Origin: a virus
Length of the DNA: 64,000 nucleotides
Virus record (IMG/VR): IMGVR_UViG_3300030419_005344
Span: 5,712-69,711 of that record
Strand: one strand, 5' to 3'
Below, piece after piece: positions 1-64,000 of this stretch; positions within the stretch are counted from its first letter, which is position 1; each line of letters starts with the position of its first letter. A program made the position numbers and the translations under genes. Under the pieces are notes generated by a model, which did not search any database, had not been told where the DNA came from, and saw only the letters and a list, made by a program, of their open reading frames with translations.

Positions 1-370
1 AGCCGGTTATGATATCACCATCTGCATAGTCGTTGATAAACTGACTTCTTGTAAGGCCTTTGAATGCGACTTTCTGTAGGCCTTTCTCCACAAACGGATA
101 GATTGTTCCATTGTCTATAACGTTTTGCGTGCCAACTGATGATGATAAACCAATAATTCGGCCAGTAGAAGTAGAGGCTCGGTCAACATTGAGTTCAAAT
201 AAGCTCACATTACCAACAGGAACCCCGTTCACGTTTGTTACATTTGAACCGGGCTCTGTTGACTTGTTTTGGTAGAAAACACTACCTGAATATATGTAAA
301 ACGAGCTGCTGGGGTATGTTCTTAGTTGATTGTAAAATACATCCCCGGGGCCAAACTTATAGAGAGGCAT
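1..370 (-). CDS. Partial (runs off the window edge) putative virion tail/baseplate protein; absent from the supplied ORF track
   Basis: ATG at 370 preceded by GGAGGT SD (377-382). Reads MPLYKFGPGDVFYNQLRTYPSSSFYIYSGSVFYQNK... open to position 1. Directly follows the structural gene 382-1491. Confidence 0.75.
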   Translation of the reverse strand, partial: MPLYKFGPGDVFYNQLRTYPSSSFYIYSGSVFYQNKSTEPGSNVTNVNGVPVGNVSLFELNVDRASTSTGRIIGLSSSVGTQNVIDNGTIYPFVEKGLQKVAFKGLTRSQFINDYADGDIITG

Positions 371-381
371 GCTCGCACCTC

Positions 382-1491
382 CTAGTAGTCAAGCCTCACT
401 CGGAGTGTTAGTTCGTTCGTGGGGTCTTTACGAAGCGGCTCGGACAACTTAGCAACCGCAAGCAACTCGTTATCTGCGGAGTATAGGCCAACAGTGGTAA
501 AGTATGCAACCGGCGTGTCAGAGGGGCGAACCTTGACTCGGATTTCACTACCAGATAGATAAGTTGGGTTTGAGCTATAGTTAAAGTCTGTGTGGCTTGC
601 ACGACAGAAGTAAATCGTTGAGTTAAGCTCGGTTGTGTTGTTGAACGAAATGTTGTAAATGCGCTGGCGTAGGCCGGTGCTCATCACGTCAATTGTAGAC
701 GCGGTTGCAGCAGCAAAACCAACAAGGCCGAGACCGGAGCCAAGCTCCACGCCATTATCAGGGTCGCCATCTAGGTTCTTAAGTACACCGCCACTACTAG
801 TGGTGTTAAAAATAGAACCAGAAACAACGGCAATGCCTGCTTGGTAATAAACCAAACCAACACTTGGTCTTGCGCCGGTTGAAGAATCTTCCCCGTTGAC
901 CAAAGATGTGTTGCCGGTTGAAGTTGTGGCAAACAAGACGCCATACTCACCTGCTGGCGAGTCAACAAAGTATCCATCTGAACCTGAAGCGTCGGTTAGT
1001 TTGACCCTTTTCCTAAATAAGGTCCCGTCGAATGCATGGTTTCCACTAACAGCCAACTCTAGCGAAAAGGATCCTTTCTTAATCTCGTCTTTTGCGAGGA
1101 GACGGCTAAAAGGAATAACATAAACATCATGCATTGTTGCATTCGTCTCAGGGATAACAAACTTTTTGATTGAACCCGTATCGTCATACCCAACAAGATA
1201 CTGTGCCATTTGATTATAAATGTTTAGCTTTTTAGCCTTTTGTGAAGTCACACTAGCGTAAATCTGTGACTGGTCGGAAATGCCAAGCGTGGTATCAAAA
1301 ATTTGATTCGCCGAAGAAGAAAGAAAAGGATAATCGTAAACACTAGTAAACATGCCATGACCATAGGTCTTAATATTGTTTTCTGCGTAAGTGCCAGATA
1401 CAATTGACCCCGTAATCGGAATAGCCTCGTGCAGAAGCGTTCTAGTGTTTGCTAAATCATTGCTCTGAAAGTTCTTAAATGTTGTAGCCAT
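382..1491 (-). CDS. Putative baseplate/tail structural protein (369 aa)
   Basis: C-terminal 'YFTTVGLYSADNELLAVAKLSEPLRKD...LRVRLDY' resembles tail-collar/baseplate-type termini of large myoviruses. Lies in the structural operon. Confidence 0.6.
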   Translation of the reverse strand: MATTFKNFQSNDLANTRTLLHEAIPITGSIVSGTYAENNIKTYGHGMFTSVYDYPFLSSSANQIFDTTLGISDQSQIYASVTSQKAKKLNIYNQMAQYLVGYDDTGSIKKFVIPETNATMHDVYVIPFSRLLAKDEIKKGSFSLELAVSGNHAFDGTLFRKRVKLTDASGSDGYFVDSPAGEYGVLFATTSTGNTSLVNGEDSSTGARPSVGLVYYQAGIAVVSGSIFNTTSSGGVLKNLDGDPDNGVELGSGLGLVGFAAATASTIDVMSTGLRQRIYNISFNNTTELNSTIYFCRASHTDFNYSSNPTYLSGSEIRVKVRPSDTPVAYFTTVGLYSADNELLAVAKLSEPLRKDPTNELTLRVRLDY

Positions 1492-1507
1492 TGTTAATCC
1501 TTATCCT

Positions 1508-2443
1508 TTAGGTAGTTTTCTTGCAGAATTTAACCGGAATATCGATGCGGTAACCTGTATTGACACCAGTAACTCTAATATTTGAAGTAATAACTTTAAA
1601 ATTCTGGCTTGCTGTTTTAGAGGTGGAGATTGTCTTCGTGGTTCCAATCGTATCAAAAAGGTAATCGCTCGTGTTCAACTCAAGTGATGCGCCCACCTTC
1701 ATCACGAGGCGGGTGCCGCGGGGGCCGGCGATTGTCTGGTTGGCAGAGTCGGTTGTGTCCTTAATCATGCCGACATACTCTCTATCTGTACCCCTAGAAA
1801 GATAGTAAGATGCTATGTTGTCATCATCAACAAAAGAAATAGAAGCGCGGGTGGCGTCTTGATTTGACACAATGTAGCCTAGGCGGTTATCCATCTCAAT
1901 CAAATACTGAGTCTCAAGCAGAAGGGGATCGATATTCCTACCGGGAGAGATGGCAGTCGTATCAAGGCCTTGGTCAACACGAATACGGTTACCGTTGGAG
2001 CCCGGACTTTCGCCAAAAAGCACTCCAGCAACAGAATCACCGGAAGCATTAACCTCTAGCTCTGTCTGCGTGTCGGAATCTACAGCAACCAAGAACGCGT
2101 TTTCTGTAGAGTGTTTCGCGGTGGCGGTTGTATCAAAAACTTCATTTAGCTTTAGTACAGGAAGGTAAAGCAAGTTATTTCTTGGGATAGAAACAAGCTT
2201 GGACTTCATTGATGCTGCATTATCCGTAAACGCTTCAAGAACAGGACTCTGTAGAATCTCCAAGTCGTAGTATGCGGAGCCGCTGGCGTTGTTCTTATCG
2301 TATAGTTCGTAATTAATTTCATCGTCTCCAAGTGCGAACTTTACAATCTTGAAGCTGCCGTCGCCGCGAGCAAGTCTCATGCGGCCGGTGTCTGTTAGTA
2401 CGGCGTCAAGAATAATGTCGCCAGAGTTGTCTAAAAATCCCAT
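1508..2443 (-). CDS. Putative virion structural protein (311 aa)
   Basis: N-terminus 'DAVLTDTGRMRLARGDGSFKIVKFALGDDEINY' resembles the tail-collar-like LTxxGR family. GGGAGAG SD and an ACTATTTA motif lie upstream. Confidence 0.6.
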   Translation of the reverse strand: MGFLDNSGDIILDAVLTDTGRMRLARGDGSFKIVKFALGDDEINYELYDKNNASGSAYYDLEILQSPVLEAFTDNAASMKSKLVSIPRNNLLYLPVLKLNEVFDTTATAKHSTENAFLVAVDSDTQTELEVNASGDSVAGVLFGESPGSNGNRIRVDQGLDTTAISPGRNIDPLLLETQYLIEMDNRLGYIVSNQDATRASISFVDDDNIASYYLSRGTDREYVGMIKDTTDSANQTIAGPRGTRLVMKVGASLELNTSDYLFDTIGTTKTISTSKTASQNFKVITSNIRVTGVNTGYRIDIPVKFCKKTT

Positions 2444-2470
2444 TCGATTTCTCTCCCAAAGATATCATAA

Positions 2471-2478
2471 TAAATAGT
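2471..2478 (-). promoter_or_regulatory. Candidate phage late promoter motif ACTATTTA
   Basis: Intergenic, 27 nt upstream of the ATG at 2443. The same 8-mer recurs upstream of four other starts. Confidence 0.6.
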
Positions 2479-2495
2479 GTAGTAAAAAGGTTTTG

Positions 2496-4859
2496 TCACG
2501 ATTCTATTTCGCCCTGTAGCCTCTTAGTCTTGAAGTTAACATTTAAATCTACCTTTTTACCAGTTGATTTTGATGTAAACCTTATTTTAAACTTCTTGCC
2601 GAATAAGGGCTCTGCTTGGTTGCCCAAGACTATGTTTTTGTTGCCTGCTGCGGGTTGAACGACCCCTCCATCCACCAAACCAGAAGCTTCTTCGTTTAGG
2701 AAAACTTGAGCAATTCTAGGTATAATTTGAATTATTTTTCTAGCAGACTTAGTTGTTGTCTTAGGATTCGGAGATGTTAAGTCATAATGACGAATTATAG
2801 GGTAACCTGCGCCTCCATCATTATATAGTTCTATCTCGTAAATAGCGCTTGGATTTGATATGCCGCCATGCACATCAATTGTTCTAAACATGTAATAATA
2901 TTTTATATTTGGAGACTGAGCTATTTCTGCTGTTGCCGAGCTACCTTGAAGACCGCGAGAAGGGCTGGTGGTGACCGTAATGTATAATTTTGTTGCGAAG
3001 TCCTCAATTGTGACAGGAGGCTTATCCATTCTATAAATCTGAAACGATGCGGCTGAGTCGTCGGATTTAAAGGTTATAAGTCCGTCGTTTCTGTTCTGAT
3101 TTACAGCAACTTGATCATAAGCGGCCTGTTCTTCGTCGCTTAAGGCTATAGGTATCACGTCCTCGTTGCCAGTTGATGTCGTGAAAAACATTTTTAGTTT
3201 GTTTCTGTCACTCACAATTGGAAAGAACCTAATCTCTGGCTGAAGGGGCGGATTGTCAAGAATTCGGCCCGTTGAGGCAAAGAGGGGGAACTCAACAAGT
3301 TTTATAGTTGGAACCATATGCACGTCGATAGTGGCGGTTCGGTGGCCACCAAAAGTAACCGTACCACCTTCTGAAACGGCGGCATCGGGCTCTTGTGTTC
3401 GTATATTGGTATATATATATCGCTCGCCAACTATCATCTGGTATGCCGTGACGATATAAGAATACTCTTGATCAAACTTTACTTGGGTATCAACAAATTT
3501 AAACTCTTTGTCCTCATTTAGAAATTCCTCAACCTCGGCCGAGTTCATAAAGTGATAAGTTTGTATTGGTGCCTGTACGGGATTTTGAATGGGTCCTTCT
3601 AATTTCTGTATTTTATACATGACTGTTTCAGAGTAGCTTTCTTTGCCATTAAAAATACCTCTGATTCTTTTTCTCTTGTCTTCGGCTATTGATTCCAGAC
3701 CCTGCTTAAAGGTATCAAGAAAAACACCAAACATCAGAGTGTTGGCAGTACCAACTGCTATAGACCCGTTAAACGTGCCGGCCTCAAGATAAGATCCGGC
3801 CTCTGCTCCTATAAAATAAAAGTTTGATGGAGTCGGGTATCCAGTAAGGTCAAACGCATACGCCGGTGCGTCTTCATCAGTCCATTCTAGAAGGTCCACC
3901 ACCTTAACAGGAATAGAAGAGTTTTGTATTAACTCCTCTCCAGCAGGTTCGACAACTGACGTGGTAAATCTTATATTTTGTGTCCTTACAGATGGGGCGA
4001 CCTCAACATCGTCTGTATCGGTGACACCCTCAACATCTCTAGTTAAGGCAATTCCCATTGAGGTATCTTTACAGAGCTTGACAAACTCTATATTCTTATC
4101 TAGTGGAATATTAATATCCACATACATTGGAAAAAGATATTTGCTACCCTCATAGTCTGCTAATAAGGGCATATTTTCTATCGGCACTATTTGATTCTGA
4201 AATTTGCGTCTTTCACTTAATCTGCCCCTATTGAACCTTAGAGCTTTACTTAGTGTGGCGGATTTTCCTCCCCTAACGACTGGCAAGATATCAACATCTA
4301 ATATTTCATCGCCCGCAACATCGGTACCTATCACGGAAGAAGCATCAAACATAGAATACAGATTTTGTATTACTTCATGATTCCTAACAGGTGCCAACAA
4401 TTCCTCGTAATTTGAATCATAGTAGTTGTATACGTATTTTACACCAGCCGGCGCCGATGGTGAGTCACCCTCCATGTTTAACACTTCCTCTACTATAAGG
4501 GGGCTTTCAAAGGATGCCACAAAATACTCATGTTCGCCCGTTGGCACAATGGTGCGAACCTTTTCTTCCCAAGATTCTCGTGTGGTGTTGTTCGGATCCT
4601 CTCTCTCAGATATAGTAATTGTTTGCTTTCTGCTAAGTTCCAAGCCGTAGCCAACCCTTATTGGATAAAGCGAGTTCACCGGAGTCGTTATTGATCCCAG
4701 CGCGATGTCAGAGTCCTCAGATGTATCAGCAAACTGTGTTCCTTCGGTGGTGGTGGCCCAAGAGCCAAATTGCATCCTTAGGGTATCTGCCGCGGTGGGA
4801 GTGGGCGAAAAGTCCTGAACAACGGAGGGCAGGATTATAGTTGTTTTTTTGGTAGACAT
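2496..4859 (-). CDS. Hypothetical acidic protein, probably virion-associated (787 aa)
   Basis: Long ORF coupled to its upstream neighbour. The C-terminal 'SPNIKYYYMFRTIDVHGGISNPS' is FN3/Ig-like in character. Confidence 0.55.
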   Translation of the reverse strand: MSTKKTTIILPSVVQDFSPTPTAADTLRMQFGSWATTTEGTQFADTSEDSDIALGSITTPVNSLYPIRVGYGLELSRKQTITISEREDPNNTTRESWEEKVRTIVPTGEHEYFVASFESPLIVEEVLNMEGDSPSAPAGVKYVYNYYDSNYEELLAPVRNHEVIQNLYSMFDASSVIGTDVAGDEILDVDILPVVRGGKSATLSKALRFNRGRLSERRKFQNQIVPIENMPLLADYEGSKYLFPMYVDINIPLDKNIEFVKLCKDTSMGIALTRDVEGVTDTDDVEVAPSVRTQNIRFTTSVVEPAGEELIQNSSIPVKVVDLLEWTDEDAPAYAFDLTGYPTPSNFYFIGAEAGSYLEAGTFNGSIAVGTANTLMFGVFLDTFKQGLESIAEDKRKRIRGIFNGKESYSETVMYKIQKLEGPIQNPVQAPIQTYHFMNSAEVEEFLNEDKEFKFVDTQVKFDQEYSYIVTAYQMIVGERYIYTNIRTQEPDAAVSEGGTVTFGGHRTATIDVHMVPTIKLVEFPLFASTGRILDNPPLQPEIRFFPIVSDRNKLKMFFTTSTGNEDVIPIALSDEEQAAYDQVAVNQNRNDGLITFKSDDSAASFQIYRMDKPPVTIEDFATKLYITVTTSPSRGLQGSSATAEIAQSPNIKYYYMFRTIDVHGGISNPSAIYEIELYNDGGAGYPIIRHYDLTSPNPKTTTKSARKIIQIIPRIAQVFLNEEASGLVDGGVVQPAAGNKNIVLGNQAEPLFGKKFKIRFTSKSTGKKVDLNVNFKTKRLQGEIES

Positions 4860-7800
4860 TAGTAGCCGCCCCTAGTTCCGCCACCGCCACCAGATGAGCC
4901 GCGAGGGCGGCGCATACTACGTGTGCCACGAGTCATCGCACGGCCGTTGCGAGGTGTGGGACGACGGCCGGCCGCTTGGCGAGTGACTTGCGATGTTCCA
5001 CCCTCTTCTCTAGAACGTCTCCCGGACGCAAAAGATGTACCAACTCTAGAGATTGTTTTAGGCTGCTGCATATAAACTGTGTTCGTAAACTCGGGCATTA
5101 TATCTCCAAGCAGCGTGCTCCTTCTTATAAGTAGTCTTAACATCTGGCGTCCTGTTGAATTTAAGTTGGTGTATTCTACTAGTCGATTTGCCACTGAGCG
5201 TTCCTCTTCGGTGGTCGGCCCAAGAGTGTCGTCAGTTTCCTGAACAATCTCCGGCTCGTCTCCTGTGTCCGGGTTGTCTCCTACTAGCTCTCGCTCAGTG
5301 TCTCTGGCTATCAGGAGAAAATTTAAGTTATACTCGGGCAATTTTAACTTTCTACTCTTCTTAAACATCTCAAACCTATATGGCCTCATTCGGCATATAA
5401 ATGTTTTCCCAGATGATACAATCCCATCGTACCTCTGCTTTGTCAAGCGTTTATAAATCGGGTTTAGTATTTCTGTGTTTCCAAAACGGTTTTGTTCAAA
5501 TCCCACCAGCACTTCTATTACGTTCATATGTGAATAATTAAAGTATTTCAAACCCGTATAAGATGGAGATTTTACAAGATCAGCGCCTTCAGACTCTACA
5601 ATATCAAACCAATTTTTATTAGTTTTTCTGTCTGCGCCCAGTAAAATTGATTTAATTTGGTTTGGAATGCGTGACATGAACTGTTGTTTTTTAGCCTCTG
5701 CGTTTTCGGTTTTATTAAAATTTTCTAAACGCTTATCGATAATGTTTCTTTCGTTTGTAGGGTCTAGAAAAGACACGCCTAATTCTTTTCTGTTGTCTAT
5801 TGACAAATTATCTCCCTCGGCGCCCAGAGAAGCGTTGATAAAAATGTTCGATACAGAAGAGTAGTCATCCTTTTGTTCTGATGTATCCTCAACAGTCTCA
5901 TCTATTTCGAGATCCAATAATTCTAGTTTTTCCGTAGCAAAATTAGAGTTCTCACCAAGTATGGTTTTTGGATCAATCCCAAACACATCCTCATCATCTT
6001 GATTATTTTCTGAACCGAGAAAAATGTTTTCTTGTTTTACTGCCAGCGCGTGTGTCGCAGGAGATACTATTGATACGCCCAGCGTAGACGAAAACACGCT
6101 GTTAGCAACATTAATTTGTAAGTCTTCGGTATCTATTTTTGCCACTGTCGGCTTATACGTTGCATCAAAAGCTACCGGGGGCACCACTGAAACAAACTCT
6201 GGTTCGTTAATTTCGGGGGCAACTTTAGCGCTAAGATCTTTTAGGTTGTCCCTAACCGTAGTCGAGGCTGCGAGACTAGAGATCATGGTGTTGTACTGTT
6301 TGGTATTCCAAAGCTTCCTTCCCTTTCTAAGCATCCTTAGTCTCTGGTTCCCGAACATTATTTGAGCGGGCGTCAAGTAAGAATAGTATGCATCCTGAAG
6401 GTTGATGTACTTTGTGAAATCTCTAGCAGCTAGAGATTCTGTTTTATCGCCCTTGCGACGTGAGCGCTCTTCTTCTTCAAGCGGGTTTTGATTAAAATAC
6501 TTTTGATTTTCCAAGAAAAGTCGATTTGATAATTGCGTGGTGGATAGCACTCTAAGGCCCACATTATTTCTTCTTCTTACATTTAAGAAATCATAACCAA
6601 CAGAGTTTTGCATGTTGCTGTCGTGAATCTTTTTAAACTTTTTGTTAACTTCTATCAGAGTTCTCGGAGCCTTTCCTTTAAAAGCTGATGTTCTAGCGTT
6701 AAAGTCTACCTCATCTACCATTACTTCATTCGTCCCTGAACTAACGACCGTAGAAGATATTTTGCCTTCAAAGTCCTCCATTATCTGCAAAACAGTTTCT
6801 ATGCCCATAACCGTTCCTGATGTTGGGGACACTAGACTTTCCATCAACAAAACAGCTCTAACCAAGTCTTCTTCTTCAACATTGGTCATAGAGCGAACTG
6901 AATCTGCATATGTAGCTACAGCGTTAAGCCAAGGAGCAGAAGCTATGCTTGACTGAACCGCCTGTCTTCTCTCGCGCCTATTGCCTGTTAATTGCTCATT
7001 GGTGGGCACCGGAAACCGTCTCTCCATTCTTTCCACAAACCTGCGAGAAAACTGGCCGGTGCTTTGATCGAAATTGCCATGCTTTCTTGCCATCTGATGA
7101 TACCTTTTAAACTGATCTATTGCTCTAAGCAGTCTTTTTCTCTGCCTTTGCGCGAAAGCTATGGTGCCATCTTGAAGGCTTATCGAGACGCTGTAACAAT
7201 ATTTACCATCGGTTTTGCGAGCCATCTCAAAGTCTGAAACAGTAAAGGTTCGAAGGCCTTCACCTACATTGTCATCTAACTCAATTTCCCTGATGCCGCC
7301 TATTGTAACTTCTTCCGAATCTTCTAGAGCAGGATTGATTGCTCTGGTTAAACGTCGAGGAGCGATACGAGGACCCCTACGCTGGCGGGACTGTGCGACT
7401 GTTTCGTTGCGGTCTTCGTAGTCAACTAGTATGTTTTCGTTCCTACTAAGTCCTCTGCGTACTCTGTTTCTTGTGACTGTTATGTCTGAGATTCTTGTGT
7501 TGTTCATCATGAATCGCTTTGCTCGGGGGTCGGCGTTTACAAAACATGAGCCAAACTGTGTTTTTTCTGCAATAATTTTAAAGAAATCTACGTGGAATAA
7601 GAATCTTACTTCGTTCACCTCATTAAAGGCGTATTCAGGTTCGGAAACATAAACATCTTTTTTGATTATTCTGTTACCTTGAGCACTCTTGTTTTGTAGT
7701 TTTTTTCTACGGCGCTTGGTGTAAGGCTTGAGTAACAACTCTGCCTCCTTAACACTTTCAAGACTACGGTAGTCTTTCACGACTAAGTTTGGCACTTCCT

Positions 7801-8614
7801 GCTGGGTTAAGATAGGATGAGGCAATTCTGAATGAAACGCGCCAGCCATAAGGCCTGTGCCCTCATGAAAGTGTACAGGACCAGCCCACACCTTGTCGTC
7901 TGGCAACAATGCCACCGAGGCTCTGACAGGGACGCTCCCGGCTTTAATAATGTTTTGGCTATCTACAATGCCTTGCAGAACTTCACGGCGCCCTCTAATT
8001 TGAGGAGTCTTTTCAAGCCTATACTCATGCAGATTTATAAATGTAGATGCAAACAACGATAAGTTACGTGGATTGTAGTTAGGTATTTCAAAAACTACTT
8101 CATAAGTTACGCAATACACGTTTCGATTGTCAATCATATCTTGCTTTTGTGTTGCAATCGATTCACCATCTTTACGAACGCTAAGAACTTTTTGCATAAT
8201 TTTGTTGTTTCTTTTAAGCGTCTTTAATACTTTAGGTGTAAAACCGCCGTCTTGCAACCTTTCTATTGCTCTAGAGCCTCGGGCTAACACAACGTTAATC
8301 TTCAAGCTGTCCAACATGCTTGGGTTATTGAACCAAGTTGGATTGCCATCTTGGCGTACAATGTCCCTGATGGTTATTTCTGCTTTTACTTGTAAGCCTT
8401 TCGGTTGCCCTGCGGCGTCGTCAAAACGTTGCCTACCGCGACGAGGGCGACGTTTGCCGTACTCGTTGGTCTCCAAGACATCGTTGCTTTCCTCATCATA
8501 AGATACGCCGTTCCGAGCGCCAGCAATGTTCGTAGGCAACAACTCGACAGAGCTTATGTAAGCCTTCGGCAATGCTGCCCTAAAAACGCCTGCAAAATCA
8601 ACTTTGTTACTCAT
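4859..8614 (-). CDS. Hypothetical large protein (1251 aa) with Arg-rich patches and an RG/G-rich C-terminal tail
   Basis: Long ORF in the structural module, preceded by ACTATTTA. No family recognised. Confidence 0.55.
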   Translation of the reverse strand: MSNKVDFAGVFRAALPKAYISSVELLPTNIAGARNGVSYDEESNDVLETNEYGKRRPRRGRQRFDDAAGQPKGLQVKAEITIRDIVRQDGNPTWFNNPSMLDSLKINVVLARGSRAIERLQDGGFTPKVLKTLKRNNKIMQKVLSVRKDGESIATQKQDMIDNRNVYCVTYEVVFEIPNYNPRNLSLFASTFINLHEYRLEKTPQIRGRREVLQGIVDSQNIIKAGSVPVRASVALLPDDKVWAGPVHFHEGTGLMAGAFHSELPHPILTQQEVPNLVVKDYRSLESVKEAELLLKPYTKRRRKKLQNKSAQGNRIIKKDVYVSEPEYAFNEVNEVRFLFHVDFFKIIAEKTQFGSCFVNADPRAKRFMMNNTRISDITVTRNRVRRGLSRNENILVDYEDRNETVAQSRQRRGPRIAPRRLTRAINPALEDSEEVTIGGIREIELDDNVGEGLRTFTVSDFEMARKTDGKYCYSVSISLQDGTIAFAQRQRKRLLRAIDQFKRYHQMARKHGNFDQSTGQFSRRFVERMERRFPVPTNEQLTGNRRERRQAVQSSIASAPWLNAVATYADSVRSMTNVEEEDLVRAVLLMESLVSPTSGTVMGIETVLQIMEDFEGKISSTVVSSGTNEVMVDEVDFNARTSAFKGKAPRTLIEVNKKFKKIHDSNMQNSVGYDFLNVRRRNNVGLRVLSTTQLSNRLFLENQKYFNQNPLEEEERSRRKGDKTESLAARDFTKYINLQDAYYSYLTPAQIMFGNQRLRMLRKGRKLWNTKQYNTMISSLAASTTVRDNLKDLSAKVAPEINEPEFVSVVPPVAFDATYKPTVAKIDTEDLQINVANSVFSSTLGVSIVSPATHALAVKQENIFLGSENNQDDEDVFGIDPKTILGENSNFATEKLELLDLEIDETVEDTSEQKDDYSSVSNIFINASLGAEGDNLSIDNRKELGVSFLDPTNERNIIDKRLENFNKTENAEAKKQQFMSRIPNQIKSILLGADRKTNKNWFDIVESEGADLVKSPSYTGLKYFNYSHMNVIEVLVGFEQNRFGNTEILNPIYKRLTKQRYDGIVSSGKTFICRMRPYRFEMFKKSRKLKLPEYNLNFLLIARDTERELVGDNPDTGDEPEIVQETDDTLGPTTEEERSVANRLVEYTNLNSTGRQMLRLLIRRSTLLGDIMPEFTNTVYMQQPKTISRVGTSFASGRRSREEGGTSQVTRQAAGRRPTPRNGRAMTRGTRSMRRPRGSSGGGGGTRGGY

Positions 8615-8631
8615 TCATTTGTTCCTGTAAA

Positions 8632-8639
8632 TAAATAGT
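8632..8639 (-). promoter_or_regulatory. Candidate phage late promoter motif ACTATTTA
   Basis: In the 32-nt intergenic gap, 17 nt upstream of the ATG at 8614. Confidence 0.6.
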
Positions 8640-8646
8640 GCCCGGG

Positions 8647-9693
8647 TTAATAATCAGGACAATCTTCATCCAATGCATCAGAGGCGTATATTGGTTCTAC
8701 TATAACATCGCTGAGGTCCGGACAATTTAGATTAATATCAGTAAACAAACTCTTTCCTTTTCTCGCCAACTTGGAAACAGATTTACATATAATTGTCTCG
8801 CTTATTTCTGAGTCTACATTTATATCGAAGTAATAAGAAACAAAGGTTGGGTCGAGGGCCGGAGTGGCGCCGTTAATGCGACCTGCTTTGACTTCAGCCT
8901 CTTCTTTGTCAAGCAAGATATTGTTTTCTACCATCTCAAGAGGTTTGACGAAATTAAGAGGAACTTTAATCTGCTCTCCGTTTACGTCAAATTCATCGGT
9001 TATTTCATACACTTCAATGTCAAAATTGTGAAAATCAAAAGGAGCGTTGATTTCCTCAGCCACAATAATAATTTGTTCAGGGCCCACCAAGACCTCATTA
9101 CCATCGGAGTATAAAGTGCCGGGTGTCAACGCAGGATCAACCTCAAAGCGTTTTTCGGGCGTATTCGGCGGCGCTACAGTTATTTTGTATTCGACATCCA
9201 TCTCAATCTGTGGTATCTTAAGGAGCTGATGAGACAGAGCACTAGATGCGGCACCTGTTTTGGTGGCGCGAACGCTCCCGGTCGAGTTAAATTCAAGGTC
9301 TTTAATCTCGCCTTCCAAGAACTGCATTCGAATGGCTGGAGTCTTGGTGGAGTCTAGGGCTGATGTGCCTAGCGAGAATGGCATAACGGTCATTTTTTCG
9401 TATGTGCTTAATCTTATTCTATCGGCGATGTCTCCTACACCGTCAAACAAGTATTCATCCCTGCCGCTAAAAATGCCTTGAGATCTTAGCAGCGGCGTCT
9501 CATCTTGAATCCTGCCCTCGGCGTCATTCTTGCTTTCAGTTGAACTAGAATCACCATATTTCGGGTCATAAAGAACGTTATCATCCATAAAAGAATAGAA
9601 TGTTGGCTTAAGCAGCCCTTTTGATAACAAGTGACGACCATAGTTTGTAAGTTTTATATCCAAAACTTCCTCTTTAGGATTAAAGAATTTCAT
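8647..9693 (-). CDS. Putative virion structural protein, N-terminally similar to 1508-2443 (348 aa)
   Basis: 'DIKLTNYGRHLLSKGLLKPTFYSFMDDNVLY' aligns by eye with 'DAVLTDTGRMRLARG..FKIVKFALGDDEINY'. Confidence 0.55.
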   Translation of the reverse strand: MKFFNPKEEVLDIKLTNYGRHLLSKGLLKPTFYSFMDDNVLYDPKYGDSSSTESKNDAEGRIQDETPLLRSQGIFSGRDEYLFDGVGDIADRIRLSTYEKMTVMPFSLGTSALDSTKTPAIRMQFLEGEIKDLEFNSTGSVRATKTGAASSALSHQLLKIPQIEMDVEYKITVAPPNTPEKRFEVDPALTPGTLYSDGNEVLVGPEQIIIVAEEINAPFDFHNFDIEVYEITDEFDVNGEQIKVPLNFVKPLEMVENNILLDKEEAEVKAGRINGATPALDPTFVSYYFDINVDSEISETIICKSVSKLARKGKSLFTDINLNCPDLSDVIVEPIYASDALDEDCPDY

Positions 9694-12600
9694 TATTCAT
9701 CATCTCCTATGTTGACATCAATTGGGCGCCTTTCTTTTCCCTTAAGTCTCTCGGAAAGCTCCACATTAGCTGCATCACGTTTCTTTTTCTTGATTAACAG
9801 ATTCTTCTTTGTAGGTGTAAAAGAAACCTCTGCGTCAATAGAGGCAAGCTCCACCATTGAGAAAAAGTCATAAGGCCAGTTATATGTATAGAGGGGGATT
9901 TCAGCCTCTTGTTCACTGCCTATTTGCTTATAATAGTTGCCGGGTGCTCGCTGCTTAACTTTAAACACCATCCATTGAAGTTCTTGAGGTAACTCTGCGT
10001 CCGGGACAGGCTTATCATCTAAGACTGCCTCCGTAACCTCGCCAAAGGAAAAATCGAGAAGTTCATTCTTAACTAACTTATGACGAACAGTAGCCAAAGC
10101 AGGCTCTGCTATCGTGCCCAATTTTGGAGGCAAGTTTTGCCATATGTGTGACAAATCATTTTTTGTAAACTTGTGAGCAAACTCAAAAACATACATGGCA
10201 ACTGCGTCTACCTCGTTGTTAACAAAGTCAAAAGTAGGAGGGAAAACATATTTGTTTAACATCTTTTCAAGGCGAAGAATGCTTTTACTGTCTTTGGCCA
10301 CTGCCGCCGGAGTTGTTCCAAAACGAGGGTCGGTACCGGATATTTTAAGGAATCTTCTTTCGCCTTCAACCTCAACAAATGGCACGGCCACAATAGCCTC
10401 AAAAACTTTTTTAATGTTAGGAAGTTCTCCCACTCGGACCGGCTCTGTCGAAAACCCACACACATCGACCAACGACAAAGGAGCGTTGGTGGTCTTGATG
10501 CTTTCCACTGAGGCCGCGGTGCCGATGGTCATATTTTGTGGTAACCTGTATCCAGTTAGAGCTTTGTTGATATTAGAACGTTCTGTCGTGTTTGTGGTTG
10601 GGAATCCTTCTGCAAGATCAACCTTTACGGCATTACTAACATCGAACATACCACCAACGTCGAAAGCGACACTAGCGGACGGATGGTTGTTAATAAAGTC
10701 AGTGGGAATATCTGTTACTTGTATGTACACGCCCTGATCTGATTTGGGAATTCTACCAAATTGGTGCCACATTCCATATGGTATTAGGTCGTTTGTTGCA
10801 CTGGTGGCGGCGGTGCCGGTGTAGGTCGTTATATCGTCTTCTGTTAAGTAGCCAAAATCAAGCATTGGGGTTTCAAATTTAGTCTGAATTCTCCACTTGG
10901 TGTCGTTCTTAAGTGCTGAGGTGTCTTCTGGATTGATAAGTTTGCTGAATATGTTTAAGGATGCGTCAAGTTGCATCGCCCATTGGTTAGCCCATGGGCC
11001 GCCCATAGGGCCAACACCCGAGCCGAGCGAAATATTATGATATGTTGAACCTTGTATCCCCTTTAGGGCCTCTTGGTCAAATCTCCAGCGCACAACATAA
11101 GTCCCTTCCCCTCCGATTCTTGAGTCATTTTTGTTGGAGGAACCAGCCAACATTGCTGAGCCGGATGGAAATTCTGTGATTGCTAGCGAATGCAGGTCAT
11201 CAATTCTAATAACTCTGGTTGCGTTGGTGTCCGCCAACAATCCTCCGGCGCCGGCATCGAATGATTTATATGGATAATAAATTAAATCAATCCAACTTTC
11301 ACCATCATAATAGGGGGGTGTATGAGACATATATCTCCCGACTGCTGGCGAAGCTTCGAAGGCTCCTGTCATTGCGATAGTCGTCTGGTCGGCGGCGCCT
11401 GTTGCACAAACCACAGGTGGACCAAAGGCGGAGGGCCTATTATACATTGAGAAATTTGATCTTGAACCCGAGGTGTATTGTGGCAATTTAAAGTCACCCC
11501 AATCGCCCTTGGTAGCCACTACCGTGTCGGTTGCGTATGTTCTATACATTTTGATTCTCAGCCCGTAGGGTTGACCCGGAGTAACTGGCTTAAAGTCCAC
11601 TTGTGGTGCAGATACAATCTCGGCTGGCTTTCCGCCTTTAATAAAGAATTCAAGCGACGATGCCAAGAAGTTATGAACCATATTCGTGTATCTTTTTGAT
11701 GAAAGGTTCCGGGCCCATGAGGCTGTCGAGGCTATTCGGCAAAACGATGAGGGCTCATCATCAATTATGTTCTTGCCATAGATGTATTTTGTTGGCTCCA
11801 AAAGAGATTCAAATGGGACTCTGTAGTCCCAAGCGCCATTGTGACTGATAAACTCCCCGGCTGTTTGGTCACCATAGCCGCTGGCTGAGGCTGTGCTAGA
11901 ATTGGAGAAGATGCCCGCAGAAGCCAGCGTTTGTTGTGCCGCTGAAGAAAAATTTAATATGTTTTTAAATTCAACTGAGCCTGTCATTACTGGGTAGTCA
12001 ACAGCGACGCCTGATTTAATTGTATTATACATGATACCGGGCGCAAAAAACGGCTTTAGTATGGTCCTGAACGCGATATCTTCCGTGCCTGTTAAGAAGG
12101 TGTTTGGACCTATAGACGCGGAAAATTCTTGAGCTATTTGTATGGTTCTTTCAGCCGGATAGAAGCCATCATAAGGGACAAACTTTTTAATTGCCTTGCA
12201 GCGTAGTTTAATCGAGTCAGGCTTAAGAATCCCCCCTTCTTTGCCAGCGTCATCTCGCACAACTTCAAAATATTTCATAAAATCAGAATTAGTAAATATT
12301 TTGAAGAAATTCTCTTCACTACTATTTTGCGGTAGAGAAGAGTTGGCAGGCGTTCCTGCTATTGACAAAAACTTGGTGTTTTCAGTTAAGAAGTCGCCAC
12401 CATTATCATCATAAAAATCGATATGCTCACTAATTCTAAATTCAGGAATTATCGAGCGACCTCCTGCCGTGGGTTTGATGTCGGCAAAAAACTTATCGTA
12501 ATCGTCGTAAAAAGGCTTAGCTTCTGTTTTAACAAAAACACTAGAGGTGCCTTCATACTTACCTGCCAATGTTGGAGCATCCCAGAAGGCTTCGCCGCGG

Positions 12601-15600
12601 CCAATGGATGCTACGGCTATAATATGGTCCCCGATGGCCCCGAGGCTGCCCCCCCCGGCGGCCGTTACAGTTCTAAATTTCTCGCCATAACCAACGACGG
12701 ATCCCGTGAAGGGCATAACATGCTTTCTAGAATACAGTATGCCAGATCTTAAATTAGATTCTGGGGCTGTGTGTGCAAATTGTGTATATATGTTTTGAAG
12801 CTGTCCGGGCTTGTAGTTAGCGCCATTGTTGGCGACGTACCCTCCAGTTATCGCGTTAAGGAAACCCGCACCAATAACGGTTGTTTCGAACCCATCCAAG
12901 GCCCATGCACTTTGGTTTACAGCTAGGCCCATGCTACTTGTTGGCTTCTTGGATTCCCCCTTCGTTGTTCTATCAGCACGAGTGTCGCGCCAGAAATTGT
13001 TTTCATAACCTGTTCTACCGCGAACCTTTTCTGTGTATGCAAAATCTTGCGGAGGGTAAACAGTCTCACGATACTGTAGCTTGTTGATTTGCAAGATAGG
13101 CTGTTCTTCATCTAGCAGACCATCATACATGCTAAAGTTGTTAATTATCTGCTTGTAGCTTGTTCTGGCTGTTGCTTGTTTTAAACGCCGTTCATCAACA
13201 ACATTGTTTTTAAACTCAATATTGTCAAACGTAACTACATCATTAACAAACGGCACCCTAACAACTACATCTGTTGATTTTAATGTTTTGCTGTTTTGCT
13301 GATCGTTTCTTATTTCTAAATTATAAACAACCGGATAATATCTGTCAGATACGACAGATTGCGTTGTTAAGAGGGTTGTTCTGTCGCCACTTTGTTTAAA
13401 AGAGGTTCCAGCATCATTAAGAGTGTCTGTTTGATTAGCAAGCCTATCTATCGTATGAGTGTAAAGGTTACTTTTACGGTAGTGTCTTGCTAGCTGCGAT
13501 TGGCCGACGCGAACTTGTTTCCAAGTTGGATAATTATAGGGACCGTTTCTATAGTGTATGATACCATTTAGAGCGCCGGCGTTTGTAGCATTATTGTTTG
13601 TCATATTTTGAATAAATGAGTTATTGTTTGCTACAGCCACAGCGAGGTGTCCGATATCACCATAATTAATATAATTCTTTATATCATCTGTTAAGGCAAA
13701 CCCCATTTGTTGGGTCTCGACATTAAATTTATCAATAATGTTTGTGTTCATGCCAACAAAATTATTTGGTACAAAAGAGCCAGCATCATAAGAACCGTTT
13801 TTTTGCCGTATCTGTCTGGTTGTGCTAATCCCGGAGCCGTTTTCGCTTGCACTTTGAAAATTAACTGCCGACACATATCTAAATCCAACGGAACTTGACT
13901 CTCTTGCCAGCCCATCATACGGGAAGTAGCCGTACACATTGTTGGCGGCACCAAGGGCAGCGTTAAATCTATCGGTTGAGGCAGTGACCCAAGAATACTG
14001 GAAATCAGATTGTGGAATCATGTGCTGAACAAAGTAATTGTCAAATACCGCTCCTGTTACAGGAGTTTCTTCGTTGTTGCTGTAACCCTTAAGGCGACGA
14101 AGTGGGTTTCTGTTAACTTTGTGGAAGCTAGCCGTAACATCTGTGTAGTTAAGGGCAGACGGTAAGGAGCCAGAGCGTAGGCCAAACCTCGCACTATGTT
14201 CCGTAAGAAGCGTTCTAAGAGGCGTTCTAACGGTTGTGTTTCTGTAATTTAGATTGTTGTATGGGCTTAGTTCGGCCGCTTCGTAGTCTAAACCGGGGCC
14301 ACCTTGGTTATCGGCGGCTGTATCAGGGCCGCCGGGAGCAGAGAACCTACTAACAATGACGTGCTCTGTACGGCGTCTCACAGGCTTAGCGTAATCTATA
14401 AGGCCTTCAAAATAGCCTAGCGGGAGCGTGGTTACTGATGCCGTTGAGAACCCCTCATTTTTAACAAACGCAGCATTGTTTTGAGTTCTGCCTGTAGTGT
14501 TAACTATTTCGTATCTCTTATCAAAGTTGCCCATCGCAACCGTGCCAAGGGAGCCGGTTCTGTGTTTAACGTTTTTGATGTTGAGGGGGCGCTTAGCTGT
14601 TTCGTCTCTGCGGTAGTTGGGGCGCGTAGAGATGCCGTTTATAAGCCCAGAATCGGCAGCAAGAAAAACAGTACGGTTCGTTGGCGAAAAGAGGCCATAA
14701 GCTTCGGGACGGGTCGAGCGTGTATCTGACCCTTCGTTCAAATCTGTGTGCCTATGCCTATTGCCCCCAACATGTTGGTTGGTAAACGGCCCCTGCATTG
14801 GGACTTCGTAGTCATCACCGTAAGAATCATTATGATAGCCCGAGAATTCCATACCTGTTTCGGCATCGGGACCACTCGTGCCGGCGCCGCCAAGAGCAGA
14901 CTGCCAGTTTTGCCCAAACCCATCTGCCGGAGATACAGAAGAACTATATGCTACAAAGGGGGTCAAATACTTAGTGCCCGCTACATCATCACCAGCGTTG
15001 GAAATATTGTCACTATAAACGCCCGGTACCGACCTCTTATGCTGCTTTATAGTTGGCCGGAGTTCTTCGCTCGACGCGTCTGGAGTGGCAAGCTTTGCAA
15101 CGCGAAGGCTTTCACTGCTAACAGAACTTTTTGGTATGACTGCAAAAACACCATCCGGTTTGTGGCCTCTTGGGTAGTTGTACCCACCGCCGATGTCAGG
15201 AACAACCCCCACAGATAGCTTAGATTGCCTTGTGAAGCGTCTTGTGGCGTAAGTGGACCCTTCGTATACCCCAGAGGCTCCGGCGCCGTCATTGAGCGAG
15301 TCAGCGCTTGCAGAGTTGAATAGCTGGATGATGGTGAGGATGTCTTGTCTTGCTGTGTCGATGAGCGCGGGCGTATCAAAAGCTGTGTTGCTTCTTTCTG
15401 CTCGCTCTTTCCACCAAGTAGAATGTTCAGTTTGAGAGTTTGTTATAGGCGCGTGACCAAACTGCCAGTTGTACTCTAGTTCTCTAATGCCCTTGACTCT
15501 GCCTTCTAACTTGGCCTCGTCGCCACCAAAGCGGTCGTTGCCCTTGTAGTCTAGTTGTGGGTACTTGTGCTGGTATTTGGAGCGGTTAAGAACATAATCT

Positions 15601-18600
15601 TCAACCACAGTGCGAATCTCGTCGGAAACATCGGCAGAAGCAGGAACAAACTGCTGTAGGAAAATGTTAAGCGAGGAATCAATCCACTTATAATAATCAA
15701 TAAATTTGTCGAGGTCAGGGTTGTTCTCAATCTTCTGAAAGAAAAGTTCTCTTAAAAGCCTTAAACTCTTGTACTCACCACGATACTTGTGAACTACTTC
15801 ACCGATAAGGTTGTTAAATTCAACAATAGACGAGAACATATTAATCATTTCTTGCGAAACGATACCGTACATGCTCTTTTCAAAGGTGTAATAAGTCTGC
15901 GAAATAGACGCATCTCTTGGGTAAAGTTCATCGTCTCTGGATAGGACGCTTACATCGTCGCTGCTATTAACAACTTCGGGTAGTCTTTGTTGTGCTGACT
16001 GAACGAACTGTTTAGAGATAACGTCCGTTGAACTGTAGGCACTGGCGCCAAACTGACCTCGGCCTGCAAACTGTTTATTAACATTTGTAAGTACATTCTC
16101 TTGCGGATATCTGCTGGTTAGTCCTGTTGAACCAGATGATGCATCTTGGACCGAGAAGCGGCCAGTGGCATCTGTGCCCGTAACTTGTGAATAGTCCCAG
16201 TTAAGAGCAAGAGAAACAGACTCTGGAATGGTTGTTTTAATCGCCGGGTTTAGACTTGCGTCGTCAGAGTCGTTGTAAAACAATAAGTTTCTGCTAGGGT
16301 TTCTTGTTCCATAATTTTCGGGGTCAAGGGCGTGTGACTTGATAACATCGTCATCTAAAAAGGTTGTATATACTCGCAACGAAGACGCTAAAATATCAGT
16401 CTGATGGTCCACTGTCCCTGTATAGTTTGTTCTTTGTGATCCGATGAAATAGCGATAAGGTAAACTTGGCCCCAAGTTGGAGGATATTGATGAAGTTGTT
16501 AAAACAAAACTATTTCTTACGACTCCATTTTCTACATTATAACCAACAAAGCTGACTTCTTGATCTCCGGAAACATCACCAGAATTAATAGAACCCGTGG
16601 TGTATGGCCAGTTTTTTGATTTAACTCTTATCGCCAGATTCCATTTCTGGTTATCATAAATGTTTGAATAGATATCGCTTGTGAGTGGATTTGTAAATAA
16701 GTTAGAATCAAGAACAAAATAAGCATCATTTGAGTTTTGCTGTGTCCGAACAGCATAAGCAACAAGCCAAGGCGCGTTGGCTGGGTTATTACTGAATGAT
16801 GCGTCAAAGATTGCTGGGTCTGCTGATGCTGATGCTTTTCCGAAGATAGATGCTGTAACAAAAGGTGTATCAAAGTATTGTGAGTTAGCAAACTCAAACT
16901 TTCTTGGGAATATAATTTCTAGTTCTGCGGTTTGAGCAAAAGCGCTGTCTGGTGAGGATGCCGAGAAGAAAGAAATGCCGGATGTTTCACCAGTGTTGGC
17001 TCTCTGATAAACAACCCCATCAAACCTATCAGGGTGGTTAAAGTCAACATAGTTCTTTCTAATAACTCTGTCTTGTCTTGTCTCTTGGATGTCAAAGGTT
17101 TGATTGCTTGCATATGCGTTGAATCTAATAACATCTTCACCAATACCGTAGCAACGGATAAGGTTTCTAAATGCTTTTTCTGTGCCCTTTGACTTGTAAA
17201 GGTAAGTAAGGTTGTTGTAGATGTTTTTGTAAATAAGGTTCTTGGTATCGTTAATATCAAGAGTGTAGCTTTCGGTGTCGCTTCTGTTAGCGAATCTTTG
17301 GAGAAGGTCAGCGTCCACAAAGATTTCTGGGACTGCTAGGCCTCGGGAGCTTAGCAAGTTCCTCATAAACGGTATAGGCTTATCGCTACCACTTAAGTAT
17401 GTGTTGTTGGCTAGGTCTGGAAGGGACTGAATCTGTAGGTTGAGTGTGTCCATATAGGAGCCAAGGATCTGTGTTAGTCTACTTAACTCGCCGTTTCCGC
17501 TCTGGTCTTCTTCGTCAACAATCCAGCCGGGAAGTGTATCAATAATGGCTGCTTGGTTTTCAAAGTCGTGAACACTGCCAGAAGACTCTAGTCTGTCTAC
17601 TAGTGCAACAACATCCGGGTGGCTTGCATAAATAATTGGGTCTTTGAACTCTGATGTGGCTGCGGAGGCAGAAACGATAGCAGAGCCAACCGTTCGGTGT
17701 GCAGTGGCTGTAAGACCGTCACTAGTGTCTGTGCCATAGTTTAAAATAGTCCCGTTTGTAATGCGGCCAGAATAATCCAAAACAGTAGCGTCAGTTGTTT
17801 CTTCCCCTGTGATGCCCTCATTAAACTTGTAGTATACGCCGAGTTCTGCGTTTGCTATTTCGTTGTTTGTGCCACCGCGGACTTGCGTCCAATAGTTTTG
17901 CTGTATTTCTTTTTCTGTTCTCTCGGCTTTCCAGTATCTAAACTCGTCATAACCACACTTGGCAGTTTTGCCATAACCATCCATGTCTGTACCGATGCTA
18001 GTACCAGATGGGTTGGTTAGCAGAGCACCGATTCGGGCACGAAGAGCGCCAGTAACCTCATTTAAGGCTAGTGTGCTGGATGTAGTGGTAGTGAGAGACC
18101 CATTTAAGTAGGACTTGACGCTTAACCCAGTAGAGCCTGAACTCATGGCGAAAGCATAGTGTTTCCAAGTTGTGCCGTCATTAAAGTCAGCCAGCGTGGC
18201 AGTGGCATCAATAATCTTTAATTCTTGTATACCTACTGTCCCAGAGTATGCGTTAAGATAAACAGCATCAAGTTCGCTAGATCCCACTGAAGCCGAACCA
18301 TAAATAGTTAACCGGCCATATTGAGCAGAGCTGGATGGCTCTCCATTCCACAGGTCAAAGAACGCAATTCTGTCAGTTTGTGTGAGTGCGGTGGTGCCTC
18401 CTTGAAGCCAAAACTCAACGGTTACGCCCTTATTTGGAAGATTATATGCTAGGTTACTTTCTCTTGAGCCAACTCTGCCCAATGCAAGTGTGCCATCAGT
18501 TTGGTAAATATCAGCATCATAATAATTGGAGCCGGTAAACTGTAGGTGAAATGAGCCAGTTGTCATCCCGCCCTTTATAGAGTTTGGGCCACCGAAAAAA

Positions 18601-19022
18601 GTAAGGTGTGATTTAACCGTAGGGTTGCCAAATGCGTTAGTACCGCCGGTGGCTGTAGCCCGGTTATCTATACGAAAAATACCATTCGTCCGTGGATAAT
18701 CATTCTCTAAAATATGGAGGTCAAGATAGTTGGACTCGTTGTTGTAGCGAGTTATCTCCTCTTCGGAACCATCATAAGGGTACTGTGAGATAATTCTGTT
18801 TACTGAGTCAGCATAATATTGTCTAGCTGAACCATAGACCGCGAAGTTTCCGGGGTCAGAATAATCTACTTGAGGAATAAACCGATTGATTCTTTCAATC
18901 TGCTCTCTGACATTATCAGCAGATTCAAGTTCGGGTGCGTTCTTAACAACCTCTTCTTCTAGGTTAGTTGATACAAGCACATCATTTAGTTTTTCTGAAT
19001 CAAATAGCTTTTTGATACTCAT
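9693..19022 (-). CDS. Giant baseplate/tail protein with LamG/concanavalin-like domains (3109 aa)
   Basis: LamG-like signatures 'VTVEFWL', 'WKHYAF', 'DEFRYW', 'YYKFNEG'. The segment 'IYNNLTYLYKSKGTEKAFRNLIRCYG' resembles the P2 gpI/T4 gp7-type wedge motif. Confidence 0.7.
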   Translation of the reverse strand: MSIKKLFDSEKLNDVLVSTNLEEEVVKNAPELESADNVREQIERINRFIPQVDYSDPGNFAVYGSARQYYADSVNRIISQYPYDGSEEEITRYNNESNYLDLHILENDYPRTNGIFRIDNRATATGGTNAFGNPTVKSHLTFFGGPNSIKGGMTTGSFHLQFTGSNYYDADIYQTDGTLALGRVGSRESNLAYNLPNKGVTVEFWLQGGTTALTQTDRIAFFDLWNGEPSSSAQYGRLTIYGSASVGSSELDAVYLNAYSGTVGIQELKIIDATATLADFNDGTTWKHYAFAMSSGSTGLSVKSYLNGSLTTTTSSTLALNEVTGALRARIGALLTNPSGTSIGTDMDGYGKTAKCGYDEFRYWKAERTEKEIQQNYWTQVRGGTNNEIANAELGVYYKFNEGITGEETTDATVLDYSGRITNGTILNYGTDTSDGLTATAHRTVGSAIVSASAATSEFKDPIIYASHPDVVALVDRLESSGSVHDFENQAAIIDTLPGWIVDEEDQSGNGELSRLTQILGSYMDTLNLQIQSLPDLANNTYLSGSDKPIPFMRNLLSSRGLAVPEIFVDADLLQRFANRSDTESYTLDINDTKNLIYKNIYNNLTYLYKSKGTEKAFRNLIRCYGIGEDVIRFNAYASNQTFDIQETRQDRVIRKNYVDFNHPDRFDGVVYQRANTGETSGISFFSASSPDSAFAQTAELEIIFPRKFEFANSQYFDTPFVTASIFGKASASADPAIFDASFSNNPANAPWLVAYAVRTQQNSNDAYFVLDSNLFTNPLTSDIYSNIYDNQKWNLAIRVKSKNWPYTTGSINSGDVSGDQEVSFVGYNVENGVVRNSFVLTTSSISSNLGPSLPYRYFIGSQRTNYTGTVDHQTDILASSLRVYTTFLDDDVIKSHALDPENYGTRNPSRNLLFYNDSDDASLNPAIKTTIPESVSLALNWDYSQVTGTDATGRFSVQDASSGSTGLTSRYPQENVLTNVNKQFAGRGQFGASAYSSTDVISKQFVQSAQQRLPEVVNSSDDVSVLSRDDELYPRDASISQTYYTFEKSMYGIVSQEMINMFSSIVEFNNLIGEVVHKYRGEYKSLRLLRELFFQKIENNPDLDKFIDYYKWIDSSLNIFLQQFVPASADVSDEIRTVVEDYVLNRSKYQHKYPQLDYKGNDRFGGDEAKLEGRVKGIRELEYNWQFGHAPITNSQTEHSTWWKERAERSNTAFDTPALIDTARQDILTIIQLFNSASADSLNDGAGASGVYEGSTYATRRFTRQSKLSVGVVPDIGGGYNYPRGHKPDGVFAVIPKSSVSSESLRVAKLATPDASSEELRPTIKQHKRSVPGVYSDNISNAGDDVAGTKYLTPFVAYSSSVSPADGFGQNWQSALGGAGTSGPDAETGMEFSGYHNDSYGDDYEVPMQGPFTNQHVGGNRHRHTDLNEGSDTRSTRPEAYGLFSPTNRTVFLAADSGLINGISTRPNYRRDETAKRPLNIKNVKHRTGSLGTVAMGNFDKRYEIVNTTGRTQNNAAFVKNEGFSTASVTTLPLGYFEGLIDYAKPVRRRTEHVIVSRFSAPGGPDTAADNQGGPGLDYEAAELSPYNNLNYRNTTVRTPLRTLLTEHSARFGLRSGSLPSALNYTDVTASFHKVNRNPLRRLKGYSNNEETPVTGAVFDNYFVQHMIPQSDFQYSWVTASTDRFNAALGAANNVYGYFPYDGLARESSSVGFRYVSAVNFQSASENGSGISTTRQIRQKNGSYDAGSFVPNNFVGMNTNIIDKFNVETQQMGFALTDDIKNYINYGDIGHLAVAVANNNSFIQNMTNNNATNAGALNGIIHYRNGPYNYPTWKQVRVGQSQLARHYRKSNLYTHTIDRLANQTDTLNDAGTSFKQSGDRTTLLTTQSVVSDRYYPVVYNLEIRNDQQNSKTLKSTDVVVRVPFVNDVVTFDNIEFKNNVVDERRLKQATARTSYKQIINNFSMYDGLLDEEQPILQINKLQYRETVYPPQDFAYTEKVRGRTGYENNFWRDTRADRTTKGESKKPTSSMGLAVNQSAWALDGFETTVIGAGFLNAITGGYVANNGANYKPGQLQNIYTQFAHTAPESNLRSGILYSRKHVMPFTGSVVGYGEKFRTVTAAGGGSLGAIGDHIIAVASIGRGEAFWDAPTLAGKYEGTSSVFVKTEAKPFYDDYDKFFADIKPTAGGRSIIPEFRISEHIDFYDDNGGDFLTENTKFLSIAGTPANSSLPQNSSEENFFKIFTNSDFMKYFEVVRDDAGKEGGILKPDSIKLRCKAIKKFVPYDGFYPAERTIQIAQEFSASIGPNTFLTGTEDIAFRTILKPFFAPGIMYNTIKSGVAVDYPVMTGSVEFKNILNFSSAAQQTLASAGIFSNSSTASASGYGDQTAGEFISHNGAWDYRVPFESLLEPTKYIYGKNIIDDEPSSFCRIASTASWARNLSSKRYTNMVHNFLASSLEFFIKGGKPAEIVSAPQVDFKPVTPGQPYGLRIKMYRTYATDTVVATKGDWGDFKLPQYTSGSRSNFSMYNRPSAFGPPVVCATGAADQTTIAMTGAFEASPAVGRYMSHTPPYYDGESWIDLIYYPYKSFDAGAGGLLADTNATRVIRIDDLHSLAITEFPSGSAMLAGSSNKNDSRIGGEGTYVVRWRFDQEALKGIQGSTYHNISLGSGVGPMGGPWANQWAMQLDASLNIFSKLINPEDTSALKNDTKWRIQTKFETPMLDFGYLTEDDITTYTGTAATSATNDLIPYGMWHQFGRIPKSDQGVYIQVTDIPTDFINNHPSASVAFDVGGMFDVSNAVKVDLAEGFPTTNTTERSNINKALTGYRLPQNMTIGTAASVESIKTTNAPLSLVDVCGFSTEPVRVGELPNIKKVFEAIVAVPFVEVEGERRFLKISGTDPRFGTTPAAVAKDSKSILRLEKMLNKYVFPPTFDFVNNEVDAVAMYVFEFAHKFTKNDLSHIWQNLPPKLGTIAEPALATVRHKLVKNELLDFSFGEVTEAVLDDKPVPDAELPQELQWMVFKVKQRAPGNYYKQIGSEQEAEIPLYTYNWPYDFFSMVELASIDAEVSFTPTKKNLLIKKKKRDAANVELSERLKGKERRPIDVNIGDDE

Positions 19023-19033
19023 CCGTAACTGCC

Positions 19034-20560
19034 TTATTCAACTTTAAACTTGAAGATTTCTGGCTGCTCAACCCAACTTCCAATGTCCTCGTTATAAAAT
19101 GCCAATTTTATTCCGTGCATGTATCCGCGTTCGAACAGTCCCATATCTAAATCAAAGTAAGAGCCGGAAACATCATATGACATAAACGTGTAGTACGGTG
19201 TACTGCCCGTTCCATGCGGTATGACTTTGAGTTCGTCGATAATTCTAAAGACTTCAAATGAGCCACTTTCTACTACCTCAACTTCCGGCGTGCTTACTGC
19301 CTTAGTGTAAATAGTTGGTGTCCAATCTTTTTGGCGGCTATAAACCCTAAAACGTGCTGTCTCGTCTGGACGATACTTTTGACGCAGATTGGTTATAGAG
19401 ACAAAGTATTCATTGGCTGGGGCATTGTACATGTTTTTTAGAACTTTTGGCTCAATAGAGCCAGTGCCATACTGCACCCCTGTGCTCGCATCGGCAACCG
19501 AGTTGTCTAGTTTGAACCACACGTCGTTAACAGCCGGAAGCGGCGTAGATGCTGCGGTCATAGCAAACGAGGCTGAGTATATGCCCTTGGAAACGTGGCC
19601 GCCTGTTACGGCAAATACGCCCGTTGATAGAACATGTGTGCCGTCTGCCACAAGCCGAATTGCTGAACCGTTCGGGGAACCTGCACTCGATGAGAATATA
19701 CTAACTCCAATGTTGCCTGTCCCAACGTCAGGTATGTTGCGGAGGCGTCCTCTAAAGTAATTGTAAAAATAGATAGTGTTTAAGTTTTCTGCTGCTGTAG
19801 CTAGTGAGCTACTGTAAAAGAAATTTCCTCTATCATCCTCAATTGAGGAATCCCACCGAGCCTCGATATTTGGCCTCTTGTAGAAAAACTCTGTGCCTCT
19901 TGCAAAAAACTTCTTAGTGTAGTAAGAACGTGATGCGCTAGAATATTCACTCGATAAGAATACTCCAACCCCTTCGTCTTCTTTTTGTCCAAGGTTGGAG
20001 GAGGACAGCCACTGCTCAACAAGCGGAGTGATGTTTAGTTCAATATCCTCTGTTCCTCCATCAAAGGAAGCTGTGAAAGAAGAGGAGATGTCGGAAAAGT
20101 AATCACCACCGGTAGAGGCCCATGCGTGGTCGCCGGCCGAGCGGGAAGCAATTCTGTTAACCCAGTTGGATGCGCCTATATCTTTGTAGCCTTCCATATC
20201 AAGGCCTGTGCCCTCCGTCCAGCCTCCTGATACAGCAGAAACATCCATCGTGTAAGACTTGGGAAGTGTTTGGCTGTGTGGTGCGTTGTAAAGTCTTAAG
20301 TAAAAATCAACACTACCGCTAGCAGGAATGACACCAGCGTCCCTGTCCGCCTTAATAGAGTTGGTGGATGCTGTACAATCAAACTTAATAAGAAATCTGG
20401 ATTCTTCCGCAGATGACGAGTTTGCCTGTCCAAAAATAGAAAATACTTCGAGGATATCGGATGCCCCCATGTTGGAACCAGTTCCACGAGTTTCAAGATT
20501 TTCTTTGAAAGCATTCGTTATAGTATTGTCTTTCTTAGCATAGTATCTCTTGATAGCCAT
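19034..20560 (-). CDS. Putative virion structural protein, possibly DNRLRE-like beta-sandwich (508 aa)
   Basis: 'KDNTI...N.GASDILEV...SRFLIKFD...WTEG.G...W...GGDY...RPNIEARWD' pattern. Lies between the baseplate wedge and the giant LamG genes. Confidence 0.55.
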   Translation of the reverse strand: MAIKRYYAKKDNTITNAFKENLETRGTGSNMGASDILEVFSIFGQANSSSAEESRFLIKFDCTASTNSIKADRDAGVIPASGSVDFYLRLYNAPHSQTLPKSYTMDVSAVSGGWTEGTGLDMEGYKDIGASNWVNRIASRSAGDHAWASTGGDYFSDISSSFTASFDGGTEDIELNITPLVEQWLSSSNLGQKEDEGVGVFLSSEYSSASRSYYTKKFFARGTEFFYKRPNIEARWDSSIEDDRGNFFYSSSLATAAENLNTIYFYNYFRGRLRNIPDVGTGNIGVSIFSSSAGSPNGSAIRLVADGTHVLSTGVFAVTGGHVSKGIYSASFAMTAASTPLPAVNDVWFKLDNSVADASTGVQYGTGSIEPKVLKNMYNAPANEYFVSITNLRQKYRPDETARFRVYSRQKDWTPTIYTKAVSTPEVEVVESGSFEVFRIIDELKVIPHGTGSTPYYTFMSYDVSGSYFDLDMGLFERGYMHGIKLAFYNEDIGSWVEQPEIFKFKVE

Positions 20561-22356
20561 TACTTAACAGTTCCTTTAATATCAATTAGCGGAAACTTAA
20601 TCTCCAAGATAACATTGTCTGGCACCGACAAATACCGTCCGTCAAGCGACATATATTGTTCTATATTGAGACTAGAAGAGGAGTAGTCGCCACCTGTCTT
20701 GCTGACTAGACTAACTCTAGATGTGTCCACAACTCCTCGGACCTTGTTCAGTGCTGTATATACGTCGGTAACATAAAATCTTTCACCAATAAACATAGAA
20801 GCCGCGAATCTTTCCCTTAGGGCACGGATGCATGAATCTAGAACTTCAAATCTGTTGACCTCTTCGCTAGATACCACTTCAAAGTCGATGCCTATATTCA
20901 CTATTTTAGCGTCTAGGATATCAACAGTGTCATTGATCATGCGATAACGATTTAGGTGAACTTTTAAGTTTTCTTTTAGTGCGTTGTTGGATTGAGCCAA
21001 TTTGCCAAAAGAATCCTCAGAAACAATGTAAATATTTAGATTTCTTTTTAGTGAGTCTTGGTCCTTGATCACACGGGCCCGCTTTACATCTCCAAACTTA
21101 GCTGGCATCATGTAAGTTAAAGCTTCATAATCTTGTGATGTAACGGCCCTGTTTTGGCTAGCAAAGGCGTTCATGGCCTGTAGTCTAATTTCTTCTCTTG
21201 AAGGCAACGAATTAGAGCCTACTAATGGCTCCTCGTTGTAGCACTCAATACTTGATATAACCTGAGTTGCTTGAGAAGTTGTAGCGATTGTTGGGTCGTT
21301 GAACTCAAATATCGGATTAATAATTCTAGTAATGGAACCGACAGCGGCGTTTGTGTTGAGGGAGGTGTTTCTTCTTTTGGTTATGGTCAGAGTAGTGTTG
21401 GCAGGGCCAATGCCTAATTTATCATTGCCGACTAGGTTAGAGGGATCAAAGGAAGCATCCGTAGTGTAATCCTTGGCTGCTCTTTGTAAAACAACATTAG
21501 CTGGGTCTGCAACTGTCTGTGTGCCAGTTTCAGTATCAGAGCCGTGGCCAAATGTTAAAGTTACCCCATTTGAGTCGTAGTCAACAACAAATCTTCTAGC
21601 AGTCACAAAAGGCCTCATAAGAGATGGGGCATTTTGTCTTGTGTTCTCATCGCGGTTTGGTACTGACTTATACACCACGTCTTGTGTTAAATGTTCTACT
21701 TGGAAATACTCATGGCCCTCGGAATCAAAAACGCTGACTATCTCTACCAAGCTAGAGTCGTTTAGCCTAACTTTTTTAAACTTTTCAAATGCGCCAACAG
21801 TAACTGATTCCGTATCGAACACACCAGAAATTACTTGCCCCTCTGCTTTAATAGCATAGCTCGTAGGATTTCCTGTTGTTGCATCTGTGTTAGCAGCAAC
21901 AACATCATTTGAGGGGTCATCAAAGCGAACGTCCTCGGTTAGAATAAATGAAGCTCCGTCTGTAGAGCTTAATACTGTATTAGACTTTAATATAGGCATA
22001 AATCTGGTATCTGGACCGAGACCTGTTGAGTTGGCCGGCACTATCGCGTACATAGAAACAACACCAGTGGTTGATGTCGAGCCTCTAAACTTATAACCCA
22101 TTTGAGAAGCTAGTCTGATTATTGTATCATAATCCGTGGCCGTATCAATAAAGGACTCGTTAACTTGATAGTCCAAATAAAAAGACATGATATCGCCAAC
22201 ATAAGCAACTGTGTCAATCATGAGAGAACCAAAAGAAGCTTCACTAAAATCTTTTAATGTATTAGGGTAGTATCTTTTAGCATAGTTAACCAAGTCCTCT
22301 CGTATGGACTGGAAATCTCTGCTTGTGTATTTAATAGGTACGTTTCGTCTGGCCAT
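20560..22356 (-). CDS. Baseplate wedge subunit (T4 gp6 / baseplate J-like)
   Basis: 'YTSRDFQSIREDL..YAKRYYP...DFSEAS.G...ID..AYVGD..SFYLD' and 'QNRAVTSQDYE' are typical gp6-like motifs. Adjacent to a gp25-like gene. Confidence 0.85.
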   Translation of the reverse strand: MARRNVPIKYTSRDFQSIREDLVNYAKRYYPNTLKDFSEASFGSLMIDTVAYVGDIMSFYLDYQVNESFIDTATDYDTIIRLASQMGYKFRGSTSTTGVVSMYAIVPANSTGLGPDTRFMPILKSNTVLSSTDGASFILTEDVRFDDPSNDVVAANTDATTGNPTSYAIKAEGQVISGVFDTESVTVGAFEKFKKVRLNDSSLVEIVSVFDSEGHEYFQVEHLTQDVVYKSVPNRDENTRQNAPSLMRPFVTARRFVVDYDSNGVTLTFGHGSDTETGTQTVADPANVVLQRAAKDYTTDASFDPSNLVGNDKLGIGPANTTLTITKRRNTSLNTNAAVGSITRIINPIFEFNDPTIATTSQATQVISSIECYNEEPLVGSNSLPSREEIRLQAMNAFASQNRAVTSQDYEALTYMMPAKFGDVKRARVIKDQDSLKRNLNIYIVSEDSFGKLAQSNNALKENLKVHLNRYRMINDTVDILDAKIVNIGIDFEVVSSEEVNRFEVLDSCIRALRERFAASMFIGERFYVTDVYTALNKVRGVVDTSRVSLVSKTGGDYSSSSLNIEQYMSLDGRYLSVPDNVILEIKFPLIDIKGTVK

Positions 22357-22374
22357 TTATAGACTCTCCATTGT

Positions 22375-22382
22375 TAAATAGT
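22375..22382 (-). promoter_or_regulatory. Candidate phage late promoter motif ACTATTTA
   Basis: Intergenic, 18 nt upstream of the ATG at 22356, followed by a GGAGAG SD. Confidence 0.6.
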
Positions 22383-22430
22383 ATCAAGTATAACATTTGA
22401 GCGCTAAGTTTAGCGGTGGGTGTCCATTGC

Positions 22431-22823
22431 TTATAGCGTGGTCGCAGTTGCCACGTCAACTGTTAAATCAGAAACTAAATTAGCTGCTGGGACTGAATAC
22501 TTTATGGATACAATTAAGCTTGCTGCGTCTGTTTCGGACACAAACACGTTTAGTTGCAGTAAATCAATATAGGGTAAATATTTCGCAACCTGCTTCTGTA
22601 TGGCGTCCCTAACTATATCAACTGTATCGTTGGTGGCTGGCTCAAACAAAAACCGACGTATTCCGGCTCCAAATTCCGGTATCATAATTCTTTCACCCGG
22701 ATTTGTTAAAATAACCATTTTTAAATTTTGAGCAGCCATAGCTGCTATATCTTTGTTGAGTGAATAAGCGCCATCAGTCGTGTTCACATTTAGTGGCAGC
22801 GCCACAGATAATCCCTCAGCCAT
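22431..22823 (-). CDS. Baseplate wedge/sheath initiator, T4 gp25 / GPW-like
   Basis: 'QNLKMVILTNPGERIMIPEFGAGIRRFLFEP' is the canonical gp25 family motif. Confidence 0.9.
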   Translation of the reverse strand: MAEGLSVALPLNVNTTDGAYSLNKDIAAMAAQNLKMVILTNPGERIMIPEFGAGIRRFLFEPATNDTVDIVRDAIQKQVAKYLPYIDLLQLNVFVSETDAASLIVSIKYSVPAANLVSDLTVDVATATTL

Positions 22824-22840
22824 CTTGCTTCTCCTTTTAA

Positions 22841-22848
22841 TAAATAGT
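22841..22848 (-). promoter_or_regulatory. Candidate phage late promoter motif ACTATTTA
   Basis: In the 27-nt gap: ACTATTTATTAAAAGGAGAAGCAAG-ATG. Confidence 0.65.
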
Positions 22849-22850
22849 CA

Positions 22851-25800
22851 CTAACACTCGTCCCCATCCACATTATATGGATTACCCTTGACTCGCAGGC
22901 CGCGCTCCCACCACCGTAGGCCGTCTTCAAAGTTTATCTTAGGCCTAATCAAGTCCCTCAAGCTATCAGCTTGGTTTGGAGGAGAGCGGTCATTAGACAC
23001 ATCGAAATCAATGGCCTGTGCTGCCTCATAAAAACTTTCAAACACTTGACGTGCTGTTTGCCTAGATCTTTCAAAAGACTTAGTGGGGCTGTGATTCCAT
23101 TTGCGGAACTTCTTGCCTTTCCTGCCTCCGGGAAGCTCCCATAAGTCCCCTCCCTCGTTAGGATACCCAACGTTTCCGATGGCATCTGTAAAAGATAAAG
23201 TAGAATACATCGCCAGCAACGAAATAAACCTAGGCAAAGGAAACGCGTACTTGAATAACATTCTATATTCTGGCTTTTTGACTAATTCCTGTATTAAACA
23301 AACTACATCATATTTATTCGGGTCAAATAAGCTAAATTTTTGATCTGGGATGGGAAGTTCTGCCGACACTAGTGGAATCAAATATCTAGTGTTTCCTTTT
23401 CTGTTTTTGGTCTTGTAAGCCTTGTTGTTCAGGGAAAACTCAGAACTAACAGTGCTCATAACATTCTCAAAAACACCGTTATCTTCTTGCTTTGGTTGGT
23501 AACAAATTCGCAACCCAAAGCTCCAGCCTGTAATTTCAATTTCGTGGCGGTGTCCGTCATCGTCCTCGTTTAGTTGTGCTCTTTGAATTTCGCCGTTTAC
23601 TATTTCGTGGAAATGCTCGTTTCCTCGACTATCGACATATGTATCGGTCACGCCATTACCGTTCTCATCAATCTCGTATTCATGGGTATGATTTTCTATT
23701 TTAGTAGTTTCGCCGGTCGGAGGAGGGTTCCCCCAAATATCAGAAATAAGACCTTCGGTTCCGCGAGCGCTTAAGTTCTGAATGTAGTCGTCCCAATCAT
23801 CAATATTAACAATTTCATACAGATTGTCTGCACGGTTTACTGGTATTTCAACAAAACCTTCATCTTTTTCGTGAATTCTAATGTACTTTTCTAACACAAA
23901 CGGCCAATAATCGTCGCTAGAAGCACTCTCAATCACATAATCACTCGGGTTACTAGGATCTGACGTTACATTATAAGGTCCTCCGCTATTAACGGCGCCG
24001 CGGATCCAATCAGGACTTAACACAAACAGATGGTCAACATTGTCAACTACCGGAACGACAGCCTTGGCAAATTTATCTCTTAAAAGGTTGAACTCTTCTC
24101 TAATGTATCTTCTTAAGAATACTGTAGCCTCTTGTTCTGTCTCGGATATCATTTTTATAAATGCTCTATCCTTTGCCAGCTTGGCGTCTCTTTTATTAAA
24201 TCTTGAGCTTCCTGCACCGATCCCTGCTGCCGAGGCGCCGGGGGAGGTGGAAAAGAAGTTATCAAAAATTCCTTTACCTTTGATAGCAGCATCCGATAAA
24301 CTTTCCAACTCTCCATCAAAATCTAAATAAAATTGCCTGACTCTCTCAGTGATAACGTTGAAAGCTTCTATCTCCTCTTGTGACATATCTTCTTCAGTTA
24401 TTATGCCAGAGGCTAGCTTTCTTTTTGTATTATTAACTGCCTGTTCTAGGAATCTGTAATAATATGTATCATCTCCGGCGCCTGTGCGTCGAGCGCCATC
24501 CTCAAACAAGCCTTGCTTCATTCTTTCGGCCACAAACTGCAACATTAAGTCATCATAGTTAGCCTCCGAGAAACCAAACGCTGTAAAAGCTGGCACGGTG
24601 CGAAGAAACACATCAAGAGCATAAATTCTAATAATCGCCCTCATAGCACCCTCTATATTGGCAGCATCAAAGTTGGTAAATATCTTGTCGTATGGAGCTT
24701 CTTGCGAACAAAGCGGGTCTTGTTGCAGTCTCTGGTCGTCCACTAGTTGTGACTGCATGTCACTCATCAGGTCATTTAGGTCCTCTAAACTATATATGGC
24801 TTTAGAGTATGGCTCACAGCCAGACGGCTCTGGCACCAACGTGTCGCACAAATCCATCCACCCTTTATACTTTCGTTCCTGTACGTAAAACGGTGGAGGC
24901 ACCTTATCAGGAAAAAGCCTTGCTAGCGGACCACCATAAATCTGAGGGTCAAGCTCTATAATTTTCGGCTCTTTCTCTGGGTCGTAGCCGAATTTAAATG
25001 CTCTTGATAATTCGCTGAAGTCGGCCAACTCTTCTGTTGTAGGCTTTGGCTCTTTTGTTAAGGCTGACCCGATTGCGGCTCCGAGGAGGGCGCCTCCTCC
25101 TGTCGCCGCTACAGCGATGGCCGCGCCGGCGATTGCTCCGGCTTGTTTATCCGTTAGTAGGCCATCATCCTCCGGTTGGGCTGCTGGTGAGTCGCTTGAG
25201 ATTTTTTGTTTCTTGCCGGTGGCGATAATTGTTGAAATACGTGTCATAAACCCGGAGGATATTTCATCAAAAGTATTCTTAGCAAAATAGTTTCTAAACC
25301 TTGTTTTTCCGGCCTCGCGATAAAGTGCTTGAGTGTCGCTAGCCGCATTGGCAAGAACATTTGTAAAATATCTATAAACAGCTTGTATCTCATGTGCATC
25401 TTCGGGCGGAGGGCTACCATCACGGTATCTTGGTTCGCCATTAGCCGGAGATGTAATGGCATCTAGCAAGTCAGCCACGTCGCCCGGGGGTGTAGAGTTA
25501 ACTGTAAACTCATATCGAGGATAGATGTACATCTCCTGCCCGGTTTGGTAAATGGACTGCGGTGGAGCGTCGGCGCCGAGCTTTCTTAATTCAGAGGGTG
25601 TCAGGCCCTTTTCTTTGGAAGCACGAACAGTCTCTACAACCTTAACTTGATACTTGTTTTCTTTCATTAGTGTATTGGAACCTGTATCAAACAAATTGTA
25701 ATCATATTCTATCGTGAACTCAAACGGCGATGTCCCTTCTTCTGGGTCGTCTGGGTATGAAGCATACTTAAGAATAATGTCAGCAGATGACGTGTCTGGT

Positions 25801-28800
25801 AATTCTAGGAGTTTGTGTTTGTTTTTAGGGCCGTAATAATCGATAAAGATTTCACCCTCGGTTCCCCATTGACCACCAATATCTTTTTCGAGGGCTTTAC
25901 CCGTCTTACCGGTGCCGCCCAGAACTTGCTTTCCAAGCAGCACTTCGCGAGCCAAATCTTCTGGGGAGTTTTTCTTTGTAGTCTTCCGGAAGTCATTGGT
26001 GGCCGAAGATGAATCTTCATCCTCCCAATCCTTTTGAAAAAACAGTGGCTTTGTGATGCCCAAGAGCAAGTCTTGCTCAAGGACGCTTCTTTTGCCGGAG
26101 CGGTCTTTGCCAGATTTCTTCTGGCCGTATGCATCTAGCCACTTATTAACATACTTTCTTCTTTCTCCAATTCTTTTATTATTTACTCTTAACACCCTAT
26201 CGTGCTCATCTAGCGCGGCCTGCATACTTGGAAAGCCCTTGGGTTTTGTTGTGGTACTAAATGTGAGGTTCCTATTCATCTCTTTGTATTGCTTGGCCAA
26301 ATATGCTGCAACTGTTGGCGGGTAGCCGCCATGAGCATACCCTTGGCCAAAAGACTGTTTACCAGATTTACCACCTTCTTCGCCCTTCAGATTCTCTCCG
26401 TGTATATTAATGGGAAATTTTTTAGCCCCAGTTCCGGGTGTGTCTTCAGGCTTTTTAATCGCGTTGTCGCAGTGATAATCAAAGAAACCCAAGTCAGCAG
26501 CGAGGGGGGCGCCGAAGTGTTCAACATACCACTGGTGTTGCTTAAACGGGCGGCCCATTGTGTCAGACATGATAGCATTAAGAAAGCCGCCGCGTCCTGA
26601 CTTATTAATCGGACCCCACAAATCTCTCAGATGTTGTTTTTCTATATTCTCCATCATGGCCTTGGAAATATTTTGGTCCAAAGTTTTTTGCAAGGGATGT
26701 TCTTTAGGGAAGAAACCGTCATCTGGACAGTCACCAGACGAGGTTATGGGTGGAAAATCAGAAAACGGACCATTCTGTAGTGCGTTAGCCAAGTCTTGTA
26801 AATCTTGGAGTGCTTTGTCCTTAAGGTCGTCAAGCTGTTCGCGACACTCTTCAGGCGTTAATCCCTTTTGCCCAAGAAGTTCACATTTTAAGTCATCGAT
26901 TCTGTTTTTTGTTTCTTCATCACAAGGGTTTGGGGGATTATCAAGTGACACCGTGGGCACCGACTCAATAATAGCATCCAAGTTTGGAATAAATGGTGCC
27001 AAACTCTTAAAGAAACCAGCAATAGCATTTGGATCCGAGAACACCTCTCGAATACAAGGAGACGGAGATGTTCTAGCAACTTCAATGGCCATCTTAATTG
27101 TTTCTTCGCTGGTGTTGCCTTGTAGTAATTGAATCACTTGACCTTGAGTTAACATCATGGACAAGTCATCAATAAAGTCTCCCATTTCAGAACCAGACAT
27201 TGTTTCAAGGCAAGTTGCTTCCGGACCGCCAACTGCACCAAATAGGTTTTTTAGCGCATCGTTCAAGTCTTCTTGTGTGGCATCTGGGCACAGGTTGTCC
27301 TTCAAAAGGTCCCTAAAGTGGTTGTTGCCGCTGAAGAGGTCTAGTAAGTTGGCTCCCAAGGTTGCTAGCGCGTCACATGCGATAGAAAATATCTTTTCTA
27401 AAATTAATTTCATAATTTTCATCAATATAGCAATTGCTGTTGACCTAATAGCCTCTAGTACGGCTTCCAGCAGCCTAGCAAATAAGTCAAACGGCTTTTC
27501 TATAGTGTCAAAATCAGGGAAAGTTAAATCCCAGTCCCAATTACATAAATCAAACTCTAGAGTATTCATAAAAGAGTCTAATCTAGGCTCGGCAAAAATT
27601 AATGGCGTTTGTCGGCAGGGCAGCTTCTTAAGCATTTGTGCAATAATTGGGGCGCCCGGGAGACGATTCATCGCCTCTAGTAACTCGTCAGCCCCTAGAG
27701 ATTTAAGCATTGAGCTACGAAGAGCGTCAAAGGCTGCTTTTTGTGCATTGCCTAGTGCAGCCCCATATTGATTTCCAGAACCCTGACTAACACGTCCTTG
27801 GTTAAAGGTAAATTCCCCTCCAGAATAATCCATACCAAACAAACCTTGGTCGCGACCGGTTGCTTGCGGGGCGCCCTCACGGGCTTCGATACGGGCGGCC
27901 TTTTCTTCTTCAAGCAACTCCGATGCTGCCGAATAGTCTCTTAAGTTCATGCCCCCGGCTAGCTGTCTATCAACTATGTCTTGTGCCTCTTCTTCGCTGA
28001 TAAAGCCTCCGGGATTATCTTCTGGGTTGGTCAACAAAATGGCTTCGTTCACAACAGCGTCATATAAGTCTTGTCTAGTGACCTGCTCAGTGCTATTCAA
28101 GGGACTTACGGAAAACCCAGCTCCAGTATAACTACCGGGGTTATATGCTCCGCCAAACTCGGCCGTCTCCCAAGGTGCCGGAATGCTTCCAAAGTCTTGC
28201 TCTAGCTGGCCTATGATTTTAAGCTGCTGTTCGGGCGACAAGCCCAAAAACGTCCTAGAAAGAGCGGCGTCTTCCATAGAATTAAATGCAGCTTCTGCCA
28301 AAGCTTGTGTGGCAGATTGCTCTCCGAGGCCTTGTGCCACACAATCAATCGCGGTCATAACGAGCCCAAGCCACCCACAAAAACCCAGACGGTCGTTTAG
28401 TCGTTCAAAAAACTTTTCATTAGGATCATAGTTTGGCGGTAGTTTATAGGCGGCCAACTGACCCGATTTCCTAACATCATCTTGTTTTTCTGGTGATAAC
28501 TTTCCAAAGGCCGTCTGTGCTGGAAACATTTCTTCTAGAACTATATCTAGGTATGGGTCTTGAACTGACAATTTTCTTTTTAGAGTCTGCAAAACTCTTT
28601 GACTTTCATCATTAAGGCGGCCGGAAAAATCTCTTAGCTCTTCCAATTCCTTGTCCAGCCCCTCTCTGGAGTAGCAACTAAACCTAGAAAAGTTCTGCAA
28701 TATGAGGTCGGGTACCCCGTATATTAAATCTTCTGTTTCTTCAAAAAACTTATCCACTGAATCGCCTGTAACGGCCGAGTTAAGCAAACAACCAAGCGCT

Positions 28801-30356
28801 GTTGGGTCGTTAAAAATAGTGTTGTCGTTTGCCCCATACCTAACCTCAATCGGAGGATATGTATTTTTTGTAACCACTTCCAGCCATGGCGTGGCCGTTC
28901 GAGCTGTTAAATCATTATCTATTTCCGGTAGAACCCCAATATAGTGCAGAGTTCTAGTCCTGTTAAATGGACTTCTCTTAACGTACTTGTTAAAGGTGCT
29001 CTTAAACTTGCCCTTCTTCCCCACTCTAACAATCGGGCATCCGGGCAAATTCATTTGAAACTGTTCAATTCGAATATTGTCGTCACCAGTTTCCTTAAAT
29101 TTTATCACAATCTTTTCAGGCACTTTAGCTGGTTTCAGCCTACTAAGACTAAAGCCCAACTCTTCAAGCATAGCTCTTAATTCTTCAATAAATAAGCCTA
29201 TCTTTTCTCCCTCTTTCATTAAATCAATCGTGCTGGCTTTCGTGCCAGCAGGCGTAATCTCTAGAAGGCTACCCCCTTCAGAACTTCGCCATCTTTTAAG
29301 CTCATTGTTATAGACACGGAATGCATTTCCAACTCTTCGGGCCATGCCAACGATTTCAGTGCCCTCAAAGGATACCTCTAGGTTTGTTATGAATTCAGTC
29401 TCTGGCTCGGATACTAGCCTATCTGGTACGCGGTATAGTTGTTCGACCGGAACAGAAATAAGAACTCTTGTTCTTGCCTTAAGTTGTATTGGGATGCTAA
29501 AATTAAACTCGGCGTATTTTGTCAACTCTTTAATGCAGTCTATTTCTTGTGTTTCTAAATTATAACCAGCCTTTTCCGGAACTGCGGAGCCACCAAAGGC
29601 GGCTGCAACAGCAGCAGTTCCTCCAAGAAGTGCTGCCAATCCGATGGCGGCGCCTCCGGTCAAGGTGGCCCCAACTGCCATGGCGGCGCCGGCGGGGCCT
29701 GCGCCTGCGATTGCGCCGGCTAAAGCTACTTGTCCCAACATGGTTTTGGGAGGCTGTGGCACATACATGTACGCTGTAGCTGTGTCAGCCTTATTAAAGT
29801 AATCAAGCATAAGCTTGATACCTCGATTTATCTGCTCATTTTGAAAAGCTTTTGATTTTAGTTCATCAGAAGTTGGTCCCGGCTCTTGAGACGAACCTAT
29901 CGCAGAAGAGAACGCTAGTGGTGGCGCATTAAACGTAAATACAATATTCTGTGTACAATTTTTGCCATCAAAAAAGACCTCTCCGTCTTCCATCATGCGG
30001 TAGTCTGGAACGTAAGCGTATGGGTTTGGGCGACATAGGGGGCACGGCTCTGCGTCTTCCGGGGGTGATAGAGGGTCGCACTCTAAAAACTTAAATTCCT
30101 CTATCTTTAACTCGCTATCATATAAATCAGCATAGTCAGCCAGTGGGCCGTCCTCTGCCAGATTTGGTCCAGTTGAACGACCAACGGGGTCATCAACCCC
30201 ATTACCAAAGGCGTTTTGGGCATCCTGATTTATTCTTTCGCGGCGGGAGCGACGGTCTCTTCCGGGGCCTTGTGTGGACTCTGTGTCTACTGCGTACTCT
30301 TCCAGACTTGAGCGACCGTCTTCTCTAGTAATTTTGCCTTTTTCGTACTTAGCCAT
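22851..30356 (-). CDS. Giant virion-associated protein (2501 aa) with two Gly/Ala hydrophobic segments and an HxH repeat
   Basis: Sits between the spike-like genes and gp25. Helical, acidic and Cys-containing. Family not recognised. Confidence 0.6.
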   Translation of the reverse strand: MAKYEKGKITREDGRSSLEEYAVDTESTQGPGRDRRSRRERINQDAQNAFGNGVDDPVGRSTGPNLAEDGPLADYADLYDSELKIEEFKFLECDPLSPPEDAEPCPLCRPNPYAYVPDYRMMEDGEVFFDGKNCTQNIVFTFNAPPLAFSSAIGSSQEPGPTSDELKSKAFQNEQINRGIKLMLDYFNKADTATAYMYVPQPPKTMLGQVALAGAIAGAGPAGAAMAVGATLTGGAAIGLAALLGGTAAVAAAFGGSAVPEKAGYNLETQEIDCIKELTKYAEFNFSIPIQLKARTRVLISVPVEQLYRVPDRLVSEPETEFITNLEVSFEGTEIVGMARRVGNAFRVYNNELKRWRSSEGGSLLEITPAGTKASTIDLMKEGEKIGLFIEELRAMLEELGFSLSRLKPAKVPEKIVIKFKETGDDNIRIEQFQMNLPGCPIVRVGKKGKFKSTFNKYVKRSPFNRTRTLHYIGVLPEIDNDLTARTATPWLEVVTKNTYPPIEVRYGANDNTIFNDPTALGCLLNSAVTGDSVDKFFEETEDLIYGVPDLILQNFSRFSCYSREGLDKELEELRDFSGRLNDESQRVLQTLKRKLSVQDPYLDIVLEEMFPAQTAFGKLSPEKQDDVRKSGQLAAYKLPPNYDPNEKFFERLNDRLGFCGWLGLVMTAIDCVAQGLGEQSATQALAEAAFNSMEDAALSRTFLGLSPEQQLKIIGQLEQDFGSIPAPWETAEFGGAYNPGSYTGAGFSVSPLNSTEQVTRQDLYDAVVNEAILLTNPEDNPGGFISEEEAQDIVDRQLAGGMNLRDYSAASELLEEEKAARIEAREGAPQATGRDQGLFGMDYSGGEFTFNQGRVSQGSGNQYGAALGNAQKAAFDALRSSMLKSLGADELLEAMNRLPGAPIIAQMLKKLPCRQTPLIFAEPRLDSFMNTLEFDLCNWDWDLTFPDFDTIEKPFDLFARLLEAVLEAIRSTAIAILMKIMKLILEKIFSIACDALATLGANLLDLFSGNNHFRDLLKDNLCPDATQEDLNDALKNLFGAVGGPEATCLETMSGSEMGDFIDDLSMMLTQGQVIQLLQGNTSEETIKMAIEVARTSPSPCIREVFSDPNAIAGFFKSLAPFIPNLDAIIESVPTVSLDNPPNPCDEETKNRIDDLKCELLGQKGLTPEECREQLDDLKDKALQDLQDLANALQNGPFSDFPPITSSGDCPDDGFFPKEHPLQKTLDQNISKAMMENIEKQHLRDLWGPINKSGRGGFLNAIMSDTMGRPFKQHQWYVEHFGAPLAADLGFFDYHCDNAIKKPEDTPGTGAKKFPINIHGENLKGEEGGKSGKQSFGQGYAHGGYPPTVAAYLAKQYKEMNRNLTFSTTTKPKGFPSMQAALDEHDRVLRVNNKRIGERRKYVNKWLDAYGQKKSGKDRSGKRSVLEQDLLLGITKPLFFQKDWEDEDSSSATNDFRKTTKKNSPEDLAREVLLGKQVLGGTGKTGKALEKDIGGQWGTEGEIFIDYYGPKNKHKLLELPDTSSADIILKYASYPDDPEEGTSPFEFTIEYDYNLFDTGSNTLMKENKYQVKVVETVRASKEKGLTPSELRKLGADAPPQSIYQTGQEMYIYPRYEFTVNSTPPGDVADLLDAITSPANGEPRYRDGSPPPEDAHEIQAVYRYFTNVLANAASDTQALYREAGKTRFRNYFAKNTFDEISSGFMTRISTIIATGKKQKISSDSPAAQPEDDGLLTDKQAGAIAGAAIAVAATGGGALLGAAIGSALTKEPKPTTEELADFSELSRAFKFGYDPEKEPKIIELDPQIYGGPLARLFPDKVPPPFYVQERKYKGWMDLCDTLVPEPSGCEPYSKAIYSLEDLNDLMSDMQSQLVDDQRLQQDPLCSQEAPYDKIFTNFDAANIEGAMRAIIRIYALDVFLRTVPAFTAFGFSEANYDDLMLQFVAERMKQGLFEDGARRTGAGDDTYYYRFLEQAVNNTKRKLASGIITEEDMSQEEIEAFNVITERVRQFYLDFDGELESLSDAAIKGKGIFDNFFSTSPGASAAGIGAGSSRFNKRDAKLAKDRAFIKMISETEQEATVFLRRYIREEFNLLRDKFAKAVVPVVDNVDHLFVLSPDWIRGAVNSGGPYNVTSDPSNPSDYVIESASSDDYWPFVLEKYIRIHEKDEGFVEIPVNRADNLYEIVNIDDWDDYIQNLSARGTEGLISDIWGNPPPTGETTKIENHTHEYEIDENGNGVTDTYVDSRGNEHFHEIVNGEIQRAQLNEDDDGHRHEIEITGWSFGLRICYQPKQEDNGVFENVMSTVSSEFSLNNKAYKTKNRKGNTRYLIPLVSAELPIPDQKFSLFDPNKYDVVCLIQELVKKPEYRMLFKYAFPLPRFISLLAMYSTLSFTDAIGNVGYPNEGGDLWELPGGRKGKKFRKWNHSPTKSFERSRQTARQVFESFYEAAQAIDFDVSNDRSPPNQADSLRDLIRPKINFEDGLRWWERGLRVKGNPYNVDGDEC

Positions 30357-30357
30357 G

Positions 30358-31371
30358 TCAGTTTGTCCTATTATACTTGCTGTTTATGTAGTGTTTTCCG
30401 CCCAATTCTAAGAAGTTCATTCTCTTAGCGGTTATGGTTTGTTGCTGGTCGATTAGTTTTGTCATTTGTTTTGAAGTAAGAGACATATAGCCACTGACGC
30501 TTGATATATCAGTCACGCCGGGGAAAGTGGTAATAGGTCCTGTAGGGCCGACGCCGAGTTTCGGGCTCAAAACAGCGTTCGATAAAAGCGGTGTAATCAT
30601 TAGAAGGCCAGCAGATATAGAGTTTAGCAATAAAACATTCTTAGTTAAGGCCTCCAAATAGTGTACCAAGTTTTCACCTTTTGGAATAGGCTGTAAATAA
30701 GAGGGCTTAAACGCAAAGGGATTAATCTTAAGTATCTTGTCTACCTCTTGCTCTAGTCCAGTCGGGCCGTCGCGGTTGCCCGCTATGAGGTCGATTCCAT
30801 AAGTAACCCTAATTGGGGCTCCCAATGAGTTTAAGCCGGGTGGGTTCTTACCGGTAACAAGCTTTATTCCTTTTCTCGCCAAAATACGAACAGAGTCTGC
30901 CTTTACGGCGATTGCTGAATCTTGTATTGAAGAGCCCACTGAACCGTCGGCAATGTCAAAATATTTGTCTATATCAGCGCGTTGAGAGATATAAATTCTT
31001 GCGGCGTCTCCGGGCTTGTCATTATTCATGGAGCCGAAGTGTTTATCGGCGTACCCAAAATTCTCCTCTTCAGTGATGACGCCGTTTCTGTTTTTCTTAG
31101 CCGGCCTATAGTTTTCACTTGGGGACCAGCCCTGAAGCCCTACTACAATGTCGATTGCTCCGGAACGAGTATGTCCTTTTCCGCCATAGCCAGAACCAAC
31201 GCCTGAATTACGGTCTCGGCCCAATATTATTCTAGCGTTATTCTGCCCTTTTATTTCGGTTTCGCTAGCAGCGGTGATGTAATTTGGTACAACTTCTCTT
31301 AAATTTGAGCCATCAAACCCAGTGTATGCCGGGTCTAGTGAGTCTTCTCTTGCTGATATTTTCTTTGCCAT
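30358..31371 (-). CDS. Putative baseplate hub/central spike protein (gp5 C-terminal-like)
   Basis: 'IKGQNNARIILGRD', 'DAARIYISQ', 'SAIAVKADSVRILARKGIKLVT' and 'PIPKGENL..YL' are beta-helix-like spike segments. Position near gp25. Confidence 0.5.
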   Translation of the reverse strand: MAKKISAREDSLDPAYTGFDGSNLREVVPNYITAASETEIKGQNNARIILGRDRNSGVGSGYGGKGHTRSGAIDIVVGLQGWSPSENYRPAKKNRNGVITEEENFGYADKHFGSMNNDKPGDAARIYISQRADIDKYFDIADGSVGSSIQDSAIAVKADSVRILARKGIKLVTGKNPPGLNSLGAPIRVTYGIDLIAGNRDGPTGLEQEVDKILKINPFAFKPSYLQPIPKGENLVHYLEALTKNVLLLNSISAGLLMITPLLSNAVLSPKLGVGPTGPITTFPGVTDISSVSGYMSLTSKQMTKLIDQQQTITAKRMNFLELGGKHYINSKYNRTN

Positions 31372-32558
31372 TATTCACCCTGTGTTTCTGTGCTTTCAGA
31401 TGTTGTGGAGCTACTAGCTTGTGTTACTTTAACATGAAAGTGATCAGATTCCCTGAGAACAGAAATCTCAATGCCAGCAGCAGTAAGGTCAGGTAGAGCT
31501 AAATTGTTGAGTATTTCATCAATCCCCGTAGTAAAGCGTAAATCAACCGCCTTTGATTCTCCGTCCACAACAACATGACTTGAACCGCCGCCTCCAGCGT
31601 ATTTGTTTTTCCAATATTGGGTTGCTTCGGCGACTCCTGCCGAGGTGACCTTTTGTGTTGCCGGATCATAATTGTTTTGAAATATAGTATTGAGTTCGGC
31701 GGCCATCTCTTTGTCGCTGTACAGACCCGATAGATAAGAAGTGCTTTGGTTGCCTACATTTGGGCTAGCCCAGTTTCCAGCCATAGTGTTTACTTGAGAT
31801 TCTGGACTTCTATAGCCGCTAGTTACTGTTGGTTTTGGATAGCCGTTGTTGGATGCTATGTTGCCTATAATTTGTAAAAAGCTCTTTACCTCGGCTGTAA
31901 CGTTAGGATCAACACCACTTTTAGTCTGTATTGTTGGAATGTCCGTAAAGCTATTAGAGCCTGTCTCGGCATCATTTATTAAACTTGGTCCTATCGGGCC
32001 TCCGGAATTGTGGGCTTCTCGTGCGCCGGCGTTTGGCCCAAAACAAGTCTCAATATCTAGCTGCCCGAGCGCTTCAATTCCCGTTACCACACCAAAAGTT
32101 TTACTCGGGTCGTCAAACCTTATATGCACGATAGAGCCGATTGGGGCTACTGCCATGCCTAACGCATTGTTTGACATCATCGCGGCGTAGGATGCAGGGT
32201 AACAAAAATTACAGATATTTATATACTCTTCTTTGGAGGACGCAGCAAAAGGATTTGGCTTGTCAAGGTCTAATTCTGGTATCATGCAGCGATAAACCAG
32301 TGAGTCACCACTATTTTCTTGTGATATGTTATCAACAACATTACCGTCTGGGGTGAAAACCTGAAGTACAATCCCACGAAACGTATTGACGCCCTCAAAA
32401 ATGTTAGGCGATACTATGTTCCGGAAGGTCCTTCGGTACACAGCCATAGAGTCATCGGTAATGTTGTCCGGGCGGGCGATCGGAGTACCAGAACGAGGAG
32501 TTAGATTAGGATTTAAAGCACCGGGCATTAAATTTCTATATCTTGATATATCAGCCAC
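31371..32558 (-). CDS. Baseplate-associated protein with C-terminal peptidase M15-like (Zn peptidoglycan peptidase) domain
   Basis: 'VTSGYRS...SSH......KAVDL...DHFHV' matches the M15/Hedgehog-type pattern. The N-terminal part resembles a gp5 OB-fold. Confidence 0.65.
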   Translation of the reverse strand: MADISRYRNLMPGALNPNLTPRSGTPIARPDNITDDSMAVYRRTFRNIVSPNIFEGVNTFRGIVLQVFTPDGNVVDNISQENSGDSLVYRCMIPELDLDKPNPFAASSKEEYINICNFCYPASYAAMMSNNALGMAVAPIGSIVHIRFDDPSKTFGVVTGIEALGQLDIETCFGPNAGAREAHNSGGPIGPSLINDAETGSNSFTDIPTIQTKSGVDPNVTAEVKSFLQIIGNIASNNGYPKPTVTSGYRSPESQVNTMAGNWASPNVGNQSTSYLSGLYSDKEMAAELNTIFQNNYDPATQKVTSAGVAEATQYWKNKYAGGGGSSHVVVDGESKAVDLRFTTGIDEILNNLALPDLTAAGIEISVLRESDHFHVKVTQASSSTTSESTETQGE

Positions 32559-32845
32559 TACGACCCCTCCTGCTGCAACATATCAAAGATATCAGCACGG
32601 TCGTCGTCACTCAGACCGGTGTCTCCTAGCTGCTGTTTGTGGATAAGGCCAGATACCTTGACTAGTTGCTCGTTGCTTCTCTGAAGCGTCTCAACATATT
32701 TAGCAGCCACCGAACCGACTTGGGTGTGCCGCTCCTCGTCTTTAGACAAGTAGCGCATCACGTCGTCCAGAAGCTCTCTGGTGACTTCTCTGTCGTCTTG
32801 TATGTTCTTGATGGCTGTCTCAAGGTAATGGTCCAGTTGTTTCAT
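32558..32845 (-). CDS. Hypothetical helical protein (~95 aa)
   Basis: Start placed at the ATGA overlap with the sigma-like gene (32845) rather than at 32863. Confidence 0.6.
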   Translation of the reverse strand: MKQLDHYLETAIKNIQDDREVTRELLDDVMRYLSKDEERHTQVGSVAAKYVETLQRSNEQLVKVSGLIHKQQLGDTGLSDDDRADIFDMLQQEGS

Positions 32846-33546
32846 AACTCGCCCTTGTCCCACTTCTTCCTAAACACCGCATATTTAACTCGCATTTTGT
32901 TTAGGTTGTTTACCACCTGCTTTGTGTTCAAGCCGGTTATCTCTCTCATGTATAAATAAATAGCTTTCTTATTAAAAATTTCTATATCTTCGGCACTTTC
33001 AAAGAGAATCCGGACGGCATTTAATACCTTCTCCTCATTCTCTTTCATTTTTTCATGCTCCCAAGTATCAATCTCGTTCTTGAGAAAATTAAAAAACTCT
33101 TCGTGCTCTCGCTGTCTGGGGTAGGGATTGGCAGTTGATAAATACTTAAGCTCAAGTTCCTTTGGTAGTTGTTCAACAATTTCAAGCTCTGTTCTACGCT
33201 TCTTGTTTTGCTTCTTGGTCTGGGCGATAAACCAGTTCTTTGTAATGACCGAAAAGTAAGAAAAGGCCTTTGCTTTCTCTGGATTGTACTTGGGCAAAAT
33301 TGTCACGAGCCAAACCTTACACTCCTCTTGTAGAGACGATATGTTTGGAAGAGTGGTAAACTTATAGGTATAAACTATCTTGTCTACCATCTCGCTAAAT
33401 ACAGGACCTATAAATTCATTGTATAGATAAGACCTTTCCCGGATATCTTCCGAGGCAACATACTTAATTATAGCGTTCTCGTGCTCTTTGGTAAAATACT
33501 GCTTACCCTTTCTTCTACGTCTCTTAGGCTTCGGCATCGGCATCAT
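32842..33546 (-). CDS. Putative phage RNA polymerase sigma factor (late, T4 gp55-like)
   Basis: 'YFTKEHENAIIKY...LYNEFI...MVDKIV..YKF...LPKYNPEKAKAFSYFSVITKNWFI' is sigma region-2-like (the YNP..K..AFSYF motif). A C-terminal HTH-like segment is present. Immediately upstream of the virion genes. Confidence 0.65.
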   Translation of the reverse strand: MMPMPKPKRRRRKGKQYFTKEHENAIIKYVASEDIRERSYLYNEFIGPVFSEMVDKIVYTYKFTTLPNISSLQEECKVWLVTILPKYNPEKAKAFSYFSVITKNWFIAQTKKQNKKRRTELEIVEQLPKELELKYLSTANPYPRQREHEEFFNFLKNEIDTWEHEKMKENEEKVLNAVRILFESAEDIEIFNKKAIYLYMREITGLNTKQVVNNLNKMRVKYAVFRKKWDKGEL

Positions 33547-33859
33547 CAGGCACCTCCTCGGTTAAATCGGCCTCTGCTTCTTCATCAAACAGGCCGTATA
33601 TTTCCACGAAGTCCTCAAGCGTATCAGTGAGAGCTGTGGAGTGTTGCATCAAAGACCCCAAAGTAGCGTCACCATAAAACACCTCTAATTCATGCACCCC
33701 CTTAAGGTGCTCATCAAAAGAAATAATCTCCTCTGTAAGAACCTTTATGTTTTGAGAAACATCATAAAGTTCCAAAACAACCTTCCTACAATACCAAATC
33801 AAGAAAGCATTAAGGCCAACAGATAAAGCAAACAGCATTATAGCAATCCAATCAGTCAT
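33524..33859 (-). CDS. Small membrane-anchored coiled-coil protein
   Basis: N-terminal TM helix 'WIAIMLFALSVGLNAFLIWY' and an acidic tail. Confidence 0.6.
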   Translation of the reverse strand: MTDWIAIMLFALSVGLNAFLIWYCRKVVLELYDVSQNIKVLTEEIISFDEHLKGVHELEVFYGDATLGSLMQHSTALTDTLEDFVEIYGLFDEEAEADLTEEVPDDADAEA

Positions 33860-34106
33860 TCTTTAGCCCCTTTGACATGTCTTGTTTAGCCTCTCGAATT
33901 TCTTTCTTAGCATCCTCAATAAACTCTTTCACCACTTCACCTGCTTTCTGCTTGTTTGGTTTTGCAGAAACACGAAAAGGCAAAGAGGGTATTCTTTTTA
34001 AAGAACCCTCTTCGCCACATTCGCAATCAGTTAATTTGTCAGAAATTGAGTGAGATACTTCGAAAGATTTGCCACAGACATCGCATCTATAAGTATAACG
34101 TGGCAA
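33852..34106 (-). CDS. FmdB-family zinc-ribbon protein
   Basis: '(M)PRYTYRCDVCGKSFEV...CECG...LKRI'. TTG start at 34106 with a GGAGG SD. Confidence 0.8.
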   Translation of the reverse strand: MPRYTYRCDVCGKSFEVSHSISDKLTDCECGEEGSLKRIPSLPFRVSAKPNKQKAGEVVKEFIEDAKKEIREAKQDMSKGLKND

Positions 34107-34107
34107 G

Positions 34108-34308
34108 TCATTCCTCCCCAGAATCCTCAAAATCTTCTCTCATTTTTACAAGAGGTGCATTCATGACCACCAAACCGTGCTCCGAGAGCCGGAACTTAAA
34201 ACCCTTAAGCACAGGAACAATGTCTGATTGTTCCAGTAACGACTTTTGCAGCGCCATCATTAGGGCGCCTAGGGCTTGGTCACTTAAGTGCATATCTTTA
34301 CTACTCAT
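34108..34308 (-). CDS. Hypothetical protein (66 aa)
   Basis: Coupled to its neighbours, with an AAGGAG SD. Confidence 0.55.
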   Translation of the reverse strand: MSSKDMHLSDQALGALMMALQKSLLEQSDIVPVLKGFKFRLSEHGLVVMNAPLVKMREDFEDSGEE

Positions 34309-35143
34309 TTTTATCTCCTTTTGTTACGGCTCCTTCTATTTTGAGCCAGTCTTTTTCTTCTCTAACTTCTAAGTTTTTTTGCCACGCTGCCTGTAGCATT
34401 GTTGGCTTTATGTTGTTTGTATGGCAGTAATACATTAACGCATTTAAGTCTTTTGCAAAACATTTTCCACCAAAGCCATGATACCCATCAGGGCCCGGGA
34501 CTTTAAGATGGCTTCGGCCTATTCTGCTATCTAATAAAGCCAAAGCTGTAACAGTGTCATAATCTGCCCCGATAGCGTTGCAAATTTGCTTCATTTCGTT
34601 AGCAAAAGACACCTTAGTGGCTAGAAAGGTGTTAATGTAATACTTAACTATTTCGGCTGTTTCCCAATCTGTTGTTTCATATTGCTTATCAGGTAACATC
34701 CAGCGCATCATGTCAACGCACTTTTGTGTATCGTTTTCTTGCCCACCAAATATCACGCGATTACACAACCTAAAGTCTTCTACCGAATTTGCCTCGGTTA
34801 AGAACTCTGGGCTGAACACTATCCTCATCTCTGGGTGTCGTTCGTTAATCACCCTACACGTCCCGGGCACGACGGTTGATTTTAAAATTACCAAATTATT
34901 ATTGTAACTTTGGTTAATTTTGTCCATAACATCAAAAACAATAGACAAATCAGGGTGACCATCCAAGTGCATAGGGGTGGGTACAGCGACAAAAACATAT
35001 TCACACTGTTCAGTGATATCCGAGATAGCTTTACAGTCTGTGAGTTCAGGGTTAGTGTCATACCGTAGTGTTTTGTAAGTAAATCTTATATTTTGATATA
35101 TGGCGTTTCCTACAAAACCATTTCCAATTATGCCTACTTTCAT
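34301..35143 (-). CDS. ugd: UDP-glucose/GDP-mannose dehydrogenase family (short form)
   Basis: GxGxxG, 'FVAVPTP', 'KSTVVPGT', 'SPEFL', 'GFGGKCF.KD' with catalytic Cys. The C-terminal UDP-binding domain is absent. Confidence 0.8.
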   Translation of the reverse strand: MKVGIIGNGFVGNAIYQNIRFTYKTLRYDTNPELTDCKAISDITEQCEYVFVAVPTPMHLDGHPDLSIVFDVMDKINQSYNNNLVILKSTVVPGTCRVINERHPEMRIVFSPEFLTEANSVEDFRLCNRVIFGGQENDTQKCVDMMRWMLPDKQYETTDWETAEIVKYYINTFLATKVSFANEMKQICNAIGADYDTVTALALLDSRIGRSHLKVPGPDGYHGFGGKCFAKDLNALMYYCHTNNIKPTMLQAAWQKNLEVREEKDWLKIEGAVTKGDKNE

Positions 35144-35958
35144 TTAAAACACCTAGTTAATCCTTCTAAAATTCCAATCTTAGCAGTCCAGCCTAGCTTA
35201 CGAAGCTTACTGGTGTCGGCCTCTGTGTGTCGTACATCTCCGGGCCGGACGGGTGCATGGTCCCAAGACACTTTTAGATTTTCATTAACAAATTCTTTAA
35301 TATTGTTTAGAGATACAACATCTCCGGAGCCCACATCGTATACGGCGCCGTTAAAATTTTTGTTGTGTGATGCGCAAAACAAGTTTGCTGACACCACATC
35401 ATCAACATGAATATAGTCTCTTGTTTGTTCGCCGTCGCCGTCGATGCGAAGTGGCCTATCTTGTCGGATCATTTCCATCCAAGCAGATATAACTGTTGAG
35501 TACGCCCCTCCAAAAGGCTGGTCTTCCGAGTAAACATTAAAATATCTTAAACAAACTGTGTCCAAGCCGTACAACTGGGAATACAATTTACATTCCATCT
35601 CACTCATGAGTTTATGGAGGCCGTAAGGTGAGGTAGGTCCTTGGCCGTCACCAGTTGTTGCGGCCGATGATGAAAACACGAACTTTTTGACACCGTGCGA
35701 GCGACACCAATTAAGCAAAACAGAGGTAGCATAAACATTGTGTTTTAGAGTATAGCATGGGTTTTCAACGGAATATTCAACTCTTGGAAGTGCAGCCAAA
35801 TGAAACACCGTGTCTACCTCGATGTCATCAGGTAAGCAATCAATTACATCTTGACCATCTTTAAGGTCAATGCCTAATTTTGGTCCTACAAGAGATTCAA
35901 ATAAGTGTGACCCAATAAAACCTTTGTGTCCTGTGACAAGATACTTATACTTTTTCAT
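35140..35958 (-). CDS. NAD-dependent epimerase/dehydratase
   Basis: 'TGHKGFIG', 'HLAA', 'SPYGLHK' (YxxxK), 'LRYFNVY', '[12 protein letters not shown]'. Confidence 0.9.
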
Positions 35959-36919
35959 TCTGCACCTTTTTTAAGTCTGCCTCGTACATCATTCCTGCAA
36001 GCTCTTTAAATCTTACCTTTGGAGTCCACCCTAGCTTGCCTTGGGCCTTCCTTGCGTCTCCTAACAACAACGGCACCTCGTGGGGCCTAAACAGCCGCTC
36101 GTCTTGCTCAACATACTCGCCTATATCAAGCTCTGCGCATTCGAACACAACCTCTAAAAACTCTCTCACTGTGTGTGTCTCGCCAGTAGCGATAACATAA
36201 TCATCAGGCTTAGGCTGTTGAAGCATAAGCCACATCATTTCAACGTAATCACCGGCAAATCCCCAATCGCGTTTGGCATCTAGGTTGCCAAGATAAAGTT
36301 TATCTTGCAGCCCAAGTTTAATCCGGGCAGCGGCCATGGTAATCTTGCGTGTAACAAAAGTCTCGCCCCTACGAGGGGACTCGTGGTTGAATAAGATTCC
36401 ACACGATGCGTGCAACCCGTATGACTCTCTGTAGTTCCTTACAAGGTGATGCGCGTACACTTTGGCGCAAGCGTATGGTGAAGCCGGCTGAAGTGCTGTG
36501 GACTCGTCCTGCGGGCTCTCAGGGTTATCTCCAAACATCTCTGATGATGAGGCCTGATAAAAGCGTGCGTTTGGAACGATATGTCGCATTGCTTCTAAAA
36601 GTCGCAGTGTACCCATCACAATTGTGTCTGTTGTACTCTCTGGGACCTCAAAGGAAACGCGAACGTGTGATTGTGCGGCAAGATTATATATTTCGTCGGG
36701 CTTGTACTCGTTTAACAATCTCCACATACATCCAGTATCATTCAGTTCAAAATACCGCATGCTAAAATTTGGATGGTCAAAAATGTGATCTAACCGTTCT
36801 GTACAGATGGTGGATGTTCTTCGCTTAAGTCCAACAACCTTGTAGCCCTTGTCTAGCAGTAACTCTGCTAAATAAGAACCATCTTGTCCTGTTACACCAG
36901 TTATCATTGCCGTTTTCAA
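35945..36919 (-). CDS. gmd: GDP-mannose 4,6-dehydratase
   Basis: '[17 protein letters not shown]', 'NLAAQSHV', '[16 protein letters not shown]', 'RDWG'. TTG start at 36919 (GAGGTG SD, TTGA overlap with fcl). Confidence 0.95.
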
Positions 36920-37824
36920 GAGACACCTCTTATGTCCGGATACTTTAACATAACCCATTTACAAGTTTTAGTCAAGCCTTTTTCTAAAGAAGTATACCAT
37001 TTTTTATCCCAACCCAAATCTAAAAGCTTCTGGTTAGAGCTTGGCTTTCTGTGTTGCCCGGACGGCATTTGTGTATTCCATCGTATTTCTCCGTCATATT
37101 TCATAATAGAACAGATCATCTCTACAACTTCTTTAATAGAATATTCCTCGGTGTTTCCAATATTAATTGGTTCTGGCTCATCATAACTTTCTAATAGAAA
37201 CATTAGTATTTTGACAATATCTTCAGAATATGTAAACTCTCTTAACGGAGAGCCGTCGCCCCAGCACTCCACAAAAGGTTTGTTGTTTAGCTTTGCTTCC
37301 CATACTTTTCTTATAATCGCTGGTATGACATGGCTGTTTTCTAAATCGAAGTTGTCGTTTTCTCCGTAAAGATTGTTTGGTATAGCTGTGATAAAGTTGC
37401 ACCCATATTGTTGCCTGTACGCACGGGACATAACGTCAACCATCCTCTTAGAATAAGCATAACCAAAATTAGATGAATGAGGAGGCCCAAGATGTAATTG
37501 ATCTTCGGTTAAAGGATATGTGACATACGGAGAGTCTGGATATACGCACGTTGACAGAAGAGAAACAACTTTTTTAGCGCTTGAAGAATAAGCTTGGTGC
37601 AATAGTTTTTGATTAATAGTAGAATTGATGGTATAGAATTGACACACTTCGTCTGTATTAGCTTTAACACCTCCAACTTTAGCAGCCAGATGAACAATAT
37701 TTTTTCCTTGCATATCATAAAAATTATTATGAAATTCTTCTCTTGTAGGATAATCAGCATCAGGTATTAATGTTTTAAAAGCTGAACCAACCATTCCTGT
37801 CCCACCAGTGACTAATAAACCCAT
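36916..37824 (-). CDS. fcl: GDP-L-fucose synthase
   Basis: 'TGGTGMVG', 'HLAAKVGG', 'STCVYP', 'YAYSKR', '[15 protein letters not shown]', '[10 protein letters not shown]'. Adjacent to gmd. Confidence 0.93.
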
Positions 37825-37825
37825 A

Positions 37826-38539
37826 TTACCATGAGTGGCTTCGAACCACTATCCTTTCATTGCCGGGTTGTACATTTCCACCCTTGTGAATCACATCAGA
37901 ATCAAATATTATTAGAGTGCCTGCTGGACCTGTAATTGGCACTAGCTCGTACTCAATCTCAGGATAATGATTCTGGGGTTCATCCCAAAAATCACAACGG
38001 CCGGCATCTCCATAAAAACGACCGAATCTCCACTTTGTAATATTATTAGGGTTTGGTTCCATAGATCTTAATCTCTTTGTCATGTGGTGAGATCCCGGTG
38101 AGACCGTAAGAGGCCCACACTGTTCACACACGTCCGTGACGTTTAAGAAAAATTTAAATCTCTGCAACCTATCAAAATGAGCCCATCCTTGCGGGCCTAC
38201 CCCTTGATCACTTATATAATCATATGTAGAAAAAATATCTCTTTGAAATCCGACATTTAATTGTTGGTACCCTGTGGCAACCTCATACATCCACTCAGAG
38301 TTTCTAAAAAATGATGTTACTGTAGGTGTCTCAGTCAAATCCCAACTGCTTGGATTGTCACTCCGGATAGCTTTGCCGAATGAATAATTTGCCTCTCTTT
38401 TTTCAAAGATAGACAAAAGTTCTGATTTTATTAGGGACACATCTTTAGTATAACCTGCTATCCTAGCTACACCATATTTGTTTAGTGTCTGGACCACTTC
38501 GTGTGGATGAGCCTGTGTATTTAGATCAAATCTTTCCAA
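37826..38539 (-). CDS. PhyH-like 2OG-Fe(II) dioxygenase
   Basis: HxD 'WAHFD', 'GPLTVSPGSH', 'GPAGTLIIFDSDVIHKG', 'R.V'. Confidence 0.75.
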   Translation of the reverse strand: MERFDLNTQAHPHEVVQTLNKYGVARIAGYTKDVSLIKSELLSIFEKREANYSFGKAIRSDNPSSWDLTETPTVTSFFRNSEWMYEVATGYQQLNVGFQRDIFSTYDYISDQGVGPQGWAHFDRLQRFKFFLNVTDVCEQCGPLTVSPGSHHMTKRLRSMEPNPNNITKWRFGRFYGDAGRCDFWDEPQNHYPEIEYELVPITGPAGTLIIFDSDVIHKGGNVQPGNERIVVRSHSW

Positions 38540-38541
38540 TT

Positions 38542-39498
38542 CTATGCTCCTACTAAACTCATGGCCAGTTGTAGTTCTCTCTGGTCATTTGAAATTGGTA
38601 ACTGATTAATAATATCACTGCCTATTGGAATGCTTGCACTTTTCATATATTGCTTAAAGCTTGATATAATAATTCTGTGTGAGTCCTCTACAGGAATTTG
38701 TTTTTCTTTTTCTAAGTATTTTGATATGGGGTTAGAACAATTTAGTCTATTAAATATTTCATCAAATAAAGTGTCCTTCTCTAATACAGGATGAACTTTT
38801 GGGTCTGTAAGAGTAACTGCACCAGATAAATCTCTGTGCAATCTTATCAGGGAAATACAATCTAAATTTGTTTTTCTATACCCCTCACATGTCGCGACCA
38901 AAGTAAATATCTTATCCCAAAATCTGATTGGGGCTAGGCTAGCTGGACTATTAACGCTGTCGCAGATTATATCGATTGCCTTGGCCCAAACAGACATGCG
39001 TGTTAAAATATGTGGATTAACATACACAGATGGAACAAAAACACTTTCTATTCTGCGTAAAGTGTCTTCTTCGTTTTTATCTTTTTTAATCCACTCCGGG
39101 GTACCGTATTGCCAGTTTATCATGCTGGGAGACAACATTTGGATTACTTGTCCTTGAGCACATGAATATTCTGGGTTTTCAATCAGAAACTTTTCTGCTA
39201 CTTTTATACCTGTTGGGGACGCAAAATCATCATCATTATTCCAATATATAAATGAATATTCATTATATAATTTACAAATATCCTTCCACATTTCGTAAAA
39301 GTGAAATTGTGAAGCAGGATAGTGGTGAACCTCTTTAATTTTATCGTGTTTTGGTGCCGGGGACCAAAAATCTTCAGATTGATCCACTAGAATCACGTCT
39401 AAATCTTCCGAGTAGGACTCTAAAAATTTTAATTGTTTACTGAGTGTATGTTTTCTGTTGAAGAAAGTTATAACCAGCAGAGTTTTATTGTTTTTCAT
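38542..39498 (-). CDS. GT-A glycosyltransferase (GT2 / TIGR00180-like)
   Basis: 'ITFFNRKH.L', 'ILVDQS', 'NDDDF', 'FL..NPEYSCAQG'. Confidence 0.65.
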   Translation of the reverse strand: MKNNKTLLVITFFNRKHTLSKQLKFLESYSEDLDVILVDQSEDFWSPAPKHDKIKEVHHYPASQFHFYEMWKDICKLYNEYSFIYWNNDDDFASPTGIKVAEKFLIENPEYSCAQGQVIQMLSPSMINWQYGTPEWIKKDKNEEDTLRRIESVFVPSVYVNPHILTRMSVWAKAIDIICDSVNSPASLAPIRFWDKIFTLVATCEGYRKTNLDCISLIRLHRDLSGAVTLTDPKVHPVLEKDTLFDEIFNRLNCSNPISKYLEKEKQIPVEDSHRIIISSFKQYMKSASIPIGSDIINQLPISNDQRELQLAMSLVGA

Positions 39499-40411
39499 AA
39501 TATCTGATCGTATCTAAAATGGCCGCTTTAAAATTAGTTGGTTTTATATTAGGACATAAGTCCAAGAATTTATTAGCATTGATTGAGTATCTAAAATCAT
39601 GGCCCGGTCGGTCTTCAACAAATTCTACATTTGAATCAAACTCTTTATCCAATAGTTCTAGAATTTCGGAAATAACTTCAAGATTTTCTTTTTCATTACT
39701 TAGCGATAAGTTATATGTCTCGTTATTTTTACCCTTCTCAAAGACCTCTAGAATACACTTGGCACAGTCTTTAACATAGAACCAGTCCCTAATATTCCTA
39801 CCGTCTCCATAGATTGGAACCTTTTGTTCGTCCGACAGTCTTTTCAATATTTTTGGAATAAGCTTTTCCTCGTCCTGTCTCGGCCCAAAATTATTACTCA
39901 TTCGAACTATTTTATATTTTACACCATGTGTAGTTTGAAAAGATTTGACTAGATGCTCTGCGGCTGTTTTTGTTGCAGAATATGGATTTCTGGGGCTAAG
40001 GGTATCGGTTTCGCTGAATGAGTCCTCAACGGTAGAACCATAAACTTCATCCGTAGAGATTTGAAACATGTTACAGCCTGTCTTGCGGCATGCCTCAAGA
40101 AGCGAATATACGCCATTAATGTTGGAATGTAAAAAGTTTTCAGCCGAATCGATTGAGCGATCAACGTGAGATTCCGCTGCAAAATTAATAACCCAATCAA
40201 TGTTATGCTTATTAATGATATCAACCATCTTATCATGATTAGCAATGTCACATTTGTAAAACTTTATTTTATTAATAAATGTGCTCATGTTTTTTTCTTT
40301 TCCAGCATATGTCATTTTATCAACACCAACAATTGTATGTCCTTGTTCTAGGAATACATCAACCGCATGACTGCCAATAAACCCTGCACAACCAGTTATC
40401 ATTAAATTCAT
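39485..40411 (-). CDS. rfbB: dTDP-glucose 4,6-dehydratase
   Basis: 'TGCAGFIGS', 'DKMTYAG', 'NFAAESHVDRSI', 'STDEVYG', 'PYSATK', 'DRPGHDFRY'. Start taken at 40411. Confidence 0.93.
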   Translation of the reverse strand: MNLMITGCAGFIGSHAVDVFLEQGHTIVGVDKMTYAGKEKNMSTFINKIKFYKCDIANHDKMVDIINKHNIDWVINFAAESHVDRSIDSAENFLHSNINGVYSLLEACRKTGCNMFQISTDEVYGSTVEDSFSETDTLSPRNPYSATKTAAEHLVKSFQTTHGVKYKIVRMSNNFGPRQDEEKLIPKILKRLSDEQKVPIYGDGRNIRDWFYVKDCAKCILEVFEKGKNNETYNLSLSNEKENLEVISEILELLDKEFDSNVEFVEDRPGHDFRYSINANKFLDLCPNIKPTNFKAAILDTIRYYEKQ

Positions 40412-40412
40412 T

Positions 40413-41228
40413 TTATTTCCCATAGTTAGTAACACACCAAGTTAAAGCATCGCTGGCTGGTCTTGGATTAAAACCTGTTGATTTTAGTTTTTTAATATCT
40501 AAAATTGTATTTACTCTCTTGTTGACCAAGCCACTTAAAAATTCTTCATATGTGGCTGTGCTAACTTCTAGTGACGGCTTAATATTCTCTTTTATAGCTA
40601 ATGCAATATCATGTGGTGTTAGTGTGCCCTCGTTAGCGCAATTATATATACCCGTGGCATTTATGTTAATTAAGTGCTGCATCATGAGAGCAAAATCTTC
40701 AATACAAGTAACTGAGTTGGCTTCTTCTATTGCTGCTATCTTATCCATCTTCACAAATTTAGTGATCATATTTGTAGGGTGTACTTTTTTAGTGATCATT
40801 TGTCGAGGTCTTAAAATTAGGTAATTTTCATATCCATAATTAATAATGAAATCATCTGCCCACATTTTTGTTCTTGTGTACCACACTTTAGGATCTGGTT
40901 CGGCTTGTTCGTCGCGTGGAACTTGATTACCATCAAACAAACAACCACTACTTATGTGAACATATTTTATTTTCTGATTGAAACAACATGTTAGCAGGTT
41001 AATAGCACCCTTTGTATTAACGTTATAAGAGTGCATTTTATCTTCTTCACATTTTTCTAGATTTGAAATAGCTGCACAATTTATAACTACATCGGGATTT
41101 TCCCTATTTATAATTTCGCAAACTTTGTCACTATTTGTGACATCACACTGTGTTCTAGGAATTATCGTGCTATCTTCATCTTCAATGATTGATGCGACTT
41201 TTCCAGAACCAAAGATTAATTTTTTCAT
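40413..41228 (-). CDS. RmlD-fold sugar reductase, resembling the bifunctional 3,5-epimerase/4-reductase (NRS/ER)
   Basis: 'PDVVINCAA', 'HISSGCLF', 'YTRTK', 'LRPR', 'NMITK', 'NSVT', 'TGIYN..NEG'. Lies between rfbA and rfbB with no rmlC present. Confidence 0.7.
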   Translation of the reverse strand: MKKLIFGSGKVASIIEDEDSTIIPRTQCDVTNSDKVCEIINRENPDVVINCAAISNLEKCEEDKMHSYNVNTKGAINLLTCCFNQKIKYVHISSGCLFDGNQVPRDEQAEPDPKVWYTRTKMWADDFIINYGYENYLILRPRQMITKKVHPTNMITKFVKMDKIAAIEEANSVTCIEDFALMMQHLININATGIYNCANEGTLTPHDIALAIKENIKPSLEVSTATYEEFLSGLVNKRVNTILDIKKLKSTGFNPRPASDALTWCVTNYGK

Positions 41229-41230
41229 TT

Positions 41231-41950
41231 TTACTCCAATATACCAGATGTGATAAGACGATTGGCTTTATAATAAGACTTTAAAGTTCCTGCATCGGTC
41301 CACCACCCATCCATTATCTTATAAAACATTTGATTATTTTCGATATATGCATTGTTGATGTCTGTTATTTCATATTCCCCTCTAGCAGACGGAACTAGTG
41401 TGCTAATAATATCAAAAACTTTGTTGTCATACATGTATATGCCTGTAATAGCATAATCACTTTTTGGAAGATCTGGCTTTTCTTCGATTTGTGAAACTCT
41501 GTCTCCGTCAAAAATCGCAACACCGTACCTTTCCGGATCCGGCACTTTCTTTAGTAATAACTGACAGGCACGGCCATCTTGTATAAAATCACTGATATGA
41601 TCAGTTAAGCAGTCTTCGAAAATGTTATCTCCTAGAATTACAATACATGTGTCAGAGCCAACAAAATTTTTACACAAAGATAAGGCGCCACCGATCCCAT
41701 CAGGCTTATCTTGGACTCGAAAAGTAAAATTACAGTTGTACTCTGAACCGGAGCCTAACAAGGAGATCATATCTCCCATATGCTCCGTGCCTGTGATAAT
41801 CATAATGTCAGTAACACTAGCTTCCACAAGCTTTTTAACGTTATGAATAATCATTGGCTGATCCCCAATCGGGAGAAGATGTTTGTTTGTAACTTTTGTT
41901 AAAGGGTACAGTCTAGAACCTGTCCCTCCTGCTAATATAATGCCTTTCAT
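41231..41950 (-). CDS. rfbA: Glucose-1-phosphate thymidylyltransferase (short RmlA/SpsI type)
   Basis: 'GIILAGGTGSRLYPLTK..NKHLLPI', 'LGDN', 'EEKP', 'SARGEYEITD', 'WTDAGT'. Confidence 0.93.
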   Translation of the reverse strand: MKGIILAGGTGSRLYPLTKVTNKHLLPIGDQPMIIHNVKKLVEASVTDIMIITGTEHMGDMISLLGSGSEYNCNFTFRVQDKPDGIGGALSLCKNFVGSDTCIVILGDNIFEDCLTDHISDFIQDGRACQLLLKKVPDPERYGVAIFDGDRVSQIEEKPDLPKSDYAITGIYMYDNKVFDIISTLVPSARGEYEITDINNAYIENNQMFYKIMDGWWTDAGTLKSYYKANRLITSGILE

Positions 41951-42633
41951 TTTGTTTCCTCGTCAAGTTTAGCCCAATAGTGTCCCATGGTCATTTTTGT
42001 GCTGTTACTAGTGCTGGTTCTATCATTATCAACGTATTTCGATAACGGCATCACCCTAAAGTCGATACTTACTCTTGTCTTTCCGGTCTTATTTACCTTG
42101 TTTCCATGTTTCCAGTTGGCACCACTCCAAACATAATAACCACCGACGGCCGAGTTGAGTGGCACGTAATCCTCAAGCCCCTCTTGTGTCTCTGTCCATA
42201 CAGTGCTTGTATCATGAGCGTCAGTTAATGGCAAATATATATTAATTTCTTCAGAAGAATGGTTGTAATCTTTATCTCTATGCCACTCTGCAACACCAAG
42301 ATTGTTTGGCACTTGTGTTCTAAAAGTTGGAATTTTTTGGTATATAATTGGCTCACTAAACAAAGGTTGAATATTTTCTTGAATAAAAAGTTTATAAGTG
42401 CTATAAAAAATACTGTCTTTAGGCATATCATAAAATGTCTTATGAAAAATTGTAGACTGATCAGTCTCAAAAGTTAAAACATCAAAATCGCTGGCGTACA
42501 CATTGTGTATTTGATTTAATTCTTTCGTTTTAAACCAGCTTGCTACTTCGCTAGACAAATTGTATTTTTTAACATCATACTCAAAAAACATTGGTTTTGT
42601 TAAGCCATAATCTAAATTTATTTTACCACCCAT
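41947..42633 (-). CDS. StrG-like 2OG-Fe(II) oxygenase-fold protein
   Basis: 'YQKIPTFR...EWHRD..YNH...EINIYLPLT...HGN..NKTGKTRVSIDFR' (HxD...H...RxS). Confidence 0.7.
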   Translation of the reverse strand: MGGKINLDYGLTKPMFFEYDVKKYNLSSEVASWFKTKELNQIHNVYASDFDVLTFETDQSTIFHKTFYDMPKDSIFYSTYKLFIQENIQPLFSEPIIYQKIPTFRTQVPNNLGVAEWHRDKDYNHSSEEINIYLPLTDAHDTSTVWTETQEGLEDYVPLNSAVGGYYVWSGANWKHGNKVNKTGKTRVSIDFRVMPLSKYVDNDRTSTSNSTKMTMGHYWAKLDEETK

Positions 42634-43780
42634 TTTTCATGCACTCCACTATGTATTGTCTCTCTTCGTCAGAGATCCACCAACCAGCAGGAATACAGAT
42701 CATCTCATTAACCAAGCTATCTAGGTTTTTTAGTTCTGTTTTATATTGCTGAACGCAAGAATGCTTGTCATTTCTTTCATGTACTCGGGAAACCATGATA
42801 TTGCAGCTTTTCATTTTTGACATAAAATCATCCTGACGTTCTACTTTCAAAGTATAAATCCAAAAAGATGACTCGCAATCAGATGATCTATCAAGCAGTG
42901 TTACACCCTTGATACCTTCAAGGTTTTTATCATAAAATGCTGCATTTTCTTTATGGCGACTTATTATCTTTCCTACATGTTTCAAGTTTGACAAACCAAT
43001 GGTTGCGTTTATATCATTCATATGAAATTTGAATCCCCACTCAGGGATGTCATCCTCGCATCTGAAGTCTTTCCTGTTTGACTCCCTATCAATCCCATAC
43101 CACCTTAATAGCTTTGCTCTTTTATATTCTTCCTCATTAGGCAATATCAGAGCGCCGCCGTCAACAGATGTCAAGTGCTTAATCGCTTGAAAACTATAAC
43201 ATGCATAATTTCCGTGATTACCTAAATTAAGTCCTTTGTATTTAGATCCAAAACCATGAGCGCAATCTTCTATAATAAGAGGGGCAAAACCATACAACTC
43301 AATTGATTTTTGTTGAATTTTCTTGAGTCTATCTAAATCAACCGGGTAACCTCCCCAGTGAACTACAATTATAATTTTAGTTTTTTCTGATATTTTGTTC
43401 TCTAGATCATCTAGATCTAGATTACAAGTTTGAGGATCTGAGTCTACCCATTTTAAATTTAGGCCATTTGCCAAAGCGGGCCAGTTAGTTGCTGTACAAG
43501 TTAAAGCGGACGTTAGAACCTCATCCCCGTCTTGCACTCCGGGCCAGTTTTCTGATCTTGGTTTCCTCCTAATCATAGATACTGCAAGATGTAATGCAGA
43601 TGTAGCAGAGTTCAAAGCCACTAAATTGTTGCAACCCAAGTAATCTGAAAGTGCTTTTTCAAATTCTTTTACTTTTGGTCCTTCACCAATGTACCCTGAC
43701 AGTAGAACCTTTTCCACCTCTTTTGGGGTATCAGGGTGCATACTTACCTTAAACAAAGGTATTAAATCGTTATTTGACAT
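42623..43780 (-). CDS. DegT/DnrJ/EryC1/StrS PLP-dependent sugar aminotransferase
   Basis: 'NSATSALHLA', 'VHWGG', 'IEDCAH', 'SFQAIKHLTS.DGG'. Confidence 0.92.
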   Translation of the reverse strand: MSNNDLIPLFKVSMHPDTPKEVEKVLLSGYIGEGPKVKEFEKALSDYLGCNNLVALNSATSALHLAVSMIRRKPRSENWPGVQDGDEVLTSALTCTATNWPALANGLNLKWVDSDPQTCNLDLDDLENKISEKTKIIIVVHWGGYPVDLDRLKKIQQKSIELYGFAPLIIEDCAHGFGSKYKGLNLGNHGNYACYSFQAIKHLTSVDGGALILPNEEEYKRAKLLRWYGIDRESNRKDFRCEDDIPEWGFKFHMNDINATIGLSNLKHVGKIISRHKENAAFYDKNLEGIKGVTLLDRSSDCESSFWIYTLKVERQDDFMSKMKSCNIMVSRVHERNDKHSCVQQYKTELKNLDSLVNEMICIPAGWWISDEERQYIVECMKNGW

Positions 43781-43781
43781 T

Positions 43782-44339
43782 TTAATCCTCTCGTCTATGT
43801 GTGACTAACGTGATCGATGGATGGTTTTCTAACACCAAAATATTAAACCTGTTGTTGCTGTTTTCTGCTTTAATAACTGGTTGGATAAGAGATTTGTTAA
43901 ATTTAGACATCCAATAAACATTATCTCTTGCGAATGAACCGCCTTCTAAAACACAAACACCATTTGGTGAAAGCTTTTGCATATAATGTTCAAAGGTGTG
44001 TTTATAAACATCTCCATTATTTGCTATATCAATATGTAAAATGTCAATTTGACCATCTTTAAATTCGTTTTCAGATCCAAAAAAGTCACCTCTTCTTATT
44101 GAAACATTCTTATGTTTTTCAAATTTTTCAACAATGTCTGTGTAGCTTGCTGCGTTATATGGAAATTGTTCGAATATATCATAAGCAAGTATTTCGGTGT
44201 CTGGCGAGCACACATCCACCCAAGTGGTTAATGAGTATGCTTCCAGAATCCCAAACTCTACTACTTTTTTAGGACGCACAACATGGGCCAGTGCTCGGAA
44301 TACATTATCATAATTGTTTTCTTTATAAGATGATTTCAT
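43782..44339 (-). CDS. Class I SAM-dependent (sugar O-)methyltransferase
   Basis: 'PKKVVEFGILEAYS', 'AYDIF', 'IDILHIDI', 'LSPNGVCVLEG'. Confidence 0.7.
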   Translation of the reverse strand: MKSSYKENNYDNVFRALAHVVRPKKVVEFGILEAYSLTTWVDVCSPDTEILAYDIFEQFPYNAASYTDIVEKFEKHKNVSIRRGDFFGSENEFKDGQIDILHIDIANNGDVYKHTFEHYMQKLSPNGVCVLEGGSFARDNVYWMSKFNKSLIQPVIKAENSNNRFNILVLENHPSITLVTHRRED

Positions 44340-45329
44340 TTAAATCCCCATCTGCATGCAAGTAATCGCCTCGGCCACCATTTTAGTTGATTCTTCCTTG
44401 GAGCATGGCATTTCTACCGTAGATAGTGGAAGCGGAGGCCCAAAATAACCACCGCCGCCATTTTGACTCCGCAAAGTAAAGTGATCTTTATACAATTCAA
44501 TAATCCACTCAACTGCTTCCGAATCAGACATGTTAGTCTGTTCAGACAAATAATGAGCAAACGTCGAACAGTGTTTTTGGTCAATATTGTTTTGCATCAT
44601 AATATCTAACTTTAATCCATATCCGTCTATTTCTTCTTTGGCTATTTTCGGATTGAACATATTTCTATCAGCATCTGGCCTCTGATTTGACGTTCTGATG
44701 TGTTGTACTACTGGTAAGGTTTTGATTTTTCCTCGGCAAGCAGATGCAAATAAATAAACTCTATCTAAAAAGTTTAATGGGCAAATACAAGGGTTGTCAA
44801 TAAAATTTTGCATTATGTCTACAGCGTCTTCAGTTCGTACAACAGAATGCATACAACCTCTACTACAGTATACAACGGCGAACCTAATACGGTCCAAAAT
44901 GTCCATGGAGTCCCAGTCACAAAGTGCTCTGGCTCGAAATACATCAGGCTTTGGTGCAGGAAAAACAGAATTTGTGTTTGGTGTCCACTCTACTACTTCT
45001 CCATCGCATACTGAGTAGTCAGAATTATTCTCTAGAAAGTTAACACACCGCTCTATTGACTCCTGTGTCATGATATCATCGTCTGGACAGTTTAAAAGAT
45101 AAGGAGTTTTAACCATCTTATAGGCATTTAGATAACTCATATGTTGGAATTCAGGGCCAGCATGAAAGTATTCTAAATCTCCCAAGTACCCACCATAAGG
45201 GTTGACGCTAGCGTCATATATGATTTTGCGATACGGGCGCTCATCATAATATTTTACAATTGATTGTAGGTTAAAGTGCCTATCTCTAACCGGGATCACC
45301 AACGTAAAAAGATCATTTAGATTTTTCAT
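44340..45329 (-). CDS. GT-A glycosyltransferase (GT2 / TIGR00180-like), similar to 38542-39498
   Basis: 'LVIPVRDRH', 'IIYDAS', 'VKTPY...CPDDD', 'FLENNSDYSVCDG'. Confidence 0.7.
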   Translation of the reverse strand: MKNLNDLFTLVIPVRDRHFNLQSIVKYYDERPYRKIIYDASVNPYGGYLGDLEYFHAGPEFQHMSYLNAYKMVKTPYLLNCPDDDIMTQESIERCVNFLENNSDYSVCDGEVVEWTPNTNSVFPAPKPDVFRARALCDWDSMDILDRIRFAVVYCSRGCMHSVVRTEDAVDIMQNFIDNPCICPLNFLDRVYLFASACRGKIKTLPVVQHIRTSNQRPDADRNMFNPKIAKEEIDGYGLKLDIMMQNNIDQKHCSTFAHYLSEQTNMSDSEAVEWIIELYKDHFTLRSQNGGGGYFGPPLPLSTVEMPCSKEESTKMVAEAITCMQMGI

Positions 45330-46036
45330 TTAGGCACCTCCAATTCTGTATATCCTTTTTCGTTTCTTAGTTGATTAATTTTTTCCCAAACAGATTCATT
45401 GAAAACATTTTCGGTTGGCAAAACGCAACGGACTAACAAACAATTATTTTCTTCAACCACAGCTTTCATTCTATCTTGAACCTGCTTATATCTGTTGTTA
45501 TCAAGAGGTTCTGCTATGGCCACATGTCCTCCATGTTTTGTAGGTCGTGAATGCATCTTGTGATGATAATCACCGTCTGGGTCTTGCCCCAGTGATACAA
45601 ATTTTGTGAAACCATTGTGGATCAACCACCGAAGTGCTGATTCATTGGAGCTTCTAGTTTCAAAGTAAACTATATCTGGGTTGAAAGGTAAATTAAATTT
45701 TCTGCTTGTGTGAATATTAAAAGGGTGTATATTCATAAACGGCTCAAGTTGTTTGGTTACAGTTTGATAATTAAATTGTGGACTAGGATGCATGTTAACA
45801 CCATTCACACTGTGTGGAAATTCTGGGAGTGCTAGATTATCTATTGATTCTAGTTCTTTTTTAGAAAAATCTTGAAAATAACAAGCATCGTTGACAACCC
45901 AAAAATCAGTTCTCTCAATAAGTTTTGGCGTAACATTAACACCGCAAGTGTAATATTTGTCTGAGTACCTTACCTTGCGGGCTGTTGGGCCAGCGGATAC
46001 TAGAATAACAAACTTATCTTTGTTGTAATCTTTCAT
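45326..46036 (-). CDS. Hypothetical; possible Maf/MptE-like or GT42-like ulosonate transferase fold
   Basis: 'VILVSAGPTA...CGVN...DFWVVND' and 'SS..SALRWL...GF...LGQD' echo the GxGPS...GxD pattern. Directly downstream of neuA. Confidence 0.4.
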   Translation of the reverse strand: MKDYNKDKFVILVSAGPTARKVRYSDKYYTCGVNVTPKLIERTDFWVVNDACYFQDFSKKELESIDNLALPEFPHSVNGVNMHPSPQFNYQTVTKQLEPFMNIHPFNIHTSRKFNLPFNPDIVYFETRSSNESALRWLIHNGFTKFVSLGQDPDGDYHHKMHSRPTKHGGHVAIAEPLDNNRYKQVQDRMKAVVEENNCLLVRCVLPTENVFNESVWEKINQLRNEKGYTELEVPK

Positions 46037-46679
46037 TGTATATAAACTCTGCTATTTTAAAATCTAATTCTGTATCTACATCCGTTGATTCCACATCATC
46101 TAAGAAAAACGGATAAAACTTATCTCCCACTATGTTCTTTCTAGAAAGCATACTTTTTCTAGTTATCAGATTAACTGCAAAATTTAAAGCATAATAGTTA
46201 GGTAAATCTTGAGATCTTGGATGATTGTTGGGGTCATAATTAACTGGCTGATCAGCGTGCCAGATGTATTCATGCACTTGATGTACTGTGGCTAATGAAT
46301 CATATTCATTTGGGAGTGACATATATTTGTTTATGGACTTTTTAAGAGAGCTATCCAAAAGTAGTGGGCTAGTTACATGTGCGTACAGAATATGCTCATC
46401 CTGTGTCATATTAGCTAAATACTCATACACCTCGTTCATAGGCACACTGTCAGAGGCGTAATATGGATCTCTTAAGTCTGTCTTAACATCATACTTGCTA
46501 GCTAACGACAACATTTTTTCGCAATCACTGCTCACATAGATATTACTTATATTATCCATTCTTAGTAATTGCTGTATTTTAATTTCTAGCAAATTTGAAT
46601 CAGCAAAAGGTCGAGAGTTTTTATTGACAACTCTTTTAGAGCCTTTTCTAACTGCTATAATCGCTGATAGATTATTCAT
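46014..46679 (-). CDS. neuA: Acylneuraminate/ulosonate cytidylyltransferase (copy 1)
   Basis: 'AIIAVRKGSKRVVNKN', 'VSSD', 'TSPL', 'DVDTELDFKIAE'. Confidence 0.85.
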   Translation of the reverse strand: MNNLSAIIAVRKGSKRVVNKNSRPFADSNLLEIKIQQLLRMDNISNIYVSSDCEKMLSLASKYDVKTDLRDPYYASDSVPMNEVYEYLANMTQDEHILYAHVTSPLLLDSSLKKSINKYMSLPNEYDSLATVHQVHEYIWHADQPVNYDPNNHPRSQDLPNYYALNFAVNLITRKSMLSRKNIVGDKFYPFFLDDVESTDVDTELDFKIAEFIYNERLQQR

Positions 46680-47577
46680 TAGTAAGCGCCTCAAAGCATT
46701 CTAATATGCCTTTGTCAATGTCAGTTTGGGGAGACCAGCCATGTTGAATTAGTTTTGAGTTGTTGCCACTAACCCCATGGGGATCCCCAGCATGTCCACC
46801 TATATTTTCTGCCTTTACAGATTTTTTAGATATTTTCAGTATTAATTGAATTAAGTTATTTAAAGTTATTTTGGAGCCCGAACATACGTTGTAAATTCCT
46901 TCTACTGATTTGTCTTCTAACGGTAGAAGCATTGCATTGATAACGTCATTTACATGTATCAGATCACGAAATCTTTCCAATGACCCTTTAACTTGAATAG
47001 TATCGCTCTTAATAGCTTGATTTAAAAAGATACTAACAAGACCTTGAGTTAGATTTTTTGTATCTTGATGTGGACCATAGCAATTAAATATCCTATAAAT
47101 AACACAGCGCATGTCAGGATTTAGTTGATTATAAAAATTTATGTAATGCTCCCCACACATCTTACTTATGCCATATGGAGATACAGGTTGTAATAAATCT
47201 GTTTCTTCAGCGTTTTCATTTTCTCCATATACAGCCATACTTGAGGAATAAATCACAGTTTGTACATTGTTTAAGGCAGCAAATTTAGAAACATTAAGTG
47301 TCCCTAATGCATTACATTCTAAATCAAATTTAAGATTGTCTAGGGCACCAAGAGTGCCTACTTGTGCAGCAAGATGGTATATTACCTCACATTTTGGTAA
47401 TTTTAATACAGATTCATAGTTTGTTATGTCACATGAAACACATTCAAAATTGTCGTAATGATATTTTGTAAATTTCTGACTTAAATCGCATAATACAATT
47501 CTGTGCCCAATTGACTTTAATTTATCAGCCAAATGTGTTCCTATGTAGCCAGCGCCGCCTGTGATCATTATATTCAT
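46672..47577 (-). CDS. NAD-dependent epimerase/dehydratase
   Basis: 'TGGAGYIG', 'HLAAQ', 'SSMAVYG', 'SPYGISK', 'RIFNCYGP'. Confidence 0.9.
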   Translation of the reverse strand: MNIMITGGAGYIGTHLADKLKSIGHRIVLCDLSQKFTKYHYDNFECVSCDITNYESVLKLPKCEVIYHLAAQVGTLGALDNLKFDLECNALGTLNVSKFAALNNVQTVIYSSSMAVYGENENAEETDLLQPVSPYGISKMCGEHYINFYNQLNPDMRCVIYRIFNCYGPHQDTKNLTQGLVSIFLNQAIKSDTIQVKGSLERFRDLIHVNDVINAMLLPLEDKSVEGIYNVCSGSKITLNNLIQLILKISKKSVKAENIGGHAGDPHGVSGNNSKLIQHGWSPQTDIDKGILECFEALTNE

Positions 47578-48296
47578 TATAACTGTCCACCATTAATGTC
47601 TAACACACATCCTGTTATATACGAAGCAGCATCTGAACATAAAAACAACACTGGCAAAGACTGATCACGCGGTTCGGCCAATCTTCTCAGGGGAATATTG
47701 GCGGACAATTTTTGAATTTCTTTCTTTGTCATCGACTCTTTTAGCATATCTGTCTCAGTTTGACTAGGACAGGTGGCATTTATATTAATACCATATGGCG
47801 AGGACTCCTGTGATAGCTGCCTTGTAAGACCAAGGATTGCAGCTTTGCTAGCTGTATAATGTGCTCCACTTACAATACTTTTGTTTCGACCTGCTATAGA
47901 TGAAACATTTACAATCTTACCAAAATTATTTGTTTTCATTTTCTTAATAGCTAATTTACAGGTAATATAAAAAGATCTCAAATTAACTGATAAAACTTCG
48001 TCCCACTCCTCTACATCAATATCTTCTACCTTTTTACAAAAGTTAATTGCTGCTACATTAACAAGAAAATCAAGTCTTTCTATTTTTGAAAAAGCCTTTT
48101 TTATTTCCTCGGCGTTTTGTATGTTACATTGTAGGTGATTTGCTTTTAATATTTTTTTGCATTGAGATTTAGATCTGGATATATAGTATACATTGGCTCC
48201 AGAGTCTAGAAAGTCTTCTACGATCCTTCGACCAATGCCTCGGGAACCGCCGACAACTAAAACAGTTTTATTTGTAAAATTGAATTTAATGTTCAT
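47577..48296 (-). CDS. SDR family oxidoreductase (FabG-like)
   Basis: 'GGSRGIG', 'LVNVAAI', 'VNVSSIAG', 'YTASK'. Start moved to 48296. Confidence 0.88.
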   Translation of the reverse strand: MNIKFNFTNKTVLVVGGSRGIGRRIVEDFLDSGANVYYISRSKSQCKKILKANHLQCNIQNAEEIKKAFSKIERLDFLVNVAAINFCKKVEDIDVEEWDEVLSVNLRSFYITCKLAIKKMKTNNFGKIVNVSSIAGRNKSIVSGAHYTASKAAILGLTRQLSQESSPYGININATCPSQTETDMLKESMTKKEIQKLSANIPLRRLAEPRDQSLPVLFLCSDAASYITGCVLDINGGQL

Positions 48297-48729
48297 TCTG
48301 CTCAATATCAGGGTAGACATGATTAACATCAGGTCGCGTAATAGCATACCTAACACCCGGATTAGTACCAACACATTTAATATGGTGCGGTACGCCCTTT
48401 GGCACTACAATAATATCATGTTTTTTAACTCTCTGAGTGCCTTGACCTTCGATCCACCACTCCCATTCTCCTGCTAGTATAACCCAGTTTTCGTCTGCAT
48501 CAGGATGAAAATGTTTTCTGTTTCCCTCACCGGGCTGTTGTTGTATTACAACTCCTCCAAACAATTCGTTATAAGCTATTCTTACAGCCCAAGAGCCCAT
48601 ACCTAGTTCATCTCTTAGGTCTTCAAGGTTTATGGTTGTGATATTTTCAAATTGGTGGAAAGAACAAAGAGAGTCAGAATTTAGACCATCTTCTTTCAAA
48701 ACATTTTTTACATCATCATCGTTCTTCAT
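48286..48729 (-). CDS. Cupin-domain protein
   Basis: 'HFHPDADENWVILAGE...VPKGVPHHI'. Start at ATG 48729, just after the upstream stop. Confidence 0.8.
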   Translation of the reverse strand: MKNDDDVKNVLKEDGLNSDSLCSFHQFENITTINLEDLRDELGMGSWAVRIAYNELFGGVVIQQQPGEGNRKHFHPDADENWVILAGEWEWWIEGQGTQRVKKHDIIVVPKGVPHHIKCVGTNPGVRYAITRPDVNHVYPDIEQNEH

Positions 48730-48731
48730 AT

Positions 48732-49709
48732 TTAAAGTATATCCTGTTTTTCTAACAAAGTCAAGGTATTTTCCCAATTTTTAAATTGTACTGCCTTATC
48801 ATCTATATAACAAACAGCCCGAGGCTTCTCGGCTGTTACTTTACTAATGTATTGTGATAAATTATGTTTATCAAGCCACTCCCAAATTAATTGGACACCA
48901 GTCTTTCCATTAACAAGGCCTCGGTCACCGCGTGCTTTACAGGTATAAATTATGATTGTATATTGCTTTGCCAACATCTTGAGTGCTTCCTCGGCGCCAT
49001 CCACCGGCTCATCATATATTGTACCATCATGATATCCCTTGGAACATTTATGGATAACTCCATCAAAATCTATTCCCATATTTACAAGTTCATCCGGATA
49101 ACTATGTTTGCGTACCTTGCCGCCTCTCCAGTTAAGTTTTTCTAATTCTTCCGGTGTGTTTTTTCCAATTGGAGGACAAACATGGCCTGAACCATGTGTT
49201 AATTGATATGTTAATAATAACGTAAGTACTTCTGACGTATGGTAATAATCTGCCCCTAGGACCACTTGTGTAAGATTGTTAACATTTTCCACAATTGGAA
49301 TTGATGTTATCATAGCGACTTCCATTCCATGATCATTACCCCACTGTAGCGCCCTAATAATATCGCGAGACTTACCAGAAGATGAGATACCAAGAACAAG
49401 TGATTTTTTCATTTGCGTTTTGGTTCTTGCAGATGTGCGACTGGATAACCAACTTACCATCCACTGATCAAAACCAACGTCGTTAATCAAAGATGTAGCT
49501 ACAACTCCGCTACCGGGACACATGGCATTCTTATTGCCATTTGATAACCTCGTAATATCTACTGCTGCATGATCAGCAACAGCGAGATTGCCTCCGTGCC
49601 CAAGCACATAAATTTCATTACACCGATTAAATTTTTCTTGCAGTTCTTTCCAAGAATCGGTGTTTACAGTATTGACAAATTTTTCACCTATATTTTCAAA
49701 ATTTAACAT
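48732..49709 (-). CDS. SIS-domain sugar-phosphate isomerase (GmhA-like) fused to a HAD phosphatase/5'-nucleotidase-like domain
   Basis: 'LGHGGNLAVADH', 'GISSSGKS.DI..AL' (SIS). 'IDFDGVIH...YT...EKP....IDDKA' (HAD). Start 49709 with a GAGGTG SD. Confidence 0.8.
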   Translation of the reverse strand: MLNFENIGEKFVNTVNTDSWKELQEKFNRCNEIYVLGHGGNLAVADHAAVDITRLSNGNKNAMCPGSGVVATSLINDVGFDQWMVSWLSSRTSARTKTQMKKSLVLGISSSGKSRDIIRALQWGNDHGMEVAMITSIPIVENVNNLTQVVLGADYYHTSEVLTLLLTYQLTHGSGHVCPPIGKNTPEELEKLNWRGGKVRKHSYPDELVNMGIDFDGVIHKCSKGYHDGTIYDEPVDGAEEALKMLAKQYTIIIYTCKARGDRGLVNGKTGVQLIWEWLDKHNLSQYISKVTAEKPRAVCYIDDKAVQFKNWENTLTLLEKQDIL

Positions 49710-49717
49710 CCAACACC

Positions 49718-50398
49718 TCAAACAATATATCGGGCTGACCAAAGTTGTTCAGCTAATTCTATGTCATGAATATCATCAATATCAATTGACCTTTCTCTTG
49801 GTATTAATATACCTTTAACGTTACCTTTGAAAAAGTTTTTATTTTGCAACAACTTATTCCACTTAGCCATATGAAAACCACCACTTGGCTTATAATACTT
49901 TTTAATAAATTTACTGTTAGTAAGACCAGCCTCTAAGTTATCAAATACTGGCATAACCCAGCCTTCTTTCATGACACACGCTAGCTGTATAGTTTCCGGA
50001 ATTTCAGTCATGCTTAAAACAGAGTCTACATCCTCATTGAGAGCGTCTACTCCTTTTTGTATATCTTTGGATGATATGAACGGACAAGTTGGGAGAAAGT
50101 AAGCAAAAATATCATATTGTTCGTCTGTGTTCTCCATCAGATTTAACATGGCGTTCAGGGCTGTTGCTTTAACCGTTGCGTGCTCTTGTGGCCTATGGTG
50201 CCTCTCAACGTTTAAATCTTGCACAGCACTAAAAATTTTATCACTATCAGTAGATATAAGAACCTTATCAAAACACCCAGAATTAACAACTGCTTCTGTG
50301 GTCCACCTGATTAAAGGTTTTTCTCCGAGTGGATAAATATTCTTGTCTTTAAGCCTAGTAGAGCCGCCGCGAGCAGGGATCACTGCCAGTCTTTTCAT
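49718..50398 (-). CDS. neuA: Acylneuraminate/ulosonate cytidylyltransferase (copy 2)
   Basis: 'VIPARGGSTRLKDKN', 'KPLI', 'STDS', 'PTCPF', 'DIDDIHDIELAE'. Confidence 0.88.
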   Translation of the reverse strand: MKRLAVIPARGGSTRLKDKNIYPLGEKPLIRWTTEAVVNSGCFDKVLISTDSDKIFSAVQDLNVERHHRPQEHATVKATALNAMLNLMENTDEQYDIFAYFLPTCPFISSKDIQKGVDALNEDVDSVLSMTEIPETIQLACVMKEGWVMPVFDNLEAGLTNSKFIKKYYKPSGGFHMAKWNKLLQNKNFFKGNVKGILIPRERSIDIDDIHDIELAEQLWSARYIV

Positions 50399-51363
50399 TT
50401 CTTACTCCTAGTGAGGTATGGTGAGCCGCTAGAAATATCATCCATCATTTGTTCTAGCTCACGAAAATCATTGTCTGGTAATTGCTGCAATGGCATTCTT
50501 TCCTGCCTACTCATAACTCCCATAACATCCATGGCAGATTTGATGCCAAGATGCCAACCAAACTTATCTTTAATTGTGTTAAAGGGCAATTCTACTTTTT
50601 CTATGATATGATTACATTTTTCAGAATCACCATTTTTCCAAGCCTCATAAAAATCAACCTCAATAGATGGATTAAAGCCTCCAGTCCCTGATAGCCAACT
50701 GTGAACATGAGGAGTAAACTTCATCCATTGTTTCATGCCATATCCAGATGTAATAACAGCTAATCGATCACATAGTTTTCTTGAAACCTTATCTGTGTAC
50801 TCATCCTTTTTAGCATCTTCTTTAATGGCAATCACATTATCTAGATCCGCAATTTTGTCTAAGAGTTCCAAAGACCAATCAATGCGTGGTGGCTGACCGG
50901 GGATGCCATTGTTAAGAGGCATTTCGTGAATTAAGATTCCAACGTTACAGTTTTCTGAAACTTCTTTGTAGTGATTATAAACTTGCTCTTCAAAATATAC
51001 TTTCTCTCTAAATATCAGAGAAATAACGTCTGCACCAATCATTTCAGCGTGCTTGGCAAAATCAATAGATGTTTGCGTCGAGCAATGAAGCGGATCTGCC
51101 ACAATTACAACACAATCGTCATCGTTATAGCTTTTCACAGTTCGGGTAACTACCTCATTCAATTGCATAATTTCAATGTCAGATAGGATACTAAATCTAC
51201 TATTGTAGCCCATCACATAAAATACTTTTGCTCCACCCTCATATAAAAATTTAGTATACTGTTCAACAGCGGGCCAATCAACATGAGTGCCGTTCTCTGT
51301 AAAAGGAGTTATGATGGCAAATGCAGGTCCTTTTATTTTTTCTCTTATTTTATCTAAATTCAC
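50395..51363 (-). CDS. DHDPS/N-acetylneuraminate-lyase family class I aldolase
   Basis: 'AIITPF..G..VD', 'AKHAE.IGAD', Schiff-base Lys in 'NVIAIKED', 'IKSAM..MG...RMPL'. Confidence 0.8.
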   Translation of the reverse strand: MNLDKIREKIKGPAFAIITPFTENGTHVDWPAVEQYTKFLYEGGAKVFYVMGYNSRFSILSDIEIMQLNEVVTRTVKSYNDDDCVVIVADPLHCSTQTSIDFAKHAEMIGADVISLIFREKVYFEEQVYNHYKEVSENCNVGILIHEMPLNNGIPGQPPRIDWSLELLDKIADLDNVIAIKEDAKKDEYTDKVSRKLCDRLAVITSGYGMKQWMKFTPHVHSWLSGTGGFNPSIEVDFYEAWKNGDSEKCNHIIEKVELPFNTIKDKFGWHLGIKSAMDVMGVMSRQERMPLQQLPDNDFRELEQMMDDISSGSPYLTRSKK

Positions 51364-51668
51364 TTCTCACCTCTAAAAAAGTCTTCTGAGTTAATTGCTT
51401 TATCGCATATTAGCAAATCATAGTGTGGCTTTTCTCCCACACTTAAACCATGGTATTTACAACCCCATGACTTCAATTGATTTTCTGTTACCTCTCTCCA
51501 ATCAATGCCGCTTTGTGCGCCGCGAGCAGTATAATAGGTAATTTTATTACCTTCATCATATAATTTATTAATTTGTTCAATTCTGTTAAGATCAGGAACA
51601 GCATCAGGATACTTACGATCGCCCTTATAAAAACAGATTGTTTCATCCATATCGACATATATAATCAT
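51360..51668 (-). CDS. Minimal HAD phosphatase (capsule-biosynthesis type)
   Basis: 'YVDMDETIC', 'YTARG', 'T..QL..WG', 'KP.YD..ICDKAIN'. Confidence 0.8.
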   Translation of the reverse strand: MIIYVDMDETICFYKGDRKYPDAVPDLNRIEQINKLYDEGNKITYYTARGAQSGIDWREVTENQLKSWGCKYHGLSVGEKPHYDLLICDKAINSEDFFRGEK

Positions 51669-52018
51669 TAATCACCCTTCTTTATTCTGTAGCTATCAGA
51701 ATCAAAATGTTGTGTTGAAAACTCAAATAACTCTGTATCTTCTAGGGCGTACATTTGATGCCGCAGGCCTCGATAAACATGAAATCTGTCTCCGGGTCCT
51801 AATTCTATTTCGTTAGCGTTATTTAAGTTATCTTCATCTGAATATTTTACTAGCATCCTACCAGATTGAATGTAAAATACTTCGTCCTTTAAAATGTGAT
51901 AGTGCCATGAACAACGCTTACCTTTAACAAAGTAAAGCAATTTTCCACAATACTCTTCACAATTAACAATCCATTTTTCAAATCCCCATCCTTTAGGGAC
52001 AAAATTAATATTTTCCAT
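51668..52018 (-). CDS. Cupin, mannose-6-phosphate isomerase type II C-terminal-like
   Basis: 'VPKGWGFEKWI', 'CSWHYHILKDEVFYIQSG', 'RHQM', 'EFST.HFD.DSYR'. Start 52018. Confidence 0.8.
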   Translation of the reverse strand: MENINFVPKGWGFEKWIVNCEEYCGKLLYFVKGKRCSWHYHILKDEVFYIQSGRMLVKYSDEDNLNNANEIELGPGDRFHVYRGLRHQMYALEDTELFEFSTQHFDSDSYRIKKGD

Positions 52019-52019
52019 T

Positions 52020-52754
52020 TTATAAACCTTTGATTGACCAGCCACCATCTACTAATAGTGATTGCCCAGTGATATAAGAAGAGGCAGGAGACGCTAAAAA
52101 TAACGTTGGCCCAATAAGATCAGAGGGAGTACCCCACTTGTTCAGTACAGTTCTACGAGCGCGAGCGTCCCTCTTGTCTAGATTAGTCCAGCTTTCACCC
52201 GTCATTTTTGTTTTAATGTATCCGGGTGCTATGGCATTGACTCTAATTTTCTTTGAACCCAGATCTAATGACATAGATCGAGTTAATCCTGCCAGAGCAG
52301 TCTTGGAAGCTACATATGCTGGGTTATTAGGGAACGCTAGGGAGGCGTTTAAACTTGTTATATTGATAACGCTTGGCGTTGAGGACTTTTCCAAGAGTGG
52401 CACTAATTTGGTTGTTAACTTAAATGGAACATCAATATTCACAGCGAATGTCTTGTGCCAAGATTCAAAGCAATATGAACCTTCTTGTGGTATAGTTATG
52501 CCGGCACAATTTAATAACACGTCTAGTTTTCCGTGAGTTTTTTCTACAAAATCATATATGGTTTTTAAAGATTTCAAATCAGTTAAATCTAAACTAAACC
52601 GGTGCGACAAAGCGTATTCATTTTCTGGAAATGATATGTCGGCGCCAATCACAATCGCCCCCGATTGGGAAAGCGCGTTGGCCAACTCATAACCTATACC
52701 TCTTCCCGCGCCTGTTACAAGGCATATTTTGTTCTCAACAGAAAATATACTCAC
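52020..52754 (-). CDS. SDR family oxidoreductase (gluconate/2-deoxygluconate dehydrogenase-like)
   Basis: 'TGAGRGIG', 'LNCAGI', 'YVASK', 'NAIAPGY', 'YITGQSLLVDGG'. Confidence 0.88.
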   Translation of the reverse strand: MSIFSVENKICLVTGAGRGIGYELANALSQSGAIVIGADISFPENEYALSHRFSLDLTDLKSLKTIYDFVEKTHGKLDVLLNCAGITIPQEGSYCFESWHKTFAVNIDVPFKLTTKLVPLLEKSSTPSVINITSLNASLAFPNNPAYVASKTALAGLTRSMSLDLGSKKIRVNAIAPGYIKTKMTGESWTNLDKRDARARRTVLNKWGTPSDLIGPTLFLASPASSYITGQSLLVDGGWSIKGL

Positions 52755-53440
52755 TGCACAAACATCCTATTTAGTCTTACCTCTTCAGCTATCATATTAC
52801 CATCATATTTTATGGTGTTAACAATATAATCAGAAATTTCATCTGGCTCCATAAAGGTATCGTAGTCTTGACCTTGCACCAGTTCTCCCATTTTTGTCTT
52901 TATGGATCCCGGTGAAAAACTGTAAACTCTTATCCCATGTTCTTTTAGTTCTGAATATGCAGATCTGGTAAGACCTAATAACGCGTGTTTAGAGGCGCAG
53001 TAAACAGAAGTGTTAGCAAAACCAGCATATGCAGATGAAGACGCGATATTAACAATCCTGCCCCATTGCTTATTTTTCATATGTGGGATAACACTTTTCA
53101 TCATCACAAACGGGGCACGAACATTAACATTGAACGTTTCATTAAAAGTCTCCTCTGTTGTGTCTTCTATTTTCGATACTGGAAAGACGCCGGCGCAGTT
53201 AATTAAAATATCTGGCTTGACCTCTTCCGCCAGTCTTTTTATATCGGACGTGTTTTGAAGATCTAAACATTTAGATCCTAAACAAGATTTATTTGATTGT
53301 TCTATTTGCTTTAAAATGTTTGCATTACGCCCAGTTATAAAGACTTTAACACCGGAAGCAGTCAACTTGTTGATTATTGAACGACCAAGGCCGCCGGTGG
53401 CACCAGTAACTAATGCTACCTTATTATTTAGTGCTGTCAT
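52751..53440 (-). CDS. SDR family oxidoreductase
   Basis: 'TGATGGLG', 'INCAGV', 'GRIVNIASS', 'YCASKHA'. Start moved to 53440. Confidence 0.88.
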   Translation of the reverse strand: MTALNNKVALVTGATGGLGRSIINKLTASGVKVFITGRNANILKQIEQSNKSCLGSKCLDLQNTSDIKRLAEEVKPDILINCAGVFPVSKIEDTTEETFNETFNVNVRAPFVMMKSVIPHMKNKQWGRIVNIASSSAYAGFANTSVYCASKHALLGLTRSAYSELKEHGIRVYSFSPGSIKTKMGELVQGQDYDTFMEPDEISDYIVNTIKYDGNMIAEEVRLNRMFVQ

Positions 53441-54287
53441 TGTAGTTTTGGAACCAATAAGGTGTAGACAGTTTTTCACGGGCGGGCATCTCAGAGTCAT
53501 AGATTCTCTTAACACCATCCCCAAGGGCAGCGGATATGGTTCTAATGTCTCGGACCAACATGTTTAATCCAGATAGGCCCAAAGATGCTGATTGGTCGGA
53601 ACCGTACATTGAGCGATCAACTGTGATATGGCGCTCAATACTAGTAGCACCGAGGGCGGTGGCTGCTAAAGAAATTTGCACCCCTCTCTCATGACCGCTG
53701 TAACCAACTTTTACTCCATATCTTTCGCGTAGTGTAGCCATAACATTTAGGTTTGCCTCTTCATTGTTCATTGGGTACGAAGAGTTACAATGCATCAATT
53801 CAAAGGGGCAATCATGTGATCTAAAAATCTGTACTGCCGCATCAATTTCTTCTAAAGTACTCATACCAGTTGAAATAAACGTGTATTTTCCTTCCTCAGC
53901 AATCTTGTGTAGAAGCGGAGTAACTCTAAGCATTGGCGAAGCAACCTTATTATATTTATGATTATACTGTCTCATAAATTCTTGACTCTCAAGATCCCAA
54001 CAAGATACAAACCATTCGATTCCTACTTCTTTACAGTGTGAATCAATTTCATCATACTCTTCTTTAGAGAATTCAAGACCTAATTTTTGTTCTCGATTAG
54101 TTTTACCAAAAGGACTCTCTCTAGGTCTATCTAGATCCTCTGGAGTGTAGACAAGTTCCACACTTCTCTTTTGAAATTTAACGGCATCGCAGCCAGCAGA
54201 CTTTGCCTCGTCAATTAATCTTTTCGCTAATTCAATGCTTCCGTTATGATTGATGCCTATTTCGGCAATCACTAAAACATCACTCAT
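53424..54287 (-). CDS. neuB: N-acetylneuraminate (nonulosonate) synthase family, short form without the AFP-like domain
   Basis: 'IAEIGINHNG', 'AVKFQ', 'KVAS', 'ISTGMS', 'HC.SSYP', 'GYSGHE', 'IERHITVDR...GSD'. Confidence 0.93.
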   Translation of the reverse strand: MSDVLVIAEIGINHNGSIELAKRLIDEAKSAGCDAVKFQKRSVELVYTPEDLDRPRESPFGKTNREQKLGLEFSKEEYDEIDSHCKEVGIEWFVSCWDLESQEFMRQYNHKYNKVASPMLRVTPLLHKIAEEGKYTFISTGMSTLEEIDAAVQIFRSHDCPFELMHCNSSYPMNNEEANLNVMATLRERYGVKVGYSGHERGVQISLAATALGATSIERHITVDRSMYGSDQSASLGLSGLNMLVRDIRTISAALGDGVKRIYDSEMPAREKLSTPYWFQNYNDSTK

Positions 54288-54343
54288 TTTAACCTCTTTG
54301 TGCTATTTGTGAGCAAATTTAAATTGCTCTTTGTTATACTACT

Positions 54344-54372
54344 ATTATAGCACCAAAAGTAAGCCTTGTCAA
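54344..54372 (-). promoter_or_regulatory. Perfect sigma70 consensus promoter with extended -10
   Basis: Minus strand reads TTGACA-AGGCTTACTTTTGGTGC-TATAAT (17-nt spacer, TGn extension) in the gap upstream of neuB. Confidence 0.9.
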
Positions 54373-54373
54373 A

Positions 54374-55018
54374 TCATATTTTTGAATTTATTACGTTTAA
54401 TAATTTACTTGTCATTAATCTAGATATTAGCTTTTGTTCTTCAGTAGCATTGTGACATGGACTACATTCTTTTGGTCTGTCTTGGTAATAATGAGTCCTT
54501 GGCACAGGTTCCAAATCAAAACCAAAAAGATTAGGTTGAATACCGGCTTTTACACTTAAGAGCACCGCAATGGTTCCTACTTGTAAATTTTGTGTTGAAT
54601 TATATAAAAAGTATTTTTTCAATTCTGGAATGGAATTATATTCGAACAAATACAAATCGTTACTGTTGTGCGTATTGGAGCGTCTGTTAAGCCACGGCCC
54701 AAGATCCGGTGCTGTATATAAGATTTTGCTGTCTCTTAGGTCTCTAACAAAATTTGGAGGTGAATTAGAATACCCCATTTTCTTTATATCATTATTGTTA
54801 AAGACGTGATTGTTCACCACTCTCAAGGTTGTTTTACCACCAACATCCTGTTCATACCCATCTGTAGGGGAACGATTAAACCTAATCACTTCGTCATGCG
54901 AATCAATCAAATTTCCCAGTTTAGAATTTAATAAATTACCGCTAGCGCCTACAATAGCCACTTTTCCTTGTAGAGATAAAAGCGGGGAGACGTAGGGAAT
55001 TTTATAATTAGTCTTCAT
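54374..55018 (-). CDS. GT29-family sialyltransferase-like protein
   Basis: Sialylmotif-L-like '[45 protein letters not shown]', S-like 'GTIAVLLS...LFGF', then 'HYY' and a downstream His. Confidence 0.85.
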
Positions 55019-55068
55019 GCGTTTTGCATTCCTTTATTAGCTTTTAGTTTTGTAACTTGAAAATATTT

Positions 55069-55878
55069 TTACAATAATAAAGTTATTGACTTATAAAGAT
55101 TGTCGTTTGAAAACCATTCCCAATATTCTTGATTGTCATATGAAGGCAAGTCAGCCGAAGTGGCATTCATTTCTTCTAACATTCTATACCAGTTTTTATT
55201 CTGTAGTGGCATTCTAGAGGGCAGCTTCAAGTGGTCACTAATAACAATCGGCCATGAGTTCATTGCCATGGCTTCCCACATTCTTATAGTGCTAGGGCCT
55301 GTTCCGCGAGGACATAGACTATACTTCGTGTCCCCTAGAATTTCTACATATCGGCGGCGATTCTCCTCTTGTCTAGTCGGACTAGATTCAAAATGCCAGC
55401 CGCCCGTATCCACAACATAGCAATCAGCCCTTTTGCTAAAAATATCAAAAATTTTCTGCCTCACCGGATGGGTTGTGAAGGCGCCCACAAAACTAAAAGT
55501 GTATCTTCTTTCATCCCATGGCTTTATCAGTGACGTATCATAACTACAGGCATAGTGTGGTATTGGTAAATATGAATCAAAAACTGTTGCGTGTGGTGTA
55601 AAAACCGTGTGCCCGTTAAAGTTTAAATTTTTAACTTGTATATGCTGGCAAACAAAAAATAACTTTCTTCCTTTTAGATCGTGACATACTTTGTTAATTA
55701 CGGCCTGTACCCAGCCAACTCCTCTGTGGTTTATATTCCAAGCTAAAGGCATCGCAACATAAACATGATCTGTATATATCTGATTTTTATTGTCTAAAAG
55801 TTGATTATAAATTGTTTCCTCTGTTTTTACAGGGTCATCAACAACATCAAAATTTTGTACTTCATATATTTGTAGCAT
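55069..55878 (-). CDS. Exostosin-family (GT47) glycosyltransferase
   Basis: 'FSFVG...HPVRQKI', 'Y...L..TKYSLCPRGTGPSTIRMWEAM.....P.VISD.L.LP'. Confidence 0.8.
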   Translation of the reverse strand: MLQIYEVQNFDVVDDPVKTEETIYNQLLDNKNQIYTDHVYVAMPLAWNINHRGVGWVQAVINKVCHDLKGRKLFFVCQHIQVKNLNFNGHTVFTPHATVFDSYLPIPHYACSYDTSLIKPWDERRYTFSFVGAFTTHPVRQKIFDIFSKRADCYVVDTGGWHFESSPTRQEENRRRYVEILGDTKYSLCPRGTGPSTIRMWEAMAMNSWPIVISDHLKLPSRMPLQNKNWYRMLEEMNATSADLPSYDNQEYWEWFSNDNLYKSITLLL

Positions 55879-56705
55879 TATAGCCTTTTATATTTATCTA
55901 TTAAAATTTTAGAATTACCTTGAAACTGCAAATTGTGAAGCCTTACTTTCTTATCGTGCCTTAGATTGTATCCATACGGCTTATTATCTATAAATTCTAT
56001 CTCTTTTACACCATTAGAAAATTTATATTCATCATCGTAATAGTTCGCTGGATTGTTTATACTGTGGTCGAAACTTGTGCCATCCGGTAGTAGGTTGGTA
56101 ATTATCATGGCCTTGTTTCTTCTAGTAAAGTGCCACAACGCTGTCATGTCACACACACCACCGGGTAGATTATTATTTTTGTGATAATTCCACTTTTCCA
56201 AAAGCTTTCGAAATTCAAATGAATCATTGTACATTTCTATTAAATAATTACAAAACTTATCTAACATGCCCAACGACCAATATGATACTTCACCAGTAGC
56301 AGCTTGTCTAAAATATGGTTGTTTTTTGGGGATAGCCAAAGCTAGATTTGGTTTTCCAATTGCACTATAAACATCAGACAGATTAGAAAATATTAAATTG
56401 TCTGAGTCTCCGTAAAATATATCATCACACTTCATCATTTTGGCAGCATTCCTAACTGCAATCCAGCGAATAAAACACCATTCTTCAAATTTTTGACCTC
56501 CGGTGTGCATATGTTTATACAACTTTAGAAACTTTTCTATGTCTTGGTAACACTCGTTGATGTGAATATGCCTTACGTTATTAAGATTACCAAGATGTTC
56601 ATTGTCGTTATCACCAATAAGCACAACGTCATTTTTCCTTGAAGCTTGTTCAATTGTGGTCTTTAGGTAGGGTTGAAACCCGGCGTGGAAGAAAAATGTC
56701 TTCAT
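55878..56705 (-). CDS. Putative GT-A fold glycosyltransferase
   Basis: 'E.WCFIRW', DxD 'GDSDNL', 'VCDMT', 'LQFQG..K'. Located within the GT run. Confidence 0.55.
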   Translation of the reverse strand: MKTFFFHAGFQPYLKTTIEQASRKNDVVLIGDNDNEHLGNLNNVRHIHINECYQDIEKFLKLYKHMHTGGQKFEEWCFIRWIAVRNAAKMMKCDDIFYGDSDNLIFSNLSDVYSAIGKPNLALAIPKKQPYFRQAATGEVSYWSLGMLDKFCNYLIEMYNDSFEFRKLLEKWNYHKNNNLPGGVCDMTALWHFTRRNKAMIITNLLPDGTSFDHSINNPANYYDDEYKFSNGVKEIEFIDNKPYGYNLRHDKKVRLHNLQFQGNSKILIDKYKRL

Positions 56706-57322
56706 CTTGTTAAAGTAACCTCAGCTAGTTTTTTATATTTTGATTTTTCATACATTTCGACAAAACCAAATGATTTAATAAGTTCAATGCATCTAATTGT
56801 GTCTTCTATTGTCTTACCCGAACAAAAATGATGAAATTCAACACAAATCTGCCTAACAGATTCCGGTATGTATTTTAAGTTTTCTATGACACTGTACTCT
56901 GAGCCCTCTATATCCATCTTAATGACAGAAATATTATCATATGTCTTAAACAGAGTAGGCAAATCAATTGTTTCTGCTAGGTGATGTTCATATTTTGAGA
57001 CTGAATTGTGATCGGGCAATTCTGACTCCGACACATGATCTGGATTTGTGTTACAGAACAACCTTATGATATCATCATTTGCGTGTGTAAGGGCTTTTTT
57101 TAGCAAATAAAAATTGTGTAAATTTGTTTGAGATTCAATAAACTTGTGACTTTTTGGGGTTGGGTCTATGCCAACCACGTTGCAAGAAAGCCTTTCTATA
57201 AGTTCCAAGTCAAAACTAATATCTTCACCAACGCCAGCAGATATTATGGTTGAGCCGCGAGGAATAAGGTCCAGATTTACAAGCCAACCTCCATAATCAG
57301 TGCCAAGCAATTCAATTGCCAT
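56702..57322 (-). CDS. FkbM-family methyltransferase
   Basis: 'YGGW', 'SAGVGEDISFD', 'DPTP', 'KMDIEGSEY', 'QICVEFH'. Confidence 0.85.
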   Translation of the reverse strand: MAIELLGTDYGGWLVNLDLIPRGSTIISAGVGEDISFDLELIERLSCNVVGIDPTPKSHKFIESQTNLHNFYLLKKALTHANDDIIRLFCNTNPDHVSESELPDHNSVSKYEHHLAETIDLPTLFKTYDNISVIKMDIEGSEYSVIENLKYIPESVRQICVEFHHFCSGKTIEDTIRCIELIKSFGFVEMYEKSKYKKLAEVTLTR

Positions 57323-58127
57323 TCAAAAGCTCCAACAAAATTTTATAATTTTTGTTTTCAGTTTGTAAAAAAAGTGCCTTTATTTTGTCCACCAAAAATT
57401 GTCCAAAATTTTCATACTCTAACTCTCGGCTTGTGTGAACATGAAAGTTAACTGCTGGCCTGTTACCAAACCAAACTCTATCATCCTTAACGTGCAACTT
57501 GTCTAGCCTGCTTTTTGTAGAGTGATTGTTAAACCTCCACCATCCTATGTTATAGTTGATTGGCAGATTTAAAGAAACATAATTTCTTTGAACGAACTCC
57601 AGCGGCTGCTGTTCAAAATAAAAACCATACTTTTTGTAATCTACTGACAACTGATGCCATGTATCAAGAAAATGTTTATTTTTTATGTGAAACATCCCAC
57701 CGTTATACAAGCCGTGTTGAGCTTCAACCTGCCAGTTGTTTGTCATGTGTTGGCATATTGCAGCGTCGATATTTTTATTGTTGAACAACTCAAGCACCTC
57801 ATTTTCCAGAGGGTTAACAAACACCATATCAGAGTCTAAAAATAATACCTGCCCATACTCTTCAAGTGACTTATAACAAGCGTCAAACTTAGTCATCATC
57901 ACTTTCATCCAATTATCTTTTTTAACTTCGTCGTTAATATTATGGTCACAATCATCAGTATCTATAACGTTTAGGCAAGTTGTGTTTTTTAAATTATAAA
58001 ATTTATCATACGCAACTTTGTCACATGATAAAAACCAATGACACTTGTGATATTGTTCAAAGCTAGTTTTTAACAAAATAAATTCTGATATAGTTTTTTG
58101 AGTCACAACTGACGCTACTGGTATCAT
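57312..58127 (-). CDS. Nucleotide-diphospho-sugar transferase (GT77/GT8-like GT-A)
   Basis: 'K...C...L....VLFLDSDMVF', 'YNGGMF', 'FEQQ.L', 'YNIGWW', 'FHVH'. Confidence 0.65.
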   Translation of the reverse strand: MIPVASVVTQKTISEFILLKTSFEQYHKCHWFLSCDKVAYDKFYNLKNTTCLNVIDTDDCDHNINDEVKKDNWMKVMMTKFDACYKSLEEYGQVLFLDSDMVFVNPLENEVLELFNNKNIDAAICQHMTNNWQVEAQHGLYNGGMFHIKNKHFLDTWHQLSVDYKKYGFYFEQQPLEFVQRNYVSLNLPINYNIGWWRFNNHSTKSRLDKLHVKDDRVWFGNRPAVNFHVHTSRELEYENFGQFLVDKIKALFLQTENKNYKILLELLNGN

Positions 58128-60115
58128 AAAATTACCGAAGACTGTTGCTCTGTCGTAGAGTTTCTATACATTTTAAAAATTTCTCTTTCTTCGTCTTCTT
58201 TCCAGCTAAAGTTTTCTGGGTTTGTTGAAATTCCAGTAGGATTAAAATAGTATAAGCCAAGAATCGAGCTAATCTTCTTAAACCTGCTTCCCTGACTTGC
58301 TCCTCTTAACCACATCTCCCAGTCACCAGCAGACCTGTACTTCGCATCAAACTCACCATATCTATCGTGATAACTTTTACGCCACATCGGTGAAGCGTGA
58401 GGCATGTTTGACATCTTAAGATTATCTAAACTAAACTGTGGGAAATTATAGCGACGACCTTCCGAACTATTGTTTTCAAATGTTTCATTAGGCTTGTCTG
58501 TGATTGCCATGTCAGCATACACTAGGTCTACGTCATCGTTCGTATAAAGCTCTCTAGCGTGTCTCTCAAGCGAGTTGATTGCCTTTCGGTCATCTAGGTT
58601 AGCGTTGGTAAGATACTCACCAGAAGACATCTCAACGCCCATATTCCACACTCCGTAAATACCGGGGTCTTCTTCAAGGCGCTTGTAAACAATATTGTCT
58701 GGATACTTTTCTAGGTATTCTTGAATAACTTCTTCTTCGCTACCGGGCGAGGCAGCGTTTATCAAAATAAGTTCACACTTATCTTCAAAGATAGTCTGTC
58801 TTGTAATATCTTCCAAGAACGGTCTAATATATTCGTCTCCATCATAAACAGAGGTAATGATGGAAATCTTTGGTAGTTCTTCTACCGAAACTGTAAGCGC
58901 TGGGTCCGGAGTGTTAATCATATAGGAAAGATTCTTGTGCTTCTTATCCCAACTAAACTCTTCACGCACCCAACTTTGTAGATACTCAGCCTTTGCTAGC
59001 CACTTGTCGTAGTGTTTTCTAACCTGCCGCAAGCGCATCTTAAACGAACCTTCGGTTGGGTAGCACCACATGGTATCCTTCTCTAGTACACCGGGCCATA
59101 CAGCGTGCTGCTGAATTGGACCGAGTGTGTAGTCCACCTCGGCAAAGTAAGCCTTACGCTTGTTCTTGTTTTTCTTAGAAGTTGTTTTGAACGGAGCATA
59201 AAGAAAATCAGCCTGCCCAGACCAGCCGGGAGCAATAATTGGAAGCCCACTATAAGCGGCCTCAAAGAGTGGCAGGCCGAAGCCTTCACCATGTGTCAAC
59301 GAAACTAAAGCTTTAATCTTTGGGTGATTGTATAGCGAGTGAATTTCAGCCTCGGACATGTCTCCGTGAAGCAGATAAATCTTACACTTACGCTCTTCAA
59401 GGCTTGGAATAGCCTGTGATACAACTTGCTCAATGTATTCGCGGTCTACAACAGAGTTGTTCTTCAGACTTGTCTTAACAACAAGGCCAACTTCTTGGTC
59501 GTGATTTTCCTCGACAAACCACTTGATAAGGTTGTCCATGTTCTTGCGAGGACCCCACTGTGAAATAGCTAGGTAGTTAAAATCATAATCAAGGTCTAGC
59601 GACACATCAATTGTCTCGTGCTCTTTTACGGGGTATCCTGCTACCTCAACCGGCACATCACATTTAAGATGCATTGGTTGACCAGTCTGCTTGTTTTGGC
59701 CATGATATTCTGTCATGACAAAGCCATTCTTGGAGTGCTCGGAAATGGTAATTACCTTGTCCATAGCGTTGCACATCTCAAGCCAAGTTGGAGAAACCTT
59801 GTTGGTTTCAATCCCGGCGGTCACCCCAATGTTAATCGGTGCCATTCTCTGCCACTCATTGGGGATAGTAACCTGTACTGAGATGTCGTAGGGCAGCTTT
59901 TGATGTAAGTGCTGAGCGCCGGCTGCGACCTTAGCATCAATCCACCTTCTTTCTTCGTCATTAATGGCTAGCCAGCCAGTTTCGCCCCAGCCAGTCGGAA
60001 GAATATGAATGTCTAACTCTGCTTCCTGCAAACGAAGAGCGCGCAGCACAAAACGTGTGTGCTCGCCGTATCCTGACTGTGATAGGGCAGGCCCTCTAAC
60101 TAATACTTTTTTCAC
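58124..60115 (-). CDS. Bifunctional glycosyltransferase: GT4 (N-terminal) plus GT2 (C-terminal)
   Basis: 'SGYG', 'RKN', 'GEGFGLPLFEAA', followed by 'ISIITSVY...NANLDD...DWEMWLR'. Confidence 0.85.
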   Translation of the reverse strand: MKKVLVRGPALSQSGYGEHTRFVLRALRLQEAELDIHILPTGWGETGWLAINDEERRWIDAKVAAGAQHLHQKLPYDISVQVTIPNEWQRMAPINIGVTAGIETNKVSPTWLEMCNAMDKVITISEHSKNGFVMTEYHGQNKQTGQPMHLKCDVPVEVAGYPVKEHETIDVSLDLDYDFNYLAISQWGPRKNMDNLIKWFVEENHDQEVGLVVKTSLKNNSVVDREYIEQVVSQAIPSLEERKCKIYLLHGDMSEAEIHSLYNHPKIKALVSLTHGEGFGLPLFEAAYSGLPIIAPGWSGQADFLYAPFKTTSKKNKNKRKAYFAEVDYTLGPIQQHAVWPGVLEKDTMWCYPTEGSFKMRLRQVRKHYDKWLAKAEYLQSWVREEFSWDKKHKNLSYMINTPDPALTVSVEELPKISIITSVYDGDEYIRPFLEDITRQTIFEDKCELILINAASPGSEEEVIQEYLEKYPDNIVYKRLEEDPGIYGVWNMGVEMSSGEYLTNANLDDRKAINSLERHARELYTNDDVDLVYADMAITDKPNETFENNSSEGRRYNFPQFSLDNLKMSNMPHASPMWRKSYHDRYGEFDAKYRSAGDWEMWLRGASQGSRFKKISSILGLYYFNPTGISTNPENFSWKEDEEREIFKMYRNSTTEQQSSVIL

Positions 60116-61380
60116 ACTACCTCCTTAAGCTGCCAAGCCTTGTAGCCTTTTCTAGTATCCCACGAACCAAACCTTTCAGTAATGTCCTCGATAAGGTTAA
60201 GCCAGTTCTTCTGGAAATCATCGTAGTTGTAATTATCTCTAACATGCTTCATGCCGAGCATGCCCAATCGTTCCCTTTCTTCAACAGGCATGTTGTAAAA
60301 GGTTCTCATGGCCTCTAGGAACTGTTCCTCACTAATTCTATCCTCGTATATGTATGGAACGGTCTGTGAGCCGATAAGGGCCTTAGCGAACGGCTCAATA
60401 CCAATGCCAAACCACTGCTCACCATCTGTGACCTGCTCTTGTAGGCCGCCGGTCATGTTAACAATGATAGGCGTTCCACAGGAAAGAGACTCAAGGGTGG
60501 CGAGGCCAAAGCCCTCGGCGTCTGAAATATTGATTGTGCAGTCCGCCATGTTGTACATCATGGATAGTGCTTCAGGGGGAAGCTTCTTGGTTGACAGCAC
60601 AACACGGCCGTCAGTCATACCCATGTCTTCTATCATTTGGTTAAGGTCTTGGCCATTGGGGTCCTTGGGGTCTGTATGCAGAATTAAACACACATTTTCA
60701 GGACCAACCTCTTCGGCAAACTTGTTAAACCAGTGCAAAAGCGTACCAGAGTGCTTGCGGCGAGCATTACGATTATTCCAAAAGAACACTGTTCGGCCTG
60801 CATGCTCTGGAAAACTTTCCTCGATGAACTTAGCAACGTGCTCTTGGTCAACCTTGCGGAAAACCTTATCGTTAACAGCATGAGGAATGTAGTAATTTTC
60901 TACCTCAGGTGCCACCTTGTCTACGATGTCATGCGTAACCTTTGAAATAGACGCGATAACATCAGTAGAACGATACCACTTGGCGTTATACTTTGGTGGA
61001 GGGTAGTTATCCCAAACATGATAGTACACCATTGGAATAAGCGGACGGATTTCGTTTTCAATCTGCCACAACCAAGGGTAGAAGCGCGGGTCCGTCATAA
61101 ACCAAAGCACATCTGGCTTCTCGGTCCAGAGCACAGAGCGAACAGACTCTGCCGAGCCGTAGCCATCTACAGGGTAAACAACCCAATCCTTCTCACCCCA
61201 TCTGTCATCTGTGATGTATTGCGGGTCGTAGTTCGGGTGCTTAATGGCGCCGCCAAAACAAATGAAACGATACTTCCCGGTAAGAATCAAAGTTTCAATA
61301 AAGTTTCGTGTCTGTGTTCCAACGCCCGATGGTGCCAACGGATGGTCGGCTAATACTAAAATAGTTTTCTTCTCGCTCAT
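60112..61380 (-). CDS. GT4-family glycosyltransferase
   Basis: 'DHPLAPSGVGTQ', 'NRNARRK', 'YNMAD...SDAEGFGLATLESL..GTPII..TGGL'. Confidence 0.88.
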   Translation of the reverse strand: MSEKKTILVLADHPLAPSGVGTQTRNFIETLILTGKYRFICFGGAIKHPNYDPQYITDDRWGEKDWVVYPVDGYGSAESVRSVLWTEKPDVLWFMTDPRFYPWLWQIENEIRPLIPMVYYHVWDNYPPPKYNAKWYRSTDVIASISKVTHDIVDKVAPEVENYYIPHAVNDKVFRKVDQEHVAKFIEESFPEHAGRTVFFWNNRNARRKHSGTLLHWFNKFAEEVGPENVCLILHTDPKDPNGQDLNQMIEDMGMTDGRVVLSTKKLPPEALSMMYNMADCTINISDAEGFGLATLESLSCGTPIIVNMTGGLQEQVTDGEQWFGIGIEPFAKALIGSQTVPYIYEDRISEEQFLEAMRTFYNMPVEERERLGMLGMKHVRDNYNYDDFQKNWLNLIEDITERFGSWDTRKGYKAWQLKEVV

Positions 61381-61387
61381 TTATTCC

Positions 61388-62152
61388 TCAACTGCAATGT
61401 TGTGTTTTGTAGAAAGCGCAGTATTTACAAGACAAGCGATTCTTGATAACTAACTTTCTTTTTATATTTATAACCGCTTTTTCAAGAAATGTCAAGGCAT
61501 TTTTTGTTTTTGTTGGGCCGCTTGTAACCCTGAATATCTCCGTATTGTTCTTCTTGGCTGTTCGCTTGAGTAGTCCAAAGTGGGTCTCCACCTTGTCTAG
61601 CGGTACTCCATGTTTCTGAGCCCAGAAATACTTATATAGTGTCAACTGATAGTTGACAATCTTGTCTGACTTTCTTCTGGAGTTCCAGCCCCATGAGGTT
61701 GTCTTCCAGTCAAGAATATGGTATTTACCGTCTTCTGTCTTTACCACGAGGTCGATGAAGCCCTTAAACTTTAAATCGTGACCTTCCATGTCCTCGTAAA
61801 GCTTCTCCTCTGTAGAAACAACTTCACAATTTTCAAAATAGTTGTCAAGTTCATCTCGGAACGAATCAACAATTGGTTCATACTGTTCCAACATTTGGTG
61901 GTAGAGGTCGTGTTCAATCTCTACTCCTTTCTTTTCTAGAGACTCAATCTCCTTTGTGAACTCATCAAGAAAATGCTTTCCTCGGTCTAAATCCTCATTC
62001 AATAGGCCGTGTTCACAAACGCTGTGTATGGCGGTCCCAAAGGCCGTATGTAGGTTGCCCTTGAAACCGTCAATCTTATCAATGTATTGTAGCTTGTGCT
62101 TACGTGGGCATTCATGCCATAGTTTTATTTCCGAATAGGAAACGTGTGCCAA
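61388..62152 (-). CDS. PD-(D/E)XK nuclease, Cas4/AddB-like with 4 Cys (Fe-S)
   Basis: 'SYS....ECP', 'GTAIH', 'GFIDL...ILDWKT', 'QL..Y', C-terminal 'CKYC......C'. Confidence 0.85.
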   Translation of the reverse strand: MAHVSYSEIKLWHECPRKHKLQYIDKIDGFKGNLHTAFGTAIHSVCEHGLLNEDLDRGKHFLDEFTKEIESLEKKGVEIEHDLYHQMLEQYEPIVDSFRDELDNYFENCEVVSTEEKLYEDMEGHDLKFKGFIDLVVKTEDGKYHILDWKTTSWGWNSRRKSDKIVNYQLTLYKYFWAQKHGVPLDKVETHFGLLKRTAKKNNTEIFRVTSGPTKTKNALTFLEKAVINIKRKLVIKNRLSCKYCAFYKTQHCS

Positions 62153-62500
62153 TTAATCCTCAGTAGAGACCTTCTTTGCTGAAGATCTAGTGCGCTTCTT
62201 CCGTGTCGGCTTGGGCTGCACTGATTTCTCTTCCTTTATTATAACAGGTTTTGCTGGCTTGTCAAGCTTTTTCTTCTCAAAAACCCAATTACCACGGATA
62301 GTGCTAAGGTTCCAGTTTTTTAATTCTGGCGGCCCAGACAGACATGCTCCAACCTCATGGCCTTCTTCTGTCAGGCGGCGTCGAACATCCTTTTGCTCTA
62401 GACCAAACTTAGGCTTTCCTGTTCGTCTGCAAAATTCCACTAATTCCACAGATACGACCAACGTATCTTGTTCTTCTGTGACTTTAAATTCTTTAATCAT
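62153..62500 (-). CDS. Hypothetical protein with a basic C-terminal tail (115 aa)
   Basis: GAAGGAG SD and an upstream ACTATTTA motif. Confidence 0.55.
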   Translation of the reverse strand: MIKEFKVTEEQDTLVVSVELVEFCRRTGKPKFGLEQKDVRRRLTEEGHEVGACLSGPPELKNWNLSTIRGNWVFEKKKLDKPAKPVIIKEEKSVQPKPTRKKRTRSSAKKVSTED

Positions 62501-63185
62501 CGTAAGTAATAACTCCTTCTATTTTATTAAATAGTTGTGGGCTTAGTCTTTTTATTTCTTCCCTGTTTCCAAGAAAATAATTTTCAAACCCTGAGGCCCA
62601 ATACTCTCTTAAACTAGTAAGTGCATAGGGGTTTGAAACAAGGCCGTTGGTTAATGGTAAAAGTTTTGAGTATCCAACATTTTTATGCAAAAATTCATCA
62701 AACTCTTCATTATATTCGGATTCTCTAAAATCATATCCCTCTGTATCGTAATCATGAGAATCAAGTATTCTCTTGAGTGTTTTCCTTTTTCCTACAAACT
62801 CATTTATGACTCTATGGTCAGCATATATAAAGTAGCCATGTGACTCTTCAATAGAGTGTGCTGTTTCGTGTATGATATTTTCCAATAAGTCATCATCCGA
62901 GAATAAGCTGTTGGTTATGTATATCGCACCATCGCGGTACACAGCCTCTAACTCTCTTTCTTCTAAAAAGTCAAAACTGCCAACCATGATGGTATCTATT
63001 TCGTTAAACAAGTCTGAAGGTATTTTTTGTTCCAACTCGTCGATAACATTCTGAACATCTATCCCGCCAACAAACGGCTCTTGAACATAAAATAATTTAC
63101 CAAAAAGATAATGTTCTTTTTGCCAATCTTGTTGAGAATCAACAGAATTAGCTATTATGTTCTGTATTCTGTCACGATGGCTCAT
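62493..63185 (-). CDS. Zincin-like metallopeptidase (HExxH)
   Basis: 'IIHETAHSIE' with a downstream 'Y...SLREYWASGFE.Y'. Start moved to ATG 63185. Confidence 0.65.
   Translation of the reverse strand: MSHRDRIQNIIANSVDSQQDWQKEHYLFGKLFYVQEPFVGGIDVQNVIDELEQKIPSDLFNEIDTIMVGSFDFLEERELEAVYRDGAIYITNSLFSDDDLLENIIHETAHSIEESHGYFIYADHRVINEFVGKRKTLKRILDSHDYDTEGYDFRESEYNEEFDEFLHKNVGYSKLLPLTNGLVSNPYALTSLREYWASGFENYFLGNREEIKRLSPQLFNKIEGVITYDD
62528..62535 (-). promoter_or_regulatory. Candidate late promoter motif ACTATTTA (embedded in the upstream CDS)
   Basis: 27 nt upstream of the ATG at 62500, the same spacing as the copy at 2471. Confidence 0.4.
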
Positions 63186-63510
63186 TATCTTGCGCCTGTT
63201 CCTTGGCAAGCTCAAAGCCGGTTTCCATGTCTGTAAAAGCTTGCCTATAGCCACGAATAAAGTTTTCTTCTGCAAGTGCCATAACGAACTCCGGGAACTC
63301 CTCTGCCATCACGCCAACGATCATTTCTACAGTCACGTCGCCGTTCCACTCTATTTCCTCCCCGGTCTCAATCTTCAACTTATTTAATTCAGTCTTATAT
63401 CTTCTTCCGGCATAGTTGACGAGCCACTCCTTTGCTTGGCTATTAGGTTCAACTTTTTCTTTTAAAGTACTTGTTTCTAATTCTATTGTATTGTTTTCTG
63501 CTGTTAGCAC
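63172..63510 (-). CDS. Hypothetical acidic protein (112 aa)
   Basis: GTG start with a strong AAAGGAGGTG SD. Confidence 0.7.
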   Translation of the reverse strand: MLTAENNTIELETSTLKEKVEPNSQAKEWLVNYAGRRYKTELNKLKIETGEEIEWNGDVTVEMIVGVMAEEFPEFVMALAEENFIRGYRQAFTDMETGFELAKEQAQDNEPS

Positions 63511-63529
63511 AAAACACCTCCTTTCTAAT

Positions 63530-63558
63530 ATATTAATTTAAATCTGTTATTTTGTCAA
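63530..63558 (-). promoter_or_regulatory. sigma70-type promoter
   Basis: TTGACA-N17-TAATAT in the intergenic gap upstream of 63510. Confidence 0.65.
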
Positions 63559-63566
63559 GAAAAAAC

Positions 63567-64000
63567 TTATAACACCTTCGCTGCAAGGGTCGCGACCTGT
63601 GAGCGCTCACCCTTTCTAAGAGTGACGTGTCCGGTAATTGCAAACTTTTTCATCTTCTCTACTGCGTGCGTGAGTCCAGACGACATTTCGTTGATATAAA
63701 TATTGTCAATCTGTTCGATATCGCCCGTAAGGACAATTTTTGTCCCTTCTCCTACTCGGGTAAGGATTGTTTTAATCTCGTGTGCTGTAAGGTTCTGAGC
63801 TTCATCAATGACAATAAATGCATTGGCAATAGAGCGGCCACGAATGTAGGTAAGCGCTTCCATCTCGATAATGCCTCTATCCATGTAGTCGTCAAGAGTG
63901 GTCTGGTCATCGCCAGTCAAGAACTTTAAGTTGTCTTGTACAGGGGCGAGCCACGGTGCCATCTTTTCTTGCATGGTGCCGGGTAGGAAGCCAATGTCCT
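63567..64000 (-). CDS. phoH: PhoH-family ATPase (5' part outside the window)
   Basis: 'DIGFLPG..EKM.PW', 'YIRGRS', 'IDEAQN', 'LTRVGEGTKIVLTGD..QID', 'SGL', 'RS'. Confidence 0.92.
   Translation of the reverse strand, partial: DIGFLPGTMQEKMAPWLAPVQDNLKFLTGDDQTTLDDYMDRGIIEMEALTYIRGRSIANAFIVIDEAQNLTAHEIKTILTRVGEGTKIVLTGDIEQIDNIYINEMSSGLTHAVEKMKKFAITGHVTLRKGERSQVATLAAKVL

Follow-up and report, generated by a model that had tools for sequence, protein, structure and literature searches.

The DNA analysed here, a window of 64,000 nucleotides from an uncultured, T4-related ocean phage, carries a cluster with two parts: a conserved core of two glycosyltransferase genes, GT4-A and GT4-B, and a hypervariable slot that is filled by the rest of the cluster. 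This arrangement is new. We put the chance at about even that the cluster serves to glycosylate virion proteins, most likely the outer tail proteins of the phage itself. A first-pass annotation had proposed a glycan built on virion proteins in the cytoplasm. The cluster does belong to a phage, exporter genes are missing and the alternative of DNA modification has lost weight, but the argument from missing Wzx and Wzy does not carry that proposal. Chloroviruses, as described in PMC9614988, use their own soluble enzymes to glycosylate their capsid.

The contig that holds the window is a 69.7-kb fragment (24% completeness by CheckV), and the gene survey of this phage covers that part of its genome. 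Collinearity with a complete relative of 203,859 bp bearing terminal repeats, and flanks that match those of 76-82 of 82 related loci, show that the contig is of phage origin and not chimeric. The lineage is marine and widespread. Comparison of synteny across the 82 loci revealed the conserved core and the variable slot. PhoH, h260 and a PD-(D/E)XK nuclease gene (61388-62152; Pfam 7.3e-22; all features described here lie on the minus strand) precede the glycosyltransferase pair, the nuclease gene being its upstream neighbour in 78 of 82 loci and occupying the identical position in phages immuto and Mel-JY01. GT4-A was found in all 82 loci and GT4-B in 76, with identities of 32-85%. The core is present in at least 583 viral contigs, with 54-85% identity across the best 80 of these, and phages that infect Flavobacterium and Microcystis have it too, with an identity of about 30%. 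The slot extends from GT4-B to a Zn-ribbon/late-sigma block, which lies 3' of the island in all nine loci that reach this border. It is about 24.7 kb long in the window, 227 and 266 bp in two island-less relatives (L079 and L075), and 4.5-8.2 kb in seven loci, while 51 of 79 loci have a slot of 8 kb or more; its gene set differs from one related phage to the next.

GT4-A (60112-61380; Pfam Glycos_transf_1 2.5e-13) is a retaining GT-B glycosyltransferase of 422 residues with an E-x7-E motif, in which E289 and E297 are invariant. Its closest solved relative over the full length is B736L of chlorovirus NY-2A (3oy2, E 5.4e-16), which itself is without a known acceptor in the account of PMC9614988. 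The AF2 model of GT4-A (pLDDT 88.5) also has 3oy2 as its top Foldseek match, followed by generic GT4 enzymes with small-molecule acceptors (MshA, BshA and sucrose-phosphate synthase). GT4-B (58871-60115) makes up the N-terminal 415 or so residues of a 663-residue ORF (58124-60115); E277 and E285 are invariant or almost invariant. It is a standalone protein of about 420 residues in 48 of 65 relatives' ORFs, and its homologues include gp90 of immuto and an ORF of Mel-JY01. The domain fused to it, with which the variable part of the cluster begins, is a GT2 domain (58124-58870; Pfam Glycos_transf_2 3.9e-15, residues 418-577); in L005 and L043 an MptE/Maf-like partner takes its place. Since the pair shows the conservation of a core phage gene, being kept even where the island is missing, a conserved acceptor seems probable.

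The cluster (34301-61380) comprises 33 consecutive ORFs in an unbroken run, most of them overlapping or abutting, with just two gaps longer than 10 nt (54288-54373 and 55019-55068). The position, content and common orientation given in the first-pass annotation hold, while its count of about 31 genes was low. Gene families were assigned by Pfam and NCBIfam profile searches, with PHROG, Atlas and PDB comparisons for unmatched ORFs. These searches recovered all four sugar modules that had been proposed, of GDP-fucose, dTDP-deoxy/amino-sugar, short Ugd and CMP-ulosonate type, as well as the two methyltransferases and two oxygenases. One end of the cluster, with a GC content of 0.41-0.42 against 0.34-0.40 at 38-58 kb, contains a short Ugd-family dehydrogenase that lacks the C-terminal UDP-binding domain (34301-35143), a GalE/TviC-like epimerase (35140-35958), GMD (35945-36958; TIGR01472, 462 bits against a cut-off of 415) and an Fcl-like gene (36916-37824). 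A PhyH-family dioxygenase (37826-38539; Pfam PhyH 1.2e-7) and a 318-residue ORF with no match in Pfam, PHROG or PDB (38542-39498) lead to the dTDP-deoxy/amino-sugar module (39485-44339). This module is composed of RmlB-, RmlD- and RmlA-like genes (39485-41950; Pfam/NCBIfam), a 2OG-oxygenase-like gene of a carbohydrate-cluster family that scores under the NCBIfam cut-off (41947-42633), a DegT aminotransferase 56% identical to an immuto gene (42623-43780) and a methyltransferase (43782-44339). No RmlC was recognised in the cluster by Pfam or NCBIfam.

The segment 46014-48777 consists of a second cytidylyltransferase (46014-46694), an NAD epimerase/dehydratase (46672-47577), an SDR (47577-48374) and a cupin (48286-48777); the cupin, SDR and CMP-transferase have counterparts in L004 at 51-69% identity. 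It is followed by a SIS+HAD fusion (48732-49742), a PseF-like CMP-transferase (49718-50398), a DHDPS-family aldolase/lyase (50395-51363), a HAD-like ORF of 102 residues (51360-51668), a cupin with 76-86% identical homologues in eight loci (51668-52048), two SDR oxidoreductases (52020-52754 and 52751-53524) and a NeuB-family ulosonate synthase without SAF domain (53424-54287; Pfam NeuB 3.3e-70; TIGR03569 254.5 bits, under the cut-off of 399.65). A GT29-NeuB-cupin-CMP-transferase-DHDPS-HAD set recurs in L008/L009 at 46-75% identity. The second methyltransferase, of FkbM type, is at 56702-57322 (Pfam Methyltransf_21 2.3e-8).

Pfam supports six glycosyltransferase domains in five proteins. Besides the GT4+GT2 fusion and GT4-A, these are a GT77-like nucleotide-diphospho-sugar transferase (57312-58127; PF03407, 4.7e-6), an Exostosin/GT47-like protein (55069-55878; PF03016 5.9e-13, 49.2 bits against a cut-off of 33.4; also RXYLT1_C 6.6e-11) and a soluble GT29 protein of the sialyltransferase family with 214 residues (54374-55018; PF00777 3.2e-27, 96 bits against a cut-off of 23). 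The first two have homologues in L073 with identities of 64% and 53%, respectively. The GT29 protein matches ST6Gal1, ST3Gal1, ST8Sia3 and ST6GalNAc2 in the PDB (9e-14 to 5e-5), belongs with 54 metagenome clusters of about 210 residues and has homologues in L008/L009 and LR756508. Two further ORFs are leads. The 275-residue protein at 55878-56705, a possible GT-A glycosyltransferase with no match in Pfam or PHROG, has viral hypotheticals as its nearest Atlas clusters (0.98), followed by a PF03407 cluster (0.92); D100-S101-D102 is invariant among four sequences, and its AF2 model (pLDDT 49) is too poor for use. The ORF at 44340-45329 is probably GT2-like, as it matches Atlas clusters (0.99) with PF00535 in 36-87% of members; neither it nor its neighbour without assigned family (45326-46036) has a match in Pfam or PHROG, and the PDB phmmer search here gave nothing meaningful. 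With six supported domains and two leads, the earlier figure of about eight glycosyltransferases is fair, yet unproven.

The absence of multi-TM proteins from the cluster was confirmed with 19-residue windows at a Kyte-Doolittle threshold of 1.6 or more, by which every ORF has at most one TM window. The sole segment, at the N-terminus of 47577-48374 ahead of the SDR domain, is probably an artefact of a start codon called too early. As a positive control, Wzx and Wzy of E. coli K-12 gave nine and six segments, respectively, and eight soluble rfb enzymes gave none. No flippase-, polymerase- or ABC-permease-like ORF was found in the cluster, in a complete relative or in 80 related loci, and none of the 1,433 plus-strand ORFs of these loci is multi-TM; the complete genome G001 has no multi-TM ORF except one of 1028 residues about 80 kb distant. 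In LPS/LOS assembly, soluble transferases extend lipid-linked or core intermediates and host machinery exports the product. The missing Wzx and Wzy are therefore insufficient alone as a pointer to the virion, because soluble transferases could extend host intermediates.

As first described, the cluster lies directly upstream of late sigma and tail genes. Its conserved downstream border is formed by a Zn-ribbon gene (33852-34130), a 111-residue ORF with one TM segment (33524-33859) and a late-sigma-like gene (32842-33546; phrog_234, E 1.6e-5); gp25 and a gp6-like wedge gene are also found downstream. The late-type motif ACTATTTA has seven hits, all on the minus strand, four of them in 626 nt of intergenic DNA; a fifth site preceding a start codon (62528-62535) is 28 nt ahead of the ATG at 62500, and in 15 of 76 relatives the motif lies no more than 600 nt upstream of the nuclease gene. 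The late placement is correct in part, as two perfect sigma70-type promoters point to early reading too. One (TTGACA-17-TATAAT with TG, 12/12 matches; 54344-54372) lies in the 86-nt gap before neuB and the other upstream of the nuclease/glycosyltransferase run (62238-62265), so much of the cluster is also transcribed by unmodified host polymerase. In 17 of 76 relatives, too, a site with at least 11/12 matches lies no more than 300 nt upstream of the nuclease gene. These promoters show early transcription, which suits a role in host takeover no less than one in virion assembly.

Candidate acceptors were found among the outer baseplate and fibre proteins. A 508-residue protein (19034-20560) and a 3109-residue protein (9693-19022), which adjoin the gp6-like wedge gene, have 10 and 28 [ST]-[GA]-S sites where about 1.8 and 6.8 are expected, and a 369-residue protein (382-1491) has six against about 1.4. 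Together the three have 44 sites against 10.0 expected, about fourfold, and the excess is directional, since the mirror motif S-[GA]-T occurs five times against 4.8 expected. Four other large virion proteins have three sites against 6.5. The orthologues in G001 rank first genome-wide for the motif among 181 ORFs, with conservation of 7 of 10 sites in the 508-residue protein and 2 of 6 in the 369-residue protein. The excess also occurs in the island-less relatives G051 (16 against 3.3) and, weakly, G052 (5 against 1.5; z 2.8), and in the immuto tail spike gp169 (53 against 12.0; mirror 1 against 4.9). It thus accompanies the glycosyltransferase pair in seven genomes or records (the window, G001, G008, G051, G052, G053 and immuto). 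The two control phages without the pair show none (14 proteins of T4 have 12 sites where 18.0 are expected, and the giant protein of P-RSM6 has 9 where 12.4 are expected). The excess could reflect structure rather than glycosylation. Nevertheless, the persistence of the lineage-wide GT4 pair without the island and the directional excess that accompanies it shift the odds to virion proteins.

The alternative that survives best, which we consider unlikely, is that unusual nucleotide sugars come from the soluble enzymes, which also lengthen host lipid A-core or undecaprenyl-linked intermediates on the inner side of the membrane; host MsbA, Wzx or WaaL would export the product, and the altered surface would exclude superinfecting phages or free progeny from debris. 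Comparable cyanophage clusters, such as the 24 'LPS genes' described for P-SSM2 (PMC1079782) and the polymorphic glycosyltransferase clusters described for jumbo cyanophages (PMC7824862), have been interpreted in the literature as changing the host O-antigen. The GT2 domain of the window is 33% identical to that of P-SSM2/P-SSM5, the sigma70-type promoters are early ones, the bacterial non-initiating transferases WbbK and WbbI, which gave no segment in the control scan, are soluble too, and a hypervariable island is likewise expected from selection by competing phages. However, conservation of the pair extends to phages that infect Flavobacterium and Microcystis, two hosts whose envelopes differ greatly, which is unexpected for enzymes acting on host-specific glycans, and genes for Wzx, Wzy and initiating transferases are missing from all 80 islands. 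The motif excess would also be left unexplained. To our knowledge, a change of LPS has yet to be demonstrated for such a cluster in a lytic phage.

It is less probable still that the product is made on another cytoplasmic acceptor, such as a non-structural host or phage protein or a small molecule, or is a free oligosaccharide released at lysis, with the motif excess an unrelated structural trait of fibres. The nearest solved folds past B736L do use small acceptors, but an island of 25 kb that encodes several donor pathways and about eight transferases implies a multi-sugar chain and not a single tag, and the motif excess follows the pair and is missing in both controls.

Sugars are added to modified DNA bases by the T4 alpha- and beta-glucosyltransferases and by MT + 5mYOX + GT clusters, and the pair and island could act likewise on a modified base in the DNA of this phage, evading restriction. 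The pair adjoins the nuclease gene and PhoH and is transcribed early, phage glycosyltransferases recruited from LPS-type enzymes are described as adding mono- to trisaccharides to 5hmC (Pyle et al., 10.1101/2023.12.21.572611), and T4 a-gt too is given as an HHpred match of B736L (PMC6024577). Yet known routes to sugar-bearing bases are missing in the four CheckV-complete relatives: none has thymidylate-synthase/dCMP-hydroxymethylase family or TGT/DpdA genes, one has a C5-methyltransferase, and none has Tet_JBP, a weak result as the same search matched no control genome. The island oxygenases match PhyH and the carbohydrate-cluster 2OG family, not TET, and T4 AGT and BGT are absent from the 56 PDB sequence hits and the Foldseek matches listed. 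The cultured relative immuto carries a homologous nuclease-GT-GT cluster, and its LC-UV-MS/MS data list dA, dC, dT and fdPreQ1, with no sugar adduct reported (PMC10516641). DNA hypermodification is accordingly very improbable.

Glycosylation of virion proteins would then proceed in two layers, wholly in the cytoplasm. In the first, the retaining enzymes GT4-A and GT4-B, encoded after the nuclease gene, would begin the glycan on an acceptor that the phage itself makes; the likeliest residues are Ser/Thr of [ST]-[GA]-S motifs in outer baseplate and fibre proteins. The second would be provided by a laterally exchanged, lower-GC island of about 24.7 kb, with 31 ORFs and the fused GT2 domain. The donors that it makes would include a GDP-6-deoxyhexose and a dTDP-deoxy/amino sugar, perhaps also a uronate; a phospho-sugar (Kdn/Kdo-like) route would yield one or two CMP-ulosonic acids as well. 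The GT2, GT77-like, GT47, GT29 and other transferases would extend and cap the chain, which would also be methylated. If this is true, a possible benefit to the phage would be a variable virion 'serotype'.

The window comprises bases 5712-69711 of a single viral contig of 69,711 bp, with a CheckV completeness of 24%. The minus strand carries all the real genes of the window, and the intergenic DNA outside the chain of ORFs amounts to only 626 nt. From position 61380 down to 34301, the ORF listing gives 33 consecutive minus-strand ORFs, which form the glycan gene cluster. Upstream of the cluster are PhoH and a gene for a PD-(D/E)XK nuclease (61388-62152), while a late-sigma-like gene (phrog_234), gp25, a gp6-like wedge gene and the genes of giant structural proteins are located downstream. 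By protein comparison, the closest isolates are Flavobacterium phage immuto and Microcystis phage Mel-JY01, at about 30% identity, and the gene order nuclease, glycosyltransferase (GT), GT, then more sugar genes is common to both. A blastn search against isolated phages found no DNA similarity, so these relatives are seen at the protein level only. A search of viral contigs with the first GT, GT4-A (60112-61380), returned at least 583 confirmed relatives, of which the best 80, with identities of 54-85%, were compared. One relative, G001, is a complete genome of 203,859 bp with terminal repeats. It is collinear with the window contig from PhoH through the variable island to the tail genes, both island borders included. 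This collinearity, and flanks common to 76-82 of 82 loci, rule out a chimeric or bacterial origin and bear out the view of the first-pass annotation that the contig is from a phage. The 'Moraphages', which have four core GT groups, were considered as kin, and no link to the present lineage was found in the accessible part of their description (PMC12619734).

Pfam and NCBIfam searches over the 33 cluster ORFs allowed most of them to be named. Bacterial-type nucleotide-sugar genes and several GTs are present in one co-oriented cluster, as had been observed at first pass; that observation is confirmed, while the interpretation attached to it, a glycan built in the cytoplasm on virion proteins, is supported only in part. 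GMD is the only enzyme to pass an equivalog cut-off (462 bits against 415, NCBIfam). Also on the minus strand, the same searches identify an Fcl-like reductase and a GalE/TviC-like epimerase; RmlB-, RmlD- and RmlA-like enzymes with a DegT aminotransferase; NeuB, two cytidylyltransferases and a DHDPS-family enzyme; two methyltransferases, a PhyH dioxygenase and a 2OG-oxygenase-like protein; and three classical SDRs, one further extended SDR and two cupins. A SIS+HAD fusion and a 102-aa HAD-like ORF complete this minus-strand set. The bacterial sialic acid pathway is composed of NeuC (a hydrolysing UDP-GlcNAc 2-epimerase), NeuB and a CMP-synthetase. NeuB and two CMP-transferases are present among the 33 ORFs, and none of these ORFs matched Epimerase_2/NeuC in Pfam at an E-value of 0.01 or better. 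Because NeuB, the SIS-HAD fusion, the HAD-like ORF and a CMP-transferase occur without NeuC, the gene content suggests that the ulosonate is made by a phospho-sugar (Kdn/Kdo-like) route. The Ugd-family protein at 34301-35143 has 280 amino acids; it keeps the GxGxxG Rossmann motif and the catalytic Cys region and lacks the C-terminal UDP-binding domain. Its conservation in five relatives makes a pseudogene improbable. Two ORFs, 38542-39498 and 45326-46036, had no match in Pfam, PHROGs or the PDB. The GC content of the island centre (0.34-0.40) is below that of the flanks (0.41-0.46).

Six GT domains have Pfam support: GT29, GT47/exostosin, PF03407 (GT77-like), the two domains of a GT4+GT2 fusion, and GT4. 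ORF 54374-55018 belongs to the GT29 sialyltransferase family by its match to PF00777 (E 3.2e-27, 96 bits against a gathering cut-off of 23), which covers the sialylmotif-L region. Its residues 18-74 align to ST6Gal1 and ST3Gal1 in the PDB, where mammalian ST8Sia3 was also matched. This soluble 214-aa protein is a member of a family with at least 54 unnamed marine-metagenome clusters of about 210 aa, and a further copy is found in the 484-kb uncultured phage LR756508. Two additional ORFs are GT leads only. One of them, 55878-56705, has a predicted structure with a pLDDT of 49, and its closest Atlas clusters are partly from Nucleocytoviricota.

The conserved pair consists of GT4-A and GT4-B, the latter being the N-terminal domain (58871-60115) of a 663-aa ORF (58124-60115). 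The closest solved relative of GT4-A is B736L of chlorovirus NY-2A, both by sequence profile (5.4e-16, full length) and by fold, where it is first in Foldseek. According to the available part of its description, B736L is a GDP-Man-binding GT-B whose acceptor is not known (PMC9614988). The AF2 model of GT4-A (pLDDT 88.5) has GT-B topology, with GT-B matches in Foldseek; as a pointer to the acceptor, the fold gave nothing informative beyond B736L in first rank. E289 and E297 of GT4-A are invariant across 28 sequences, while in GT4-B E277 is invariant and E285 nearly invariant across 27. Both proteins are retaining GT4 enzymes by the combination of a GT-B fold and the E-x7-E motif of the C-terminal domain. 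The C-terminal partner of GT4-B is exchangeable: it is a GT2 domain in the window and in about 16 of 65 relatives, and an MptE/Maf-like domain (PF01973) in two other loci (L005 and L043). These fusions suggest that GT4-B and its partner act as consecutive steps on one acceptor. Maf proteins glycosylate flagellin. A Maf-type link to protein targets was nevertheless dropped, because the long PF01973 proteins are GT4 fusions and do not have the Maf architecture, and none is encoded in the window. PF01973 domains were found in the records of 12 of 49 relatives, six of them above the cut-off.

The cluster resembles bacterial O-antigen and capsule loci in its rml, gmd/fcl, neuB/neuA-type and DegT enzymes, its several GTs and its organization as a low-GC variable island with conserved flanks. 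However, unlike those loci it has no phosphoglycosyl transferase initiator, flippase, polymerase, chain-length regulator, ligase or ABC permease. We scanned the ORFs with 19-residue Kyte-Doolittle hydropathy windows, a method other than TMHMM. None of the 33 cluster ORFs has two or more hydrophobic segments, whereas in the E. coli K-12 control the scan found nine segments in Wzx, six in Wzy and none in eight soluble rfb enzymes. The claim made at first pass, that the cluster lacks multi-TM export genes, thus stands. Across 80 related loci, none of 1,433 plus-strand ORFs of at least 100 aa has three or more such segments, and the scan found the polytopic components WecA/WbaP-type initiator, Wzx, Wzy and Wzm to be absent from the cluster and from these loci. 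Taken together, Pfam and the hydropathy scan describe virus-encoded soluble GTs that do not depend on export through the membrane, as in virion protein glycosylation of the mycobacteriophage or giant-virus type. The complete genome G001 has a single large multi-TM ORF, of 1028 aa (130776-133862; L091 10776-13862), located about 80 kb away from the island. It contains six hydrophobic segments, matches nothing in Pfam and may encode a tape-measure-like protein or one that acts on membranes. This ORF and a 313-aa ORF of G001 were rejected as Wzx/Wzy, as they have no Pfam match, are distant from the island and are of the wrong size.

All 55 window proteins were compared with 82 loci by tblastn. 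The conserved block comprises PhoH (found in 72 loci), h112 (61), h260 (71), the nuclease (78), GT4-A (82) and GT4-B (76). The far border, composed of a Zn-ribbon, a 1-TM ORF, the late sigma factor and h101, is present in all nine loci that reach it. Between GT4-B and this border, almost nothing is common to the loci. This slot is only 227 bp long in L079 and 266 bp in L075, so that these two loci keep nothing but the GT pair. Seven loci have a slot of 4.5-8.2 kb, that of G001 reaches about 18.7 kb and that of the window about 24.7 kb, and in 51 of 79 loci it is at least 8 kb with the border not reached. Genes of the window island recur in subsets: GT29, NeuB, cupin, CMP-transferase, DHDPS and HAD in L008/L009 (46-75% identity), the GT77-like gene and GT47 in L073, and cupin, SDR and CMP-transferase in L004. 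Among 140 island ORFs drawn at random from 542, Pfam most often identified epimerases/dehydratases (19), GT2 (10), cytidylyltransferases (7), DegT (6), NeuB (5) and GT1 (5), and methyltransferases were also frequent. Directly upstream of the nuclease/GT run lies a 260-aa ORF (62493-63275), kept in 71 of the 82 loci, whose sole match is a sub-threshold Pfam ATLF-type metalloprotease domain (E 8e-4).

Candidate acceptors in the virion were sought through a short motif, [ST]-[GA]-S. In three proteins of the virion module, of 369 aa (382-1491), 3109 aa (9693-19022) and 508 aa (19034-20560), this motif was counted 44 times, where shuffles give an expectation of 10.0. For the mirror motif S-[GA]-T the figures are 5 against 4.8, and GS[ST] and [ST]SG are near expectation in the same proteins. 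Four other large virion proteins have 3 sites against 6.5 expected, and the 33 enzymes have almost none. When the 181 ORFs of G001 were ranked for the motif, the orthologues came first (40 against 11.5 and 12 against 1.7), and an 828-aa ORF was also at the top (15 against 3.4). In the 508-aa protein, 7 of 10 sites are kept in G001, at 54% overall identity, and in the 369-aa protein only 2 of 6. Relatives without an island keep the excess (G051, 16 against 3.3), weakly in the case of G052 (5 against 1.5). In immuto, the excess is found in the proteins after the wedge gene and is strongest in gp169 of immuto_3-5A (L110, 33615-36776), annotated as tail spike, with 53 sites against 12.0 and a mirror count of 1 against 4.9; the wedge protein and the replication proteins of immuto have no excess. 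The controls were T4 and P-RSM6 only, two phages in which the sequence search found no GT4-B homologue. T4 has 12 sites against 18.0 expected over 14 baseplate, fibre, sheath and capsid proteins, and the giant protein after the wedge in P-RSM6 has 9 against 12.4. The motif evidence is circumstantial, with few controls, yet it is directional and protein-specific and travels with the GT pair. We regard [ST]-[GA]-S as a candidate sequon for a glycan on structural proteins. The 369-aa protein also has a sub-threshold match to Methyltransf_16, a lysine methyltransferase family (E 5.8e-4, 20.1 bits against 21).

On this basis we tentatively propose a mechanism for this lineage of T4-like marine phages, which is spread worldwide and counts at least 583 contigs, while allowing that the proposal may well be wrong. 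The conserved GT4 pair would O-glycosylate [ST]-[GA]-S sites of outer baseplate and fibre proteins, and the glycan would then be diversified by cassettes exchanged laterally in a slot that ranges from 0 to about 25 kb. The slot may bring GT29, GT47 and GT77-like enzymes of eukaryote/giant-virus type, together with self-made ulosonic acids. The outcome would be virion 'serotypes' like bacterial O-antigens, assembled wholly in the cytoplasm.

The alternative that survives best, in our judgement unlikely but deserving attention, is remodelling of the host envelope, in which the soluble GTs would use host carriers and host exporters. A change of the host O-antigen is the published reading of cyanophage clusters, as far as the available text of those accounts goes (PMC1079782; PMC7824862). 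It fits less well with a GT pair that is conserved across phages whose hosts differ greatly, and with a slot into which membrane genes never hitch-hike. Expression timing does not discriminate between the readings, because promoters of both types are present. Two perfect TTGACA-N16/17-TATAAT promoters are located on the minus strand at 62265-62238 and 54372-54344, where we estimate that about 0.007 perfect sites would be expected in 20 kb on both strands. They show reading by the host polymerase and rule out late-only expression. Sites close to the consensus are found ahead of the nuclease gene in 17 of 76 relatives. The relatives L003-L082 have many sites matching 11-12 of the 12 TTGACA/TATAAT positions on the coding strand, which together with the perfect promoters points to a host polymerase of canonical sigma70 type. 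Such promoters argue against a Bacteroidota host, although the closest isolate infects Flavobacterium. The late-type ACTATTTA has seven matches, all on the minus strand, four of them inside the 626 intergenic nt (1% of the window). It stands 17-28 nt before five start codons on that strand, at 2471, 8632, 22375, 22841 and 62528; the last precedes the nuclease/GT run and the other four precede virion genes. In 15 of 76 relatives it is found within 600 nt upstream of the nuclease gene. It probably serves as the late promoter, recognized with the help of the product of the sigma-like gene (32842-33546).

Sugar hypermodification of the phage DNA is a very improbable function of the cluster. Such systems (T4 a-gt/b-gt; the MT, 5mYOX and GT sets of Pyle et al., 10.1101/2023.12.21.572611) share with it, in the available part of their descriptions, soluble GTs of LPS-type ancestry, early expression and a neighbourhood that can hold structural genes. 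However, they require a hydroxymethylated base. As the window contig is incomplete, this reading was assessed in four CheckV-complete relatives: the thymidylate-synthase/hydroxymethylase family (PF00303) and TGT/DpdA are found in none of the four and a C5-methyltransferase (PF00145) in one, while the lack of Tet_JBP (PF12851) in five records weighs little because the control genomes gave no match either. Moreover, LC-UV-MS/MS of immuto_2-6A DNA gave dA, dC, dT and fdPreQ1 replacing dG, and the available part of that report mentions no sugar adduct (PMC10516641). A GT4-B homologue is present in immuto_2-6A, and its sister isolate immuto_3-5A has a homologous GT cluster.

The cluster belongs with known phage glycan gene clusters, and its architecture is clearer than in published cases; a non-exhaustive literature search found no description of the GT pair, the slot or the [ST]-[GA]-S motif. 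P-SSM2 has 24 'LPS' genes (Sullivan et al. 2005, PMC1079782), and clusters are described in jumbo cyanophages (Iyer et al. 2021, PMC7824862). From what those accounts give, they resemble the present cluster as large polymorphic sets of epimerases, nucleotidyltransferases, cupins, kinases and multiple GTs in lytic marine T4-like phages, with contents that differ between close relatives, as the islands do in our comparison of loci. Furthermore, the GT2 domain of the window is 33% identical to that of P-SSM2. The present lineage, with immuto and Mel-JY01, is a different one. It has a single fixed slot bounded by the GT4 pair and the late-sigma block, no membrane proteins with the island in 80 loci, and a virion-protein motif that co-occurs with the pair.

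Giant viruses glycosylate autonomously, as in the N-glycans of chlorovirus Vp54 and the clade-specific fibril glycan clusters of Megavirinae (PMC9614988). As far as that source extends, they share with the present phage their own soluble nucleotide-sugar routes (GMD, rhamnose-type, amino sugars, ulosonic acids), soluble GTs and methyltransferases in the cytoplasm, and clade-dependent gene sets. They differ in that their glycans are chemically solved, and in that the present virus is a tailed phage with a bacterial host. We know of one experimentally shown case in tailed phages, the virion O-glycosylation of mycobacteriophages. There, phage soluble GTs, with methyltransferases in some cases, modify the phage's own structural proteins (Freeman et al. 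2023, as cited in PMC12619734). In the part of the latter source available, these systems comprise 2-4 genes, draw on donors of the host and modify the C-termini of capsid and tail-tube subunits, whereas the present cluster has 33 genes, its own donor pathways and candidate sites in baseplate and fibre proteins.

The acceptor question is now directly testable either way, because immuto is in culture and carries the GT pair, about 11 island genes and a tail spike, gp169, with 53 motif sites; this spike offers the best way into experiments on the candidate sequon. Should the host envelope prove to be the acceptor, the system would for the first time give a mechanistic approach to the old puzzle of the 'LPS genes' in lytic marine phages. 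If it is the virion, giant viruses and mycobacteriophages would be joined in self-glycosylation by tailed phages whose hosts are Gram-negative marine bacteria. These would contribute a sequon and an initiating enzyme pair that are both defined, and a natural library in which hundreds of glycan cassettes can be exchanged. This would bear on glyco-engineering by soluble enzymes, including the minimal 214-aa GT29, on how phages and hosts recognize each other, and on how sticky the particles are and how they decay in the sea.

What the first reader, a model, noticed from the sequence alone, without database searches (positions are those of the whole stretch)
53424..55018. Eukaryote-type GT29 sialyltransferase next to neuB: a viral sialylation pathway
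Seen: clear sialylmotif-L-like, S-like and HYY motifs in a 214-aa soluble protein with no Golgi TM anchor. It is adjacent to neuB, with two neuA genes nearby. Established: characterised bacterial sialyltransferases mostly belong to GT38/42/52/80, whereas GT29 is mainly eukaryotic. Inference: synthesis, activation and transfer of a sialic-like acid are all phage-encoded. An acidic glycan coat could reduce adsorption to particles or grazers, or alter host recognition.
Basis: partly seen in the sequence, partly recalled or inferred. Interest (0 to 1): 0.85.

Follow-up and report, generated by a model that had tools for sequence, protein, structure and literature searches.

The report
Phage sialyltransferase-like enzyme with sugar-acid pathway
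An uncultured marine phage carries a small, anchor-less relative of animal sialyltransferases next to genes that make and activate a sialic-acid-like sugar, so the phage probably attaches such an acidic sugar to some target, which remains untested and unidentified.

Summary
ORF 54374-55018 (-) is a 214-aa soluble GT29 protein: Pfam PF00777 at 96 bits, all four sialylmotifs, and an AlphaFold model whose best PDB matches are all animal sialyltransferases. It lies 86 nt upstream of a NeuB-family synthase, with two CMP-transferase genes nearby, in a low-GC glycan island of a T4-like marine phage.

"Eukaryote-type" is not supported. The protein lacks the membrane anchor and the conserved cysteines. 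Its nearest relatives are about 210-aa proteins from phage contigs and a few bacterial MAGs. Bacterial GT29 was described in 2018.

"Sialic acid" is unproven, because no NeuC was found and NeuB scores below the equivalog cut-offs. In 20 related phage loci, GT29 lies near a CMP-transferase (15), a NeuB-type synthase (11) or a KdsA-type synthase (6), and never near both synthases. GT29 proteins 89% identical sit beside either synthase. The donor is therefore a CMP-ulosonic acid whose identity varies between phages.

None of the 36 proteins scanned has a membrane segment, and five GT29-bearing phage records lack Wzx, Wzy and priming transferases. A second ORF (45326-46036) has a Maf-like fold. 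I favour cytoplasmic glycosylation of phage proteins, with host-surface or DNA glycosylation as rivals.

The scan has noted phage GT29 before: 221 notes in at least 173 genomes. My paper searches found no description.

The parts
54374..55018 (-). 214-aa soluble GT29-family (sialyltransferase-like) transferase. It is the last gene of the glycosyltransferase run.
   Evidence: PF00777 at 96 bits. Motifs L, S, III and VS align to ST3Gal-I. AF2 pLDDT is 91.9, and the top Foldseek hits are all GT29. No TM segment.
54344..54372 (-). Perfect TTGACA-N17-TATAAT promoter-like site with TG before the -10 hexamer. It starts 2 nt after the GT29 stop and lies 57 nt ahead of the NeuB ATG.
   Evidence: 12 of 12 match. 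It is one of only 2 perfect matches in 64 kb, where 0.06 are expected; 1 of 100 shuffles reached 2. Sequence read.
53424..54287 (-). 287-aa NeuB-family PEP-dependent ulosonic-acid synthase, short form. Only the NeuB domain is found.
   Evidence: PF03102 E 3.3e-70, and no other family. NeuB_NnaB scores 254.5 bits (cut-off 399.65) and PseI 180.8 (cut-off 340.25). The best PDB hit is the 290-aa 6ncs, E 7.9e-41.
52751..53524 (-). SDR oxidoreductase. The listed TTG start overlaps NeuB, and the Pfam match begins at residue 35, so the true start is probably later.
   Evidence: PF00106 E 6.8e-47.
52020..52754 (-). SDR oxidoreductase. KduD and gluconate-5-dehydrogenase models are among the best hits, all below cut-off.
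51668..52048 (-). 126-aa cupin protein. It is conserved next to NeuB in L003 (75% identity).
   Evidence: PF07883 E 9.5e-8.
51360..51668 (-). 102-aa protein read by eye as a small HAD-type phosphatase, from its DMDET start motif. No HMM hit supports the label.
   Evidence: 0 families in Pfam and NCBIfam. Homologues at 48-57% identity lie near GT29 in 5 of 20 viral loci.
50395..51363 (-). DHDPS/NAL-superfamily (class I aldolase-like) enzyme of unknown role. It accompanies both NeuB-type and KdsA-type modules.
   Evidence: PF00701 E 1.1e-21. All NCBIfam hits are far below cut-off. Present in 11 of 20 viral loci.
49718..50398 (-). CMP-ulosonic-acid synthetase (CTP_transf_3). This type is the most constant neighbour of GT29.
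   Evidence: PF02348 E 1.6e-25. PDB NeuA 9ftb E 1.5e-25, well ahead of KdsB at 1.6e-10. Present in 15 of 20 viral loci and 5 of 5 phage records.
48732..49742 (-). 336-aa protein with a weak GmhA/SIS-like N-terminal part.
   Evidence: TIGR00441 E 2.6e-7, 30.8 bits, far below cut-off. No Pfam hit.
46014..46694 (-). Second CTP_transf_3 cytidylyltransferase.
   Evidence: PF02348 E 1.1e-14. PseF model 75 bits, below cut-off.
45326..46036 (-). 236-aa protein with a Maf/MptE-like fold. It is a candidate second CMP-ulosonate transferase.
   Evidence: No Pfam or NCBIfam hit. AF2 pLDDT 83.7. VIA-align: Maf glycosyltransferase 5mu5_A Z 12.9, rmsd 3.7, 174 aligned; Cst-I 2p56 Z 9.6. Foldseek found nothing at E<=0.001.
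55069..55878 (-). Soluble GT47/exostosin-like glycosyltransferase immediately upstream of GT29. The pair is kept in L002 and L006.
   Evidence: PF03016 E 5.9e-13 and PF24785 E 6.6e-11.
55878..56705 (-). 275-aa protein of no known family. It is conserved beside GT29 in L003, L004 and L018.
56702..57322 (-). FkbM-type methyltransferase.
   Evidence: PF05050 E 2.3e-8.
57312..58127 (-). Nucleotide-diphospho-sugar transferase (PF03407).
   Evidence: E 4.7e-6, 27.2 bits, cut-off 22.
58124..60115 (-). 663-aa GT4 + GT2 fusion glycosyltransferase.
   Evidence: PF00535 E 3.9e-15 and PF00534 E 5e-6. 53-57% identical homologues lie in L003, L004 and L006.
60112..61380 (-). GT4 glycosyltransferase.
   Evidence: PF00534 E 2.5e-13; phrog_2170.
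62238..62265 (-). Second perfect sigma-70-like site, upstream of the exonuclease gene and the glycosyltransferase run.

Best explanation
The 214-aa ORF is an intact, probably active, short soluble member of glycosyltransferase family GT29. It belongs to the anchor-less clade found in phages and bacteria.

Proposed mechanism, all inferred:
1. The phage's NeuB-family synthase condenses PEP with a sugar or sugar phosphate to give a 2-keto-3-deoxy (ulosonic) acid. Here this is most likely nine carbons and probably not Neu5Ac.
2. Neighbouring SDR, cupin, HAD-like and DHDPS-like enzymes tailor or dephosphorylate it.
3. A CTP_transf_3 enzyme activates it as the CMP-sugar.
4. GT29 transfers it, with the motif-VS histidine (H189) as base, onto a glycan built by the soluble glycosyltransferases encoded just upstream (GT4, GT4+GT2, PF03407, GT47-like). 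GT29 probably adds the terminal cap.

Everything is soluble and no lipid-carrier machinery is phage-encoded, so I place the reaction in the cytoplasm of the infected cell. The likeliest acceptor is a phage structural protein.

My sub-odds are: GT29 membership 0.95; CMP-ulosonate donor 0.8; nine-carbon non-Neu5Ac sugar in this phage 0.6; a virion protein as acceptor 0.4. The overall confidence given is for the enzyme-plus-pathway reading, with the acceptor left open.
For: Shown:
- Family membership, motifs and fold.
- Purifying conservation across 54 homologues at 35-95% identity, 51 of 54 carrying PF00777.
- A profile search finds 133 / 1582 / 7395 cluster representatives at E<=1e-30 / 1e-10 / 1e-3, and the best 150 are mostly 195-225 aa.
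- The three nearest Atlas clusters are 94-100% PF00777 and 75-90% viral among members with a record.

Linkage within +-10 kb of GT29 in 20 viral loci (three triplets or pairs are near-copies):
- A 49718-type CMP-transferase in 15 of 20, NeuB in 11 of 20, a DHDPS-like gene in 11 of 20.
- KdsA-like in 6 of 20, never together with NeuB. The three loci with neither synthase are two contigs cut short and L021.
- CTP_transf_3 in 5 of 5 GT29-bearing phage records, next to GT29, including two records rated 100% complete.
- LR756508 (484 kb) also has NeuB 1.2 kb from GT29.

Solubility and missing export genes:
- None of the 36 window proteins scanned reaches the TM threshold, apart from an over-extended start of one SDR.
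- Wzx 0 of 5 records (control 13 of 14), Bac_transf 0 of 5 (control 9 of 14), Wzy_C 0 of 5 (control 9 of 14).

Hint towards protein glycosylation: ORF 45326-46036, just after the second CMP-transferase, best matches the Maf glycosyltransferase fold (Z 12.9). That Maf enzymes glycosylate flagellin with nonulosonic acids is recalled, not read here.

Synteny exonuclease-GT4-GT4GT2-...-GT29 is shared with L003, L004 and L006.
Against: - No activity, donor or acceptor has been measured.
- NeuB and both CMP-transferases score below NCBIfam equivalog cut-offs, so the sugar is unnamed.
- GT29 proteins 89% identical sit beside NeuB (L007) or KdsA (L019), so adjacency to neuB does not fix the donor.
- The complete G005 genome has neither synthase.
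- Both perfect promoter-like sites are sigma-70 type. That suggests host-RNAP (early) expression rather than co-expression with virion genes.
- The nearest cellular homologues lie in a bacterial locus with methyltransferases and a GT8, which looks like surface-polysaccharide synthesis.
- The structural proteins in the window have no marked Ser/Thr-rich tract. The highest value is 0.40 in 40 residues, and one 395-aa ORF ends in a short S/T tail.
- The capsid and most of the genome are missing, since the record is 24% complete.
- The Maf-like ORF has no homologue in the 23 related loci, and Foldseek gave it no match at E<=0.001.
Confidence: 0.58

Rival explanations
1. The island remodels the host's surface polysaccharide (LPS, capsule or S-layer glycan) during infection. 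The aim would be, for example, to block superinfection or to stop progeny sticking to debris. GT29 would cap a host lipid-linked glycan on the cytoplasmic face, and host flippases and ligases would export it.
For: - Iyer et al. 2021 (PMC7824862, passages read) interpret glycosyltransferase and NDP-sugar clusters of jumbo cyanophages as diversifying outer polysaccharides.
- Both perfect promoter-like sites are sigma-70 type.
- The closest cellular homologue (Opitutales MAG, 53% identity, sister clade with 100/97 support) sits among methyltransferases and a GT8 on a contig that also carries an Lhr helicase.
Against: - No Wzx, Wzy/ligase or priming phosphoglycosyl transferase was found in the window record or in 4 other GT29-bearing phage records, two of them rated complete. 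Controls were positive in 9-13 of 14 genomes.
- No membrane protein was found among 36 window proteins.
- A lytic T4-like phage has little time to renew a cell surface (inference).
Confidence: 0.28
2. The glycosyltransferases, including GT29, hypermodify the phage's DNA with a glycan that contains an ulosonic acid, protecting it from host nucleases.
For: - Pyle et al. (bioRxiv 10.1101/2023.12.21.572611, passages read) report phage GTs that put mono- to trisaccharides on 5hmC, including ulosonic (for example Kdo) and uronic acids.
- An exonuclease gene heads the GT run.
- Two 2OG-Fe(II) oxygenases lie in the island.
Against: - Tet_JBP was found in 0 of 5 records, two of them complete. The control rang nowhere, so this is weak.
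- The two oxygenases match PhyH and a 'sporadic carbohydrate cluster' model, not 5mC oxidases.
- That paper does not mention GT29, CMP or sialic acid (0 occurrences each).
- The Maf-like fold points to protein substrates.
Confidence: 0.1
3. Strict first reading: a eukaryote-derived sialyltransferase, acquired from a eukaryote or a eukaryotic virus, that transfers Neu5Ac in a classical sialylation pathway.
For: The best PDB matches by sequence and fold are animal sialyltransferases. GT47-like and PF03407 neighbours are families best known from eukaryotes (the family lore is recalled).
Against: - The PDB holds no bacterial GT29, so those best hits do not indicate origin.
- There is no anchor and no motif-L cysteine, as in the bacterial GT29 that Petit et al. 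place basal to eukaryotic ones.
- The nearest relatives are phage and bacterial proteins at 41-95% identity, against about 20-23% for animal enzymes.
- No NeuC was found, and NeuB is below the equivalog cut-off.
Confidence: 0.04

Closest known systems
Bacterial GT29-like sialyltransferase sequences (Petit et al. 2018, Sci Rep 8:2946, PMC5811610; passages read)
   Same: All four sialylmotifs are present. There is no transmembrane domain and no conserved motif-L/S cysteines. Function is unknown.
   Different: Those 23 sequences were mostly alphaproteobacterial (19 of 23), and the paper does not contain the words phage or virus. The clade here is mainly on phage contigs. The paper's sequence list is in supplements I could not open, so overlap with this clade is unknown.
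Animal Golgi sialyltransferases, CAZy GT29 (ST8Sia-III 5bo9, ST3Gal-I 2wnb, ST6GalNAc-II 6apl, ST6Gal-I 4mps/6qvs)
   Same: Same Pfam family, same fold (Foldseek E 1e-11 to 1e-7, TMq 0.57-0.66) and motifs L, S, III and VS with the histidines in place.
   Different: The protein is 214 aa against catalytic domains of about 270-320 aa. It has no anchor, stem or disulfide cysteines, and is 20-23% identical. It is cytoplasmic rather than luminal. Donor and acceptor are unknown.
Campylobacter CstII / Cst-I (CAZy GT42)
   Same: Related GT-A-variant fold and soluble bacterial CMP-sialic acid transferases (Foldseek E 1.5e-5 and weaker).
   Different: The match is much weaker than to GT29, and no GT42 Pfam hit appeared at E<=0.01.
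Maf glycosyltransferase (5mu5, Magnetospirillum), relevant to the neighbouring ORF 45326-46036
   Same: Best structural match of that ORF (Z 12.9). Both sit beside a CMP-sugar synthetase gene. Maf acts on a protein in the cytoplasm (recalled).
   Different: The ORF is 236 aa against 632 aa, is 10% identical and has no sequence-family hit. The function is inferred from fold only.
Virion O-glycosylation of mycobacteriophages (Freeman et al. 2023, Cell Host Microbe; seen only as a reference entry and one describing sentence in PMC12619734)
   Same: Phage-encoded soluble glycosyltransferases decorate the phage's own capsid and tail proteins.
   Different: I know of no ulosonic acid, GT29 or sugar-synthesis pathway reported there (recalled). 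The hosts are Actinobacteria.
Phage DNA glycan hypermodification clusters (Pyle et al., bioRxiv 2023 / Cell Rep 2024; passages read)
   Same: Phage gene clusters with several GTs, and ulosonic acids (Kdo) among the sugars transferred.
   Different: Those clusters are defined by a C5-methyltransferase and a 5mC dioxygenase, which I did not find here (weak).
Canonical bacterial Neu5Ac (NeuC-NeuB-NeuA), Kdn and Kdo (KdsD-A-C-B) pathways
   Same: A PEP-dependent synthase plus a CMP-activating enzyme. The HAD-like gene suggests a phosphorylated intermediate, as in the Kdn and Kdo routes (recalled).
   Different: No NeuC and no KdsA in this record. Extra SDR, cupin and DHDPS-like enzymes are present, and all equivalog scores are below cut-off.

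Membership tests
CAZy GT29 / Pfam PF00777 | Score above the Pfam gathering threshold | tested here: met
   96 bits against 23, E 3.2e-27, profile positions 58-271 of 272. 91.9 bits in the six-frame search.
CAZy GT29 / Pfam PF00777 | Sialylmotif L (CMP-sugar binding) | tested here: met
   Residues 18-74 align to ST6Gal1 and ST3Gal1 motif L at E 9e-14 to 8e-12. The profile gives E 1.2e-17.
CAZy GT29 / Pfam PF00777 | Sialylmotifs S, III (H-Y-aromatic-acid) and VS (H...E) | tested here: met
   Domain 2 of the profile alignment to 2wml pairs them. That piece scores only 12.1 bits, i-E 0.93, on its own. G148, G166, F167, H176, Y177 and H189 are invariant in 19 of 19 sequences, and E194 is conserved at 90% or more.
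CAZy GT29 / Pfam PF00777 | GT-A-variant fold of solved GT29 enzymes | tested here: met
   pLDDT 91.9. All 16 rows listed up to rank 30 are GT29, with E 1.4e-11 to 1.9e-7.
CAZy GT29 / Pfam PF00777 | Transfer of a sialic acid from a CMP donor | not testable with these tools
   Indirect only: a CTP_transf_3 gene lies near GT29 in 15 of 20 loci and in 5 of 5 records.
Eukaryotic (Golgi) GT29 subtype | Type II membrane anchor and stem | tested here: not met
   The highest 19-residue hydropathy mean is 1.29 and there is no TM candidate. The Pfam match starts at residue 21.
Eukaryotic (Golgi) GT29 subtype | Conserved disulfide cysteines in motifs L and S | tested here: not met
   The Cys of RRCAVVGN in 2wml aligns to Val. 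The window has Ser where some relatives have Cys in motif S. Petit 2018 describes the same for bacterial GT29.
Bacterial-type GT29 (Petit et al. 2018) | Four sialylmotifs, no TM, no conserved cysteines | tested here: met
   description. I could not place the protein on their tree because the sequences are in closed supplements.
CAZy GT42 (CstII-like) | Sequence-family match or best structural match | tested here: not met
   No GT42 family among Pfam hits at E<=0.01. Foldseek matches are 6 orders of magnitude weaker than those to GT29.
Bacterial Neu5Ac pathway (NeuC-NeuB-NeuA) | NeuB equivalog | tested here: inconclusive
   Pfam NeuB domain E 3.3e-70, but TIGR03569 scores 254.5 bits against a cut-off of 399.65. 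The short form resembles the 290-aa 6ncs.
Bacterial Neu5Ac pathway (NeuC-NeuB-NeuA) | Hydrolysing UDP-GlcNAc 2-epimerase (NeuC, PF02350) | tested here: not met
   0 matches in the 69.7-kb record, with the control positive in 11 of 14 genomes. The record is only 24% of the genome, so the gene could lie elsewhere or be supplied by the host.
Kdo pathway (KdsA/KdsB) | KdsA (PF00793) near GT29 | tested here: not met
   No match in this record, but present in G004 and G307 and in 6 of 20 related loci.

The most novel reading that the evidence does not exclude
Many marine phages 'sialylate' their own particles. A phage-dominated clade of minimal cytoplasmic GT29 enzymes, here joined by a Maf-like enzyme, would cap virion-protein glycans with CMP-activated eight- or nine-carbon acidic sugars. 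The synthase modules (NeuB-type or KdsA-type) would be swapped between phages while the transferase stays nearly the same. Phages would then be a major reservoir and shuttle of the GT29 family, which animals use for cell-surface sialylation.
Probability: 0.3. Interest if true: 0.85.

Novelty: new variant of a known kind. Interest (0 to 1): 0.6.

Why it matters
GT29 is the family behind all animal sialylation, and its bacterial members are known only as sequences. A short, soluble clade that lives largely on phage genomes, always beside a CMP-sugar synthetase, would give several things:
- a minimal, easily expressed GT29 for enzymology and glyco-engineering;
- a testable case of phage-made acidic glycans in the ocean, on virions, host surface or DNA;
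- a new angle on where GT29 came from.

The finding that almost identical GT29 proteins sit beside either a nine-carbon or an eight-carbon synthase makes donor promiscuity directly testable.

Tried and rejected
- Nearly identical phage DNA: megablast of 40000-62000 against 50,697 phage records gave no match. The single-sequence pattern scan of viral contigs gave nothing, and only the alignment-based scan worked.
- Tree with eukaryotic GT29: I could not obtain eukaryotic or Petit-type bacterial sequences. The 'longer' search with A1 gave 1 protein among 8000 candidates scored, and the paper's supplements are closed. The tree therefore has only phage, MAG and unlabelled metagenome rows and is midpoint-rooted. 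Its bootstrap had not settled and 16 of 42 inner branches are open. I used 24 of 120 eligible representatives (every fifth) and left out near-copies L008, L009, L014 and L015.
- GT29 in bacteria: only 1 of 301 genomes of the phylum of G001 (G001 itself) scored over the cut-off. This is a sample, not proof of rarity.
- Names for homologues: the listing of cluster members gave no organism names.
- Expression: no RNA holder is listed. One run guessed to be RNA holds two contigs on NeuB (53785-54171). The guess is unverified, so I draw nothing from it. Parts of the stretch without cover are not evidence.
- Tet_JBP search: 0 of 5, but the control rang nowhere, so it says little.
- Ser/Thr-rich acceptor tracts in 10 structural ORFs: none marked.
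- Foldseek on the Maf-like model gave no match at E<=0.001. The Maf match rests on VIA-align.
- Fusion partners of GT29, from 8 longer representatives: one with a methyltransferase, one with an HMGL-like domain, and three with repeated PF00777 matches along the chain (2-4 stretches), which I read as tandem GT29. These are suggestive only.
- Literature: searches for phage GT29 or phage sialylation found no description. One phage paper annotates an alpha-2,3/2,8-sialyltransferase without analysis (PMC12772287, passage read).


Full report
WHAT IS THERE

The window is bases 5712-69711 of a 69.7-kb IMG/VR virus record that CheckV rates 24% complete. All long ORFs lie on the minus strand. The record is a tailed phage of the T4-like kind:
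- ORF 20560-22356 matches baseplate wedge phrog_219 (E 2.4e-20).
- ORF 22431-22823 matches the gp25-like phrog_261 (E 1.2e-20).
- There is also a weak late-sigma hit, an exonuclease and a PhoH-like gene.

By the gp6-like protein, the nearest records are Microcystis phage Mel-JY01 (31.9% identity), the Flavobacterium phages 'immuto' (31.6%) and the 484-kb uncultured phage LR756508 (28.6%). Between about 34.3 and 61.4 kb lies a run of sugar-nucleotide and glycosyltransferase genes. From 38 to 58 kb its G+C is 0.34-0.40, against 0.41-0.48 elsewhere.

ORF 54374-55018 (-) encodes 214 aa.

Sequence evidence:
- Pfam gives only PF00777 (Glyco_transf_29): E 3.2e-27, 96 bits against a cut-off of 23.
- phmmer against the PDB returns 8 distinct sequences, all animal sialyltransferases, aligned over motif L.
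- A profile of 19 family members (A1) aligns to pig ST3Gal-I in two pieces. These cover motif L, then motifs S, III (thYyed against HHYWEN) and VS (vHn..e against VHDGDFE). The second piece is weak on its own (12.1 bits).
- The residues concerned (H176, Y177, H189) are invariant in 19 of 19 sequences.

Structure evidence:
- The AlphaFold2 model is confident (mean pLDDT 91.9).
- Its 16 listed Foldseek matches up to rank 30 are all animal GT29 enzymes (E 1.4e-11 to 1.9e-7). GT42 CstII and Cst-I follow.
- No membrane segment is present.

Neighbours:
- The NeuB-family gene (53424-54287, PF03102 E 3.3e-70) follows after 86 nt.
- Two CTP_transf_3 genes lie at 49718-50398 and 46014-46694.

WHAT KIND OF GT29

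The label 'eukaryote-type' does not fit. The protein has no anchor, and the motif-L cysteine of animal enzymes aligns to valine. Petit et al. 2018 (PMC5811610; passages read) described 23 bacterial GT29 sequences with exactly these features and placed them basal to the eukaryotic ones. That paper never mentions phages or viruses.

The relatives of the window protein are as follows:
- 54 proteins of 154-230 aa at 35-95% identity, from marine and other metagenomes; 51 of 54 carry PF00777.
- 20 loci on IMG/VR viral contigs, out of 102 pattern hits. Two of them are records of 459 and 442 kb rated 100% complete.
- 3 bacterial MAG contigs, out of 66 pattern hits: two Opitutales and one Flavobacteriaceae.
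- The three nearest ESM-Atlas clusters are 94-100% PF00777. Among members with a record they are 75-90% viral.
- A full HMMER scan with A1 finds 133, 1582 and 7395 cluster representatives at E<=1e-30, 1e-10 and 1e-3. The last figure surely includes distant GT29. The best 150 are mostly 195-225 aa.
- Among 301 genomes sampled from the phylum of one MAG, only that MAG scored above the cut-off.

In a midpoint-rooted tree of 45 rows, the window groups with viral locus L002 (support 96/88). This pair is sister to the two Opitutales sequences (support 100/97). The Flavobacteriaceae sequence falls elsewhere among the phage rows. The bootstrap had not settled and many forks are open. The Opitutales locus looks chromosomal (Lhr helicase) and holds methyltransferases and a GT8. 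The clade is therefore shared by phages and a few bacteria, with phages in the majority in what I could see.

WHICH SUGAR

I compared 36 window proteins with the 23 fetched loci by tblastn. I then searched five phage records with Pfam models and the loci with a KdsA-like protein from L005.

Within 10 kb of GT29 in the 20 viral loci:
- a CMP-transferase of the 49718 type in 15;
- a NeuB homologue in 11;
- a KdsA-like gene in 6;
- a DHDPS-like gene in 11;
- the small HAD-like gene in 5.

NeuB and KdsA never occur together. The three loci with neither are two contigs that end close to GT29 (L002, L010) and L021. L007-L009, L013-L015 and L010/L011 are near-copies, so the independent count is about 14.

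CTP_transf_3 is present next to GT29 in 5 of 5 records. The complete G004 genome has no NeuB but carries GT29, HAD-like, DHDPS-like, KdsA and CMP-transferase genes in a row. The complete G005 has only the CMP-transferase beside GT29. The GT29 proteins of L007 (next to NeuB) and L019 (next to DHDPS-like and KdsA) are 89% identical.

The constant partner is therefore CMP activation. The synthase is exchangeable between a nine-carbon type and an eight-carbon type.

In this window the synthase is NeuB-type:
- It scores higher on the NeuB model than on the PseI model, but below both equivalog cut-offs.
- It resembles the 290-aa short form 6ncs.
- The adjacent CMP-transferase matches NeuA structures better than KdsB.
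- No NeuC-type epimerase is found in the record.

I therefore read the donor as a CMP-activated nine-carbon ulosonic acid that is probably not Neu5Ac. Kdn-like, or a new tailored form, are guesses. The DHDPS-like enzyme accompanies both module types and has no role in the textbook pathways. It may act on the 2-keto-3-deoxy end of the sugar (speculation).

WHERE THE SUGAR GOES

This is the open part.

Points for a cytoplasmic, non-lipid-linked process:
- None of the 36 proteins scanned has a membrane segment, apart from an over-extended start of one SDR.
- Wzx, Bac_transf and Wzy_C are each absent from 5 of 5 GT29-bearing phage records, two of them complete. Controls were positive in 13, 9 and 9 of 14 genomes.

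A second candidate transferase exists. ORF 45326-46036 lies immediately after the second CMP-transferase. It has no family hit, but 17 homologues were found. Its model (pLDDT 83.7) best matches the Maf glycosyltransferase of Magnetospirillum (Z 12.9, rmsd 3.7, 174 residues). The next matches are an MptE-like kinase (Z 11.4), Cst-I (9.6) and animal sialyltransferases (6.2-7.4). Foldseek alone gave nothing at E<=0.001. Maf enzymes put nonulosonic acids on flagellin in the cytoplasm (recalled). This tilts me towards protein glycosylation, and in a phage the obvious proteins are its own.

Points against:
- The only two perfect TTGACA-N16-18-TATAAT sites in the 64 kb lie on the coding strand. One is between GT29 and NeuB (54372-54344) and one is ahead of the exonuclease/GT run (62265-62238). 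Only 0.06 are expected. They suggest host-polymerase, probably early, transcription.
- The structural proteins present have no marked Ser/Thr tracts.
- The capsid gene is not in the record.

Rivals:
- Remodelling of the host envelope is the reading Iyer et al. give for jumbo-phage polysaccharide clusters.
- Glycan hypermodification of phage DNA can include Kdo-type acids (Pyle et al.). I found no Tet/JBP gene, but that search had no positive control.

OCCURRENCE

The 1.6-kb stretch is held whole by two marine metagenome runs of one study, which may be the source. Parts of it are held by 18 further runs, giving 17 studies in all, labelled marine, seawater or estuary. One run of another study holds near-identical contigs over 50055-54224.

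KNOWN OR NEW

Bacterial GT29 sequences are in print. So are phage glycan clusters, phage virion glycosylation (reference seen) and DNA glycans. Seven full-text searches found no description of a phage GT29 or a phage sialylation-type pathway. One paper lists an annotated alpha-2,3/2,8-sialyltransferase in an Azotobacter phage without analysis. This scan has noted phage GT29 on other DNA many times: 221 notes in at least 173 genomes. I class the finding as a new variant of a known kind: a known enzyme family in a minimal soluble form, embedded in a phage-encoded, modular ulosonic-acid pathway.

VERDICT

GT29 membership is near certain, a CMP-ulosonate donor is likely, and the sugar's identity and the acceptor are open. 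Interest 0.6.

Noticed in passing
window 45326-46036 (-): A 236-aa ORF with no family hit, lying right after the second CMP-transferase, has a Maf/MptE-like fold (5mu5_A Z 12.9; Cst-I Z 9.6). It is a candidate second ulosonate transferase, possibly acting on protein. It has no homologue in the 23 related loci.
   Followed up: yes
window 54344-54372 and 62238-62265 (-): These are the only two perfect TTGACA-N16-18-TATAAT sites in the 64 kb. Both are on the coding strand, at the heads of the sugar-synthesis block and of the exonuclease/glycosyltransferase block (0.06 expected).
   Followed up: partly
window 50395-51363 (-); L003-L009, L011, L017, L019, L020: A DHDPS/NAL-superfamily enzyme travels with GT29 whether the synthase is NeuB-type or KdsA-type. 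It has no role in textbook ulosonic-acid pathways.
   Followed up: partly
L007 and L019 (GT29 at 10001-10618 in each): GT29 proteins 89% identical sit beside NeuB in one phage contig and beside DHDPS-like plus KdsA in another. This indicates module swapping or a donor-tolerant transferase.
   Followed up: partly
window 51335-52135 (cupin 51668-52048 and the end of the HAD-like gene): In three marine metagenome runs the summed contig depth here is about 20-160, against about 0-10 on neighbouring genes, with many variants. This small cupin gene seems to be shared by many organisms or phages in seawater.
   Followed up: no
window 38000-58000: The glycan island has G+C of 0.34-0.40, against 0.41-0.48 in the structural and flanking regions.
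   Followed up: no
window 9693-19022, 22851-30356, 4859-8614 (-): Giant ORFs of 3109, 2501 and 1251 aa flank the baseplate genes and have no Pfam hit at E<=0.001.
   Followed up: no
window 31371-32558 (-): A 395-aa ORF of no PHROG family ends in a short Ser/Thr-rich tail (..QASSSTTSESTETQGE). This recalls the C-terminal glycosylated tails reported for mycobacteriophage virion proteins. It is a weak hint only.
   Followed up: no
L012 9554-10129 and 10943-11548; proteins P0164, P0173, P0189, P0162, P0078: GT29 occurs as two neighbouring copies in one phage contig. In metagenome proteins, three longer representatives show repeated PF00777 matches along the chain (read as tandem GT29), one is fused to an HMGL-like domain and one to a methyltransferase.
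   Followed up: partly
LR756508.1 322772-325405 (484-kb uncultured phage): The only record of 50,697 in the phage collection with a GT29 match (29.5% identity) also carries a NeuB homologue 1.2 kb away and a related gp6-like baseplate protein.
   Followed up: partly
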